A DNA stretch of 56,804 bases, from the IMG/VR virus record IMGVR_UViG_3300032240_000220, positions 1-56,804 of that record; one strand, 5' to 3'. The translations under genes and the position numbers were made by a program. Origin of the DNA: a virus (lineage: Duplodnaviria > Caudoviricetes). Of this stretch, positions 1 through 56,804 are shown piece after piece (positions within the stretch are counted from its first letter, which is position 1; each line of letters starts with the position of its first letter). The notes below the pieces were generated by a model that did no database searches, was not told where the DNA came from, and saw only the letters and a program-made list of their open reading frames with translations.

Positions 1-123
1 CGGTAAGGTCAAAGATCAACGCAAGGGTTGCGAACGCCATTAAAACGCACCAGCAAATTTGAAACTCAGTTAGTTCTTCTGTTTTCATATTTCCTCCACA
101 GTTATGCGGTACTGCTTGCCAAA
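1..123. repeat. Terminal direct repeat, copy 1 (circular assembly overlap)
   Basis: cggtaaggtcaaag...actgcttgccaaa is identical to 56682-56804. Confidence 0.97.
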
Positions 124-354
124 ACGGTCTTCTACCTCGATGGTCTTCTTAGTGGACTTGAAAGAACCATCCTCTGTCAAGTCATATTTTGGCTTGCTTA
201 CGCTTGAGAGTAGGCGCTCTTCGTCGTTGGCTTTGAGGTTTTTAGTGATCAATCCAGCAATGTAGTCACAGTAGGCAATGATGCCTTTGGTCTTGAAAGC
301 TGGGTTGCTGAAGAAGGTTTGGACAATCTCGTCCATGGTTTGAAAGTGATTCAT
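85..354 (-). CDS. Hypothetical phage protein
   Basis: 89-aa ORF with AAGGA RBS; its stop overlaps (ATGA) the next ORF, which crosses the origin. Confidence 0.75.
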   Translation of the reverse strand: MNHFQTMDEIVQTFFSNPAFKTKGIIAYCDYIAGLITKNLKANDEERLLSSVSKPKYDLTEDGSFKSTKKTIEVEDRFGKQYRITVEEI

Positions 355-364
355 GTTGGTTCCT

Positions 365-571
365 TTATGGATTTAAAAATGTGTTGTCTCTGACGGATTC
401 ATAAATACCTAACAATGCAATGTATTCCCCATAAGCTAGAACACGATCAAAGTCTGTTCTGTCCTTAATTTGGTTTGTCCCGTTGGTAGTAACAAATCCC
501 CACATGGTTTCCATCTTGGAGATTTGGTTCTCCAATTCGTTGATTAGGTTTTCTTTGCTGAAGCGAATCAT
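365..571 (-). CDS. Hypothetical phage protein
   Basis: 68-aa ORF with AGGAG RBS, tight operon packing. Confidence 0.7.
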   Translation of the reverse strand: MIRFSKENLINELENQISKMETMWGFVTTNGTNQIKDRTDFDRVLAYGEYIALLGIYESVRDNTFLNP

Positions 572-583
572 GTTGTGCTCCTG

Positions 584-808
584 TTAATAATCTTCGCCAG
601 CGCGGGCTGGTTGTGCACCCAAAAACTCAGGGTTATATGGCGCGTTTTGTTGCCATGTGATGGGTTGCTCTTGAGCAATTTGTTCGTTGGTAGCGTCAAT
701 GGCTAGGCGGATACGGTCAAGGCGTTCCCAGTCGCCTTCCGCAAAGCAGAGTTTTTCCTCAATTTGTAACGCCATCAAATGTTGTTGGAATTTGTAAAGT
801 TTGCTCAT
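584..808 (-). CDS. Hypothetical phage protein
   Basis: 74-aa ORF with AAGGGGA RBS. Confidence 0.7.
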   Translation of the reverse strand: MSKLYKFQQHLMALQIEEKLCFAEGDWERLDRIRLAIDATNEQIAQEQPITWQQNAPYNPEFLGAQPARAGEDY

Positions 809-818
809 ACCGTTCCCC

Positions 819-1136
819 TTATGCTGTTGGAGAGACTTTGATCACGGCGCTAGATGCACCACGGAATTGCTCAGCTTGCTCGGCAGTGATGCCAAAGTGC
901 GCGCACAGAGCGTCGAGGTCGATAGAACCTTTGCGGTTCTCGATAGTGACGCGAACACCGTACTTCTCGCCACGATGCTTGCCTTCGCCAAAGGTGTTAG
1001 AAATACCGTCCTTGAGCACTTTGCACTGTGCAGTAAGGTCTTTGACCTGACGATCCAACACAGCAAGTGTGTCGATGTCGTTGGTGATGGACTCGACTGT
1101 TGCGAGAGCTTGGATAGTTGCTTGTACATCTGTCAT
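819..1136 (-). CDS. Hypothetical phage protein (N-terminal coiled coil)
   Basis: 105-aa ORF with AAGGA RBS, first gene after the putative promoter. Confidence 0.75.
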   Translation of the reverse strand: MTDVQATIQALATVESITNDIDTLAVLDRQVKDLTAQCKVLKDGISNTFGEGKHRGEKYGVRVTIENRKGSIDLDALCAHFGITAEQAEQFRGASSAVIKVSPTA

Positions 1137-1182
1137 ATATTTCCTTTAGGTTATCGTTCCCGCAAATTGGTGCGGTAAAGAA

Positions 1183-1218
1183 ATTATAAGAGAAAATTTA
1201 AACATTCAACACTGTCAA
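1183..1218 (-). promoter_or_regulatory. Putative sigma70-type early promoter
   Basis: Perfect TATAAT (1183-1188, minus) with TTGAAT (1204-1209, 15-bp spacer) and TTGACA (1213-1218) upstream, in an AT-rich intergenic gap. Confidence 0.5.
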
Positions 1219-1275
1219 CAATTATTTTTCTAAGGAAAACCCTAATACGCCACCATCATTTAAATACATCTGTTT

Positions 1276-1551
1276 TCATTTCTCTGCCATGATGTAATCA
1301 ATGACGTTTTCCACCGTCTTGTTGAGGGCATCGATCTCATCCATCTTGGCAATAGCCCATGCGCGCTTTTCACCGTGCCAACCCATCTTGCTTCCCTGAT
1401 GGCAGGACTTGCACAGAGCTACCACTGTGTACTGCCTGTGTTGTTTGACGTGATGCGCATCGCTTGGGGCAGACGCTCCACATACAGAGCAGGGCAGGAG
1501 CTTGACTAGCCCTACGTAGGATCGCTCCTTTGCTGTGAGTGTGTTGTTCAC
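1276..1551 (-). CDS. Zn-binding HNH-like protein (Ref/DUF968-like)
   Basis: CSVC...AHHV...LCKSCHQG motif. Confidence 0.65.
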   Translation of the reverse strand: MNNTLTAKERSYVGLVKLLPCSVCGASAPSDAHHVKQHRQYTVVALCKSCHQGSKMGWHGEKRAWAIAKMDEIDALNKTVENVIDYIMAEK

Positions 1552-1886
1552 AGAGTCGCTCCTTCAATCCGCCGATTGCTAGCCTCCTGAGAGCGCCATA
1601 CGTTGATACGCTCCTGAGCGGCGATCATCATCCAGCGCGCCTCCTCTCGCATCCTTACAGCCTCTTTAAGAGCGCCTAGATGCGCCTTGTACTTCTCAGA
1701 CCTGTAGGCTTCTCTCTCTTGAATAGCGGCGGTCTTGTGACCTATGTCCTCCGCCTCCTTCATGCACTCAGCCTTGATGGTCTTGCGCATCTCCTCCATA
1801 TAGACCTTGTTGCTTTCAGCTTCTGCATACTCCTTGGAGTTGTCGATCAAGAAGTCGACCGCGGTTTGTGGATCGTAATCTCTCAT
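1548..1886 (-). CDS. Conserved helical phage protein
   Basis: 112-aa ORF with overlapping start/stop on both sides; ends in WRSQEASNR. Confidence 0.7.
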   Translation of the reverse strand: MRDYDPQTAVDFLIDNSKEYAEAESNKVYMEEMRKTIKAECMKEAEDIGHKTAAIQEREAYRSEKYKAHLGALKEAVRMREEARWMMIAAQERINVWRSQEASNRRIEGATL

Positions 1887-2284
1887 ATCGCCTCCACTCG
1901 TCCGTCACGGTAAAACAGCGTGTCACCGCGCCTGCTTGGGCATTTGAAGTGGTCGTCACCAGAGGTGCGTACTGATGGTTTCAATGTGTCTATACCGTCA
2001 TAAGTACCAACTGGCACAAATTTAGCTGAGTTAGGTAATTTAATTTTAATAATTCCAAGGTACAAAAGCAAGTCTTTGCCTGCTTCTGTAATTTTGTAAT
2101 GCGACTGGTCACGGTGTACGTACCCACCGTTGGTCAAGGGCATGATGATGTGCTCGTTAAAGCGAGGCATAGATGAAGTGAAGTCAATCTTTTTCTTTAG
2201 CTCTGATTCAGTCATCGGGACAAATCCCAAAACATTTAATGCCTGATGGATCTTTGAGTTCTTTACAAATTTTGACGGGTTCAT
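1883..2284 (-). CDS. Hypothetical protein, possible winged HTH (start revised to MNPSKF)
   Basis: ATG at 2284 overlaps the RusA stop and follows an AGGAG RBS; YKITEAGKD resembles a wHTH wing. Confidence 0.6.
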   Translation of the reverse strand: MNPSKFVKNSKIHQALNVLGFVPMTESELKKKIDFTSSMPRFNEHIIMPLTNGGYVHRDQSHYKITEAGKDLLLYLGIIKIKLPNSAKFVPVGTYDGIDTLKPSVRTSGDDHFKCPSRRGDTLFYRDGRVEAI

Positions 2285-2643
2285 TTGGTCTCCTGAATTT
2301 CTACAAGTAATTTTGCAGTTGCTTTGGTTCCAGCTACACGACGGATTTCGATAGGCTGGAAGAGTTTGTCGTTCACCATTAAGGCGTCTGACAAGCCGTC
2401 TAACGCGGCTTTGGATGCGGCGAGGCAGTTGTCTGCATCCCGCATTCTTTTGTCTGGCATGATGTAAGTGAGCTTGAGGTGTATCTCCCCTCCATCGTGC
2501 TTCCATCCCTTAAGTTGGCTTTTGGCTAACCAAGTAGATGACTCTCGGTAATCGGATTTAATTTGGTACAGCGTCCCCCAGTGCTTGCCTGCCGCCCTGT
2601 TGGGGAAGAGTTGCATCGGTGGGAAGTCAAGTTGTATTTTCAT
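2281..2643 (-). CDS. rusA: RusA-family Holliday junction resolvase
   Basis: PDKRMRDADN...KAALDGL...NDK catalytic Asp motif, 120 aa. Confidence 0.85.
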   Translation of the reverse strand: MKIQLDFPPMQLFPNRAAGKHWGTLYQIKSDYRESSTWLAKSQLKGWKHDGGEIHLKLTYIMPDKRMRDADNCLAASKAALDGLSDALMVNDKLFQPIEIRRVAGTKATAKLLVEIQETK

Positions 2644-2821
2644 TCTCTGCTTTCAATTCATTAATTCGTTTTCTTACGTCAGCGCCTAATTTAATCCACA
2701 TCCTTGACTTGTCCTTCTCCATCTCCATGACCATGTGCCTTGCGTGATCGATTGATCCCTTGTGCATAGCCATTTGTGCGTAGTGCTCAATGATCTTTTT
2801 GTATCGCTCTTCAAGGCTCAT
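2627..2821 (-). CDS. Hypothetical protein
   Basis: 64-aa ORF translationally coupled to its neighbours. Confidence 0.65.
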   Translation of the reverse strand: MSLEERYKKIIEHYAQMAMHKGSIDHARHMVMEMEKDKSRMWIKLGADVRKRINELKAENENTT

Positions 2822-3681
2822 GCGGACACCAGTTTCATTCCAAAGTTGTTTACTTCATTCGGTACGTAAATGCCTTCAACTTTTTGTAGTTTGTTTTTCT
2901 TGAATGCGCGGTAGTCAACATGATGATGCCATCGATTGAATCGCCAAACAACTTTGGCTACGTCTGGATGCAAGTCTTCAATCATTTGCGACTTTGGAAG
3001 CGTTCCTTCTTTGGCATAGAACTCGTCGGTGTTTCCGCCCTTCATCTTCTGGGTGGTTGACTTCTCTTGCAAGAATGCGTTGAACTGCACAGTGCAGAGG
3101 CCAGCCTTGAGCACGCGCAGAGATAGGTCTGTGTCCTCGTTGTAGCGTCCACGCCAGCGCATGGGCAGGCTGTTATCAATGAGTAAACAGGAGTAGATGC
3201 GGGTGTTAAGCACAAAGGGAGGGATTTGCTCCTTGGCTTTGGCAAAGAAGTCGTAGTTAAAGCCTGCAATCGCGCAGTTGGTGTAGCGGTCGGCAAAGTC
3301 CTCAGCGACGCGGAAGATAGTGCCAGAAGTGACTTTGCACATGAGGTTGCGGTTGAGGCGGTTGAAGCTAGCGATGTTGTCGTCCATGACCCAGTGTCTA
3401 GCATGGGACAAGCTCACTGCGTGATCCCAGCAGAAGTTACGAGCCGCCCCGGGGCCTCTTCCCTTGTTGTCGCCTAGCTCGTCGCAGGTCTCATACTCCT
3501 TCAAGTATTTGGCAGGCAACACCAGCACCTTATCCGCTCCAACTGCCTGCGTGTATAGCTCGCGCTCGTGCTCCTCCACCACGATGTAGTAGGGCACGCT
3601 TATCTTGTCCAGCGCCTTGCTTGTCAGACGTGACTCCCACCGCCCTTTGGACACGATATAGATTGGATACTTAGGGTTCAT
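2818..3681 (-). CDS. TET/JBP-associated-type (GREB1-like, GT-A fold) glycosyltransferase; start revised to MNPKYPIY
   Basis: YPIYIVSKGR, GPGAARNF, HWVMDDN, IYSCLLI, RYNEDTDL and KGGNT motifs; ATG at 3681 overlaps the upstream stop. Confidence 0.8.
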   Translation of the reverse strand: MNPKYPIYIVSKGRWESRLTSKALDKISVPYYIVVEEHERELYTQAVGADKVLVLPAKYLKEYETCDELGDNKGRGPGAARNFCWDHAVSLSHARHWVMDDNIASFNRLNRNLMCKVTSGTIFRVAEDFADRYTNCAIAGFNYDFFAKAKEQIPPFVLNTRIYSCLLIDNSLPMRWRGRYNEDTDLSLRVLKAGLCTVQFNAFLQEKSTTQKMKGGNTDEFYAKEGTLPKSQMIEDLHPDVAKVVWRFNRWHHHVDYRAFKKNKLQKVEGIYVPNEVNNFGMKLVSA

Positions 3682-3916
3682 CGACGTACTTGTAAATTGA
3701 TGCTCTGCGTGGCTCCGCGTAGGGGAACCAAAGTGTTTTTTGTTTCTCAGTAATGCGCTGAGCCATGAGCTTCTCAAATTCAGCCACATCCTCAGCATTC
3801 CTGAAACGCACATTGATCACGCGGTAAGGGGTTAGGTCTTCCTGCACATACTCAGGCATGTTTTTCCATTCCTCGCGGAACGACTCCTCCAAGTCTTCAA
3901 ACAATTCTTTGGTCAT
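3671..3916 (-). CDS. Small conserved partner of the glycosyltransferase
   Basis: EWKNMPEY.QED...INVRF...D...F..L..Q.IT.K.K.LWFP pattern; overlaps the GT start. Confidence 0.7.
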   Translation of the reverse strand: MTKELFEDLEESFREEWKNMPEYVQEDLTPYRVINVRFRNAEDVAEFEKLMAQRITEKQKTLWFPYAEPRRASIYKYVDEP

Positions 3917-3917
3917 C

Positions 3918-4898
3918 TTAAAACTCCGAATAGAACTTCATCGGTGAGTCAGTTTCGTTTCCAAGGTACTGATTCGAGTCATTGTTAAACCATAAGGCGA
4001 TGCTTGGTTCATGGTCGCCGTTGCGTTGCTTCCTGCATAGCAGGCGTGCGTCTGGTTCTGTTTGGTGGTTGCTGTGCGCGCCTTTGATCTTCATGTCATC
4101 TTCTTTGCGCTTGTTTCTCCACACCATCATCACGTTGTCCACTTGGTCAGTAATAGAGCCTGAGCCTTTGTTGTCGTGCTTGTCAGGGACTTCGTTCTCG
4201 TCCTTGGGTTTGCGCAGGTGATGGACTAAGTGGATATGAACTCCGTAGTCACGCGCTATCGCTGTAATGGTGTCCACAAAATACTTCTGACCGTTGTAAT
4301 CGTCTTCACCCTTGACGCACTTCATCAGCGAGTCAATGAAAACATGTTGGATGCCTAGCTCGCTCGCGCAATACTTGACCATGCCAAGGACGGTCTCTGT
4401 GTCAGCGCTACCTTGCTGGTCGTAGAACCACATCCACTTCTCAATCCAACTGCCAAACTCGTCGTACAGGTCAAACAAAGTCTTGCGTCCTCCATCGCCC
4501 TCGAATGCTTCATGGTATGGATTCATGCCGATGTACTGGCGAACCATGCGCTTTAGGGTGGTGGCTGGCTTCATTTCAAAGCTAGCGATGCAAACCTTCT
4601 GGTCTTGACCGATGAGAGCTAGCGCAATCTGGCTTGTCATCATGGACTTGCCGTGACCGTTCTGTCCTGACCAAAGCGTGACCTCGCCTGCGCGAAAGTC
4701 AAACAATGGGTGAGTCTTGACCCATGGCAGATAAACCTTCTTTTTGGCAGGCGCTTCGGTCAAATCGTCCTTGATCTCCTCGATCCACTCCTTAGCTGGG
4801 CGGACTTTTGACTGCGCTTCAGTCATCGCCAAGTAGGCGGAAAAGTCAATGTCATCAGGAACGTAGTTAATAATTTGGTGCATACCATTCATCCTCAA
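3918..4898 (-). CDS. DnaB/T7 gp4-like SF4 replicative helicase
   Basis: Walker A SGQNGHGKS, SFEM, Walker B VFIDSL, HLVHHLRK, KGSGSITDQVDNV, KQRNG; true start may be a few codons downstream. Confidence 0.9.
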   Translation of the reverse strand: MRMNGMHQIINYVPDDIDFSAYLAMTEAQSKVRPAKEWIEEIKDDLTEAPAKKKVYLPWVKTHPLFDFRAGEVTLWSGQNGHGKSMMTSQIALALIGQDQKVCIASFEMKPATTLKRMVRQYIGMNPYHEAFEGDGGRKTLFDLYDEFGSWIEKWMWFYDQQGSADTETVLGMVKYCASELGIQHVFIDSLMKCVKGEDDYNGQKYFVDTITAIARDYGVHIHLVHHLRKPKDENEVPDKHDNKGSGSITDQVDNVMMVWRNKRKEDDMKIKGAHSNHQTEPDARLLCRKQRNGDHEPSIALWFNNDSNQYLGNETDSPMKFYSEF

Positions 4899-5229
4899 TA
4901 ATTTTGTCGAAGTTAGTCCGTCTGTCGTAGAAGCGGAACCAGTTGCGTTTAGGGGACTCAGACCAGCCAGATGCCACGATCTCTACGCCAGCACGCTTAG
5001 ATGCTTCAAAAAAGCCCTTGGCGCGCTCCAAAGTGCGTGCCTCTATGTTGACCCTCAGACCAACAAGAAAACGCAAATCAGCGCGTTCTGGGCGGTCGTC
5101 GTAGATAGAAACCTCTGGGGAGTCAGTTGGTTCGCGCCACTTAGTCGACAGTGGACGGTCAACCAAGAAGACGAGTTCAGGCTTGAGACCTTGTAGTCTC
5201 ATCTCGATTAGCTCTTTGTGACCACGCAT
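4867..5229 (-). CDS. Hypothetical protein between initiator and helicase
   Basis: 120-aa ORF with TGATG coupling to the upstream gene. Confidence 0.7.
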   Translation of the reverse strand: MRGHKELIEMRLQGLKPELVFLVDRPLSTKWREPTDSPEVSIYDDRPERADLRFLVGLRVNIEARTLERAKGFFEASKRAGVEIVASGWSESPKRNWFRFYDRRTNFDKIIEDEWYAPNY

Positions 5230-5912
5230 CAGATGTCTCCAGCAAACGGGCTTACAGCCACATCCTCTTGCGTTTCATCTTCCCAGCATCGCTGGTTTAA
5301 CCAAGTAGCAGGGTTCTTGACAAATCCCTCCTTGACCTTCTTGGATAACTTGTACTTGCCAACAGCGATTGTTATCAATCCTCTCAGTCTGGCATCAGGT
5401 TTGATCTTCTTCCAAGATTTGTAGGCTTCACCCTTGCCTGTCTTCTGTGGATAAAAATCCCAAAACTCTTCAAACTCTTGTGTATATAACTGGTTATTGG
5501 TTTTGGTTATTGGTTCTTGGTTGGCTTTCGAGTGGGTTGCCTCTGGGATGCCACTGGCTACCGACTGGGAACCCACTGGGTTTACATCCGCATGTTTATT
5601 GGCTTTGGGGCGTCCACCAAGTTTGCCGTTCCTGCGGTTTTTCTCTGCCATTTCGTGATAGTCGGCAATCACTTGATCACACTTAAGGTGCTTCCATCCC
5701 TTTTCTGTCTCAACAAAGTAGTCTTTTAAAACCGAGGTTAAGGTGTCGGTTCCCACTCGCAACCGTCTGGCAACCCAATGGGTTTCCAGTGGGATGTATT
5801 GCTCAGTGTCGTAATACATTTCCAGCAGGCGACGGTATGCCAAGTCCTCTTCGTTGGACAAATGCATCGTGGCTGACTTGTAGTCACCGATGTGATGAGG
5901 GTAGTAATGCAT
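5229..5912 (-). CDS. DUF1376/YdaU-family phage replication initiator
   Basis: MHYYPHHIGDY...HLSNEEDLAYRRLLEMYY, NGKLGGRP, C-terminal FEEFW..YP.K..K..A and PATWLNQRCWED. Confidence 0.85.
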   Translation of the reverse strand: MHYYPHHIGDYKSATMHLSNEEDLAYRRLLEMYYDTEQYIPLETHWVARRLRVGTDTLTSVLKDYFVETEKGWKHLKCDQVIADYHEMAEKNRRNGKLGGRPKANKHADVNPVGSQSVASGIPEATHSKANQEPITKTNNQLYTQEFEEFWDFYPQKTGKGEAYKSWKKIKPDARLRGLITIAVGKYKLSKKVKEGFVKNPATWLNQRCWEDETQEDVAVSPFAGDI

Positions 5913-5942
5913 GAAGTTTTACCTTTTTCCAGCACCTTTGAA

Positions 5943-6011
5943 GGAAGTTTCGGCAGGGGAAGGTGTAACCCTCTTCGGGCTGGGGAGCTACCCCAGTCCT
6001 AGCCGTCTTCC
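5943..6011 (-). ncRNA. Candidate structured leader RNA (three-way junction) upstream of the initiator
   Basis: Nested pairings GGAAG/CUUCC, CGGC-AGG/CCU-GCCG, CUGGGG/CCCCAG and a second inner hairpin. Confidence 0.5.
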
Positions 6012-6019
6012 AAACCATG

Positions 6020-6223
6020 TTACACCAAAAACAGATCACCTCGCAACTCTTCTTTGGTGACCAATCCTTGTGTAGCTTTTTCAATCTTCAGTGCTAGCTT
6101 TGGAGAAGCCTGCACCTTCCCGTAAATCAACTGAGACATCCAGACTTGGGTGATCCCAAGATACTCTGCCATCTCCTTGCGTGACCCATGGGGTTCTGTT
6201 TTGAAATACTCTTCTAGCGTCAT
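6020..6223 (-). CDS. Cro-like/YdaS-like HTH regulator (start revised to MTLEEY)
   Basis: MAEYLGITQVWMSQL HTH, ALKIEKATQGLVTKEELR.D signature, position upstream of the initiator. Confidence 0.85.
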   Translation of the reverse strand: MTLEEYFKTEPHGSRKEMAEYLGITQVWMSQLIYGKVQASPKLALKIEKATQGLVTKEELRGDLFLV

Positions 6224-6345
6224 CTTGGCATTGTACATAAATAAATTATTTAAGAATACCCCTGTAAATTACTCCAGATTTAAATATTTTATTAAATTGT
6301 GGTCTAATTCTTTTGCGTCGATACGACGATCTTCAAAGGAAAGTA
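6224..6345. promoter_or_regulatory. AT-rich divergent control region
   Basis: Very AT-rich non-coding gap at the switch between the minus and plus operons. Confidence 0.6.
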
Positions 6346-6630
6346 ATGACAATAAATTCAGTTCAACAGCCTGATCAGCCTACAACGATCACCCCCAAAG
6401 GCGCTACGCCAATAAGCACCAGCACAGGTGTTTTGATAGGCGTCTACTACAACCCTAGCCAACAACAAGACGTTACCGCAGAAGAAGAATTCTGGCGAGC
6501 GGTATTGCTTGACAACCCCAAAGTATACGTACTTAGCCGATTTGATTTAATCGTTGGCGCTGTACTTCTTGTTGGTGTTATTTGTTTGTTTGCATCCATC
6601 TTCACCATTACTTGGACGTATTCGTCATGA
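6346..6630 (+). CDS. Hypothetical membrane protein (start revised to MTINSV)
   Basis: AAGGA RBS before ATG 6346; C-terminal hydrophobic helix. Confidence 0.65.
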   Translation: MTINSVQQPDQPTTITPKGATPISTSTGVLIGVYYNPSQQQDVTAEEEFWRAVLLDNPKVYVLSRFDLIVGAVLLVGVICLFASIFTITWTYSS

Positions 6631-6839
6631 CACCATTAAAAGCAATCTGGTTCTCAGGTGGCAAAGGAACCATCGGCATTGTCCGAGCCGAGTCAGATCA
6701 AGGAGAGATCGGTTACTACATAGGTACTGGAGACGGTATGCATGAAGTGATTGATGTCAACAACATAGCCGCCCTTGGGGCGAGGTTTCCAGACAACGCT
6801 GGAGATTTATTGTTCAACATAAAAAAGGGTAAAAAATGA
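6627..6839 (+). CDS. Hypothetical protein (start revised to MTPLK)
   Basis: ATGA overlap with the previous stop. Confidence 0.65.
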   Translation: MTPLKAIWFSGGKGTIGIVRAESDQGEIGYYIGTGDGMHEVIDVNNIAALGARFPDNAGDLLFNIKKGKK

Positions 6840-7000
6840 AAATGAAAGATAGCACCGAACACGAAGAGTGGAAGAGAGACAAAAAAGAACAAGAGGAATA
6901 TGAACTTTGGAGGATAGAGCAAGACATTAAACAGATACCAACCCATTTACAACAATCTTTTAAACAAATTTTTGGAGAGAAAAATGAGCTTTTACGTTGA
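6836..7000 (+). CDS. Small hypothetical protein, 54 aa (not in ORF track)
   Basis: Hand-translated MKMKDSTEHEEWKRDKKEQEEYELWR...ELLR; ATGA coupling; fills the operon gap. Confidence 0.55.
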   Translation: MKMKDSTEHEEWKRDKKEQEEYELWRIEQDIKQIPTHLQQSFKQIFGEKNELLR

Positions 7001-7619
7001 AGATACAGGAACAACATTTGCACCAGTTCCAGCAGGTCTACACCTAGCACGTTGCTACCGAGTCATTGACTTAGGTACGCAGGAAACTAACTACGAAGGT
7101 AAGCGCGACTTCAAGCGCCAGCTAAAAATTGTCTGGGAAGTTCATGGCAATGATGACGACGGTAACGCCATCGTGACTGGCAAAGGCGAGCCAATGATCG
7201 TTACCAAAGACTACAACATGACTTGGAACGACAAGGGAACCCTACGCAAAGACCTGCAAGCATGGCGCGGTAAAGCCTTCACAGAGGAAGAGCAAAAGCG
7301 CTTTGACATCAAATCCATCCTAGACAAGTGGTGCATGTTAAACATTGCTCACAAGCCTAAGAAGACAGGTTCTGGTGTCTACGCTAACGTGGTTGGAATT
7401 ACCCCAGTTGTAGCCGCTTTAAAGAACTCCTTGCCCAAGGGACACAACCAGTGTGGAATCTTCATGCTTGGTGAACCTGACATGGAAATGTTTGAGACTT
7501 TTGGCAAGTACCTCAAGGAAACTATTCAGAAGGCTCCAGAGTGGAAAGCAGTTCAAGATCGTCCGAAGCATGAGCCTGCTGGCGCTTTTGACGACATGGA
7601 AGATGATCGCCCATTCTGA
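6984..7619 (+). CDS. Putative ssDNA-binding protein
   Basis: PAGLHLARCYRVIDLGTQ N-terminus, SSB-like acidic tail DDMEDDRPF, GGAG RBS. Confidence 0.7.
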   Translation: MSFYVEDTGTTFAPVPAGLHLARCYRVIDLGTQETNYEGKRDFKRQLKIVWEVHGNDDDGNAIVTGKGEPMIVTKDYNMTWNDKGTLRKDLQAWRGKAFTEEEQKRFDIKSILDKWCMLNIAHKPKKTGSGVYANVVGITPVVAALKNSLPKGHNQCGIFMLGEPDMEMFETFGKYLKETIQKAPEWKAVQDRPKHEPAGAFDDMEDDRPF

Positions 7620-7621
7620 TT

Positions 7622-7831
7622 ATGGAAGCACATCTTGACATTATCTTGAAGTGCTTGCGCAACCATGGTGCGCTTGGCAAAGATGGGATTTCTAGGGCTA
7701 CTGGTTTAGATGTAAATCAGTGCTCTAGAGCGCTTCCTATTTTGCAACGTCAGGGCTTGGTTGAATTAACAGGTAAAACTGTTATGTCTGACTCTAAGCG
7801 CCCTGAACGTGAGTGGAGGGCTGTGACATGA
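7622..7831 (+). CDS. Small winged-HTH protein
   Basis: ISRATGLDVNQCSRAL..L...GLVELTG. Confidence 0.65.
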   Translation: MEAHLDIILKCLRNHGALGKDGISRATGLDVNQCSRALPILQRQGLVELTGKTVMSDSKRPEREWRAVT

Positions 7832-8169
7832 GTCAGTTAGACATGTTTAATGAGCCTCCTAAACCACGCAGGCACTACGGCTCAATTCCATTAGCAAGAA
7901 ACACTGACCCTGAGACAAGCAGACAAGCTTACAAATATCTTGACACCAACAAGATTGAGAAAGAAGTTTGCTGGGCAATTGCACAGTTCCCAGAAGGGTG
8001 CATTTATGACGATGTGGTGGCTCTCTTGCCCCATCGCCGTGTACACAGCATTCAACCTAGATTTGCGCCTTTGTTGCGTAAGAGGTTTATTGTTTTGACT
8101 GGAGAGTCACGTTTTGGTCGCGCTGGACGTAAACAGCGAGTTTTTAAAATCAACAAGGAAAGATTATGA
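7828..8169 (+). CDS. HTH-like hypothetical protein
   Basis: ARNTDPETS..A and SIQPRFAPL motifs; GGAGG RBS. Confidence 0.6.
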   Translation: MSQLDMFNEPPKPRRHYGSIPLARNTDPETSRQAYKYLDTNKIEKEVCWAIAQFPEGCIYDDVVALLPHRRVHSIQPRFAPLLRKRFIVLTGESRFGRAGRKQRVFKINKERL

Positions 8170-8426
8170 AATATGTCGTGGCAATTGGGCTTTTAGCCCT
8201 TGTGGGGTGTAACACCACCTCAAACTTCCCAAGCCCTCCTCAGCAGTCCCTCATTGTGGACAGAGAGGTTCAGGGTATGAGCAGGAATGAAGTCATCATG
8301 GCTATACAGGAATGCGAAGCAGGCGGTTTACGTGCAGTCGTAATGACCACCAAACGCAAGATCAATGGGTACTCCTCAGACATTGTGTTTGATGTGACCT
8401 GCGCCCCTAAATTCAAAGTCTTTTAA
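8166..8426 (+). CDS. Putative lipoprotein
   Basis: Signal MKYVVAIGLLA plus lipobox LVGC. Confidence 0.7.
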   Translation: MKYVVAIGLLALVGCNTTSNFPSPPQQSLIVDREVQGMSRNEVIMAIQECEAGGLRAVVMTTKRKINGYSSDIVFDVTCAPKFKVF

Positions 8427-8435
8427 GGAAACCAT

Positions 8436-9194
8436 ATGACTATTGTAGTAAGGGCGTCTGAGTCCCAGCACTGGTACACCAGAGCAGGTAGTCCGCAATA
8501 CACCGTCACCGCAAAGAACGGTAACCAGCGCAACACCACCCTCGCTGATGCACGCAAGATGGATTTGGTTCCCTCGGTGACCACCATTATGAGTTGCGCC
8601 GCTAAGCCCTCTCTAGAGGCTTGGAAGCTCAATCAAATGATGCTTGCCTGCATGACCCTCCCAAGGGTTGAAGACGAGCCTGAAGAGGCGTTTATTCAGC
8701 GAGTTGTCAAAGACTCCAAGGAACACGCCAAGATGGCGGCAGAGCGTGGCACAGCCGTCCACACCGCCCTCGAGTCATGGTACGAAGGGGTGATGCTCGC
8801 TGACCAAGCAGATTACCAGCTTGGGGTAGCGGAAGCTATCAAGGAGCACTTTGGAGAACCTGAGTGGAGCGTGGAGAAGTCTTTTGCTAACCAACTAGGT
8901 TTCGGAGGAAAGATTGACCTGCACAGCCTAGATGGAGAGGGGGTAGTAATTGACTTCAAGACGAAGGAGTTCACTGACCCTGATCAGGTTACAGGGTTTG
9001 AAGAGAATGTGATGCAACTCGCGGCGTATCGGGTAGGAATCCATATGCCAAATGCGAGGTGCGCAAACGTGTTTGTGTCTGTCACGAAGCCGGGTCTGGT
9101 CAAGATCATCGAGTGGCAACCAAATGAAATCGAACGTGGATGGGCTATGTTCGATGCTTTACGCCAATACTGGTATGCAAAAACGGGACTTTAA
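8436..9194 (+). CDS. PD-(D/E)XK exonuclease (Cas4/lambda-exo-like)
   Basis: PSVTTI, RGTAVH, E-KSF, GKIDL, IDFKT, QLAAY motifs. Confidence 0.85.
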   Translation: MTIVVRASESQHWYTRAGSPQYTVTAKNGNQRNTTLADARKMDLVPSVTTIMSCAAKPSLEAWKLNQMMLACMTLPRVEDEPEEAFIQRVVKDSKEHAKMAAERGTAVHTALESWYEGVMLADQADYQLGVAEAIKEHFGEPEWSVEKSFANQLGFGGKIDLHSLDGEGVVIDFKTKEFTDPDQVTGFEENVMQLAAYRVGIHMPNARCANVFVSVTKPGLVKIIEWQPNEIERGWAMFDALRQYWYAKTGL

Positions 9195-9196
9195 AA

Positions 9197-9445
9197 ATGG
9201 TAAAACTTGAAATAGAAAAATGCGATGTTGCATTCATTTGTGAAGCAATAGAACAAAGAGCCTTATATCTGACTACAAATATTATGGGCGCTACGATGAG
9301 TTCAATAAAGGATCAAATAAATGAGTTAAACGATCTTGCTAGTTCAGACGAGGAGGAAGCTTCAACTCCCAAAAAACCTCATTGGACGCAAACCGCTAAG
9401 GGCAAAGCCATCTTAGCCAAACGCAAACGCAGAAAAGCCAAATGA
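9197..9445 (+). CDS. Hypothetical protein with basic KKPHWTQT..GK tail (start revised)
   Basis: ATG at 9197 directly after the nuclease stop. Confidence 0.6.
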   Translation: MVKLEIEKCDVAFICEAIEQRALYLTTNIMGATMSSIKDQINELNDLASSDEEEASTPKKPHWTQTAKGKAILAKRKRRKAK

Positions 9446-9669
9446 CTGACAGATTGACACCTCAAGAAGTAGCAGAAGCATTCCGCAAGTGCTACCTCAA
9501 AGAGAACTACAACTTCTTAGAAGAAGACTTGCAAGAGTTGGCTAGAGGGCTAATCAAGGCGGCGGAACCCAAGATCGCCTTTGAGGAAAAGGAGAAGTGC
9601 ATCAAGTTTGTGCGCTCCCTCAACACTCAGGTAGCCCAAGCCTTACAAGACTTCAAAGGAGAAGTTTGA
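9442..9669 (+). CDS. Hypothetical protein
   Basis: 75-aa ORF, ATGA-coupled, last gene of the plus operon. Confidence 0.7.
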   Translation: MTDRLTPQEVAEAFRKCYLKENYNFLEEDLQELARGLIKAAEPKIAFEEKEKCIKFVRSLNTQVAQALQDFKGEV

Positions 9670-9790
9670 TGCGCCCGTAAGGTGTGAGTGGGGCTGGGTA
9701 TCCATACCGAAACCGCACCAATCAGAGCAAATAGCCTGACAGAAAACCTTCTATTTGTGATCTGGTCGACTGACCCCCGTAAGGGGTCAT

Positions 9791-9820
9791 AAAAAAGACC
9801 CCCCCAGTTAAGGGAGGGTC
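9791..9820 (-). terminator. Rho-independent terminator of the late (minus) operon
   Basis: GACCCUCCC stem, UUAACU loop, G-rich 3' arm ending GGGUC, then UUUUUU on the minus strand. Confidence 0.8.
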
Positions 9821-9879
9821 GTCAAGCTCCTGTTTGTCGTGGCAACTGCTAGGAGCATTTGGGGGAGACACACCCAAAT

Positions 9880-10974
9880 TTATGGCTGAGGCATTCCTAA
9901 CATTGGGCGTTCCTCAGCCGATTTTTCTCTCATCTTGTCGAGCACCATGAGCGCCGCGGGAGATGCCATAGTCAATCCTGTTCCAACTGCTCTAGTCATA
10001 GGATGTGGAATCAAAGATAGGGCAGAACCCGCCGCTCCCGCCCCAGCTATACCAGCACCCACAGTATCACCTGCGTTGTAACGAGATAGTGCTTCTTGAC
10101 CAAATCCAGCTATGCCAGCACCACCCAAAACCCCTCTTACTGGCGGAGAGTTGAGTAAAGCACCACCAATGTTGGTAGCTTTTTGTAGGGGGGACGTTTC
10201 AATTATTGGAGGCTTGTTGGTTCTAAAAGTAGGTGTACGCACCTCACCAGTTAAAGGATTGCGAATAGTCGCTCCCTTGCGGGTTCCTTGCTCTGCTTGA
10301 TGAGCTTGCGCCATGGTGTCAGCACCACGTTGGTTGTACCCCATAGAAGCTGTCCACTTCTCGACTGGAGTCATTGCTTTGGCATTGGGGGAAGGGCCAA
10401 GGATGGCGGAACCAATCGAATAGGTTGTACCCAAACCAGCACCAATGCCACCACCAAGCTCCGCCGCTTGCAAGCTACGCATGTGATCAACTGATGCAGG
10501 CGTAATGTTGTCTGGTGGCTTAGGAGCCTCTTCCTTTGCAGGTGTAGGCGTGAACCCACCCAACTCGTTGATCTTGTTAACGTATTCCAAAGACTTTGCA
10601 GGAGGGCTATCAGCCTCTCCAAGCAAGAAGGGGTGGTCGTACCCTGCGTTGTATCCGATAGCCGCTAATTTGGGGCTTCCGTAGCGTTCTACGCCTTGTT
10701 TGAGATACCTCATCCCAGTCTCGATGTTGGTGTCTAGGTCTTGCAAACCTTTTGTATCAACACCAAGCATTTTTCCTGTGGGTGGCATGACTTGCATCAC
10801 GCCAATTTCACCACTTGTACCGATAGCACTCATCCTGAGACCGCTCTCAACGTAAGCTAAGGTTACAGCTAGGCGAGGATCTACCCCATACTCCTTGGCT
10901 TTGGTAATAACCTTAAAAGCAATCTCTCGTTGCTGGGGGTCTAGCTTGTCAATGAACGCTAATTCGTCAGCCAT
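9880..10974 (-). CDS. Virion-associated soluble lytic transglycosylase (SLT) protein
   Basis: AYVESG, GVMQVMP, NIETGMRYL and GYNAG SLT motifs; Gly/Ala-rich hydrophobic C-terminus. Confidence 0.85.
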   Translation of the reverse strand: MADELAFIDKLDPQQREIAFKVITKAKEYGVDPRLAVTLAYVESGLRMSAIGTSGEIGVMQVMPPTGKMLGVDTKGLQDLDTNIETGMRYLKQGVERYGSPKLAAIGYNAGYDHPFLLGEADSPPAKSLEYVNKINELGGFTPTPAKEEAPKPPDNITPASVDHMRSLQAAELGGGIGAGLGTTYSIGSAILGPSPNAKAMTPVEKWTASMGYNQRGADTMAQAHQAEQGTRKGATIRNPLTGEVRTPTFRTNKPPIIETSPLQKATNIGGALLNSPPVRGVLGGAGIAGFGQEALSRYNAGDTVGAGIAGAGAAGSALSLIPHPMTRAVGTGLTMASPAALMVLDKMREKSAEERPMLGMPQP

Positions 10975-10982
10975 ACCAGTCC

Positions 10983-12572
10983 TTATTGGTTACCAAGTTC
11001 TTTTTTGAGGTCTTGTGCGGAAATCTTGCCAGCGGGTGTAGTCGTACCAGTTTTTGTAGTTGTGCCTTTTGAACTTGGGGACACAATGTTCATCAAGCGA
11101 TTCTGATACGCATTGAATATCGTATCGAACCTTGGAGTATCTTCAAACTGGTCATAAGACAACTTGCTACGTTTGAGTTCTTTTGCGAGTTCAATGTCAA
11201 ACTTAGCTTTCTCTTGCAAGAACTTGATCTTTTGCATGTAAGCGCCGTATGGATCATCTTGGCTAGGCGTTACGCGGTTAGCCATCATCTGTTCCATATT
11301 AGACACAGAAGTACCAGCGCCTAGACCTTTACGGCTTTCCATCTGCCACATAGCTTCGATTTGACCCAACTCAGCAAGCTTGTCGATCATCTCTTGTGGC
11401 GCGCCAGACTCAGTAATAATTTTCTTAACTGCTGGAATACCAATAGAGAAGTTACCAATCTTGAACGCTTCGTTGACCAAGTTACCCAAGGCAGAGGTCA
11501 CATCACCCCTACTTAAGACACCAAGATATTCTTTAATTCTTGGATCAGCCAATATTTCATTAGCGCGAGTAAAGCCTGCCTGAGAGCCTCGAGCGCCTTT
11601 GGCGGCGTCTAATGCGGCGTTGGTGCGCTCAGCCTCAGAGGTAGCCATCTTGACGGCGCGCTCTTTGTTGGCGGCGGCTTCTGCTTCCAAGGAAGATTGC
11701 GTAGTGCGATCACCACCACTAACGACAGGTGCTCCACCAGCAGGCACAGCGTCACGGGAAATGGGCTTAGAGGTGGCGTCAACGATGCTCCAATACTTCT
11801 TGCCGTCACCAGCACGACGAGCTTCGTCGAGAGCCATGGCGTCTTCTTCAGGCATTTTGATGATCCCGACCCCGGGGACGATGCGCTCCACCATCGGTTT
11901 GCCACCAAATGGCGTGTACTTGGGGCCACCCTGTGCAGTGACATCGACATAGCCCCCGGGTTGCACCTTGAATCCCTCGTTCTTCAGCTTCAAGAACTCC
12001 ATCGCTGACTTACCCAACTCCGTGTCATAGCGACCAATCAGGAACGCCTTCTCTGCTGTCATGTCCAAGAACCCTGAAGGAAACTGTTGACCATTGACAG
12101 AAATGGTTTTTGATTGATCACCAGCGGGCGCGCCAGCTTGAACGCCAGCTTGAGCAGGTGCACCAGTAGTGGTTGGCTTACCTGTACCAAACGCAATACC
12201 AAGCGCTTTGTTTTTAAGGTCTTGTTGGCGTTCAGCTTGAGCTAGTTGCAAACGGATCTGTGCGTTGTCTAGATTTTCTTTTTCTTCTTGTTGCTGGACT
12301 TTTAAGACGTTACCAGCCGCTTGCCCTACTCCCTCACCAAATGATCCTGTAGCAGTAGGTGCTAGCATTCCTTGAGAGATAGCCAAGAGGGTTGGGTTGT
12401 ATCCACGAGTTTGACGTGCATCTAACGCCGCCTTAATCTTTGCTAAAGCGTTTTTGTATTCCAGTTCCGAATCGGTCTGGTCGGTAAGATTCAAAGAACT
12501 TCCCTCAAGAGGGCCAACCCCAGAGGGTTTCAAAGAACCCGCGGCTAATGCTGTTAGTGCGCTTCCTCCCAT
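10983..12572 (-). CDS. Putative internal virion/ejection protein
   Basis: 529 aa, helical and Ala/Gly/Gln-rich, located at the end of the podovirus late operon. Confidence 0.6.
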   Translation of the reverse strand: MGGSALTALAAGSLKPSGVGPLEGSSLNLTDQTDSELEYKNALAKIKAALDARQTRGYNPTLLAISQGMLAPTATGSFGEGVGQAAGNVLKVQQQEEKENLDNAQIRLQLAQAERQQDLKNKALGIAFGTGKPTTTGAPAQAGVQAGAPAGDQSKTISVNGQQFPSGFLDMTAEKAFLIGRYDTELGKSAMEFLKLKNEGFKVQPGGYVDVTAQGGPKYTPFGGKPMVERIVPGVGIIKMPEEDAMALDEARRAGDGKKYWSIVDATSKPISRDAVPAGGAPVVSGGDRTTQSSLEAEAAANKERAVKMATSEAERTNAALDAAKGARGSQAGFTRANEILADPRIKEYLGVLSRGDVTSALGNLVNEAFKIGNFSIGIPAVKKIITESGAPQEMIDKLAELGQIEAMWQMESRKGLGAGTSVSNMEQMMANRVTPSQDDPYGAYMQKIKFLQEKAKFDIELAKELKRSKLSYDQFEDTPRFDTIFNAYQNRLMNIVSPSSKGTTTKTGTTTPAGKISAQDLKKELGNQ

Positions 12573-12574
12573 TA

Positions 12575-13639
12575 TTATTCTCCTTCGCCTATTGCCGTAC
12601 CGCCACCAATTAACTGACCATTTGCATCGTAATATGATTTATTATTTGCATTTGATCCAATTAATGAATTAACGCCTTCAGTGGTTGTTCCGCTCATTCC
12701 AGTTTGATCAGAACTAAAAATATTACCAACATCGCCCCAGCTAGAGGTTGGGATTTTGTTTAATATGGTGGAGAGCCAGCCGGGCGTCGTAGTGCCAGCC
12801 GCATTTGTCGATGTGCTTAATCCACTACCAATCAACGCCCCTAGACCTGTAATCTGAGACAACGGAGAAGCGCTGTATACCCCAGCCATTGGGCCTCTGT
12901 ACGTCTCGGTAACCGATGTAGGAACCTGATACCCGCGCATGAGAGCGGCGGCGTTGGTAGCGTTCTTCAATGGCGCATCAATTTTCGCTTGGTTAAATGA
13001 TTGTTGCTCAGCACCTGCTTTGGTCATTGCACCTGCACCTGTAAGACCTAGCTCTTGCTCTTTTCCAGCCAAGTTTCCTTGAGTCTGAGCAACTTGATTT
13101 TGCAGTTGCGCCTCAGCGAGAGCGGCGTCCAGAGCGGATTTATAACCAGAACTTAAAGCACCATACTGTTGACCAGTAAGGTTGGATTGCCAGTCAGCGG
13201 CAGTCTGACCCAATGCGTTCGCATAGCGTTGGCTTCCCAAACCACCAGTACCAACAAACCCAGCCTTCAGTTGAGGCATTAAGTTTCGTTGGATGTTTTG
13301 ATTTTGCAAGCGAGCCATCTCATCTACCACGTTGGTGGTATACGGATTCATAAACCTGTTAATGTCTTGAGAGCTTACGCCAGACGCATTAGCCGCCGTT
13401 TGCTCGGCAGTAGTAAGTTGAGGTTTGTATGCATCAGCGGCGGTAGGAATTGCTCCATACCCTTTTGTTTGCAAGTCAGTCAGTGGAGCTACAAGTTGAT
13501 CAGCAGGGCGGTTAAGCGCTGTTGCACCTGCACCAGCAATTCCAGACAAATAGTCTGTAAAAAACTGTGGTGCTGTTGTTGCAGACGTCTTTGTGGTGTT
13601 AACGTCTGGTGCTACTTTACCTTGGAAAATATCAGCCAT
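12575..13639 (-). CDS. Putative DNA-transfer/ejection protein
   Basis: FMNPYTTNVVD, GGLGSQR, Q/A/G-rich composition typical of pilot proteins. Confidence 0.65.
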   Translation of the reverse strand: MADIFQGKVAPDVNTTKTSATTAPQFFTDYLSGIAGAGATALNRPADQLVAPLTDLQTKGYGAIPTAADAYKPQLTTAEQTAANASGVSSQDINRFMNPYTTNVVDEMARLQNQNIQRNLMPQLKAGFVGTGGLGSQRYANALGQTAADWQSNLTGQQYGALSSGYKSALDAALAEAQLQNQVAQTQGNLAGKEQELGLTGAGAMTKAGAEQQSFNQAKIDAPLKNATNAAALMRGYQVPTSVTETYRGPMAGVYSASPLSQITGLGALIGSGLSTSTNAAGTTTPGWLSTILNKIPTSSWGDVGNIFSSDQTGMSGTTTEGVNSLIGSNANNKSYYDANGQLIGGGTAIGEGE

Positions 13640-13641
13640 TT

Positions 13642-16600
13642 TTAGCTCCTAGCCTTTGTGCGCTTAGTTTTGAGGAAGTCAAGAGGTGACTTAATCTCTG
13701 GTGGCAAATCTTGTGGTTTTGCCGATCTGACATGCGAACGGATGCCATGCATCATGTCATAGAGTTTATCTGAACCTGCCTTAGTTGACCCGTTTCCGAT
13801 TGCGGCTACAACGTCCGCAGGAAAAACAAATTCACCGTCTGCCAACATAGCTGGAATATCGTCTGATTGACCATCCCCTGCACCTGTTACAGCGTCTCCA
13901 GAGCGGAAGTCAACCCGCATTTTTCCACTATGGGGGATGACGTTGGCAGACAGACCTCCAGTAGCGTATTGTCCGTAGCGAGTACCAGTCATGCCACCCG
14001 CCGCCATCAAAGGAGTTGACATCAGCCCTCCTTCTTTGGCGTACATACCTGTGTCAGTTGACAACCCAAGGATGTCGTCAATGGACTGGTTTTGCCCATA
14101 GTTGTAAAAAGGATCATTCATATTTTGCTGGCTTTCAGGTTGCTGGACTGATTGAGTTACTGGTTGTTCTGGTAATTTGTACGGATTTTCGTCTGCAAAT
14201 GGCTGTGTTTGCAAGCGATAGAAAGCTTCAAGAGGATCTTTGAAGGTGTCTTGAGTTGCTTTAGATGTCAAGAATGTGGGTGCGAGTGCCGCCGCGGCAG
14301 TAAGCGCACCTGCTCCAGCAGACGAGAGTTGATCTCCAATACCACCCAATGTAGGAGCAGATCTTCCTAAGTTGGCTTTTTGAGTTGCAATTCTGTCAGC
14401 TTCCAGCTTGTCAGCGGCGGCTTTAGCGTCTGCCGCCGCCTTTGCGTCCGATGCGGCTTTAGCATCTGCAATGGCTTTAGCATCTGCCTCTGCTTTAGCT
14501 TTAGCCTCTGCATCAGCCTTAGCTTGAGCTTCCGCTTGTGCTCTTGCTTGCGCTTCCAAGGCGGCTTTAACCGCGGCTTCTTGTGCGGCTTTTTGCTCTG
14601 TGGCTACTTGCGCATCATGCGCCGCTTTTGCTTCAGCCGCTTGTTGAGCCGCTAACGCCTCAGCCTGTGCTTTGGCCTGAGCTTCTGCCTGAGCTTTTGC
14701 TTGCGCTTCTGCTGTAGCTTTATCAATTTCCGCTTGTCTTTCTTTAGCCGCTTGGGCTTCAGCGGCTACTTGTGCATCGTGTGCCGCTTGAGCATCCGAA
14801 GCGGCTTTAGCGGCGTCGGCATCTCGAGCCAATTTAGCATCAGCGGTGGCTTTATCTATTGCGGCTTGACGCTCTGCGGTGGCTTTGGCCTCTGCCGCTA
14901 CTTGAGCATCGTGAGCGGCTTGCGCATCAGCAAGGGCTTTAGCGTCAGCAATTGCTTTTGCTTGGGAAGCGGCTTGCGCATCTGCAAGAGCCTTTGCGTC
15001 AGAGGCGGCTTTATTGTCGGCGGCGGCTTTTGCTTCAACAATTTGTTGCGCGGCTATTTGATCTGAACGAGCTTTGGCTTCAGCAATTGCTTTTGCATCA
15101 GCCTCTGCTTTAGCTTGTGCTTCAGCTTGAGCTTTAACTTTAGCCTGCTCTTGAGCTTGCAATCTATCTTGTTCGGCTTGTTTTGCAATTTCTTCTTGTC
15201 TTAACGCTTCTTCCCTAGCGGCTTGAGCCGCCGCTTCTGCTCGAGCTTGGTCTTGAGCTTGTTTAGCAAGACGTGCAGACTCCGCTAGGTCAGCTTGTTT
15301 TTTAGCTTCTGCAAGCGCGGCTTCTTTGGCGGCTTGTGCATCACGTTGTATTTGTGCTTGTCGTTGAGCTTCTGCCTGCGCGTCTGCTTGCGCCTTAGCT
15401 TGGGCATCTGCTTGTGCCTTTGCTTGCGCCTCCGCTTGGGCTTTTGCTTGTGCATCTGCTTGTGCATCTGCTTGGGCTTTAGCTTGCGCTTCTGCCTGAG
15501 CACGAGCTTGTGCATCCGCTTGTGCTTGAGCTTGAGCTTGAGCTTCAGCCTGTGCTTGTGCTTGTGCTTGTGCTTGTGCTTGTGCTTGTGCTTTAGCATC
15601 TGCGTCTGCCTTGGCTTGAGCATCTGCCTTGGCTTGTGCTTCAGAAGCTAGACGAGCATCCTCCGCGGCTTTTTGGGCGTCAGCCTGCGCTTTGGCTTGC
15701 GATTCTGCTAGTTGACGTGCAATCTCTGCTTGTCTTGCGGATTCTTGACGAGCGGCTTGTGCGGCGGTTTCCGCCTTGGCTTGGTCTTGCACTTCTTTGG
15801 CAAGTCTGGCAGATTCAGCTAAGTCTGATTGGCGTTTTGCCTCAACGTCCGCGGCTTGCTTTGCCGCCAATGCATCTGCTTGTGCTTTAGCCTGTCTATC
15901 AGCCTCTTCTTGCGCTAATCTAGCCTGTTCTTGAGCTTGTTTGGTCGCCTCTTCCCGAGCGGTTTGCTCTTGCGCTAAACGATCTGCCTCCGCCTTAGCC
16001 TGCGCATCCGCTTGCGCTTTAGCCTGTGCATCAGCTTGTGCTTTAGCTTGGGCATCCGCCTGTGTTTTAGCATCAGTCTCTGCCTGAGTCTTGGCTTGTA
16101 ACTCAGCTTGCGCTAAACGCTCTACTTCTGCCTCAATCTGAGCGTCTTTTTGAGTGTCAACAGTATTAGTAGGAAGTAATTGTGTAGTAGTATCAGTAGG
16201 CGCATTTGTTTCTGTGCCAATTGATGTACCGCCAGTGGTTCCACCTAAACCCGTACTAGTGTCAGAAGTTGGTTCTGTTTTATCTGGCTTAGCTAATGAA
16301 GTAAACGAATAACCACCGCTACCCATCATCCAATAGCCATTGTTGGCCGCATCAACCCAAACGCCACGGTCTGGGTTCCATACAGCACCACGATCTGGCG
16401 GGAATACTTTGCTTACAGTGCCATTAGTCAAACCAGTGTTTGGCAATGTGGAATCACTAGATGCAACTTGAGTCCCAGTGTAATCAGACGCTACGTTTTC
16501 TGCTGTCTTGTAACCAGCCGTAACATCTTTAACCTCTTCTTGTGCTTGCTGTAACGGCGTTTTAGGTTCTTCAGTTTTTGCTTTGGCTTGTGCATCCGCC

Positions 16601-18792
16601 TGTGTTTTAGCGTCTGCTTGAGCCTTTGTTTCTGCTTCGGCTTGAGCTTTTGCTTGCTCTTGTGCCTGTTGATCAGCAAGTGCTTTAGCGTCAGCTAATG
16701 ATTTTTCATGCGCCGCTTGCTCATCAGCCAAACGCTTGGCTTCTGCTTGAGCGGCTACTCTTGCATCCTCAGCTTCTTTGGCGGCGGTTGCTTGGCGAGC
16801 AGATTCTTCCCTAGCCGCCTGCGCCGCCGTTTCCGCCTTCACTTGATCCTCTGTTTCTTTGGCGAGACGAGCGGCTTCGGCAAGTTCAGTTTGACGTTTC
16901 GCTTCTGCATCAGCCGAGGCTTTTGCGGCGTCAGCATCCGCTTTTGCTTTTGCTTGTCTGTCAGCTTCGTCCTGAGCTACTTTGGCATCCTCTGCCGTCT
17001 TCTTAGCCAACGCGCTAGCATCATCCACCGCTTTTTGTGCCGCTACTCTGTCCGCTTCTTGCGCTTTAAGAAATTCTTGATCTTTGTTGTATTGCGCTAC
17101 ATTTCCGCCATATAAACTGTATAACTTGTAATCAGGGAAACCTGTTTTTTGTGCAATTGCTTGTTGAGCTAATTGTTGATCGCTTTTATAAGCGTTGATG
17201 TCTCCGTTGTATTTATCAGATGTAAAAACATCTGGAAACCCAGCTTTTTGTGCCTCTTCATATTTTTTAGCATACTCAGCATTTTTTTGTTCTTCAGCTT
17301 GAGCATTTATATAACTGGCGTAATCAGGGTATCCATGCGCTTTAGCTTCTTCTAGTTGTGCATCGCCTGCAGATTGCCATAATAATCGACCTGCTTCTGC
17401 TTTATCCGCCGCCGCCTTGTCTGCCGCCGCTTTTTCATCTATTGCTTTTTGAGCTTCAGCTTTTTGTTGCTCTTCTAATTTTGCTTGCTCTGCTTTTTTT
17501 TGCTCTTCTAATTTTGTTTGTTGCTCTTTTATAAGAGCATTTTGCTCATCTGTTACTTGTTTTAATGCTGTTGGAGAAACTGATCCAGCCAAATCAGCAA
17601 CATACTTTTGAACTTCATTTTGATATTTAGTTATATCATCTGAATTTAATTTGACTAAATTAGTGTTATTGTTATTAAGTTCCGAAATTTGAGTATTAAT
17701 CTTTTCAAGAGGAACATTAAACAACTTCTCATATTGTTTTTCAAATGTTTTAACTTGTTCAAGATGATACGGAAGATTGTTATCAACCCATGATTGAGTA
17801 GTTCCTTGTTTTTGTTCAAGAATAGGTTGAAGATCATTTAACTTTGCAACAGCATCATTTGCTTTTGTATAAGCGTCATTGTTGCTTGGGTTAGCCTCAA
17901 ACGCCGCCTTGTTTTCTTCATAAACTTTATAAGTATCAAGAAATTGTTGTCTAGTAGTGTTGTAATCGTTAGTAAGAGAAACTGCTGTGTTATATGCATT
18001 TTGTGCATATTGAATAGCCTGTCTGTAACCACTGTTACCATAATAGGTATTGGCTTGCGAAACTAAATCTTCAGCTTGTTTGGCAAGTGATTTACCAATC
18101 TCATTGTTTTTATTGATTTGATCTGAACGCCCTTCAATAGCCGCAGACAAAGAAGTGGTTACAACTGAATTTGCAATTGCCTGTGTAACATCTTTACCAG
18201 CCAAAATGGCTTGCGTAGCGCTTTGTACAGCACCAGTAATTAGTTTGTTGTCTACCTTGGTGTAACCTTGATCTGTTAACTGAGCATTGACGTAGCTAGT
18301 TACCGCTCCAGTAACGCCAGCTTTAAGCACATCATCTAAACTTTTCCCTTGAAGCGCAGTGACAGCCGCTGATCCAGACGAGCTTATAACTATTTGTTTG
18401 ATTAACGCTTCATTTGCGTATTGGGGGCCAAGTTGTTGGAGGGTTTGGCTTTCAATTGGTGAGTAAATGTCACCAGCCTCAATACCAATTTTTCCACCCG
18501 CATAAGCCGTAGCCGCCGCAAGCGCAATGTTCTCCATCTTCCCGCCGTTGGCGGCGGCAACCGCGGCGCTAGCAAGCGTAGCGGCGTAGGCTTCTGAGGC
18601 GATTGCTAGACCTGCTGGGCCGAGGATTGCAGTTAACGCTACCGTTTCAATAATTGGTAGCGGGTTACGAATAATGTTGTCTACAGCCGTATTTACACTA
18701 CTAACAATCTTTTGAACGCCAGATGTAGTTTTGTCAAGAAGACTTTGACCTGAACTTTGTAGATTGTCTAATTCTTGGCCTGCATCAGACAT
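13642..18792 (-). CDS. Very large internal virion protein with AQA/KAD coiled-coil repeats
   Basis: 1716 aa; long A/Q/K/E/D repeat core; C-terminal [26 protein letters not shown] domain preceded by xGG motifs. Confidence 0.75.
15551..15592. repeat. (TGTGCT)n microsatellite encoding poly-(AQ)
   Basis: About 7 perfect tandem hexamers inside the 1716-aa gene. Confidence 0.9.
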
Positions 18793-19189
18793 TTACTGTT
18801 CCTCTGTACTGCGTTATGCCATTTTCATCAACGCCTAAGTTTTCTATTTTGATTGGATAACCAAATCTTTCAATCAGTTGTAATGTGGGTAAATTATCTG
18901 TTTTTCCAGACACATTTGTGTATCCAGCCACATGCATAGCTTTTGCAAATTCTCTAAAATTTCTAGCAAATTTGTTGGGCGGATCAGCGTTAAACATAGC
19001 AACTTCTGCTTTGTGCTCACCTTTGATAAAAATAATAAATAAAGAATTTCCAGAACGCATCATGCGCGCCGTGTTTGCTTGTATTAAATTTGCTACTTGC
19101 ACATAAGCTTTTTTCCAATCATGTCCAAACCTTTTTAGTTCTGGGCATTTTTGGAATATTTCTTGCGGAGTCATTAAATTTTTATCCAT
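18785..19189 (-). CDS. Hypothetical structural-module protein
   Basis: 134-aa ORF overlapping the start of the giant gene. Confidence 0.7.
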
Positions 19190-19199
19190 ACCACGTCTC

Positions 19200-19448
19200 T
19201 TATGCTGTATCAGGGTTAACAGCGTTTACTAACGCCGCCGCCCAATCTTGCCAGTTTTCAAAGGCATCGGTCATTGGTATTGCTTCATTGGCGAATACAT
19301 CTATGGCACGAAGCCCATTTCCCCACAACTTCCAATTGTCCTCAGAAGTCGGAATCTCTAAGTTTTGCGCCGCGTATGCCTCAACCATAAGATAAGCCCA
19401 CGATAAAAAATCATGGTATCTAGGGTCATATACAAGCGCAATTGTCAT
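19200..19448 (-). CDS. Small Trp-rich hypothetical virion protein
   Basis: 82 aa, WQDWA motif, ATGA-coupled to the nozzle gene. Confidence 0.7.
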   Translation of the reverse strand: MTIALVYDPRYHDFLSWAYLMVEAYAAQNLEIPTSEDNWKLWGNGLRAIDVFANEAIPMTDAFENWQDWAAALVNAVNPDTA

Positions 19449-21427
19449 CCGTATGGTCTCGTATCGCCAATGTCAGCATCAAGAAGCACTCTACCAACTT
19501 GATAGTCACCACCAGCAATATTACTGACAAACTTTAGACGCAACTCGCGCCTTTGCTCACGCATGTCTATCTTTCCTGTGTCTGAATTAAATGGGTAAGG
19601 CCCTGTCGTGACATCTTCTGTTTGCGCAAAAGGTCTACCTGTAACGTACAGGTTCATCTCATTGGTTTGCAAGAAGTCAGGCTCCACACGCTCAAGACGT
19701 ATCCACTTGTTGTTGCCCATCAGAGATGGCTGAGAAGGCCCACCCGAGACCCAGCCAAGGTCATTAGTCTCAAAGTAGCTCTCAATCGCTGTAAAGTCCG
19801 ATCCACGGATTCTGTCAACACCAAATTCATGTTGCCATAGAGATACATAGTCCATCAGGTATGTAACTTCTATTTCAAACCCAGCACCACTTGGCAGGTC
19901 AGCAGACAAGAAGTCGCCTACTATGTAATCAAACCCGTGAGAATTAATTACACAGCTAGTTACTGCTCCGCCAGAAACAATAATTGTTGCTATCGCGCTA
20001 TTGCCTGCTCCACCAGTAAGAGGCACAAAGTTGTATGTACCGTCGTCATAACCAGAACCTGCATTGGTAATGGTAAACAAGGAAACGCCACCTCCAGCGT
20101 TTACAGTCCATTCCGCATTGATTGGATAGTGAAAAACTTGGGAGAAAAATCCAGCAGAGCGACGCGCTCCTAAAGCTTCGCCTGTGTCATACCATGTGTT
20201 CTCACGAATGTTATAGATGATGGCATCTGTACATTCAGTTGCATTACCCCTTGGGTAGAACCACCAAATCTCTCCAAACCGCGGAACCTTGGTCGCATAG
20301 ACTTTCTGTCTTTGAGCGTAGTTCAGGTTGTCAAAGAAGTAGTTCTGGTTCATGTTGTTAGGGATTTCCTTCACAACACCGTTATAGAGCAAGAAGCGGT
20401 CAACGCCACACCAGTAATAAATACCATCGTATTCAATTACAGATTGGCTAGACAGGATAGATGACTGGCTAGAAATAATGTCATAGCGCCAAAACTGAGG
20501 GGGTGTTCCCACACCACCGATGTAGGAGACGCGGATCAGGCTATCAAGGCTCCAAAACAGCCCAGAAGGCGCGTTAGAACCACCCCTGACGGGTAGCCCT
20601 TGGACAATCTTACTTGTCGCTACGTTGGTCTCATTAGCGTCCGCAGACACCCAGTCGTTTGTGTTACCTGCTGAGCAGTTCTTGATCAGACCGTTGTTGC
20701 CGTAAACAAATAAGTATGGATGCAAAGACACAACCCCACCAGAGACGGAAATGTTGTTGTTAAAAGTAACTGTGACCGTACCGTTAGCAGTTGCTGGGTT
20801 TGAGATAACTACGTTTACCGTAGAAACCGAGACCACAGTGGTATTGGCAGGAATACCAGTACCAGTCACCGTCTGACCTGCACCAATCAAGGGGTTGGAC
20901 GCACCAAGAACAATCGTGGTGCTTGTAATTGCTGTAGTAGCAGAATCCGTAAACTTACCAATTTGTGAAAGTGAAGTTCCAGATAAAGAGCCACCTAACA
21001 CTGGTGTATTAGTGGCGTTATCAATTTCGACAATGTCTTGGCTAGGATGAGCAACCAAGAGGTTACTGCCTGAACCACTGACATCGGTAAAGGTATCAAA
21101 CTGCCACAAATTTAAATCACTTGGAGTAAATTCAGTAAGGGTGAAATCTACAATACCAGCGCCAATACCATTGTTGGTAATAGGAATGACCTGTAAGCCG
21201 TTGTTATATCCGCTATACAGATTGTTAAAACCGCTTTGAGGGATGAGATAAACGCCCCGAGAAGGGCCTGCCAATTGGTCAGTAATCAGTCTATACCCAC
21301 CGATTTTGCGGGGACGACCGCGTTGGAAGCGTACCCAGCGACCGCTGTTGTAAAAGTCTTTGTCAAACACAGTGCCATCGCGTTGGACGCCCGGCTTCGT
21401 GTCGAGGGCAAACACCTTTGCTGTCAT
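19445..21427 (-). CDS. Tail nozzle/hub protein (P22 gp10-like, beta-propeller)
   Basis: KPGVQRDGT, WVRFQRGRPRKIGG, FGEIWWFYP; 660 aa; position in the tail module. Confidence 0.7.
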   Translation of the reverse strand: MTAKVFALDTKPGVQRDGTVFDKDFYNSGRWVRFQRGRPRKIGGYRLITDQLAGPSRGVYLIPQSGFNNLYSGYNNGLQVIPITNNGIGAGIVDFTLTEFTPSDLNLWQFDTFTDVSGSGSNLLVAHPSQDIVEIDNATNTPVLGGSLSGTSLSQIGKFTDSATTAITSTTIVLGASNPLIGAGQTVTGTGIPANTTVVSVSTVNVVISNPATANGTVTVTFNNNISVSGGVVSLHPYLFVYGNNGLIKNCSAGNTNDWVSADANETNVATSKIVQGLPVRGGSNAPSGLFWSLDSLIRVSYIGGVGTPPQFWRYDIISSQSSILSSQSVIEYDGIYYWCGVDRFLLYNGVVKEIPNNMNQNYFFDNLNYAQRQKVYATKVPRFGEIWWFYPRGNATECTDAIIYNIRENTWYDTGEALGARRSAGFFSQVFHYPINAEWTVNAGGGVSLFTITNAGSGYDDGTYNFVPLTGGAGNSAIATIIVSGGAVTSCVINSHGFDYIVGDFLSADLPSGAGFEIEVTYLMDYVSLWQHEFGVDRIRGSDFTAIESYFETNDLGWVSGGPSQPSLMGNNKWIRLERVEPDFLQTNEMNLYVTGRPFAQTEDVTTGPYPFNSDTGKIDMREQRRELRLKFVSNIAGGDYQVGRVLLDADIGDTRPYG

Positions 21428-22674
21428 ACAAATGTACCCCCAGAAATTCCACCTTCAAAGTTCCCTGTACCTGTTGCTGAGATATTCCCAATTACATGCT
21501 CTCCTGTAGCCGAGTATTCCACCAACTCATTGCCAAGCACTGAAATTCCCATCAACCCAACCGATGGTCTAAAAATTCCCGTTGTTGGATCAGCCACAAA
21601 ACTAAGCGATGGATTAACCGAAGATCCATTGACCAAGCTAACTGAAGTACCGCCAGTAATCACCGTATTTGCGTTAAATAAGTTTGTTCCATCACAAACC
21701 AATGTTGCTTGCTGGTTGACTGGAACCGCTACTGTATTTCCATACGTAGTTGTAAAAGACAGAGTATATAAACCAGCAATTGTCTGGTTAGATACCACAA
21801 ACAACAACGATGCAGGAGGCAACACAATCGTTACGTCACCAGTCAAAGTTCCAATGTATTCCTGAATGACGTTATTTGCTTCGTTAACCGTCAAAACATA
21901 AGTACCACTTGTTACTGGCTTGACTAATGTTGTAAAAATAAATTGGGTACTCTGTCCATATCCAATCGTTATGTATTCTGACCCTGTGCATATAACAATA
22001 GCCGACTCGACTGGAGCAAAAGGTTTTGTTAAACCTCCATCAATCGTCTCGCCTGTAGAGGCGGTCATTGTCAAATAACCACTACCAATGTTTTTAAATA
22101 AGAAAAACCAGTTGTCGCCAAGACTCGCCGCGGGCGGTAGGTTCAATATTCCAGCACCTGAAGACCAAATCAAAGTTTGAGCGCGATCAGTTGAAGCTAC
22201 CGTATAACCATTAGAAAAACCACCTGTAGGATGGCTCTGGTTAAGGGTAGCGCCTTGGGCTAGCAGTCCGTAACCAGCTAAGACAGAAGCGTCTGGGTTT
22301 GATGTTCCAACACCAAAAGCAAAGATTCCCCATGTACCACCAACATTTGGGTTAGCGGTAACGTAGATGTACTTTGCTTCCCCAGCAAGGATGGTGACGA
22401 TTGTTCCACCACTGTTGTCCAGTACCGTAAAAGTCTCACCGCCTACGTTTTGAATCAGCGCGTCAGTTCCAACCGATGTTTGGTTGGCTGGGGGCATGGT
22501 AAGAGTTCTACCGCTAGTTGGGGCGGTAACTTCCATGATGCGAGCGGCGTAGTTGTCGGTTGCGTTGCCGTTGATAGGCCACGACAGCGTGACATCAGTA
22601 GTCAGCGTAATGGCGCGAAAGCTTACGTCCGTTGGAAGTATGACGTCGCCAGTAAAAGGGGAAACGTAACTCAT
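21424..22674 (-). CDS. Tail structural/short fibre protein
   Basis: beta-rich T/G/V composition, TLTMPPA/LNLPPA repeats, C-terminal ISGGTF. Confidence 0.65.
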   Translation of the reverse strand: MSYVSPFTGDVILPTDVSFRAITLTTDVTLSWPINGNATDNYAARIMEVTAPTSGRTLTMPPANQTSVGTDALIQNVGGETFTVLDNSGGTIVTILAGEAKYIYVTANPNVGGTWGIFAFGVGTSNPDASVLAGYGLLAQGATLNQSHPTGGFSNGYTVASTDRAQTLIWSSGAGILNLPPAASLGDNWFFLFKNIGSGYLTMTASTGETIDGGLTKPFAPVESAIVICTGSEYITIGYGQSTQFIFTTLVKPVTSGTYVLTVNEANNVIQEYIGTLTGDVTIVLPPASLLFVVSNQTIAGLYTLSFTTTYGNTVAVPVNQQATLVCDGTNLFNANTVITGGTSVSLVNGSSVNPSLSFVADPTTGIFRPSVGLMGISVLGNELVEYSATGEHVIGNISATGTGNFEGGISGGTFV

Positions 22675-23306
22675 GAGTCAATCGCTACGGCTTGACGATC
22701 ACCCACGCGAGACTGATCCTCTGCTTTGAGGGTTTGCATGATGAGGTCATATTGTTGTTGCCACATAGGCGTGCGCTCATCGTTCTTGAGGAATGGCATA
22801 GCCTGCAAGAGCGAGCCATATAGCAACGCTTGTGGGGCGTAAATGGTGAACCAGTTGGTCTGGTTGCTTGAGTCCAAGGGTTGAATGCGCTCGTAGTACA
22901 GCACTTCAAACGAGTAGTTTGAGGTTGGTGTAGGGGCAATCAACCAGTGGGTGTAGTCATAGTCTGCGTAGTATTTAGGAACATCCGTCATGGTGGCGTC
23001 AGGCCAATACTCGCGCAGGTACTCATATTTTCTCAACAAGACTGGATTTCTTATGCCACCAACTGTGACGTTCATCGAGACTGTTTTGTGCCAACGAGCA
23101 GGCTTCTCAATGATTGCCTCTGTGGCAACCATGTTGCTTTCGTTGACTGTTAAATTACCAAGAAATTTGATCTGGCTAGCAATAATTTGCTCTGCCAGCA
23201 TGATAAAAGTTGGAATTTTTTGTAGGGTAGCTGTGTCGGTACGTTCCAGATAGGACTGGATGTTTTCAACCAAGCTGTCATAAGTCATTACCGCCGCCGT
23301 CGCCAT
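22671..23306 (-). CDS. Head-tail adaptor/tail tubular-type protein
   Basis: MTYDSLVENIQSYLER, PTFIMLAE, APTP, LLYGSLLQA..FLK motifs. Confidence 0.7.
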   Translation of the reverse strand: MATAAVMTYDSLVENIQSYLERTDTATLQKIPTFIMLAEQIIASQIKFLGNLTVNESNMVATEAIIEKPARWHKTVSMNVTVGGIRNPVLLRKYEYLREYWPDATMTDVPKYYADYDYTHWLIAPTPTSNYSFEVLYYERIQPLDSSNQTNWFTIYAPQALLYGSLLQAMPFLKNDERTPMWQQQYDLIMQTLKAEDQSRVGDRQAVAIDS

Positions 23307-23383
23307 AGAACCGCCTTTTTTGTTTCAAGATTGTTTTGACGCCGCTTTTTCCAAACAGCCATTGCCTGCATTTTAGCCTTCTG

Positions 23384-23860
23384 TCAAGATAAAAACAACG
23401 CCCTTTCGTCTTTGCGGCGGTTTTCCAGTCCCTTTAGGATCTTTCCACCCGCTTTGCAATACTTCAAGAGTTCCTCCGAAGCGCCTTCCATATCCCCGCG
23501 AAGAATCTTTTGACGCAGGGTTGAGCGCTGTAGTGTTCCCAAACCAACATTGAAGCTAAAAGATACAAGAGCATCGAACTGACCTCTGGTAAGTTGTACA
23601 GGGCAGAATAGAACCACACCTCGCTCAAACCTAGCCAAATCTGATTTAAGAATTGCATTGACTTCTTCCATGCTGAATGTGCGGTTGTCTGCGTCTTTGA
23701 GAGGGAACCCGTCTCTATCCTCTATCTTCATCTTGCCCTGCTCTGGATACAGAACATGCCCTACCCCAACCGTCCACAGCTTGGCTGGACAGCGGTAAGG
23801 CTTCTGACGCACCCCTTCATGGTGCTTGATCATCTCAATTGCTTTGTCAGAGATGTTCAT
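23384..23860 (-). CDS. Endolysin, GH24 lysozyme
   Basis: HEGVRQKPYRCPAKLWTVGVGH, QFDALVSFSFNVG, GLENRRKDE. Confidence 0.93.
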   Translation of the reverse strand: MNISDKAIEMIKHHEGVRQKPYRCPAKLWTVGVGHVLYPEQGKMKIEDRDGFPLKDADNRTFSMEEVNAILKSDLARFERGVVLFCPVQLTRGQFDALVSFSFNVGLGTLQRSTLRQKILRGDMEGASEELLKYCKAGGKILKGLENRRKDERALFLS

Positions 23861-24363
23861 TTCTTACCGAATGCTTGTGTACCAAACCAGAACGACACCA
23901 CAGATGCCCAGATGATCTGTGTCTCGTTATCCCACAAAAGGTTTAGCGCCACATCAAACGGCACTTCCTTGTGATAGGCAAACCAGAACCCAAAGATCTC
24001 TACGAAGGCAAATAAGATAAACATGCCGTAGGTTATGGCAGGACGCACCATAGCGCGTGCATTAGTCACCCACTGGCTAGCCCCTTGACCGATAGCAATA
24101 TCGTGAGCATATAGGGCTTGACGTTCTTGCATAGCGGTCTGGGTGTTAGTCACTTCAGCGTTGATTTGGATCTGTTCGGTCTGGATATGCTCAATGCGTT
24201 CCTGCGCTTCTAGCCCAGCTTTCTTTAAGGTCAACTCACGCTCAGTCTGCATTTGAGCCAAAGCAAGCTCATGCTGTTTGTCAGCGCGGTCTTGAAAAAA
24301 ATCCATCAATTTGGGCAATCCCCCCATTAGGAAAGACAGTAAGGTTGAGAATAATGTCATCAT
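23857..24363 (-). CDS. Putative holin (3TM, GTA-holin-like)
   Basis: N-terminal TM, VRPAITY, two C-terminal TMs, FWFG; adjacent to the endolysin. Confidence 0.7.
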   Translation of the reverse strand: MMTLFSTLLSFLMGGLPKLMDFFQDRADKQHELALAQMQTERELTLKKAGLEAQERIEHIQTEQIQINAEVTNTQTAMQERQALYAHDIAIGQGASQWVTNARAMVRPAITYGMFILFAFVEIFGFWFAYHKEVPFDVALNLLWDNETQIIWASVVSFWFGTQAFGKK

Positions 24364-24536
24364 TTTGATTCCTTTAGTTCACGTTTAAGTTTGCGCAATT
24401 CTTTGATCTCTTGCTTGAGTTGTGCTCGCATATATAGAGTTTCCACATATGCCATCGATGTAACTCCTACAACTATGCATATGGCTACCCCTATCAATAT
24501 CCACCAGACAAGCTTCGTAGTTGCCACATTAGCCAC
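24360..24536 (-). CDS. Small TM plus coiled-coil protein, 58 aa (not in ORF track)
   Basis: Hand-translated from GTG: MANVATTKLVWWILIGVAICIVVGV...KELRKLKRELKESK; stop overlaps the holin ATG. Confidence 0.6.
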   Translation of the reverse strand: MANVATTKLVWWILIGVAICIVVGVTSMAYVETLYMRAQLKQEIKELRKLKRELKESK

Positions 24537-25203
24537 CCAAAAAACATTGATATGAACATCACGGCAATCACCCCACTTATTAACTCAATGACTCGAATCT
24601 CGTCCTGTTCCTTGCGCCACCTAGCCAACCTAGACCTGCGAAGCGTCTCAGCCCTTGCCCACTCCTGTTCACGCTCAATCTTTCCATGCATCACTAAAAA
24701 CCTGCTGTACAGATTCTTAAGCTGAGGAGGCGCGTACACCATTACCTCTCTGACATCCTGCATCAAATCTTCAAGCTGAAGCTCAATAAGCACCCTCTCG
24801 ACCGCTTTTTTGCTGGTGTTTTGGGCTGGGTTGTAGCTAGTCTTTGATTCCTCTTCTAGAGCATGGTAGTGGTCGTTGATCTGTTGTTGTACGTCAAAGA
24901 GCGTTCCAAGCTGGAGTCCAATGTCGTTGAAGAGCTTAGTTTCCAACTCGTCGTAGGACTGTTGCTTGGCTTTGGCTTTCTTTTGCGCCACAGGCTTGGG
25001 GACATCGGCGGTGGGCTTGGTTGTGAAAAGACCGAAGAACCACTGGAAGACCCCCTTGATAGCCTTCGCGTCATCAATAACTTGCTCAGCAGTCTTTTTA
25101 GCGCCCTCGATCTCCAAGCGACCAGCGTGCAACATGTCGCACCCTGATTTGATGGCAGAGACGGCTGTTTGAGCGAGGAGGAGGAGGCTAAAAATGGATC
25201 CAT
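24494..25203 (-). CDS. Coiled-coil protein with C-terminal TM; probable frameshift near the 5' end
   Basis: Main frame runs 24494-25192; the natural start ATG GAT CCA at 25203 is out of frame across a T5 run. Confidence 0.6.
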
Positions 25204-25205
25204 AT

Positions 25206-25400
25206 CTAGATGCCTAAAAGCTTCTTGACAAACTCGCCCGCGACGCCGGGGCCAAACAACACGGCCACAATCACCGCATAAAGAATGTATTCAATGCGTT
25301 GCATACGGTCTTGCCCACTCTCCAAACGATCAGAGATAACCCGATACCGCTCTGAGCATATGGCTTCGTGGACAGCAAAGTCTTTCTCTATGTCACTCAT
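25206..25400 (-). CDS. Small membrane protein (XhlA/holin-like)
   Basis: HEAICSERY coiled coil plus C-terminal TM, next to the lysis genes. Confidence 0.65.
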   Translation of the reverse strand: MSDIEKDFAVHEAICSERYRVISDRLESGQDRMQRIEYILYAVIVAVLFGPGVAGEFVKKLLGI

Positions 25401-25566
25401 TTGATTCTGGCTCCTTGGGTGGTTCAGCGGCTACTTGAGCTATGCCCTGAACACGAATCTTGTTAAACAAGTCAATGACTTCATCCAATGGTCGCTTGCT
25501 CAATAAAGCAAGGATTTGGTCAACTTCTTTGACTGTTAGTTTAATTGTGATTTCTTTATTTTCCAT
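25393..25566 (-). CDS. Small hypothetical protein, 57 aa (not in ORF track)
   Basis: Hand-translated MENKEITIKLTVKEVDQILALLSKRPLDEVIDLFNKIRVQG...; AGGAG RBS. Confidence 0.7.
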   Translation of the reverse strand: MENKEITIKLTVKEVDQILALLSKRPLDEVIDLFNKIRVQGIAQVAAEPPKEPESNE

Positions 25567-25578
25567 TTTCGTCTCCTG

Positions 25579-28500
25579 TTAAAACATTAAGAAAAAGTTT
25601 CCAGTGGCTGTTGCACTAAAAGTAAACACAAAACCCAATGATCCACCATTGGTTGAGTTATTTATAGACCAAGTAGTCGTTGTTGGATAAGCGCGCACAA
25701 ATGTTGGTACAACGTAGTTAACACCAGACAGAGATCCTGCGCCTGTATAAATCAACGTAGCAGGAGATAAGTAAGATGTTCCCGTGATGGTTAACAGGTT
25801 TCCAGAAGTTCCAGTGGCAGTCCATGCTCCTACTGTTTGAGTGGTAGTGCCTAAATCAATAGTATTTGCAACAGTTTTTATACTGGATATTTTTGCAAAT
25901 GTGTTGTTACCCGTGATGGTAAGTGTTGAAATACCTGTTGCACCACCAATAGATAGTTCTGGATAAGAAAGACCGCCACCTGCAAATGTTTTGGCTGTGG
26001 TTGACGTATCATTAAGAGATATGTTTCCTGTGCCTTTATTTATTGTGGCATTTGTGGAAGTTGCCATATTCCACACAGTGCCTGTACCTAATAAAACAAG
26101 AGAACTAGAGCCAAAAGTAAGGGTTCTAGTACCGCTACCAGATGAAGAAAATGTAGACGTGAATAATGCAAAGTTATTTAAATTTAGTGTTCCATTAGTT
26201 AATGTTGTTGAGACAACTGCGTTTGTTGAAAACGAATCTTGCAAAGTAACAGAACCACTTGGACTGTTAATGATAATAGGTTGAGAAAAAAGTTTAGAGA
26301 CACTTGTAATTGTTTGTGTAGTTCGTCCTGCAAATGTCATTGCTCCAGTGCCAGACAACGTAATCCCACTACCATTAATCCAATTACCATAAATAAATGG
26401 TGTAGCTGTACTTGTAGCTAACGTCATAGTATTTGACGTTCTCAATGACATATCTATTGTGCCAATGTTGTAGTTGGCGTTAATAGTTGTTGTTGAGCCA
26501 GACGCAGGGTATGTAGCCGCTGGGAAAATGGCGGTATCTTGTGCTAAAGGGAATCTATTTGCATTTGTTGCGCCACCCGACGTACTAGCCCAAGAACCTG
26601 TTCCAGTTGCACCCCAATTAGCAGAACCTGTTTGTGCAAAATAATGCGTTCTAGCGGAGGTAAATGTTATATTTCCACTATTACCGCCACAGTCACCTAT
26701 ACGAGTATTTACACCACCAACAGTCCACGTACCCGCACCCGTAATATCTTGAAAATCAACATCTGTTAAATCTATATTGGGAATAGTCAATGTGCGTGTA
26801 GTACCAAATACAGAGGATAAAATCATTATTCGATATGCCGAGGCAGTACCAGCAGTTACTGTTAGATAGTTAATTGTTTGGTCTGCGGCAAACGTTATTT
26901 TGCCGATTCCAATAGTAGTTCTACCAGTTATAGATACATTATTAAATGTATTTGCGCCTGTTATTGATGGTGTAGTAAGAGCCGTAGATGTAAAAGATAC
27001 GTCAGAAAATGTTTGTCCGCCACCAGCAAATGTTGCACCTGCGCCAGAAAGATTAATTGTTGATGTCCCAGCATTTAATGTAGCATTAGTGCTGGATGTC
27101 ATATTCCAAGGAATAGCGATTGAACTTAACGTAAGTGTAGAAGCATTTAAATTAATTGTTCTTGCATTTGCATTACTTGAAGAAAAAACTGAAGCAGTCA
27201 CAGCATAATTTCCAGATGATGATGTACTAAACGTGCCATAAGTAATCGCAACCGTATTACCGCCAATATTTAACGCACTTCCAAGCGTCCAAGTAGAACC
27301 AATACCGTTCACAGCGACTGAACTTCCTAGTGTTACTCCATTGGTTATAAATGTATAACTAGAATTACCAACGCAGTTTATTGTGCCTGTGTAAGTATTA
27401 GTAATACCTGTAGCGGCAAACGATACGTTACCGTGGAATGCAATATTAACAAATCCAGCAAAAGTCACGTTACCAGATGCAGGGCCAGCCATCGTAAACG
27501 ATGCACATCGAGCAATTGCTACACCAGCGTCAATTGTTGCTGTGTAAGCTGTAGCGTTAGATGCTGAGTTAAACGTGACTGTGTCCAAAGACATTGGAAT
27601 AGACGCGCCAGATGCACCGCCTGAGGATGTAGACCACTTAGTTGTTGATGACCAGTTACCTGTACCGCCTACCCAATACAGAGTTCGTGCGGCAGGTGTT
27701 GCTGTAAAGAAGATTGGGCCAGTGTTACCAGCGGTGTTTGTGCTATTTGCACCTACGTAGAACTCGCCTACGCTTGTTGTTGACACGGCGCAATAACTAA
27801 TTGACAAGTAATCGATGCCTGTGTTTGCAGGGCCAGTAATAAAAAGTGTATAAGCTGTAGCTACTGATGAGGGTTGAACAGTTACTACATTACCCGCCGT
27901 TCCTGTAACAGACCATTTCCCAATGGAGTAAATCTCAATTGAAAAAATTGTAATTGTGTGCGCTGTAGTTTTTGTAGACGCTAACTCCCCAAGAACAAAA
28001 GTCCCTCGTAAACTAAAGTTTGAAATGGCACTGCCACCAATTGTTATTTTGTTGTAATATTGACCAGAGGCGGCTACAAATCCACGAGGAGTTGTGGTGT
28101 TGTTAGAAAATACTATGTTTGATTGGCCCGTAAATATAGTGCTAGTAATAATACTTGTATCCCAAGAATAAAGTTGTGCGCCAGTAATAGTCCATGTACT
28201 ATTCCCCATTTTTAGCACACAATTAGCCCCTGAAATGCTAAAAAGACTTGCCGTCACAGCAAAGTTTGCTGAATCAAAAGTTCCGCTAGTTATAGATATA
28301 CCATTACCTGAAGTAAAAGCATCTGCAAGTTGTAAAACCGTATTAGGTGATGCTGGCGATACCACTAAACTTGAACCAAACGAAGCACCATTACAAGTAA
28401 TTGTTTGTGTGCCAAATTTTACAAAAAGTAAATTTGCAGAACCTGATGTAGCTACTCCTGTACCAAGTTTGAAATTTCCATAGATAGATGTGTTTACTGA

Positions 28501-30759
28501 AAAACTTAATGTCATTGCACTTGTTCTTGTTGAAGCGTCAAGTGTTCCTATGTTCCATATAGTTTGAACTGATACTGTTGTAATAGATCCTGCGTTATCA
28601 AATACGGCAGTATCTTGAGGTAATGGAAAATTGTTAACAGCAGGCGTACCGCCAGATGCTGTACACCATGCTGTAGCAGAATAATTGTTTGTCCCCGCCA
28701 AGTTCCAGTAAACAGTCTTAGGCGCTGGAAATGTTATGCCTGAATTGTTTCCACAATCTCCTGCTCTAGTAGGTGCTGTACCTGCCGCTGTTCCTGCAAT
28801 AGTTATATCGCGGAAATCAGTATCTGTAGCTGATAAGCTATTAACCGTTAACGTGATTTTTGTTCCAAGTACGCTTGACTGAACAAACCCGCGTTGTACG
28901 GCAGATCCGCCACCGCAAGTAAATGTTCCATTGATTGTTTGGTTTGCACTAAAAGTGCATGGCATATAACCAGCAGTTGCAGAAGCGGTAATTAATAAAT
29001 TATTAAAAGTATTTGCACCAGTAATATTAATAAATGCAGAATTGTTTCCTGTAAATGACACATTGTAAAAAGTTACGCCTGCGCCATTAAAAGATTTTGA
29101 AGAAGAAGAAGCGCTAGAGATAGTTATTGTTGATGTTCCAGCAGTAAATGTTAAATTAGTTGATGTTGTAAAAACAAATGGTGTATTAGCTGTTAACGTA
29201 ACTGCGCTTGAACCAAGGCTAATTGTTCTTACATTACTATTATCAGAAGATATTGCATCTGCTGTAACAGAAAAATTTGCAGTATTGAAAGTACCGTTGG
29301 TAACAGTCAGCGTATTTGCGCCAATATTAAACGCATCAGCAAGCTGAACAGTTCCACCGTATGTGTCTACAGCCATTTGGCAAGTAAATGCTATACCTGC
29401 GCTAGTGATGGTTTGTGTACTGCCACCAGATAATGTTTGAGTTTGAAATCCACTTAAAGTTGTGCCACTCCCGTTTTTCCAATTTCCATACCAAGTTGTT
29501 GCATTAGTAAAAGCTAATGTCATTGCACTTGTACGTGCAGACATATCTACAGATGAAATCCATAAAAATGCGCTATCTAATGTAATTGTTCCAGTTACGC
29601 TTCCTGCATTTGTAAAAGTAGCTGTATCTTGAGGTAATGGAAAATTATCAGTAGATGGCGTTCCTGTTGAAGTGGTTGCCCATGCGTTTGCTGACCAGTT
29701 TTGTGCGCCAGCCAAATTCCAATACACAATCTTGGGTGCATCAAAAGTAATGCCTGTGCAGTTACCACGGTTACCTATACGAGTACCACTGATAGGCGAG
29801 GCTGTGCCTATGACATAGATATCGCGGAAATCTGCATCTGTAAGACTTGCGGCGCTGTTACAAGTTAATGTCCATCCAATACCGTATGTAGAGGAAGCAA
29901 AAAACACACGTTGGTTACCTGCTGTGCCTGTTGTTGACAGGGTTCCGTTAATTGTTTGGTTTCCACTAAACGATACATACATCTGCCCCGTGGTAAAGGG
30001 GGCGGCGATAGATAGATTGTTAAAAGTGTTTGCACCGTCGTCTAATACAAAAAACCCAGAAGTAGTTTGGGTAACTGCTACGTTGTAGAAGGTTTTTCCT
30101 CCACCATAGAAATAAACAGTAGTGGATTTTGTGTTTAAGATATTTATCTGCGAAGTACCTGCATTAAAAGACAGGTTTGTAGACGTAAAGTTTACAGGAT
30201 TCCCCCCTGTGGTGGACGAACCTAGGTTTATGGTTGAATTGCTAAGGTTGATTGCTCTAATCGACGCGCTATTAGAATTAAGCGATAGCGTAGTGATTGC
30301 AAACCCGCCTGAATTAAATGTTCCATTGTTTACTGCAATTGAATTGGTTAATCCTGTAGTTAGCGCCGATCCTAACGTCCATGCACCACCAACTCCACTA
30401 AAAGTTAGCGAACCATTGAGGGTAGTTCCGTTAGTTGTAACTGTTTTGCCTGTTGTTGTTGCATTAAACGTAATAGCGCCAGTAGAACTCCATACAGTAC
30501 CAGCCAACAAAGACATTGACCCACTAATTGTTGGAGTACCAGTGCTACTAAACGTAACAGTGCCAGCAGAAACTGTAAAGTCAAGGCAAGTAAGTGCGCC
30601 TGTTAATGTGACCGTATAAGTTCCTGCTTGGTCAAAGAATACTGAGTCAGCGGCTGTAGGTACAGAAGCACCACTAGCTCCGCCAGATGAAGCAGACCAA
30701 TTGGTTGTGCTTGATGTGTTCCAAGTACCCGCTCCACCCACCCAATATCTATTAGCCAC
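25579..30759 (-). CDS. Giant beta-rich adhesin/receptor-binding fibre with five ~340-aa repeats
   Basis: 1726 aa, T/S/G/N-rich; repeats begin YWVGG/YWNLAG/YFAQTG...NW; visibly AT-richer than the core genes. Confidence 0.75.
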   Translation of the reverse strand: MANRYWVGGAGTWNTSSTTNWSASSGGASGASVPTAADSVFFDQAGTYTVTLTGALTCLDFTVSAGTVTFSSTGTPTISGSMSLLAGTVWSSTGAITFNATTTGKTVTTNGTTLNGSLTFSGVGGAWTLGSALTTGLTNSIAVNNGTFNSGGFAITTLSLNSNSASIRAINLSNSTINLGSSTTGGNPVNFTSTNLSFNAGTSQINILNTKSTTVYFYGGGKTFYNVAVTQTTSGFFVLDDGANTFNNLSIAAPFTTGQMYVSFSGNQTINGTLSTTGTAGNQRVFFASSTYGIGWTLTCNSAASLTDADFRDIYVIGTASPISGTRIGNRGNCTGITFDAPKIVYWNLAGAQNWSANAWATTSTGTPSTDNFPLPQDTATFTNAGSVTGTITLDSAFLWISSVDMSARTSAMTLAFTNATTWYGNWKNGSGTTLSGFQTQTLSGGSTQTITSAGIAFTCQMAVDTYGGTVQLADAFNIGANTLTVTNGTFNTANFSVTADAISSDNSNVRTISLGSSAVTLTANTPFVFTTSTNLTFTAGTSTITISSASSSSKSFNGAGVTFYNVSFTGNNSAFINITGANTFNNLLITASATAGYMPCTFSANQTINGTFTCGGGSAVQRGFVQSSVLGTKITLTVNSLSATDTDFRDITIAGTAAGTAPTRAGDCGNNSGITFPAPKTVYWNLAGTNNYSATAWCTASGGTPAVNNFPLPQDTAVFDNAGSITTVSVQTIWNIGTLDASTRTSAMTLSFSVNTSIYGNFKLGTGVATSGSANLLFVKFGTQTITCNGASFGSSLVVSPASPNTVLQLADAFTSGNGISITSGTFDSANFAVTASLFSISGANCVLKMGNSTWTITGAQLYSWDTSIITSTIFTGQSNIVFSNNTTTPRGFVAASGQYYNKITIGGSAISNFSLRGTFVLGELASTKTTAHTITIFSIEIYSIGKWSVTGTAGNVVTVQPSSVATAYTLFITGPANTGIDYLSISYCAVSTTSVGEFYVGANSTNTAGNTGPIFFTATPAARTLYWVGGTGNWSSTTKWSTSSGGASGASIPMSLDTVTFNSASNATAYTATIDAGVAIARCASFTMAGPASGNVTFAGFVNIAFHGNVSFAATGITNTYTGTINCVGNSSYTFITNGVTLGSSVAVNGIGSTWTLGSALNIGGNTVAITYGTFSTSSSGNYAVTASVFSSSNANARTINLNASTLTLSSIAIPWNMTSSTNATLNAGTSTINLSGAGATFAGGGQTFSDVSFTSTALTTPSITGANTFNNVSITGRTTIGIGKITFAADQTINYLTVTAGTASAYRIMILSSVFGTTRTLTIPNIDLTDVDFQDITGAGTWTVGGVNTRIGDCGGNSGNITFTSARTHYFAQTGSANWGATGTGSWASTSGGATNANRFPLAQDTAIFPAATYPASGSTTTINANYNIGTIDMSLRTSNTMTLATSTATPFIYGNWINGSGITLSGTGAMTFAGRTTQTITSVSKLFSQPIIINSPSGSVTLQDSFSTNAVVSTTLTNGTLNLNNFALFTSTFSSSGSGTRTLTFGSSSLVLLGTGTVWNMATSTNATINKGTGNISLNDTSTTAKTFAGGGLSYPELSIGGATGISTLTITGNNTFAKISSIKTVANTIDLGTTTQTVGAWTATGTSGNLLTITGTSYLSPATLIYTGAGSLSGVNYVVPTFVRAYPTTTTWSINNSTNGGSLGFVFTFSATATGNFFLMF

Positions 30760-30769
30760 TTACGGCTCC

Positions 30770-31063
30770 TTACGCTTTAACGTACCAAGAACTGTTTACT
30801 TCAATCAATACTGCTCCAGATGGAGGAGTTCCTTCAAGCAAGTTATATGTAGCACCAGCAATGGTAATTGTCTGCGCTGGTGGGGCAGGTGTTTCTTCAA
30901 CGGTTTCAGATGGGGGAGCATTCACAATAGCCCACCAGTTGTCATAGCGTTGTTGCTTCATCGCCTCAATTTCAGCATCTGTGAATGTGTGATCTTCTGG
31001 TAAATGAAGCGCATCACGAAATACGCCATTTGGTGAGTCAAATTCAAATTCAATCTTAATCAT
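30770..31063 (-). CDS. Tail-fibre-associated hypothetical protein
   Basis: 97 aa between fibre genes; AAGGAG RBS. Confidence 0.7.
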   Translation of the reverse strand: MIKIEFEFDSPNGVFRDALHLPEDHTFTDAEIEAMKQQRYDNWWAIVNAPPSETVEETPAPPAQTITIAGATYNLLEGTPPSGAVLIEVNSSWYVKA

Positions 31064-31073
31064 TGTGTGCTCC

Positions 31074-33059
31074 TTAAGCTTGTGTTGTTACAGCTACTAC
31101 GTCCCAGCGCGTATTGTTGGCGTTGTAAATACAACCCACATACGTTGTTTTGGTTGCTGTGGTCGCTACGGGTAATGTTACACCGATAACAGTGTAAGTT
31201 GCATTCCAAGTCAAAGTTCTAGTTGTTCCGTTATCTAACAATCTAAATATCAACTTGTCACCATCTACAGGCGTTCCTATTGGAGCATTGATGGTCAATG
31301 TAGCCGCCAACGCGGTAAATGCATACTCATCAAATGAGGCAAGGTCTGGAGTCACAGAAGACGCTGAAGCGGCGCTAGATACCCGTGGGTCAATTCGCTT
31401 GTTTGTCAAGGTCACCGCGCCAGCATTCGTCGTTACTGTGCCACTGGTAGGCAAAGTCAATGCCGTAGTTCCAGAAACTGTCAGCGTTGTGCCAAAGCTT
31501 CCTGAGATGGTTAAGGTACTAGCGGCATTGTTTGCCACGCCAGTGCCGCCATATGCCGCGCCTATTACCGAAGCATTCCACGTTCCAGAAGTGATGGTTC
31601 CAACACTTGCCAAACTAGACAATGTTGTAACAGCGGTGTTTACTAAAGTACCAGAAGTTGGCAATGTAACTGATGTAGTTCCACTTACTGTAAATGTAGT
31701 TCCAAAGTTTCCTGAGATGGTAATGGTGCTTGCCGCGTTATTTGCTACACCAGTGCCACCGTAGGCGGCTCCTATGACGCTTCCATTCCACGTTCCAGTT
31801 CCAATTGTGCCAATGCTAGTTAGGCTAGACAAAGTAGTCACAGCAGTGTTTACTAAAGTACCACTTGTTGGCAAAGTAACGCTAGTAAGAGCAGTTGTGG
31901 TCAGGGTGAGTCCAAACGCTCCAGCGGTCGTAAAAGCCCCTGCTGTAGAAACATTTCCAGCCAAAGTGATAGTGTTTGAGCCGTTATTTACGCCTGTACC
32001 GCCATAAGTAGCACCAATTAAGGTGCCATTCCATGTTCCTGAAGTAATTGTTCCTATACTTGCTAGGCTTGACAAAGTAGTAACAGCAGTATTTACAAGC
32101 GTTCCAGAAGTGGGCAAAGTAACACTAGTCAGGGCTGTAGTTGTTAAAGTAAGACCAAAAGCGCCTGATGTTGTGAAAGCACCAGCGGTAGAGATGTTGC
32201 CACTCAAAGTAATGGTGTTTGCACCATTATTTACACCAGTACCACCATATGTTCCACCAATAATTGAACCGTTCCAAGTGCCAGAGGTAATAGTGCCAAT
32301 GCTTGCAAGGCTAGACAGCGTTGTTACAGCAGTGTTTACCAGCGTTCCAGAGGTTGGCAGGGTGACGCTGGTAAGAGCAGTTGTGGTCAAAGTCAGACCA
32401 AAAGCTCCAGCAGTTGTAAATGCTCCAGCAGTGGAAATGTTTCCACCTAAAGTAATTGTGTTAGAACCATTGTTTACACCTGTACCACCGTTTGTACCTA
32501 TTAAAAGTCCAGCCAGAGTAATAGTTCCTGACCCAGTGATTGGGCCTCCTGAAGTGGTCAGGCCAGTTGTTCCGCCTGATACGCCTACGCTAGTAACCGT
32601 ACCTCCAGAACCAGTTGCTGACAACGTCCCAGCAACAAAAGATACCCCAGTTCCAATGGTGACGTTACTAAATCCACCAGAACCATCCCCATAAAGGATG
32701 GATGTTCCAGAGGTGGCAGGGGCGTAGTCTGTGCCAGAGGTAGCCGCGGAGATCGCTGTACCGTTGCCCTTCAGCAGTCCTGTGACGGTCGTAGATAGGG
32801 TAATGGCAGGTGTAGTCGTTGCAGTTGCTACAGTGCCTGCTAGACCGTTTGCAGAGACTACAGAAACAGATTGAACGGTTGCTGTTGCGCCTGTTGAAGA
32901 TGCAAGCAAAAATACTGCTCCGCCACTGTCTTTTGCATAAAGCTTCTTGTCAGCGAGGTTTAACGCTAACTCACCATTTAGGAGGTTTGTGTTTACTGGT
33001 ACAGCAGACGCAGTCGTGCTGTAGTAAAGCTGGATAGGGGTGTAGCCACTTTGTGCCAT
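31074..33059 (-). CDS. Tail fibre protein with internal tandem repeats
   Basis: N-terminal GELALN..D.KLY domain; repeated TTLSSLASIGTITSGTWNG...GGTGVNN units. Confidence 0.8.
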   Translation of the reverse strand: MAQSGYTPIQLYYSTTASAVPVNTNLLNGELALNLADKKLYAKDSGGAVFLLASSTGATATVQSVSVVSANGLAGTVATATTTPAITLSTTVTGLLKGNGTAISAATSGTDYAPATSGTSILYGDGSGGFSNVTIGTGVSFVAGTLSATGSGGTVTSVGVSGGTTGLTTSGGPITGSGTITLAGLLIGTNGGTGVNNGSNTITLGGNISTAGAFTTAGAFGLTLTTTALTSVTLPTSGTLVNTAVTTLSSLASIGTITSGTWNGSIIGGTYGGTGVNNGANTITLSGNISTAGAFTTSGAFGLTLTTTALTSVTLPTSGTLVNTAVTTLSSLASIGTITSGTWNGTLIGATYGGTGVNNGSNTITLAGNVSTAGAFTTAGAFGLTLTTTALTSVTLPTSGTLVNTAVTTLSSLTSIGTIGTGTWNGSVIGAAYGGTGVANNAASTITISGNFGTTFTVSGTTSVTLPTSGTLVNTAVTTLSSLASVGTITSGTWNASVIGAAYGGTGVANNAASTLTISGSFGTTLTVSGTTALTLPTSGTVTTNAGAVTLTNKRIDPRVSSAASASSVTPDLASFDEYAFTALAATLTINAPIGTPVDGDKLIFRLLDNGTTRTLTWNATYTVIGVTLPVATTATKTTYVGCIYNANNTRWDVVAVTTQA

Positions 33060-36000
33060 TTAGAAGGTTCCTCCTGAAACTCCAGAGGTAATTTTACCTG
33101 TGGAGGGGTTTGCTGTCAGTCCTGTTGCGACCAATTGAGGAAGATTTCCTGTATTGGCGCTGACAACTGTGATGTAGTAGTCAGCGTTCGTGCTACTAGC
33201 AGTAATTGCTGTGTTCGTTGCGTTTGTTGCATTTGTTGCAGATCCAACAGATAAAGTCGACTGAGCTACATAAGTAGGGGCAGATGCTCCAGCGGTCAGA
33301 ACATAACCAGATGTACCCAAAGCCAGCGTTGTTGTAGCTGATGCCCCAGTCTGATAGACCAAAGACCCAGCCGCACCGCCTGTCACGTTTGTTGCCGTAG
33401 TAGCTGAGCCAACAGAAAGGGTTGATTGAGCTACATACTGAGGCGCAGATGCACCAGCCGTCAAAACGTATCCAGACGACCCTAACGCAAGACTAACAAG
33501 CGTAGATGTTCCAGAGGCGTATAAAAGATCGCCAATGGCGTAAGAAGTCAATCCTGTACCGCCGTAACCAACCCCAATTGTGCTGGCATTCCAAGTTCCT
33601 GTGCCAATCGTACCGAGAGTTGTCAAGCTCGTGCTACCAGCCAATGGAGAGGCTCCAATGCTGTTGTAGGACAAAGTAACAGCAGTTCCACCGTTAAATG
33701 TGGTTCCTGATACCGCCCCTAAACCACTATTACTAAGCGTCAATGCGTTAGTTGTATTGGCTGTAATCGTTGTAGATCCACCCAAGCTAACAGAACTACC
33801 ATTTATCGTAATAGAAGAATTTGCAAGATATGAATTAGCAATTGCCGTTCCATTCCAAACTCCTGCTGTAATTGTTCCAACGCCTGTAATGCCTGCGTAG
33901 GAGCCACTGATATAAGCAGAACCTACGGTTCCAGACGTAATCTGGTTGCCATTAATAGCAATTGTGACGTCTGTAGCTAAAGTAAGTTGACCTTGCGCAT
34001 TTACTGTAAAAGTTGGAACAACAGAGGAAGAGCCATACAAATTTGCGGTTACCCCTGTATTAGAAATATTAAAAGTCGTTGCTGGAGATAAATTTAAACC
34101 TGTGCCAGCGGTATATACAAGAGGCGCGTTGAACTGTATAAAAACTAATGGCGTTGTTCCTACAGTAATTGGCAAAGGTGTTTGCTGAACCCATGCAGTT
34201 GATGCATTTGTTCCTGAGATGACAAGCATGTAATCGCCTGCATCAATCTCGTTTGTTCCGCTTCCGCTTGAATCATAGTCAGTTGCGCGAGTCAAAACCC
34301 ATGCGGTTAAGGCAGAGCCAACAGATGTAACGGTATACACACCGTTATACGCATCAAAACCACCAACAGATGGCTCATCCTTAACAAGAACACGCTGTCC
34401 AACACTTGGGGAACCACCACCTAAAGACAAAGTGGCGTAAGGAACATTTTTTGTGATTGTTGCCCCTACCCCAGATGCACCGTTGTTATAGGTATAAGCT
34501 CCAAGGGCAGTAGTCGTTGCATAGTTGACTGGTTGGTGATAGTTCAATCCAGCCGCAATAGAGTCAACATATTGCTTAGTTGCTACTTGCAAATCTGCTG
34601 TTGGGTCTTGCGTTAGCGTAATAGATGTCAACCCAGATAAAGTAGTAACAGTTCCGCCTAAAGCAACATTAGTCGATCCAATCGTTACCGATGAATTGTC
34701 AAGCGCAGAATTTGGAATGTTGGTTAGCGTATTAGTTGACCCACTAATTGTCTTGTTTGTCAATGTCTGAGTACCAGTCAGTGTCGCTACCGTCGAATCA
34801 ATTGCAACCGTAACAGCACCAGAGCCGTTATAGCTAGCTCCAGTCAACCCTGTGCCAATAGTTAACGCATTTGGGTTAACAGCGGTTATGGTTGCAGAAC
34901 CACCCAAAGACACAGTAGAACCATTAAACGTCACCGAACTGTTGGTCAGGCTTGCGTTACCAATATTTGAAAGCGTATTGGTTGCACCGCTTATGGATTT
35001 ATTGGTAAAAGTCTGTATGCCAGTCAATGTAGCAACAGTAGAGTCAATTGCTACAGTAACTGCTGTACCGCCATTAAAGCTTGTTCCAGTTAAACCTGTA
35101 CCAATCGTAAGAGCATTTGTGGTAGACGCTGTAATTGTGTCTGATCCACCCAAAGAAATGGTCGTTCCATTAACAGTCAAAGAGCTATTGGTCAAACTTG
35201 CATTAGCAATGTCTGTCAATGTATTGCTTGAGCCACTGATTGTTTTATTTGTTAGGGTTTGAATACCAGTCAAAGTGGCGACTGTTGAATCAATAGCTAC
35301 CGTAACCCCGCTAGAGCCGTTGTATGACGTTCCAGATAAACCAGTTCCAATGGTTAAATCATAAAGATTATTTCCAAGCGCTACGCCAGAAATGGTGTCA
35401 TATACAAGCGCGCTGTTAGGAAGATCAGTAAATGTATTGTTAGTTCCACTGAGAGTTTTGTTTGTCAGCGTTTGAGTGCCATCAAGCGTAACGACTGTTG
35501 AATCAATTGCAATGGTAACTGGGGTGGAGCCGTCATAACTCGATCCCGTCAAACCAGTACCTATGGTCAAAGCATTTGAGGCTGTGGCTGTAACGGTAAT
35601 CGAGCCGCCTAAACTAACCAATGATCCATTGATCGTGATAGAGCTATTGGTCAGAGCAGAGTTGTCAATGTTGCTAAGCGTTCCGCCCAAAGTCAAACTA
35701 CCGCTAGTAGTGACGCTTCCTGTTAGCGTTAATCCGTTAACAGTGCCTGCGCCCGATACAGAAGTAACTGTGCCAACGCTAACAGAACCACCAAGGCTAA
35801 TTGGTGAGCCATTTATGGTTATGGAGCTATTGACAAGGCTACCGTTGCCAATATTGGTGAGGGTGTTGCTTGATCCAGAGATGCTCTTGTTAGTAAGCGT
35901 CTGAGCACCAGTCAAAGTCACCACGGTAGAGTCTATGGAGATAGTCCCAGATGTGGTGATTGGCCCACCCGTCAGACCTGTGCCAGTGTTGATGAGGGTA

Positions 36001-36728
36001 ACGCCACCAACAGAAAAGGGTGTCCAGCTACCGCCAGAAAATCCTTCATAGCGATCAATGTCTGAGTTGTAACGAATCTGTCCATCTACGCCAGAGGGTT
36101 GTTGAGCGGTGGTTCCAATTGGGAGGGTAACGGCACCGACCCCGGGGAACACCGCGTCGCTCGCCAACCCTATTGTTGGGCTACCCGCAACCCCATTCCC
36201 ATTCGTTACTGCTACCTGATTAGTCGTCCCAAGTATCGAACGTGGGGTAACTGTAGAAGACCCAGTCAAAGTCACCAACCCAGTCCCAGACATGCTCGCA
36301 AAAGCCAGCGCTAAACCGCTCAAGCTCAGCGTTGGGTTACCTGCTACCCCATTACCATCAGCAATACTCAATCCATTGCCAGAGACCCCAATAAGGCGGT
36401 TTGTGACGGTGTTAGAGGCTGTCTTGACAATGATGCCGTTTCCAGCCGTCTCTAGGCTTCCAGAAGCGCCGTTAAGCGTGATCCGAAGGTAAGACTGCGC
36501 TCCGCCATTTTGTAGCCCCAAACCAGTACCTGTGGACAAGTATTGGCTGTTTGCTAGCGTTGGCTCATTGACTACCGTTAGGAAGCTCTGCGCAGAGACG
36601 TTCGCGGCGGCTAGCGCGGCGGTTGTTGTCTGGCGAGTCTGCCCACCTTGAACAATAGGAACCGCCTCCGTCCCGAGGATTGGGCCAGCCACTGGGAGTT
36701 GGGTGATGGTGGTTTGTACTGATGACAT
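33060..36728 (-). CDS. Long tail fibre protein (start probably MSSVQ)
   Basis: ITQLP N-terminus, GQIRYN, repeated IDSTV.TLTG.QTLTNK.ISG units, ATKQYVD, RVLVKD..NGVY, C-terminal SGGTF. Confidence 0.8.
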   Translation of the reverse strand: MSSVQTTITQLPVAGPILGTEAVPIVQGGQTRQTTTAALAAANVSAQSFLTVVNEPTLANSQYLSTGTGLGLQNGGAQSYLRITLNGASGSLETAGNGIIVKTASNTVTNRLIGVSGNGLSIADGNGVAGNPTLSLSGLALAFASMSGTGLVTLTGSSTVTPRSILGTTNQVAVTNGNGVAGSPTIGLASDAVFPGVGAVTLPIGTTAQQPSGVDGQIRYNSDIDRYEGFSGGSWTPFSVGGVTLINTGTGLTGGPITTSGTISIDSTVVTLTGAQTLTNKSISGSSNTLTNIGNGSLVNSSITINGSPISLGGSVSVGTVTSVSGAGTVNGLTLTGSVTTSGSLTLGGTLSNIDNSALTNSSITINGSLVSLGGSITVTATASNALTIGTGLTGSSYDGSTPVTIAIDSTVVTLDGTQTLTNKTLSGTNNTFTDLPNSALVYDTISGVALGNNLYDLTIGTGLSGTSYNGSSGVTVAIDSTVATLTGIQTLTNKTISGSSNTLTDIANASLTNSSLTVNGTTISLGGSDTITASTTNALTIGTGLTGTSFNGGTAVTVAIDSTVATLTGIQTFTNKSISGATNTLSNIGNASLTNSSVTFNGSTVSLGGSATITAVNPNALTIGTGLTGASYNGSGAVTVAIDSTVATLTGTQTLTNKTISGSTNTLTNIPNSALDNSSVTIGSTNVALGGTVTTLSGLTSITLTQDPTADLQVATKQYVDSIAAGLNYHQPVNYATTTALGAYTYNNGASGVGATITKNVPYATLSLGGGSPSVGQRVLVKDEPSVGGFDAYNGVYTVTSVGSALTAWVLTRATDYDSSGSGTNEIDAGDYMLVISGTNASTAWVQQTPLPITVGTTPLVFIQFNAPLVYTAGTGLNLSPATTFNISNTGVTANLYGSSSVVPTFTVNAQGQLTLATDVTIAINGNQITSGTVGSAYISGSYAGITGVGTITAGVWNGTAIANSYLANSSITINGSSVSLGGSTTITANTTNALTLSNSGLGAVSGTTFNGGTAVTLSYNSIGASPLAGSTSLTTLGTIGTGTWNASTIGVGYGGTGLTSYAIGDLLYASGTSTLVSLALGSSGYVLTAGASAPQYVAQSTLSVGSATTATNVTGGAAGSLVYQTGASATTTLALGTSGYVLTAGASAPTYVAQSTLSVGSATNATNATNTAITASSTNADYYITVVSANTGNLPQLVATGLTANPSTGKITSGVSGGTF

Positions 36729-36729
36729 A

Positions 36730-37071
36730 TCAAGGCTGTTGAACAATGCCCTCGACGTTACCGTCGGCTTCTGGGGTTTGACCGCTTTGTTGGGTAGAGA
36801 TGATGTATGCGCCGTAGCCGCCAGTCACCAACTGGTTGTTCTCCACCGCGACGCTGAGGTCAGGGCGAGGGAAGCGGATAGTGATGCGCTCGGTCTTACG
36901 GGCAGGTAGGCGGTAGGGATCGAACTGGTCGGCACAGCCTTGGTCACAGACTTGGAGACCGGGGAAGTTCGGATCGCTCCTCATCACCGAGTGCGCACGC
37001 TTCATCTTGCATCGGTCGCACACCGCAATCGCTATGTCCGCGTTGCCTAGCGTATCGAGGAACTTTGGCAT
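36730..37071 (-). CDS. Conserved Cys4 (Zn-finger-like) virion-module protein
   Basis: CDRC...VCDQGC, DPYRLP; GGAGG RBS. Confidence 0.7.
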   Translation of the reverse strand: MPKFLDTLGNADIAIAVCDRCKMKRAHSVMRSDPNFPGLQVCDQGCADQFDPYRLPARKTERITIRFPRPDLSVAVENNQLVTGGYGAYIISTQQSGQTPEADGNVEGIVQQP

Positions 37072-37080
37072 AGAACCTCC

Positions 37081-38154
37081 TTATCGGGTGTAAACGCTAA
37101 TATTCGGGGCGAAGTAGATGGGCGACTTGTCTCTTTCTTCCTGTTCGGCGTCGTAGAGATACTTGTCAGCCATTTTCTCAAGGTATTGCATACGCGCAGG
37201 GTCAACCGCAGGTAACTCCAAGCTCATGCGGTGAGCTAGCATCATCTGAACCGCCTCATACCAGCGCTGAGGGATCTCCAACTCACCATAAAGCTCGCCC
37301 ACATCCATGATTTGGCGTGAATACCACACCACCATCTGCACAAATGGATCAGAGGGGACGGGCCACAGGTAAATCGTAGGCTCAGGGATCGTTCTGTCAA
37401 ACCAAAATTGGAAAGGCTGGTTCGCAGTGAAGTTTTTGTTCGGTAAGTTGGTGTAATCGTCACGATTTAGGCGCGCCATCGTGATTTCAGTCGAGTTATT
37501 GCCGAAATACACTTCTCTGACGTTCAAAGTCGTGCCGTTATAGGCTCGGATGCGGTAATACTGCACCGTTTGACCTTCTTGTATGTCAGTCCATATCCAA
37601 ACGCCGTCCTCAGCAGTGATTTCACCAAGGTCTAACAGCGTTTTCCATGTAATTCCATCTAGGGAATACTCAAAAATGATGGATTCCAACCCAGAAGAGT
37701 TGGGCAAATAGCCAATTGAGCCTACGTAGACTGGATTGTCAGTGCCGTAGTCCACCAAAATGTTGCCATTAGGGGCATCTTGCTCGCAATAGGTATTAAT
37801 GTTGCTGTCAAAAGCGTTTTCTACCACTCCGCCATCGCTTGAGAGATAAAAGCCTGTGCTATTGGGTGTAGGACGCGCCATACGGCGGTACAAGGCGTTC
37901 AAAACTTCTACCGAACCCTTGGGTAGCTTGTAGGTCATTTTGTCGGCTTGTAGCCCAAAAACTTCCTTGTTGATTGCCCAATATTGAATTCCTCGATTAG
38001 CGAGGTTGGAGAGCAGGAAGTACAGGCTTTCTCTGGAAGCGATTTGCTGTTCGGAGGTCAACTCCTCAGCAAGCTTTCCGCAACGACGAGCACCATGGTC
38101 AATCAGCGACTGAACCTGAATGACTGTTTGACCAATTGTGTTCGAGTAAGCCAT
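37081..38154 (-). CDS. Head-tail connector protein with inserted discoidin (F5/8C)-like domain
   Basis: N- and C-terminal adaptor-like segments (NRGIQYW, IYLWPVP); central YSLDGITWKTL...QYYRIR. Confidence 0.6.
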   Translation of the reverse strand: MAYSNTIGQTVIQVQSLIDHGARRCGKLAEELTSEQQIASRESLYFLLSNLANRGIQYWAINKEVFGLQADKMTYKLPKGSVEVLNALYRRMARPTPNSTGFYLSSDGGVVENAFDSNINTYCEQDAPNGNILVDYGTDNPVYVGSIGYLPNSSGLESIIFEYSLDGITWKTLLDLGEITAEDGVWIWTDIQEGQTVQYYRIRAYNGTTLNVREVYFGNNSTEITMARLNRDDYTNLPNKNFTANQPFQFWFDRTIPEPTIYLWPVPSDPFVQMVVWYSRQIMDVGELYGELEIPQRWYEAVQMMLAHRMSLELPAVDPARMQYLEKMADKYLYDAEQEERDKSPIYFAPNISVYTR

Positions 38155-38163
38155 GAATCTTCC

Positions 38164-38511
38164 TTACCAGTTAGATTGGCTTTTATTCTTTTGAGCGGTA
38201 GATACTCCGCAAGAACTAAGATTTATTTTTCCACCAGTTGTGTAATTTTTACTAACCGAGCCACCTTTTTTATACATGGTCGCGTTTGGTGGTGAGCCAC
38301 CACCACCACCCAAAGCACTTTGGGCTTGCCCAATAGCACTAGCAATCGTAGAGGCTCCAGTATTGACTTGACCAAGTCCGTCTTGGGCAGATCCACCACC
38401 ACCGCCTAAACCACCACCCGCAATTGGGCCTTTAGGCATTTGAGGGGTTGTATTTCCATCAGTAGGAACTATGTCGTTCATCATTCCTCCAAGTGTTGCC
38501 ATTGGTGTCAT
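38164..38511 (-). CDS. Gly-rich small protein with KKGG motifs (start revised to MTPMA)
   Basis: AAGGA RBS before ATG 38511; YKKGGSV and YTTGGKI. Confidence 0.6.
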   Translation of the reverse strand: MTPMATLGGMMNDIVPTDGNTTPQMPKGPIAGGGLGGGGGSAQDGLGQVNTGASTIASAIGQAQSALGGGGGSPPNATMYKKGGSVSKNYTTGGKINLSSCGVSTAQKNKSQSNW

Positions 38512-38521
38512 TTTTTTTCCT

Positions 38522-38776
38522 TTACCAGTTAGGACAATTCCAACGCTTGAGCGACGCTTTCGCTCTTGGTGCGTCACCCTTAGCATGTTCTACAACCCCA
38601 CTCATGCGCGCACAAAAGGAATCCTTGCGTGCTCCGCCTTGGGGTTGAGGTGCTTTTAAATTGCTTCCAGTTTCACGGTTGTATTTTGCCCGACCTTTGG
38701 CTGTTAATCCAGCACCTTTTTCAACGGACAACTTCTCACCGCGACCAACTGCAAGATTAACTTTTTTTTTGCTCAT
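38522..38776 (-). CDS. Small basic conserved phage protein
   Basis: GLTAKGRAKYN..TGSNLK, RKDSFCARMSG, WNC motifs. Confidence 0.75.
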   Translation of the reverse strand: MSKKKVNLAVGRGEKLSVEKGAGLTAKGRAKYNRETGSNLKAPQPQGGARKDSFCARMSGVVEHAKGDAPRAKASLKRWNCPNW

Positions 38777-39051
38777 TTCACTTTGGCGGTTTTTGCTGAC
38801 TGCTTAAAGTCTTGAGCCGTTGGAGCGCCTTTGCTACCAACTCGGCGCATCTTTTCGCCAGAGCCTTCAGCGATCCGCTCACGTTTTGCATTAATATTTT
38901 CATACAAGCCACCGCCTTTAAATTTCTTGCCCTCATCAGCCTTGGCAAACTCTTTACCAACCTTTTGAGGAATGCCAGTTTTTTTGGCAAACGCAGGGTT
39001 ATGTGCGACCGCCGCCATTAAACGATGTTGTGAAGGTGATTTGCTGGGCAT
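38773..39051 (-). CDS. Small basic conserved phage protein
   Basis: MPSKS..QHRLMAAVAHNPAFAKK plus GLYENINAKR..GSGEKMR, joined by FKGGG. Confidence 0.75.
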   Translation of the reverse strand: MPSKSPSQHRLMAAVAHNPAFAKKTGIPQKVGKEFAKADEGKKFKGGGLYENINAKRERIAEGSGEKMRRVGSKGAPTAQDFKQSAKTAKVK

Positions 39052-39053
39052 GA

Positions 39054-39335
39054 TTAGCCACAGAAAATTGTTACAGCCGCTCCAGAGGGCAGAGTGACGT
39101 GAACATCAGTGGTGAAACGGATCCCGTTGCCGGGGATGAGCGTGGCGATCACCGCTGTATTTACAGTAATGTTTACCCTCAACAAAACATTTCCACCAGA
39201 ACCACCATCACGAAACACAATCTCACCCGCAGTTCCACCAGAAGCAAGTTGATAGCCAGCAACATTTGTTGCTCCATTGTAAATAGTTCCAGTTGAATCA
39301 GCGTGCGCAGAAAATACATTAGTCAATGTTGACAT
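39054..39335 (-). CDS. Small beta-rich virion protein
   Basis: 93 aa, IPGNGIRF motif, GGAG RBS. Confidence 0.7.
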   Translation of the reverse strand: MSTLTNVFSAHADSTGTIYNGATNVAGYQLASGGTAGEIVFRDGGSGGNVLLRVNITVNTAVIATLIPGNGIRFTTDVHVTLPSGAAVTIFCG

Positions 39336-39348
39336 TTAAATCTCCAAT

Positions 39349-39374
39349 TAAAAGTGGGAGCCGAAGCCCCCACT
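39349..39374 (-). terminator. Rho-independent terminator
   Basis: AGUGGGGGC-UUCG-GCUCCCACU hairpin with a C(UUCG)G loop, followed by a short U tract. Confidence 0.75.
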
Positions 39375-39379
39375 CAGGT

Positions 39380-40408
39380 TTAGCACTTTACAGAACCACC
39401 ATACTTTTTAGCTTTTTCACTTGTAATTACAGTTGTCTTTTTAACATCTGAGGGTTTACCAGTAATATAGTTTTTAGCCTTGGTGTAAGCCTCTTTTACC
39501 ATGCTTATGGGATTTAACGCCTCCTCAAGATCACGGCTAGCTTTGTCAGTAATTACCTTTGGGTCAACGCTATTGCTAACAATGTCCTTCGCGTAAGTAC
39601 TGTCTCCGCCTTCTGCCATTTTCTTGACTCGACCACCCTTCTTAAAAGTACCAGACAGTGCAGAAATGCTCACAGGGGGGGAAGGTTTCTTACGGCCTTG
39701 TGGCATTGACTGCGCACCACCGTCATCCTGCACTACCGCACCACCCCTAGCATACTTTTTTGCAGAGCCGCCCTTTTTAAAGCCACCTGCATTACCAAGT
39801 TTGACGCCACCAGTAGTCGTGTTAGTCACGCCAGCAGGAGTACCGCTCACGTTACCGTTAACACCACCACCCTTGACGCCACCACCAGCTTTGTAACCAG
39901 CAGGCTTGTTCAAGCCCACTTGACCAGTTTTACCTGATGTTTTGGTGTTACGTTCGGCTGTATCTATTTTGGATTTACCCGAAGTAGATTTGATAATGCC
40001 ACTAGAAGCTAATGCTAGACCGCCTTTTTTAAAGCCGCCTTGAGCCATTACAACACCGCCAGTTGCAAACTTCTTACCAGCCATTGCCTTCTTGATCATT
40101 GCACGATCCTCTGCCGCATCTTCATGCTTCATTGAACCGCCTTTTTTCATTGCAGGCATAGCTGGGGCAGGCATTGGCATAGCAGGCTTGCTTGCCATCA
40201 TAGCTTTGCGACGCATTGCCATTGAAGGCTTTGCGGGGCTAGCAGTGGGCATCATGCCTCCGCGAGCGGGCATTGTGGACGCCATGCCTGCCTGCATGGG
40301 CATATACCCACCGTCAGCCATCTTGCTCACTTTGCCACCTTTTTTGAGCTTCAGTTCTACTGTAGGCTCTGTGGTCATCATTTTGACCATTGGCTTGAAT
40401 TGACCCAT
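39380..40408 (-). CDS. Basic low-complexity protein with about 12 KKGG/AxGG motifs (possible DNA-condensing/internal capsid protein)
   Basis: 342 aa, K/G/M/A-rich, AGGAG RBS. Confidence 0.75.
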   Translation of the reverse strand: MGQFKPMVKMMTTEPTVELKLKKGGKVSKMADGGYMPMQAGMASTMPARGGMMPTASPAKPSMAMRRKAMMASKPAMPMPAPAMPAMKKGGSMKHEDAAEDRAMIKKAMAGKKFATGGVVMAQGGFKKGGLALASSGIIKSTSGKSKIDTAERNTKTSGKTGQVGLNKPAGYKAGGGVKGGGVNGNVSGTPAGVTNTTTGGVKLGNAGGFKKGGSAKKYARGGAVVQDDGGAQSMPQGRKKPSPPVSISALSGTFKKGGRVKKMAEGGDSTYAKDIVSNSVDPKVITDKASRDLEEALNPISMVKEAYTKAKNYITGKPSDVKKTTVITSEKAKKYGGSVKC

Positions 40409-40418
40409 GTGCTACTCC

Positions 40419-40868
40419 TTAGACTTTCTGGGCGTAAACCACTGTCAAGCGGAAAACACCTTGGGTTGTAAGAATAGTACCGTTGGGGTCAACAGTGATG
40501 TACACAGACTGGTTAGTTGTGATGTCTGCCATCGCCGCGGTTTGAGCCGCGGTGGGAGCAAATGTCAAACGACCACCAGCAATTCCATCAGTAGAGGACA
40601 TATATTGCGTACCCGCGGCGGCAGTGCCAACCGTAGTAGCAATAGACGTAGCGGTTCCTGCGCCTGCTGAAGCCACAGTTGTACCGTCGACTTTGATGTC
40701 GATGATCTGTGAGCTTGCTGGAAGGTATACAGAACTGCTTGTAGCAGTACCTGCGGAAGCAGTAGTAACGGTAGTGGTCTGAGAAACAACAACGTATCCA
40801 CCATCGGTGGAATCGGTTAATGTATCAGAGCCAGTACGTAGGGTGGAACCAATGTAGGTTTGTGCCAT
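40419..40868 (-). CDS. Putative capsid decoration/minor virion protein
   Basis: 149 aa, T-rich, LPASSQIIDI; directly downstream of the MCP. Confidence 0.6.
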   Translation of the reverse strand: MAQTYIGSTLRTGSDTLTDSTDGGYVVVSQTTTVTTASAGTATSSSVYLPASSQIIDIKVDGTTVASAGAGTATSIATTVGTAAAGTQYMSSTDGIAGGRLTFAPTAAQTAAMADITTNQSVYITVDPNGTILTTQGVFRLTVVYAQKV

Positions 40869-40919
40869 AGTCTTTTCTCCTTGTTGGAGCAGGGGGCAAG
40901 CCCCCCGCCATTGTGGTGA

Positions 40920-41834
40920 TTAGACGCCGGGCGTGCCGTACATTGCACGAGGATCAGTGAAGCCCACTTGGTAACGCTCTGTCGCTTTGTAGCGCATAGA
41001 GTCAGTTTCAAAGTCGCCTTCCATGGTCTTCTCGAGCTTACGACGCATCAAGAGCTTCATGCCCTCTGGAGCATCGGTCTGTACCCACCATGCGTTTGCG
41101 TTTGTCAAACGAGACAACACAGCCGCGCCTTCGTCCAGCAAACCAATCGATTTGATTGGATTGATGTCGTTGTTGGCGTTGCCAGCACGGAGAACAGACT
41201 TCAAGAGCACTTCGGCTTGGAAGACGTTGCCGGGTGCCACAACCAATTGGCGTGGAACCAAACGAATCTTCTTACCGTTGTTGTCCACAGCCTGACGGAT
41301 TTGGATCAACATCTGCTCGAGAGAAGTCTGAGACAGGTTAGCGGCGGTGCTCAGCAAGTTGCTGAATGTGCCGTTCACGATTGGGTGAGAAGCGCTGTTC
41401 AATTGCACGCCGTCACCGCCGGGGTACGCGCTGTTAAACGCGCGGTTCAACACGTTAGCCGACAAAGTTTCCTTTGTTTCGATCAACGACTGAGCCAAGT
41501 GACGTGCATACACCTGACCAATACGGATGTGGTCACCGTCTTCAACCAAAACTTTGGTCAAAGCAAATGCCAAACCAAATACTTGGTAGACGTAGCGTTG
41601 CAAGAACAGAACACCACCTTGTTGGTAGCTCACAGGTGTGCCATCAGGCAACTGTGGAGCCGCGCCGAAACCGTACAAGACGGGTTCTTCGTGGTAGTTA
41701 CGTGGAATACCTTCTTGCTCACGGAATACCCGTGACCATTCATCGGTACGTTGGTCATAGACTCCGTCAAAACATTCGTTGAGAATTGGTTCAACGATGG
41801 AACGGAAGTCCGTACTGCGCATTGGAGCGGCCAT
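40920..41834 (-). CDS. Major capsid protein (Mu gpT-like)
   Basis: 304 aa, FGAAP...G, LSQTSLEQ, PRQLVV.P, YKATERY..G..DPR; strong AGGAGG RBS and biased codons. Confidence 0.88.
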   Translation of the reverse strand: MAAPMRSTDFRSIVEPILNECFDGVYDQRTDEWSRVFREQEGIPRNYHEEPVLYGFGAAPQLPDGTPVSYQQGGVLFLQRYVYQVFGLAFALTKVLVEDGDHIRIGQVYARHLAQSLIETKETLSANVLNRAFNSAYPGGDGVQLNSASHPIVNGTFSNLLSTAANLSQTSLEQMLIQIRQAVDNNGKKIRLVPRQLVVAPGNVFQAEVLLKSVLRAGNANNDINPIKSIGLLDEGAAVLSRLTNANAWWVQTDAPEGMKLLMRRKLEKTMEGDFETDSMRYKATERYQVGFTDPRAMYGTPGV

Positions 41835-41847
41835 GGTTCACTCCTCC

Positions 41848-42450
41848 TTATATAGCTGTACCAGCAGTACCAGCGAACTGGAACTTGGCAATAGTTGCAC
41901 GAACGATGACATAGTCATCACCCCAAGCGTTATCAGCATAGGGAGCGAGGTTAACAATCCGCATCTGAGCACTGCTACCAGAACCTACGAGCGAATTAGA
42001 TAAAGTTGCTTGTGACAAACCAGTGGTGGTAGAACCAGCAGTGGTGTTGCTCAAGTCAGCTTCGTCGCCAACAGAGGTTTGGGCAATAGTGCCGTCAGTT
42101 TGAATTTCGTAAACAATGTTAGGGTCAGAGTAGAAATAAGTTACAACTGAACCAACTTGGAACGACTCGTTGGCGGGCCAGTAATTGCTGACGCGACGAC
42201 GACCAGTGCTGTCAGTCCATTCGACGCCACTGAAGGCTCCGAGGAATGCATCACCAGCGGCGGCGACAACAATGTAACCTCCAGTGTTTTGCTTGACGGG
42301 CTGACCCTTCAAGATGGTTGTTGCATAACCAGCGGAGACGTTTCCGCTAGTTGACACAGCTTGAATACCGTTGGCGAGCGCCGTAGCGCGATCCAGACCT
42401 GATGGGTGGAAAGCAGGACGCAAACCGAACGGAGCGTTTGTTGAAGACAT
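41848..42450 (-). CDS. Capsid cement/decoration protein
   Basis: NAPFGLRP...GQPV...FSGVEW...DPNIVYEIQ; immediately upstream of the MCP. Confidence 0.65.
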   Translation of the reverse strand: MSSTNAPFGLRPAFHPSGLDRATALANGIQAVSTSGNVSAGYATTILKGQPVKQNTGGYIVVAAAGDAFLGAFSGVEWTDSTGRRRVSNYWPANESFQVGSVVTYFYSDPNIVYEIQTDGTIAQTSVGDEADLSNTTAGSTTTGLSQATLSNSLVGSGSSAQMRIVNLAPYADNAWGDDYVIVRATIAKFQFAGTAGTAI

Positions 42451-42474
42451 AGTCTTACTCCTATTTGGTTGCCT

Positions 42475-43026
42475 CTAGCCCTGAAAAACAGGAGCTTTGG
42501 ATGAGGCGTTTTGGTCAAAATTGCCAAACCCATCTCCTTCAACCTGCGTCAGACTTCTGCCTGAGCTATCGCGTTGACCTTGCATTTGTTCGACTTGGAG
42601 CTTGATTTTGTCAGCCTCTTCCATCGGCAATTCATGGTGCATGTGCAACATAAGGTCTTGGTAAATTTCCATAGGAATTTTGCACAAGAGCATTTCGTTA
42701 CACGCAATAAAACCAACGTGCTCGCCAGCCTTTACGCGGTAGTTGTCGAAACCGGGGAACTCTTCAGACTTAACTGGAACGTACCCAATCCGAAACCGCT
42801 TATCGATGCTGTCATAACTGTTAGTGGTTGATAACCAGATGAGATGCCACCCTTCTAACTCGGGTGTCTTTGGCAGTGCGCTTTGTGTCCACTCATCACT
42901 CCACATCTTGCGACGTTCCTGTGCTGACATGAACTTCCCTTCGGGGGCAGACCTTGATGCGTCCTCACTTGCGCGAGTTTCGCGTCCACCAGCGGAGAGA
43001 GATTTTTTGAGACGAGATTCTGTCAT
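42475..43026 (-). CDS. Conserved head-module protein of unknown function
   Basis: LP..P...GWHLIW...GYVPVK...LLCKIP pattern. Confidence 0.7.
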   Translation of the reverse strand: MTESRLKKSLSAGGRETRASEDASRSAPEGKFMSAQERRKMWSDEWTQSALPKTPELEGWHLIWLSTTNSYDSIDKRFRIGYVPVKSEEFPGFDNYRVKAGEHVGFIACNEMLLCKIPMEIYQDLMLHMHHELPMEEADKIKLQVEQMQGQRDSSGRSLTQVEGDGFGNFDQNASSKAPVFQG

Positions 43027-43035
43027 GTTTAGTCC

Positions 43036-43992
43036 TTAGTAGTTGTTGTTACGTGCTTCAATTGCATAACGCTTGATCATCTTTGCGCGCTTTTCTTTGT
43101 CATCCCAAAAGCCTGCGTCCTTCATAGCTCTCACTTGTTCTGGTTTCAGAATAAATGAATTTCTTGAGCCATTGCCAGAAAAATTTTCGCGTCCTGAGCT
43201 AGTTACAACACTCCTTGGTCTTGCACGAGTAGGTCTCTCGTCGGTGTCGTCAGTATACCTATGTGGAAGGCGCTTTTGCAAGCGTTTATCCAACTCTTCC
43301 CAATATTCTGATTGATTGGGGTTCCAACCTTCTTTCACCAACTTTTGATCGATGATCTTGGCTATCTCGCTATCCTCGTCATCACCCTGTGGGTCATACC
43401 AAGAATTTCGCTCCATCCAACGTCCAGCTTGGCGTTGTAATTCACGGTTGTCTTCTGGTGAAGCTGAAGTGTGCTTAACAGCAGACTCCTTCATGCCCTT
43501 GAGGCTTTCAACCTGTCTGCGGGTGTCGTACCACATCTCTTGCGCTTTGGCAAAAGCGTCTCCGTCACCAGCAGAAGTTGCCTCAGACATCTTCATGCGG
43601 GCATATTGCAGGCGCAGTTCCTGATCCTCGATGGCTTTGTCCATGCGGGCTAAGTCTGCGCTGTTGGTCTTGCGTTCCACAACCGAGAGGCGTTCTTGCA
43701 ACTCTTGGTTCTGGCGCAGTAGGTTTTGCATACGAACGTCTTTTTCGGCGTTGGTCTGCTTGATGTATTCTTTCTTAGCCTTACGGCGCGAGCGACGAGC
43801 GGCTCGGATGGCTTCAGTGTCGTCAGGATGATCGTCGTCTCCGCCATCATCTCCTGCGGCACCACCTTCGGCACGCTGTTCGTCTTCACCCTCGTCGTCT
43901 TGGGCTAAGTGATCTGGAAGTTCTACAACGGCTCCGCCGTCCTTCTCTTCCATGACTTTAATGTCGTCTGACTCTTTGATTTCTGTACTCAT
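43036..43992 (-). CDS. Capsid scaffolding protein
   Basis: Acidic N-terminus, coiled coil, W.ERNSWY, EYWEELDKRL; between portal and MCP. Confidence 0.7.
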   Translation of the reverse strand: MSTEIKESDDIKVMEEKDGGAVVELPDHLAQDDEGEDEQRAEGGAAGDDGGDDDHPDDTEAIRAARRSRRKAKKEYIKQTNAEKDVRMQNLLRQNQELQERLSVVERKTNSADLARMDKAIEDQELRLQYARMKMSEATSAGDGDAFAKAQEMWYDTRRQVESLKGMKESAVKHTSASPEDNRELQRQAGRWMERNSWYDPQGDDEDSEIAKIIDQKLVKEGWNPNQSEYWEELDKRLQKRLPHRYTDDTDERPTRARPRSVVTSSGRENFSGNGSRNSFILKPEQVRAMKDAGFWDDKEKRAKMIKRYAIEARNNNY

Positions 43993-44423
43993 ATAAAAGC
44001 TTTCATTGCTAGGGGGTCACCAGTTAATTTGGCAATGACTTCGTGGTCGTTAAGCACCATGAAAAGTGCTGGATCCTCTAAGTCATCTTCGTTTGGGACT
44101 TTTACTTCCCAACGATCTCCGCCCCATTTAGGGACTCGGATATAGTCACCAATATCAACCCATGTGCCTTCGGGCCATGGTTGCATGGTGTCACGGTGCT
44201 TGAACGCAATCGGCCCTATCGCCAATACTTTTGCAACCATGTTTTGCCATTTCTCGGTTTCCTTGGTCTCATTGATCAAGATAATCCCTGCGCTTGTTGC
44301 CTTCTTCTGTGTTCGACGGAGTTGAACCAAGATTCTTCCGCCAAGAGGTAGTGCGCCGGGGTCAACGCTCGGGAATGCCCAAGCTAATTCAGCGTCGTTA
44401 GACGCTACGGTGCTATCACTCAT
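43989..44423 (-). CDS. groES: Co-chaperonin GroES-like protein
   Basis: PLGGRILV...SAGIIL...AKVLAIGP...GD.I...K.GG...LND.EVIA. Confidence 0.85.
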   Translation of the reverse strand: MSDSTVASNDAELAWAFPSVDPGALPLGGRILVQLRRTQKKATSAGIILINETKETEKWQNMVAKVLAIGPIAFKHRDTMQPWPEGTWVDIGDYIRVPKWGGDRWEVKVPNEDDLEDPALFMVLNDHEVIAKLTGDPLAMKAFI

Positions 44424-44601
44424 CTTTGTCTTCTTCCTTTAAGAAATTATTTATGATGTCCAAAGTTTCTTGTAAACCTTGGTGATGTCCAACCAGTCGC
44501 TGGTAAGCCTCCCACGTAACCGCGTTACCACGCGATAGGGAAAAACTGATTTCAGTTTGTGAGGCTTTGATTGCGCCGATTAAGTCTCCTATGCTTCTCA
44601 T
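44416..44601 (-). CDS. Small conserved head-module protein
   Basis: 61 aa, Y..LVG...GL motif; between portal and GroES. Confidence 0.7.
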   Translation of the reverse strand: MRSIGDLIGAIKASQTEISFSLSRGNAVTWEAYQRLVGHHQGLQETLDIINNFLKEEDKDE

Positions 44602-44750
44602 TATTTTTTCTTCGCGTTAGCCAGTCCTCCTTGTTTTGGGGCGTTTCCACCCTTTGGTTGCATAGATGTACCGTCAAGCTTCTCACCCATGGCGATGCGC
44701 TTGTGTTGTGGTACGTTGATACCTTTTTGCTCTTGATCACTGGTAGCCAT
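44601..44750 (-). CDS. Small protein, 49 aa (not in ORF track)
   Basis: Hand-translated MATSDQEQKGINVPQHKRIAMGEKLDGTSMQPKGGNAPKQGGLANAKKK; AAGGA RBS; TAATG coupling. Confidence 0.65.
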   Translation of the reverse strand: MATSDQEQKGINVPQHKRIAMGEKLDGTSMQPKGGNAPKQGGLANAKKK

Positions 44751-47256
44751 TTTGATTTCCTTGGTTCAGGGTGGTTAATGCAGAATTTCTCTGCTCAATT
44801 TGCATCTTGGCTTTGTCGCGGGTGAGGCGAGCCGCTTCGATGCGCTCTTTAGTCTCGTTATCACCTTCAGCGATAGCGAGCTTGAGTTGGTTGTCTTCCG
44901 CGGCAATAGCCATCTCGTCTTGATGCTTTTGCTGGGCAAGTTGTACGTCTGCTTGGTCGCGCTTGGCTCGGCGCTCTGTCTCTGCCATGCTTGTTTGCTG
45001 AAGAACCATTGCCTCTGGCGTCATTGGAGGCTTAGGCGCGTACTGTTGCATTTGTTGCATCATCTGTTGGATCACAGGCATGATTCCGCTAAAGACTTGC
45101 TCAGTATCCAAGTTCACATGGCGTGAAGCCAAGGCAAACAACTGGTCAATCTGCTCAGTCTTCTCAGAGTCGTCGTAATCCTTCACAGGGTGTCCAACAG
45201 ACTTGGTGACGTATCCATTCATGCGGTTCAAGTACCACAGCGTTAAGTGCTGTTTAACGTGCTCCATGGCATGTGGAATGAATGCTGGCGCAATCAATGG
45301 GTTGCCACCCAAGATTGGATCTTTGGCAAAGTCCAAATGAGACTGGATGTGAGCCAAGTGGTCTTGCTCGATGTACGCAAACGCCGCCTGCCCAATCGCC
45401 ATAGCCACGTTCTCGTTGGCTGGGTCGCGCTTCTCTGGGTCTGGTACATCCTTTAATAATTCATTTATGGATGGAACCTTCAACTGCTTGAGCAGACGCT
45501 CTTCCACAGCTTTGACGTTGTACAACTCTGGGTGCTTGTCAGCGCGAGACACGACTGCCTGAATCTGCGCCATGCGCTGGGTTTCAGAGAAGATGTGTGG
45601 GTCAGAGACTGGGACAACGTCGGTGTTGCGCATGAAGTCTTCGCGCTTGACCTCAAGGTCAGCAACAACGTCACCACGCTTTTGTTCGTCCAAGTACCAG
45701 CGGTTGAGGCGTGACAAGACCTTCAGGACACGGCTCTGGGACTCGTGGAGGCGGGCGTGGATGGCGGAGAACACAGCCGCTCCCTGCTCAATCAGCGCCT
45801 GTGTGGTGCCTACAGGAGCGTTGGCGTTGATGTCAGCAATCTTCTCCTCAGCGGTGGTGACCACACCTTTGGCTGACGTCTCCAAGAAGCCCATGAGCTT
45901 GAACAAGACCTCGCTAGGAGGGTTGAAGGGCATGGGCATGGCGATCTTGCGGATGTCATCGACGCCCGGCGCGCCCTCAATCTCCGCTATCTGCGTTACT
46001 TCGACCTGCTGGGATTGTCCCGAGATGCGCGCTCCTTTGAGCTTGAGCATTGTCGCGGCGTTATTGATGTGAGCCGAATCAAGCAAAGCACGAAGAGACC
46101 CAGTAAGAGCGGCGCTGAGACCACCGATAAGATGAGGTAAACCAATTGCATAAGCACCCCTCCAAGGAATGAACTTGAACTCGATAATGTGATCGAGCTT
46201 GGTCATCGTGTCGTCGCCCTCTTCCCAGTTACGGTAGAGACCAACCACAGTGTTGTCCATCTCGTCGACCATCAAGATGTATGGAGCCATTTCTCCGCCA
46301 GTTCTGCGGTCGTCCTCTAACTCCATGTATGTGTAGATGTGATAGACGCGACGGATACCGTCCTCGCTGTCTTCAAACTTCTTACCCTCAATCTTGTTAG
46401 ACGCCTTCTCTGGGCCTGTCGGATCGGGTTCCATGGTTGCACGAACATAGTTCGTGTCACGGTACAGACCTGAACGCACGCGGTTCTGATACTCCCAGTC
46501 TGATATGTCCATCACCTCTGTCACGCGCTGAGCGGTGTAAAAGTTGGCAGACGCAAAGGGGAGGAGGATGTTGTCAATCGGGACAAACTCAGCGCATGGG
46601 CGTCTCTTCTTCTCGTCGTAGTAGAGCTTTAGGAACTGTGAGCCACCCAGAGGTAGCTGGGTCAGCATCTGCTCTTGCTCGTCGCGGAATTCCTCGATCT
46701 GCTCGGTCAATTGCCAGTTCATGTAGTCACGCTTGCGCTCAGCGACGGCAGTCTTCTCTTCGTCTACGTCACCCAAAATCTTGGTGCGGGTTGGGCCATC
46801 AGGTGGAAACAATTCCTTGATAGCACGAGCGGCAAAGTCAACGCAGGCTTCAGCCATGACAGGGTGGACAACTTTGCTAGCGCCGTTGAAGTTCGCTCCG
46901 CCGGGGGCGTCATTCCCCATGCCTGTGCGTCTGATTCCATCCTCGTACTGCTTGTCACGCTCCTTGCGCGCATCCTTGTCCTTCTCCGCTAGACCGATGT
47001 AGCGCAGGGCGATAGAGTCCAAGTCATAGGATGAGATGTCATCGCTGTCCGCCAAATTGGCGTAGAAGTCTTCATCCTCGGAGGGGCCTTTGTAGTCCTC
47101 CATCGTGACAACAGCCGAGCCGTCAGGAAGCTCCTCGATCTCTGAGTCATCAAGGTTGATGTCGACAGCAACGCTACCGTCTTCTTGTTCTTGCATCCCT
47201 GAAATACCTTCGATATTGCGGTCGAATTCGGGATCAATGGGCATTTCTGTAGCCAT
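44737..47256 (-). CDS. Portal protein (P22-like)
   Basis: 839 aa, GASKVVHP..AEACVDFAARA..ELFP..GP, NAPVGTT.AL.EQG, C-terminal coiled-coil barrel. Confidence 0.88.
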   Translation of the reverse strand: MATEMPIDPEFDRNIEGISGMQEQEDGSVAVDINLDDSEIEELPDGSAVVTMEDYKGPSEDEDFYANLADSDDISSYDLDSIALRYIGLAEKDKDARKERDKQYEDGIRRTGMGNDAPGGANFNGASKVVHPVMAEACVDFAARAIKELFPPDGPTRTKILGDVDEEKTAVAERKRDYMNWQLTEQIEEFRDEQEQMLTQLPLGGSQFLKLYYDEKKRRPCAEFVPIDNILLPFASANFYTAQRVTEVMDISDWEYQNRVRSGLYRDTNYVRATMEPDPTGPEKASNKIEGKKFEDSEDGIRRVYHIYTYMELEDDRRTGGEMAPYILMVDEMDNTVVGLYRNWEEGDDTMTKLDHIIEFKFIPWRGAYAIGLPHLIGGLSAALTGSLRALLDSAHINNAATMLKLKGARISGQSQQVEVTQIAEIEGAPGVDDIRKIAMPMPFNPPSEVLFKLMGFLETSAKGVVTTAEEKIADINANAPVGTTQALIEQGAAVFSAIHARLHESQSRVLKVLSRLNRWYLDEQKRGDVVADLEVKREDFMRNTDVVPVSDPHIFSETQRMAQIQAVVSRADKHPELYNVKAVEERLLKQLKVPSINELLKDVPDPEKRDPANENVAMAIGQAAFAYIEQDHLAHIQSHLDFAKDPILGGNPLIAPAFIPHAMEHVKQHLTLWYLNRMNGYVTKSVGHPVKDYDDSEKTEQIDQLFALASRHVNLDTEQVFSGIMPVIQQMMQQMQQYAPKPPMTPEAMVLQQTSMAETERRAKRDQADVQLAQQKHQDEMAIAAEDNQLKLAIAEGDNETKERIEAARLTRDKAKMQIEQRNSALTTLNQGNQNGYQ

Positions 47257-47269
47257 GTTTTAGCCTTCT

Positions 47270-49264
47270 TTAATTTCTACTTATAAGATCAAGCAACATT
47301 GTGTCTGGATTCTGAGACATATGAACTCGACCACCTCTTTTAAATACTGTTCCTTGGATGACGTTACCGCCGTCTTGCATGTCTGGATCAGTGTTGTATT
47401 CGCCACCTACTGCCGCCTTTACTACGCCACCATCAGCAAACATAGGCAAGCCTTGGGTGGTTATCTCTTGGCGCATCTGAGGGGTGATGTCAAAACTGTG
47501 GAACGGAATTGTTTTGACTTCAGGCTCTTCAACCAATATGCCAGCTTCATTTTCATACGGGTTTAAAAATCCAGTTTCAACTTCATGAGGATGGTGCATT
47601 TGCACTTGGGTGTTGTACTTCTTGCCGAATTCATTGAGGTATGAGGGGATCATCTTGTCGTAGAAGCCCTGCATTCCTTCGCCACCGACTTGCAGATCAA
47701 GACCACTCAATGACCGTTTTCCTTCGCTCACGCTTCCAGCAGGGTACTCAGTGCCTTGGTTTTGTATGATTTTCTGAGCCATCTCTTTGCCGACAGTATC
47801 TTCTAGCTCAGACTGAGAAAGGTTTGATTTGCTTATGGCTGGTCTGTTGTTCTTGTCAATTGCTGTTATCGAGTAAGTGCCATCAGGATTTACGCCATAA
47901 CTGATTTCATTGATCTGCTTGCTGAGGTCATAGCGCTTGGCTTGCTCCGCCCCGGGGGTAATCGCTATCTTGTCATATCCATTTTCCGCGGCGTAGTTGA
48001 GCAGGCGTTTCATCGCTAGCTCGTGCCAGTTCTTTTTAAATGGCGCGTCAGGTACGGCTTCTTGCTCATTTAATCTTGCTTGATGCATTGCTATTCTTTT
48101 ATCTTCTTCACCAGCAAATTTAGCAAGCCCTATAGGATTGTCAGCCATCCTTTTTGCCATCTTATCTGCAAGTTCTTCTGCTCTTTCATCAGGGACACCG
48201 CTTGTCAAATAATCTTGTTTTACGGTTTGCTTTACTCTTTCCTGCAAATCCTTTAAATAATCTACGTATTCTTGTTCGGCATTTCCTCTGTATCCCTTCT
48301 TACGCCCCTCTTGATGCCAGTCAGACTGAATCTCTTCGACGTGGAGAACTTTTTGTGTAGCGCCTGTGGTGTCTACGTTCCTAAAACCTTTGGCGTGGGA
48401 GAACTGAGCCGCCTCTAACGGAGTGATCACCCCTCTTTGTACAGCAATGCTAGGCGCTCCACTTGCTAAGCTCTTTGCATCAACACCCAAGGATTCAGCC
48501 ATTCTCTTGCCGATGTCTTCAATCTGAGCCTTGGTGTAGGTTGGAGTTATCCTGTCCTGCACACGCATGTGGGCTAGCACGTTAGGTTCATCCCAGTGTT
48601 TGGACTGGTAATCTTGCTTGGGGTTTTTGGCTAACTCTCTGAGTTGATTTAACTCTTGCATCTCTTCTGGAGTAATGTTGCCAAAGTTGCGACCAACTGA
48701 TGACCGTCTCTCCTTGGCTTCTAACTCAAACATGCGTTTTTGATTTTTCTTTGCGTCAGAAGGTAGACGCATCAGTATCTCGCGGTAGTTTTGTCCACCC
48801 TCAGTTTTGTAATCGTGGTATTTAGTTCCCAACCCTTGATCAATGATGTGCTCACGAGCAAGATCGAGGTATCTTTGTTCCTCGTTATACATCTTGTCCT
48901 CAAAGATAGCGTCGACATCATCCTCAGTCTCAAAGCGGTTACGGCTATTCATGCCTGCTTCTTCAACAGCATCATCGTGCATGAACTGTTCAGCAAGCTC
49001 GCGCACCTCTTTCTGGGTGGGTTCTCCAATTTGCGTCTCACGCAATTGAGGAGGAGGGAGTTCTTTCAGCTTGGTGAGGAACTCTTCTTTGGACATCTTG
49101 GGCATCTCAATGATGCGTTCGAGCTTGCGAGCTTGTATCTCTATGGGTTTTACCCCTTTGATCTTGGAAAGCTCAGTGATGAATTCTTTGCCAGTTCCTT
49201 TGTTGCGCTTGAGCGCCTCAGCCGCCTTGTCTAGCGCGGAGTAGAAGCCTTTGATCTTGCTCAT
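47270..49264 (-). CDS. Large polyvalent-type protein with EEIQSDWHQ domain
   Basis: GFYSAL N-terminus, GGQNYREIL, HWDEPNVLAHMR, HVEEIQSDWHQ, GMQGFYD; C-terminal GG tags. Confidence 0.7.
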   Translation of the reverse strand: MSKIKGFYSALDKAAEALKRNKGTGKEFITELSKIKGVKPIEIQARKLERIIEMPKMSKEEFLTKLKELPPPQLRETQIGEPTQKEVRELAEQFMHDDAVEEAGMNSRNRFETEDDVDAIFEDKMYNEEQRYLDLAREHIIDQGLGTKYHDYKTEGGQNYREILMRLPSDAKKNQKRMFELEAKERRSSVGRNFGNITPEEMQELNQLRELAKNPKQDYQSKHWDEPNVLAHMRVQDRITPTYTKAQIEDIGKRMAESLGVDAKSLASGAPSIAVQRGVITPLEAAQFSHAKGFRNVDTTGATQKVLHVEEIQSDWHQEGRKKGYRGNAEQEYVDYLKDLQERVKQTVKQDYLTSGVPDERAEELADKMAKRMADNPIGLAKFAGEEDKRIAMHQARLNEQEAVPDAPFKKNWHELAMKRLLNYAAENGYDKIAITPGAEQAKRYDLSKQINEISYGVNPDGTYSITAIDKNNRPAISKSNLSQSELEDTVGKEMAQKIIQNQGTEYPAGSVSEGKRSLSGLDLQVGGEGMQGFYDKMIPSYLNEFGKKYNTQVQMHHPHEVETGFLNPYENEAGILVEEPEVKTIPFHSFDITPQMRQEITTQGLPMFADGGVVKAAVGGEYNTDPDMQDGGNVIQGTVFKRGGRVHMSQNPDTMLLDLISRN

Positions 49265-52200
49265 AGTGGGCGTTCCTCAATGATTAGGTCGTCGCCAGTG
49301 ATCTCGCCACCCTCAGCCATTTTCTTAACCTTGCCACCCTTTTTCTTACCAGTGAGCTTCTTCATCATGTCTTCGTACTGTTTGATCTCGTCAATCATTT
49401 GCTGGTCAATGACTTGGCGAGGGCCTACCATCTTGAAGCTACCGAACTCTTGACCTGCTTGGGCGGGGTTCTCGCGGACGGACTTTAGGGTGTCAGGGAA
49501 GGACAGTTCGTAGGGGACAGGGTACTTAAGACCCCCGAGGAATTGACCGGGGATGTCGTGCGAGTACGTCGGATGGGAGGACAACTTCAAGTCTGTCACA
49601 TCAGGCTTCATCAACCCTAGCGACTTACCTGTCACCCCAATCTCGAGGTCACGCAGGCTTGGCTCCGTCACCGCATGGGCTACGTCCAATCCGCTTGGCA
49701 TGTTGAACTTCTCAGTCACCGTGGGCATTTGCATCAGGTTGCCAAAATGCTTGCGCATGTCTGGGTCAAGTGCGAACTGTAGATACATCTCTTCTGGGCG
49801 CTCGATCCCGGGGAACGAGGGGAAAATGCGCTGGCGCTTCACCTTCTTGCTGTCCACATATGGATAGCCCTCACGCACCATCTTGTTAAAGCCCTCGATC
49901 TGCCTCTTAGTCATCTCTTCTGGGCGAAGGTTTTGAATGTTTGTGTCCGCAAAGTGCTGGGCGTAACTGTAGGAGTCAGGCCCCATCATCACGTAATTGC
50001 CAACCACTGGCGACTCATGCAACTCAGACAGAGCCTTGGCGCGGTTCTGCACCCCTTGCGCCGCTCCAAGGTTTGATGCCCAGAACTCATCATCCTTGCC
50101 TAAGCCGTACAAAGGGCCTCCATGCTGTGGAGCAGGCGAGCGCAGGGTTCTGCCAGCCACTGAATGGATCGTCTGTCCTGAGATGGTTGGATCGCCTGAG
50201 ATACCCATCATCACGTTGCCCTTTAGGCTCTCGATGTCCACAGGGTTGACTGGCGGACGCTCAACACCTTCCGTTGGGCGGATGTCGTGCTCTAGCGTCT
50301 TCTCGCGCTCGAACTGCTTCTGAGTCTTGCCTGCCACAGTCTTCGCGGTCTTGTCACTTGCGCGGACGTACTCACCAGTCATCTGAGGTGCAATGCGTTG
50401 GGCGATGGCTTCAATCTCTGCCTTGCTCTTAGCAGGGGCGCGTGCAAGCTTGATGAGCTTCTCAACTGCTCCGCCTTTGCCTTTGTTTTGTTCACGTTCT
50501 GCCTGCTCACGAGCCATGCGATCCATCTCTTCACGAATCTGCTCGTTGGTCATCTGGAAGGGTTTGACCTCGTTGTACGGGATTGAGGCGGTCTCAGCCT
50601 TGTACTTGTTCATCAGGTTGACTCTGGCTTGGAACTCAGGCTTCAACGCCTTCATGCGCTCGAGTGCCTCGATAGCCGCCTTGCTCAGTGATCCACCTGC
50701 ACTCATGTGCTGATCCATCACAGCCATGTGTTGGCAGTCGGAGTTGTCAGAGATGGAGACCTTACCGCCCTTCTTCATGCCAGCTTCTGGTGGGGGAGGA
50801 ATGTCAATGCCTAATTCTTTTTTGGCTTGGTTAATCTTTTCTATTGCACGAGCAATAGGAGCGTATTTTGTTTCGCCGCTCTCCATCCAGTCTTCTGGTC
50901 TAGTCAAAAGCGCTTTTAATTCGTTGTAAGTGTAAGGAACATTCTTTGAGATTGTCTTACCTGCATTGGTTTGCAACTCAGTGTATTCAGGGCTTGGTAT
51001 GGCTCCACTGAATTCATCAAAAGCTTTATTGCTAAGTCGATGCTGTTCAAGCGCAGGATGCGTGTCTAAAAAGTTTACAGCCTCAGAAACCAAAGGCTGA
51101 TACTTTGCTTCTGCTTCTGGATGAGTCAAATAGTCAGAACCAAACTTACTCAAACCAGTGTTTCGCAAGTCGCCAACGTCTGACCATTGATCACCTCGCA
51201 CAAAATCCTGTACGTAAGGCAGATACTGTTCTTTAGGCGCTTGGTTTTGTTTGCCTTTGATCTGGACAATTTGAGGAGGCATTTCGCTTTGCTTCTTGTC
51301 TAGCAATGCAAATTGCAACTCTTTTACTCTGTTGTTATAGAACTGATCGCGCTGAGGAAATGTTGCAAAGTTTTGAGCGTTGGCTTCATTGTTTGCCTGC
51401 TCATAAATTGCATTCATTTCGTTATGGTCAGTGCGCGCTTGGCTTGGTCGAACCTCAATAGTCACATGAGGCTCACCACGCTTATCACGCAGGCTATAAA
51501 TGCGTGACCTGCCCTCTATTACATCAGGACAGTAGCCACCTACGCAGTGACCCATGGTGTCGCCTTCGTACTTGAGGGCGTTTTCAAGCAACTGCCTTGG
51601 ATTGCCGGGCGCGTCTGGATGCCTGTTATACAAGTTTTTAATAAGATCAGGCAAGTCACTTCCAATAACTCGCACGCCTTCAGGAGATACAGCGCGCACA
51701 ACACCACCTTTTGGCTCAATCATTTTCCAGCCTTTAGGAAGTACATTTGGCATTTTTGGCGTAGCCAACTCAACCCACTTGTATCCCTCTGGATATTCTT
51801 TGTGCAGTGGCATTCCCTCAGTGTTCTTGATCTGAGTCTCAGCCATCTTCTTAGCCTGCTCAGCGTTGAAGTCCGCGGCGCGCTTGATCGCTTGATCTAC
51901 CGTGATCTTGTTGAGTTGCTCAGGGCGGATGCGACCCGCCATAACGTCTTGCTTGAGGACGTCAACAACATGGTCAAAGCCAAGGTTGTAAATGTCGCCA
52001 GAGTAAAGCGTGGCTTCTGGGTCGAGCTTGCTTATCCAAGGATTTTGTTCGCCAGTTACGAAGTCGTTGCCTGAGAGCCTACCTTGTAAGTTGGCTTGCT
52101 TGACTCGAAGTTGCCCAAACTCTTCGCCCTCGCCAATCATGTTCGCCTTGTCATACGTGGACATCTTGTCCATCAAGCTTTCTAATTCATCTGGCTTTAA

Positions 52201-53460
52201 GACAACTTTGCCTTCCAAATATTTTCTAAATTTCTGATCTATCTCAAGTTCTTTTTCTAATAGCTGTTGCGTTACCTTCTGAGCTTCTGGCATTATTCCC
52301 AAAGCTTCTTGGATGTCTCCAGCCCTTCTGGTTTGGATGGCTTCATCACTAAGGTTCTCCCATGCTTTGGCAGGCATAGACTTAGCCTCACCCTCGGGAT
52401 TAAAGCCAGCCTTCTCACGCTGTCCTCGCATGTCCCTGTCAGAGACGTATTTTGCTGATTCTTCCACTTCATCCGCTGGCATGTGGGTGATGTGCTTCAT
52501 AGCAAAGTCGCGGTCAAACTCAGCCTCAGACGCTAACCTGTCAGCCTCTCGGGTCAGGTTGGCTTGTCTGCGTGGGTCAGCTTCTTGTTGGGCACGCTCT
52601 TTTGTACGGTTAGCGCGCTCCATGTCCTTGGCGTACTTGCTCTCGACCTCTTGCACGCGATTCTCAAACATCAAGCGCACTGGATCGTTTGGCGTAGCCA
52701 TCTGCTTCTTGACGTAGTTGCCAAGGTTCTGGGTTACCCACTTGTCGAGCGCCGCCTCTTTCTTCGTTGTGTCAAGGTGACGCTGAATGATTGCGCGACC
52801 ATCATCATTTATGGCTGGGTCTAGCAACGCACGCTCATGCAAAGGAATGCGTTCAGCAGGTGTTTGGTTAACAATAGTTGGCGTGGTCAGTCGATTGAGC
52901 GATCTGTCCACGCTGTTCATCAAGTCGCCACCAGTCCAGTTACCGCCTTCAGGCTTGACCACATTTGTTATCGCCATGCGTGGGGCTAGGGCGGAGAGTG
53001 GGCCAGAGGACAGAGGGCCAGTCTGGTGAATCAGGGCATCATTGATTGCTTTGCCAGTCATCCGCGTGCCAGCGCCGAGACCACGTCCTAAGCCGTAGGT
53101 CACAGCTTTAGCCGCTGTGCCAGACAACGGAGCAGGGGCAAACTCACCCATCGATCCATACATCTCAGCGGTGTGCTTGCGTGATGGGGATGCGTTCTGC
53201 GGTACAGCAGGAGGAAGCATCTGGTTCATCTCTTCAGTCGTTGGCATGACGCGACGACCAAAAACGGATTGCATTGTCTCTGGTGCTATTGCGCGTGCAA
53301 CATCGCTGATGTCACCAGCCGCGCCCGCTGTGCCTGCAACAGAACCACGCAGTGCGCCTGCCATCATGTCGCCCAATGCTTGGGCTGGTTCTGCAAAGCT
53401 CTTGAGGTCAGAGACTACTCTATCAAGCGTGAGTTGGCGTTGAGCGCGAGGGTTGGGCAT
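49261..53460 (-). CDS. Large multi-domain protein with PcfJ-like domain
   Basis: EGDTMGHCVGGY...IYSLRD...PHVTIEV...QIKGKQN; a second globular region follows the KKGG linker. Confidence 0.7.
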   Translation of the reverse strand: MPNPRAQRQLTLDRVVSDLKSFAEPAQALGDMMAGALRGSVAGTAGAAGDISDVARAIAPETMQSVFGRRVMPTTEEMNQMLPPAVPQNASPSRKHTAEMYGSMGEFAPAPLSGTAAKAVTYGLGRGLGAGTRMTGKAINDALIHQTGPLSSGPLSALAPRMAITNVVKPEGGNWTGGDLMNSVDRSLNRLTTPTIVNQTPAERIPLHERALLDPAINDDGRAIIQRHLDTTKKEAALDKWVTQNLGNYVKKQMATPNDPVRLMFENRVQEVESKYAKDMERANRTKERAQQEADPRRQANLTREADRLASEAEFDRDFAMKHITHMPADEVEESAKYVSDRDMRGQREKAGFNPEGEAKSMPAKAWENLSDEAIQTRRAGDIQEALGIMPEAQKVTQQLLEKELEIDQKFRKYLEGKVVLKPDELESLMDKMSTYDKANMIGEGEEFGQLRVKQANLQGRLSGNDFVTGEQNPWISKLDPEATLYSGDIYNLGFDHVVDVLKQDVMAGRIRPEQLNKITVDQAIKRAADFNAEQAKKMAETQIKNTEGMPLHKEYPEGYKWVELATPKMPNVLPKGWKMIEPKGGVVRAVSPEGVRVIGSDLPDLIKNLYNRHPDAPGNPRQLLENALKYEGDTMGHCVGGYCPDVIEGRSRIYSLRDKRGEPHVTIEVRPSQARTDHNEMNAIYEQANNEANAQNFATFPQRDQFYNNRVKELQFALLDKKQSEMPPQIVQIKGKQNQAPKEQYLPYVQDFVRGDQWSDVGDLRNTGLSKFGSDYLTHPEAEAKYQPLVSEAVNFLDTHPALEQHRLSNKAFDEFSGAIPSPEYTELQTNAGKTISKNVPYTYNELKALLTRPEDWMESGETKYAPIARAIEKINQAKKELGIDIPPPPEAGMKKGGKVSISDNSDCQHMAVMDQHMSAGGSLSKAAIEALERMKALKPEFQARVNLMNKYKAETASIPYNEVKPFQMTNEQIREEMDRMAREQAEREQNKGKGGAVEKLIKLARAPAKSKAEIEAIAQRIAPQMTGEYVRASDKTAKTVAGKTQKQFEREKTLEHDIRPTEGVERPPVNPVDIESLKGNVMMGISGDPTISGQTIHSVAGRTLRSPAPQHGGPLYGLGKDDEFWASNLGAAQGVQNRAKALSELHESPVVGNYVMMGPDSYSYAQHFADTNIQNLRPEEMTKRQIEGFNKMVREGYPYVDSKKVKRQRIFPSFPGIERPEEMYLQFALDPDMRKHFGNLMQMPTVTEKFNMPSGLDVAHAVTEPSLRDLEIGVTGKSLGLMKPDVTDLKLSSHPTYSHDIPGQFLGGLKYPVPYELSFPDTLKSVRENPAQAGQEFGSFKMVGPRQVIDQQMIDEIKQYEDMMKKLTGKKKGGKVKKMAEGGEITGDDLIIEERPL

Positions 53461-53513
53461 TCTGACCTCGGTTAGTTAGGTGTGCTAATCATACAGACTC
53501 AAGCTTGTCAAGT

Positions 53514-54956
53514 CTACACAGCATATGGGTTTTCTCGTCTCTGTCTTCCGCTGTCAATGTAGTCGTCCTCGTCATACGCTTCTGGTGGTTCGCCATCAAT
53601 GTCGATCCAGCCTGAGTCCCTCAAGTACCTAAGAGCCTGCGTGGTCATGTCCACAAAGTCGTCGTGGCTCGTGTCAGGGAAAGCGCACAGTTGGCTGAGC
53701 CACGGTTCGCACCAGTCTTTGACGAACTTGGGACGCTCACTGCTCTCTGGTGCCCAGACTCTGCCACGAGCGAAGATGCTGGAGACGACGTTCAGGCGTT
53801 GCATCTTGTCCGCGTGCCCCGGGTTATACGCTCTCACAGGCAGATGCGACCTCCCCAAGTCTTGGATCAACTGCGTCCCTGCGCTTTTGTCCTCCACCAG
53901 TATCAGGTCTACCCTCTTCCTGTCTTGCCCCTCGCCATACACCACCTCGTACTCCTCCGCCACCTTCGGGCGTAGGTCAGGGTATTGCAGGCGGTCTTGC
54001 CAACAGTCGATGAGCATCACGGACATGGGGCCATCCAACGGTTTGAACACACCCCACGTTCCCGCGGCGGTTGGGTCATTGACCGTCTTCTCGCTCGTTG
54101 CGCAGTCATAGCTCTGGAGGATGTACTCAAACTTGGGGAAGGTTTTGCCGTTGGGCCACAGCTTAATCATCTCGCGCTTGATGATGCCTGACTCCTCTGG
54201 ATCGATGATCTCCGCATGGATCTCCTGCCTACCGATCTTGGTTCCCTCGTACTGAAGGATCTGCTTCTGGAAGGTTGTGGATAGGTTGGCAAGGTTGGCG
54301 TAGGTCGAGGCGGTAGTTACCGTCACATCGTCACCATCCCTGCCCACCAAGTCAACGATCAAGTCTTTGGGCTGTGGAGTAGTTGTGCATAAGATTTTGT
54401 TGCCTAAGTCTGTGAGGGGTAAGCGGACGGAGAACATGATCTGATCCCACGCCTCGTCCAAGTAATCCCATGCCGCTAGCTCATCGCACCACGCTCCGTG
54501 GAACTGAGGGCCTCGGAAGCGACTAGGTTCAGACGCTGGGATGCCCTTGAGTATTGAGCCATTGAGTAGCACCATCTCATGGAGCGCCTTGTTGTAGTCA
54601 AGCACCAACTCCTTGGGGATGATGTTGACTAGCCCTGAGTCACCCTCAAAGCACGTACCACGCACGTCCGCAGAGGTAGGAGCCGACACCAACCATCGAG
54701 TGTTAGGGTATGACCACGCCCACCAGCCGATCTGCTCCGCCGCGGTTCTGGTCTTACCCGCTCCACGACCTGCGAGGAGGAGCCATATCGTCCACCAGTT
54801 CCCCTTTGGTAGCGTCTGGTGCTGGTGCTGGGTAGCGTACCAACCCATGCGCCATGTGAACGCTATCTGTGACGCTACAGGTAGGGCAAGGAACTGCTTA
54901 CGGGTATCAGGGTGCTTGAGCGCCTCAAGCGTCTCTGACACTACATCGCTATCCAT
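53514..54956 (-). CDS. terL: Terminase large subunit
   Basis: Walker A AGRGAGKT, Walker B WCDE, TTTP motif III, nuclease QSYD...HDDFVD. Confidence 0.95.
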   Translation of the reverse strand: MDSDVVSETLEALKHPDTRKQFLALPVASQIAFTWRMGWYATQHQHQTLPKGNWWTIWLLLAGRGAGKTRTAAEQIGWWAWSYPNTRWLVSAPTSADVRGTCFEGDSGLVNIIPKELVLDYNKALHEMVLLNGSILKGIPASEPSRFRGPQFHGAWCDELAAWDYLDEAWDQIMFSVRLPLTDLGNKILCTTTPQPKDLIVDLVGRDGDDVTVTTASTYANLANLSTTFQKQILQYEGTKIGRQEIHAEIIDPEESGIIKREMIKLWPNGKTFPKFEYILQSYDCATSEKTVNDPTAAGTWGVFKPLDGPMSVMLIDCWQDRLQYPDLRPKVAEEYEVVYGEGQDRKRVDLILVEDKSAGTQLIQDLGRSHLPVRAYNPGHADKMQRLNVVSSIFARGRVWAPESSERPKFVKDWCEPWLSQLCAFPDTSHDDFVDMTTQALRYLRDSGWIDIDGEPPEAYDEDDYIDSGRQRRENPYAV

Positions 54957-55509
54957 TCTTGGCTTGTAACTTTAGTTCTACGTTCTTGAGCAGGGCGTCG
55001 AACATGGTCATACCAAGTTTCTCTGGGTTATCTGGGTCGCCACCGATCTGTACCTTGTCACCGTACTTGCGGGGCTTGAGCTTCATAGCTGTCCACTTAC
55101 GTGCCTCTATGCGTTGCTTCTGCCAAGCAATGTAGGTAGGGTCTAGGGTAGTGCGCCCCTTTTCGTCGGTGTACTCAGGGGGCATTTCGTCAGCAATAGC
55201 GAGGATTTGGTCAGCGTTTGTATCCGCCTGCTCTTCTCGTGCGCGCACGTACATCTCTGAAAACTCTTCGTGCCTCAACAACCACACGTACACAGTCGAC
55301 TGCACAGGCATGTGATCATCGTTCGTTATCTGTACTAAAGACTCTCCGTTACTTAGTCTTTCACATATGACTCTAGCTGTCTCTATGTTGTATGAGGAGG
55401 GTTTACCTACTTTTTTCTTTTCCTTTGTTGGCGGCTCAACTGTAAGTTGCGCGAAAGCTTCTACAAAGGGTGTTAGGTTCTCTACTGTTTTTGTCTTAGT
55501 CTTAGCCAT
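54949..55509 (-). CDS. terS: Terminase small subunit (Sf6-like)
   Basis: ICERLSNGESL..I....MP...TVY.WL...F..MY.RARE.QAD, RKW.A.KL.P.KYGDK. Confidence 0.9.
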   Translation of the reverse strand: MAKTKTKTVENLTPFVEAFAQLTVEPPTKEKKKVGKPSSYNIETARVICERLSNGESLVQITNDDHMPVQSTVYVWLLRHEEFSEMYVRAREEQADTNADQILAIADEMPPEYTDEKGRTTLDPTYIAWQKQRIEARKWTAMKLKPRKYGDKVQIGGDPDNPEKLGMTMFDALLKNVELKLQAKNG

Positions 55510-55544
55510 GGTCAACAATTCTTTCAGTTGATAGTTGGCATATT

Positions 55545-55697
55545 TTAATCTGAACTTTCAATTTCTTTCAAGCGCTCAGAGAGTATCCTGAGTTCCTCCT
55601 CCATGTTGGTGAGGAGGGTTTGTAAGGACTTGATAGCAGTAACCGCTAGCTCTGGGTTCCTCCTAATGTATTCAGGACTCCATATTTCCTCAGTCAT
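55545..55697 (-). CDS. Small hypothetical protein, 50 aa (not in ORF track)
   Basis: Hand-translated MTEEIWSPEYIRRNPELAV...EIESSD; ATGA-coupled. Confidence 0.55.
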   Translation of the reverse strand: MTEEIWSPEYIRRNPELAVTAIKSLQTLLTNMEEELRILSERLKEIESSD

Positions 55698-55891
55698 GTG
55701 TTTTTATCCTTTAATTTGGCTTCTGCCCATTCAACAGCAAGTTCCCAAACTACTGCATCATTTGATGAGGTTGGCTTACTTGCTTCAATCTCTTCTTCTG
55801 TCAACCCAACCCAAGGTTTCTTGTAGTCTTGGATGTCATCGTCCTCTTCCACTCTGCGGTGTGGCACTGATATGCCGATTGGTCTAGTCAT
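55694..55891 (-). CDS. Small phage protein with W.GLT.EEI motif
   Basis: PWVGLTEEEI...AEAKLKDKNT; ATGA-coupled. Confidence 0.7.
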   Translation of the reverse strand: MTRPIGISVPHRRVEEDDDIQDYKKPWVGLTEEEIEASKPTSSNDAVVWELAVEWAEAKLKDKNT

Positions 55892-56091
55892 GCTTGTCCC
55901 CTTGCACGAACTCGGTCAGCCAAATATTGCTCATCACATTCTTTTTCAAGCCACACAGCAATCGCCTCACGCTCATGCTCTGCTACCAGTTTGGCAAAGG
56001 CTTCAACTTGCTTCATGGAATCTTCACTTATGTATTTCAAGTAATCCATTCCAACCTGTCTAGCCATCTCAATGATTTCATCTTGTGTCAT
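55888..56091 (-). CDS. Small phage protein (start revised to MTQDEIIEMARQVG)
   Basis: AGGAG RBS, FAKLVAEHEREA...IRARG-like motif. Confidence 0.7.
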   Translation of the reverse strand: MTQDEIIEMARQVGMDYLKYISEDSMKQVEAFAKLVAEHEREAIAVWLEKECDEQYLADRVRARGQA

Positions 56092-56279
56092 GTGTTCTTC
56101 TCCTTTGCGGTTTGCATCAAAACTTTTAACTGTTCTTTGTTGATCTTGTACCAAGGTCTATGTCCACCAGCTTTGTACCCAGCAGAATAGATTGTTTTAA
56201 TTTGTTCTTTAAATTCTTCATTCCTAAAAATGTTGTCTTCCTCTTCCCACCACATCTCAAAGTCGTTATCAAGGTTCAC
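56088..56279 (-). CDS. Hypothetical protein
   Basis: 63-aa coupled ORF. Confidence 0.6.
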   Translation of the reverse strand: MNLDNDFEMWWEEEDNIFRNEEFKEQIKTIYSAGYKAGGHRPWYKINKEQLKVLMQTAKEKNT

Positions 56280-56476
56280 CGCTTCATGCCTCGCACGTAG
56301 GCGGCGAAGCTCGCAGGCGTGTCCCCAACCATCTTCTCAATCTCCAGCGCCACTTCCTCAAGCACTGTGTTGCGGTCAGGGATAGACCTCAAGTTCTCCA
56401 CCAGATCACGCACCAAGTTCTGTGATCCGTCGGTCACCCCAGTTGATATTGCCATCTGGTCTTCCTTGTAACCCAT
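56276..56476 (-). CDS. Hypothetical protein
   Basis: RNTVLEEVA.EIEKM..DT.ASFA.YVRGMK; AGGAG RBS. Confidence 0.65.
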   Translation of the reverse strand: MGYKEDQMAISTGVTDGSQNLVRDLVENLRSIPDRNTVLEEVALEIEKMVGDTPASFAAYVRGMKR

Positions 56477-56479
56477 GGC

Positions 56480-56671
56480 TTACTCCTTGGTGTTAGTTAA
56501 CTTTTTGCCATCTTGAACTGGGTAAGCGGTGTTTTTGCCCTTCAAATGTGAGATCAGGTCACCTAAGAACATGTGGTGGTGCTTGGCATACCTCTCAATC
56601 TCGTGGACGATGAAGTCGCACCCAGACTCGAAGCCTCGGATGTAGTCTTTGTTGAGGTATGCATCCATCAT
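56480..56671 (-). CDS. Hypothetical protein
   Basis: 63-aa coupled ORF. Confidence 0.6.
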   Translation of the reverse strand: MMDAYLNKDYIRGFESGCDFIVHEIERYAKHHHMFLGDLISHLKGKNTAYPVQDGKKLTNTKE

Positions 56672-56769
56672 GGTCTCCAGACGGTAAGGTCAAAGATCAA
56701 CGCAAGGGTTGCGAACGCCATTAAAACGCACCAGCAAATTTGAAACTCAGTTAGTTCTTCTGTTTTCAT
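56668..56769 (-). CDS. 33-aa membrane peptide spanning the circular junction
   Basis: MKTEELTEFQICWCVLMAFATLALIFDLTVWRP; GGAGG RBS; ATGA overlaps on both sides. Confidence 0.6.
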   Translation of the reverse strand: MKTEELTEFQICWCVLMAFATLALIFDLTVWRP

Positions 56770-56804
56770 ATTTCCTCCACAGTTATGCGGTACTGCTTGC
56801 CAAA
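56682..56804. repeat. Terminal direct repeat, copy 2
   Basis: Identical to 1-123. Confidence 0.97.

Follow-up and report, generated by a model that had tools for sequence, protein, structure and literature searches.

The window, a whole assembly of 56,804 bp (positions 1..56804), shows no GCWGC site on either strand, no CCWGG or GGWCC site and none of many six-base palindromes. The loss of these words was very probably selected by host Type II restriction-modification systems, GCWGC being the target of a TseI/ApeKI-like or BbvI-like enzyme. The window represents the entire genome of a podovirus-like phage, apparently virulent. It contains 62 ORF calls, long and intact, with a coding density of 96%. 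On the minus strand are found the genes encoding the terminase large subunit (53514..54956; phrog_38, 5e-24), which marks a tailed-phage genome, an Sf6-like terminase small subunit (54949..55518; PF20901, 4.8e-36), the portal protein (44737..47256), a probable major head protein (40920..41834; phrog_4523, phrog_371), a DnaB-like replicative helicase of the early/replication module (3918..4898; profile matches), a TAGT-family (TET-associated) glycosyltransferase (2818..3813) and a presumed virion or internal protein of 1716 aa (13642..18792). The latter contains 25% Ala, rising to 33% in 14400-17450, and gave no Pfam hit passing the family cut-off. Among the ORFs scanned, a subset of the 62 in which many have no match, neither an integrase nor a repressor family was found.

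Absence of GCWGC and codon recoding

The expected number of GCWGC sites was obtained under three null models. Dinucleotide-preserving shuffles (n=100) give a mean of 178.5 (sd 13.2), the maximal-order Markov model gives 115.3 for each of GCAGC and GCTGC with both strands summed, that is, about 115 sites, and synonymous-codon shuffles within genes (n=300), which hold every protein and the codon usage of each gene fixed, give a mean of 135.8 (sd 8.4) and a minimum of 116. An earlier note on this DNA had described an apparently complete avoidance of the word, with on the order of 100 copies expected; the count of 0 bears out the avoidance under the Markov, codon-shuffled and dinucleotide nulls alike, and the expectation is of the right order (115-178). 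In both-strand counts, control words of the same composition are intact (GCSGC, 328 vs 308 expected; CGWCG, 136 vs 127), as are GATC (194 vs 190.5) and GCGC (303 vs 256) under the codon shuffle. The six-base palindromes CCGCGG (19), GCGCGC (22), GCTAGC (22), CTCGAG (8) and GTCGAC (9) are retained at or near expectation. The loss of GCWGC is word-specific, and neither composition nor a general palindrome effect explains it.

The ban on GCWGC holds in all three reading frames. The 62 ORFs contain 152 Ala-Ala pairs, in which the first codon is GCC (78) or GCG (74) and never GCT or GCA, while Ala preceding a non-Ala residue is encoded by GCT (643), GCA (526), GCC (269) and GCG (302). In the region 14400-17450 there are 47 Ala-Ala pairs with GCC (27) or GCG (20) as first codon, and the remaining Ala codons are GCA (102), GCT (102), GCG (48) and GCC (37). 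The codon rule reported in the earlier note is thus exact, both in all pairs (152/152) and in this Ala-rich region (47/47), where single alanines are mostly GCT or GCA as it had said; the strings it quoted are present at 14411 and 14431, and that the gene there lies on the minus strand is irrelevant for a palindromic word. In the other frames, Gln flanked as G|CAR|C is encoded by CAA in 32 cases and by CAG in none (579 and 303 overall), Leu codons flanked as G|NNN|C are CTG in 0/47, and after an NGC codon Ser is AGC in 0/63 and Cys is TGT five times and never TGC.

GCWGC sites of six non-avoiding relatives were aligned to the window, 17 of them without success. The window shows the same residues at 80/186 sites and different ones at 106/186, a split that fits the background of about 70-79% identity. 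Changes at GCWGC sites are of all kinds and affect each of the five positions; among single changes, the central W>S is the commonest (11/24 and 14/25). Sites are lost via many different changes, often synonymous.

Other purged words and residual sites

GCWGC is one of about 20 palindromic, restriction-type words purged from this one 57-kb genome, of which two are 4-mers, three are 5-mers and about fifteen are 6-mers. Eight 5-mers have a count of zero: the six words of the three SSWSS palindromes, and CCGGA/TCCGG. Absent six-base palindromes number 18 of 64, vs 92 absent words among all 4096 six-mers. A codon-shuffle scan of 8000 palindromic patterns yielded 37 with an expectation of at least 8 and an observed/expected ratio (O/E) of 0.15 or less. 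The purged 6-mers include CAGCTG, GAGCTC, CAGCTC, GAGCCC, GGTACC, GGCGCC, GCATGC, CTGCAG, AACGTT, ACGCGT, TCGCGA, CGTACG, CACGTG, TTCGAA, CGATCG and a few more. The asymmetric word CAGCTC/GAGCTG is purged with them (0 vs 36 expected), and may mark a specificity (SAGCTS, or one of Type IIS) that has so far been linked to no lake bacterium.

CCGG and GGCC are retained almost exclusively at positions where a Pro-Gly, Gly-Pro or Trp-Pro pair imposes them. All 22 remaining CCGG sites (3449..53822; first at 3449, last at 53819) lie on Pro-Gly codon pairs, and 35 of the 45 GGCC sites left in the window lie on Gly-Pro or Trp-Pro. Pro-Gly itself is scarce in the window (22 observed vs 63 expected; O/E 0.35). 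Among phages banning both CCWGG and CCGG its O/E is 0.66, vs 0.93-1.01 in the other three classes, and we tentatively take its depletion to be confined to phages with both bans. Ala-Ala is still encodable in the window and moderately depleted, both overall (152 observed vs 245 expected) and in the Ala-rich ORF at 13642..18792 (61 vs 106.8). In this phage it is Pro-Gly, not Ala-Ala, that falls under two bans at once, an example of how two overlapping bans can make one dipeptide costly.

Turnover of the purges among relatives

The relatives of the window phage are mostly uncultured viral contigs. By sequence, it is related to MW202545.1, an uncultured phage, and at a greater distance to Caulobacter phage RW and Roseobacter phage CRP-901, with portal identities of 65%, 46% and 33%, respectively; the terminase large subunit shows 60.7% identity to that of MW202545.1 and 42% to that of RW. 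Caulobacter phages RW, KcrB, RLK and GB2A, Roseobacter phages CRP-901 and CRP-902, and MW202545.1 show the same terminase-portal-head-tail gene order as the window. However, the replication modules of RW and CRP-901 are unlike that of the window, and RW encodes its own DNA polymerase.

The portal query collected 80 viral-contig relatives and 19 contigs from metagenome-assembled genomes (MAGs). The comparison comprises 83 relatives, namely the 80 viral contigs and the three named phages, and the portal tree contains 84 rows including the window. Expectations for the relatives come from dinucleotide models on pieces of 7-22 kb, and counts across relatives share phylogeny, so they are not independent. 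GCWGC is absent in 30 of the 83 relatives (31 of the 84 tree rows with the window counted) and present at expectation in the other 53. The minimum number of state changes on the portal tree is 7 for GCWGC, 15 for CCWGG, 11 for GGWCC, 13 for RCCGGY, 14 for GRGCYC and 12 for GGYRCC. A contig with 95% portal identity to the window (L004) shares its GCWGC purge, and another with 79% (L007) shows 67 GCWGC sites vs 66 expected. Between two contigs with 88% DNA identity, all 24 aligned CCWGG sites of one (L035) are destroyed in the other (L040), a single change being responsible at 21 of these sites. L008, L011 and L081-L083 purge GCWGC and keep CCWGG, and the opposite combination is common; the purged words vary independently of one another. 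GCWGC is kept in RW, with 276 sites vs 269 expected, and in CRP-901, with 190 vs 160. Both of them and MW202545.1 purge CAGCTG and CTGCAG, and CRP-901 additionally purges CCWGG, GRGCYC and GGYRCC. CAGCTG is absent in 30/30 testable relatives, Caulobacter and roseobacter phages included, and present in a few low-expectation loci. Such a consistent loss would not be expected from a purely host-specific cause; a lineage-wide factor could be involved.

In the MAG contigs related to the window phage, whose bins are of mixed phyla, GCWGC is avoided in 0/18 testable. A second sample of 80 TAGT-bearing viral contigs shows GCWGC purged in 32/73 testable, CCWGG in 59/67 and GGWCC in 38/52, with the controls GCSGC purged in 0/45 and CGWCG in 1/31.

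The selecting agent

Since GCWGC is absent under three nulls, the controls are intact, the recoding keeps the proteins and the relatives are all-or-none, strong selection has acted at the DNA level. It is a direct observation that the words are missing, that the effect is word-specific, that genes are recoded and that purges turn over among relatives. As to the agent, we infer the restriction enzymes of the host population; neither a cognate endonuclease nor a cognate methylase was found. Strong selection by host restriction or methylation, as proposed in the earlier note, stands with restriction as the best-supported agent. The note had missed the other purged words: there are about 20 palindromic ones, so the pressure would come from several systems rather than a single one. 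This number of specificities is high for one strain, and implies either a many-system host or the combined pressure of a whole host population.

Under such pressure, phage DNA would be recoded until the target words of Type II endonucleases vanish, and unmodified incoming DNA would then present no cuttable site. GCWGC would be cut by a palindromic TseI/ApeKI-like or a Type IIS BbvI-like enzyme, and CCWGG, GGWCC, CCGG, GGCC and the 6-mers would be purged in like manner. Any point change compatible with the protein, in most cases a synonymous one, would serve to remove a site; a site with no synonymous way out would stay and its dipeptide would become rare, as for Pro-Gly under the CCWGG and CCGG bans, Gly-Pro and Trp-Pro. 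TseI is employed as a GCWGC cutter in work reporting GCWGC methylation in freshwater lake bacteria (10.1101/380360), ApeKI (PMC8557920) is grouped with TseI as Type IIP, and BbvI is described as pairing a GCAGC (8/12) Type IIS endonuclease with a GCWGC methylase (PMC4081073). The target of all three is the missing word, with an A/T centre required, in line with the unaffected GCSGC. Their likeness to the window purge lies in that word, no such enzyme having been found or connected with the phage. Both enzyme types would predict the same absent word and cannot be separated by sequence, because GCAGC on both strands equals GCWGC. Nearly all purged words besides GCWGC are palindromic, the sole hint on a palindromic versus an asymmetric enzyme.

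T7 and Bacillus phages are classical examples of restriction-site avoidance. The survey of Rusinov et al. 2018 (PMC6286503) reports site elimination as a hallmark of orthodox Type II systems and of dsDNA phages that are non-temperate, complete or near-complete in about one tenth of the viral genomes surveyed. The window resembles the virulent phages reported there in that orthodox Type II palindromes are completely eliminated with proteins kept, and no integrase was found in the ORFs scanned; however, its purge is broader than those reported and reaches the proteome. The surveyed cases are defined by host-enzyme pairing, whereas the present one is known from the phage alone.

It is unlikely that restriction depends on methylation instead, with an orphan or system methylase of some host strains marking GCWGC, phage progeny bearing this mark, BisI-like enzymes of other strains cutting methylated GCNGC and the word being disfavoured for attracting methylation rather than for being cut in unmodified DNA. 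GCWGC methylases are reported in lake bacteria (10.1101/380360) and on prophages (PMC8936443), BisI-family enzymes are reported to cleave methylated GCNGC, and the earlier note allowed restriction or methylation. However, modification-dependent enzymes show only weak avoidance according to PMC6286503, where it is credited to overlapping orthodox Type II sites, the same account would have to be repeated separately for about 20 other words, and complete elimination suggests pressure at every infection.

Less probable still is a cause on the phage side, in which the phage or its lineage would make a nuclease or other DNA-binding function that targets these words, for instance in host DNA degradation, and would keep its own genome free of them. 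The loss of CAGCTG whatever the host would fit, and a PD-(D/E)XK nuclease-like protein is encoded at 8436-9194, but this protein matches recombination exonucleases (phrog_298) and no restriction-endonuclease family was recognised among the window ORFs scanned. Moreover, words switch independently between close relatives (a minimum of 7 to 15 changes per word), and many nucleases would have to come and go.

Deamination of 5-methylcytosine is a known route of site loss, but decay of host-methylated GCWGC cytosines to thymine without selection is highly improbable and is contradicted by the codon-context tables and the change spectrum: just 6/24 and 3/25 single changes are C>T (position 2) or G>A (position 4), the commonest change affects the unmethylatable centre, Ala-Ala is rewritten as GCC/GCG-GCN and not as GTN, and decay would not give 0 of about 136 sites with proteins intact. 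Some long-read chemistries show motif-specific errors at methylated sites, but it is hardly credible that base-calling or assembly errors erased the word from the consensus, given the coding density and long intact ORFs, replacements that respect the genetic code, CCGG and GGCC remnants that track dipeptide necessity, and the same purge in thirty independent contigs from other assemblies.

Host Type II restriction, the preferred reading, may be accompanied by a second device. The TAGT glycosyltransferase (PF20691, E 1.5e-46, 159 bits vs a cut-off of 27.5; phrog_842, 1e-53) is a possible modification-based anti-restriction function, judging from its family. It also counts against the purge reading, as avoidance would be needless if TAGT modified all cytosines. 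A TET-associated hypermodification system comprises TET/JBP, methylase and TAGT; among the scanned ORFs the window matches it by TAGT alone, with no TET/JBP dioxygenase, methylase or hydroxymethylase found. None of these was found among the ten commonest unassigned neighbour families of the 80 TAGT loci either, and the neighbouring 207-aa ORF at 1883-2506 shows no match in profile searches.

The purge is a clean, extreme and unusually broad case of a known phage anti-restriction strategy. Alone it is a textbook one, and its value is mainly comparative: the differing all-or-none purge sets of the 80 viral-contig relatives and the three named phages are a natural experiment on rewriting speed. 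The list of purged words could perhaps be read, with some reservation, as a fingerprint of about 20 Type II specificities in an uncultured host population, with a turnover faster than 12% DNA divergence (L035 vs L040) and with protein sequence affected via Pro-Gly. If this is true, phage proteomes would be measurably shaped by restriction pressure, and purge fingerprints combined with metagenomic methylomes could assign uncultured phages to their hosts, a possible culture-free phage-host matching through restriction and methylation repertoires.

Missing words in the phage genome

GCWGC is wholly absent from the window, as the earlier note had suspected: an exact count gives 0 copies on both strands. 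The expected number is about 115 under a maximal-order Markov model, 135.8 ± 8.4 (minimum 116) in 300 within-gene synonymous-codon permutations and 178.5 ± 13.2 sites in dinucleotide-preserving shuffles of the window. The rule proposed for Ala-Ala pairs is exact, the first codon being GCC in 78 and GCG in 74 (152/152 pairs), and 1169 of the 1740 Ala codons outside this position are GCT or GCA; the two strings that the note quoted were located where it had placed them. The remaining two reading frames are also free of GCWGC, with Gln CAG, Leu CTG, Ser AGC and Cys TGC at 0 wherever they would complete the word. Strong selection by a host system, which the note had deduced, is supported, with the correction that the purge involves multiple words.

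With synonymous-codon shuffles as the null, CCWGG (0 vs 67.4 expected) and GGWCC (0 vs 59.7) are missing as well, and CCGG (22 vs 103) and GGCC (45 vs 139) are reduced. Zero copies were found for 18 of the 64 six-base palindromes, vs 92 of all 4096 six-mers, and palindromic six-mers amount in sum to 496, where 834-855 are expected. Of 8000 palindromic patterns (spacers 0-7) scanned against the codon-shuffle null, 37 had an expectation of at least 8 and an observed/expected ratio (O/E) of at most 0.15. These contain SAGCTS, that is, [CG]AGCT[CG] (0 observed/61.5 expected), RCCGGY (0/43.6), WCCGGW (0/34.8), YGGCCR (3/44.4), GRGCYC (0/27.2), CAGCTG (0/22.3), CTGCAG (1/21.0), AACGTT (1/19.8) and GGTACC (0/17.0). 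Words of like composition are spared (GCSGC, CGWCG, GATC, GCGC, CCGCGG, GCGCGC, GCTAGC, CTCGAG, GTCGAC and CCATGG), so the purge follows a specific word list and not a broad aversion to palindromes or G+C. Only two non-palindromes are clearly purged, CAGCTC/GAGCTG (0 vs 36) and GAGCCC/GGGCTC. A Type IIS enzyme recognising CAGCTC exists, and other purged words presumably have enzymes such as PvuII, PstI, KpnI, AvaII, HpaII and HaeIII. SAGCTS may be one word or several, its three parts varying separately among relatives. BanI-type GGYRCC was rejected as a single target: its six survivors are all GGTGCC/GGCACC, with GGTACC and GGCGCC at zero, and two six-base words fit better.

Gene content, relatives and turnover of the purge

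The window is the entire assembly, a single contig of 56,804 bp, and shows 62 ORFs from simple calls, almost all on the minus strand, that cover 96% of the sequence. It contains structural and packaging genes (large and small terminase subunits, portal and head protein), virion lysins, four giant proteins of 1228-1726 aa, replication and recombination genes (a DnaB-like helicase, a primosomal/DUF1376 protein and a PD-(D/E)XK exonuclease) and a gene encoding a GroES-like protein. No tRNA genes were found in the window, and no integrase or repressor families were seen among the ORFs scanned, a subset of the 62. An Ala-rich protein of 1716 aa (13642-18792, minus strand), which matches no family, has 25% alanine overall and 33% over about 1000 residues, with 61 Ala-Ala pairs vs 107 predicted from its own composition. 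Between the portal-side genes and the terminase lies a gene encoding a 1399-aa protein (49261-53460, minus strand), whose sole match is a short PcfJ-like stretch at residues 628-683 (E 7e-7); the ORF at this position is shorter in relatives.

The gene at 2818-3813 (minus strand) encodes a TET-associated (TAGT-family) glycosyltransferase (PF20691, E 1.5e-46; phrog_842), by family match a candidate DNA modifier, with at least 597 relatives in viral contigs. No recognisable TET/JBP, C5-methylase or hydroxymethylase was found among the window ORFs scanned or among the common neighbours of TAGT homologues in 80 viral loci; these neighbours encode a helicase, an HNH protein and the recombination functions YqaJ, ERF, Sak and NinB. 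The 207-aa ORF at 1883-2506 was rejected as a hidden TET: it shows no Pfam or PHROG match and no similarity to the 2OG-Fe(II) oxygenase of MW202545.1, and its atlas matches are all below 0.9.

Megablast of 25 kb of the window found no near-identical phage record. The nearest named record is the uncultured phage MW202545.1 (terminase 61%, portal 65% identity), followed by Caulobacter phages RW, KcrB, RLK and GB2A (42-46% for terminase and portal) and Roseobacter phages CRP-901 and CRP-902 (about 33%). Word avoidance was compared on a FastTree tree of the portal protein with 84 rows: the window, three named phages and 80 viral contigs from a portal-protein search. A word counted as avoided if a dinucleotide model predicted 8 or more copies and O/E did not exceed 0.15. 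By this measure 31 rows avoid GCWGC and 53 have it, and the tree requires at least seven state changes. The other words are likewise scattered (avoided/present): CCWGG 53/30 with 15 changes, GGWCC 37/46 with 11, RCCGGY 29/47 with 13, GRGCYC 41/39 with 14, and GGYRCC 14/64 with 12. The nearest relative of the window, contig L004 (95% portal identity), has the same purge pattern, and L007 (79%) has 67 GCWGC sites vs 66 expected. Words switch independently: L008, L011 and L081-L083 lack GCWGC yet have CCWGG, and many rows show the opposite. Turnover is fast, and a word may be purged or regained very quickly. Contigs L035 and L040 share 88% DNA identity over 7.8 kb, and CCWGG occurs 37 times vs 30 expected in the former and 0 vs 32 in the latter. 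All 24 CCWGG sites of L035 aligned in L040 are destroyed there, 21 by a single change, where neutral divergence would leave about half of five-base sites intact (0.88 to the fifth power, by our arithmetic). A second sample of 80 viral contigs, found via the TAGT gene and overlapping the portal sample, shows GCWGC purged in 32 of 73 testable contigs, CCWGG in 59 of 67 and GGWCC in 38 of 52, vs 0 of 45 and 1 of 31 for the controls GCSGC and CGWCG.

Residual sites and cost at the protein level

The 22 surviving CCGG sites (from 3449 to 53819) are always in a CCCGG or CCGGG context. Each lies on a Pro-Gly pair, and each of the 22 Pro-Gly pairs carries CCGG, spelled CCC-GGN in 18 cases and CCG-GGN in four, because the CCWGG ban leaves only these spellings. 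DCCGGH was therefore rejected as a new specificity, its flanks being explained by Pro-Gly coding at all 22 survivors. Of the 45 GGCC survivors, 29 fall on Gly-Pro and six on Trp-Pro, pairs for which the GGWCC ban leaves no GGCC-free spelling; the other 10 are removable. With all CCGG survivors and 35 of the 45 GGCC survivors forced by coding, CCGG is purged wherever the code permits and GGCC nearly so.

When residues are shuffled within each protein, three dipeptides fall furthest below expectation: Ala-Ala (152 vs 244.7), Pro-Gly (22 vs 63.4) and Gly-Pro (29 vs 63.4). Contrasts across relatives are indicative and do not amount to formal tests, the rows being related to each other. With the window excluded, depletion of Pro-Gly is confined to loci purged of both CCWGG and CCGG outside CCSGG (O/E 0.66, 26 loci); the ratio is 1.01 where neither is purged (24 loci), 0.99 for CCWGG alone (26 loci) and 0.93 for CCGG outside CCSGG alone (six loci). 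Ala-Ala shows 0.91 in 30 GCWGC-free relatives vs 1.06 in 53 others. For Gly-Pro the ratio is low throughout (0.54 vs 0.62), so most of its depletion comes from another cause.

Cause of the purge

Host Type II restriction is very probably the cause of the purged words; the rival causes are methylation-dependent restriction, a phage-side nuclease, deamination and artefact. The pattern of the window matches restriction-site avoidance as described by Rusinov et al. (PMC6286503), whose survey reports that the sites eliminated are those of orthodox Type II systems, that the phages eliminating them are non-temperate dsDNA phages, and that about one tenth of viral genomes show complete or near-complete elimination. 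The manner of site loss also bears on the rivals. When the GCWGC sites of six non-avoiding relatives are compared with the window, the residues are identical at 80 of 186 aligned sites and different at 106, with 17 sites unaligned; the former share fits 70-79% protein identity when two or three residues must match together. Single-base differences are spread over all five positions, a change from W to S at the centre being the most frequent, which favours selection on the word itself over mutational decay or artefact. Deamination of methylated cytosine would account for a minority of changes, six of 24 between L007 and the window and three of 25 between L009 and the window. Deamination and a base-calling artefact were both rejected as readings.

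TseI is used as a GCWGC cutter in a study describing GCWGC methylation in three lake Chloroflexi bins (10.1101/380360), and for a BbvI-like Type IIS enzyme the methylase is described as reading GCWGC (PMC4081073). The agent acting on GCWGC could be a palindromic TseI-like cutter or, equally possibly, a BbvI-like enzyme; both predict one identical missing word, so the sequence is equally compatible with both. The approximately 20 purged specificities imply either a very large set of systems in one host or the combined pressure of a varied host population, and the mosaic among relatives favours the latter. Contigs of the clade occur in bins of metagenome-assembled genomes (19 contigs, two of them in one Burkholderiaceae bin) from at least seven phyla or classes: Planctomycetota, Opitutae, Burkholderiaceae/Betaproteobacteria, Gammaproteobacteria, Saccharibacteria, Acidobacteriaceae and others. 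The spread over so many taxa indicates mis-binning: the contigs were probably misassigned to these genomes rather than resident there as prophages. Of the 18 testable ones none is GCWGC-free, so the bins provide no host for the phage of the window. Among sequencing runs, one contains the window sequence and may be its source; the others share 6-12% of the sampled words and give no indication of habitat or host.

Every one of the 30 rows in which CAGCTG is testable avoids it, Caulobacter phage RW and CRP-901 among them, and a few loci of low expectation contain it. Together with CTGCAG, it is at or near zero in RW (0/25 for CAGCTG), CRP-901 and MW202545.1, whose hosts are very different. This near-universal loss is not explained by host-specific pressure alone, and suggests a lineage-wide factor beyond host-specific restriction. 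The literature search found no published site-avoidance work specific to this phage clade. The purging of restriction sites is already known as a phenomenon; the interest of the purge in the window lies in its breadth, its clade-wide mosaic and its effect on Pro-Gly.
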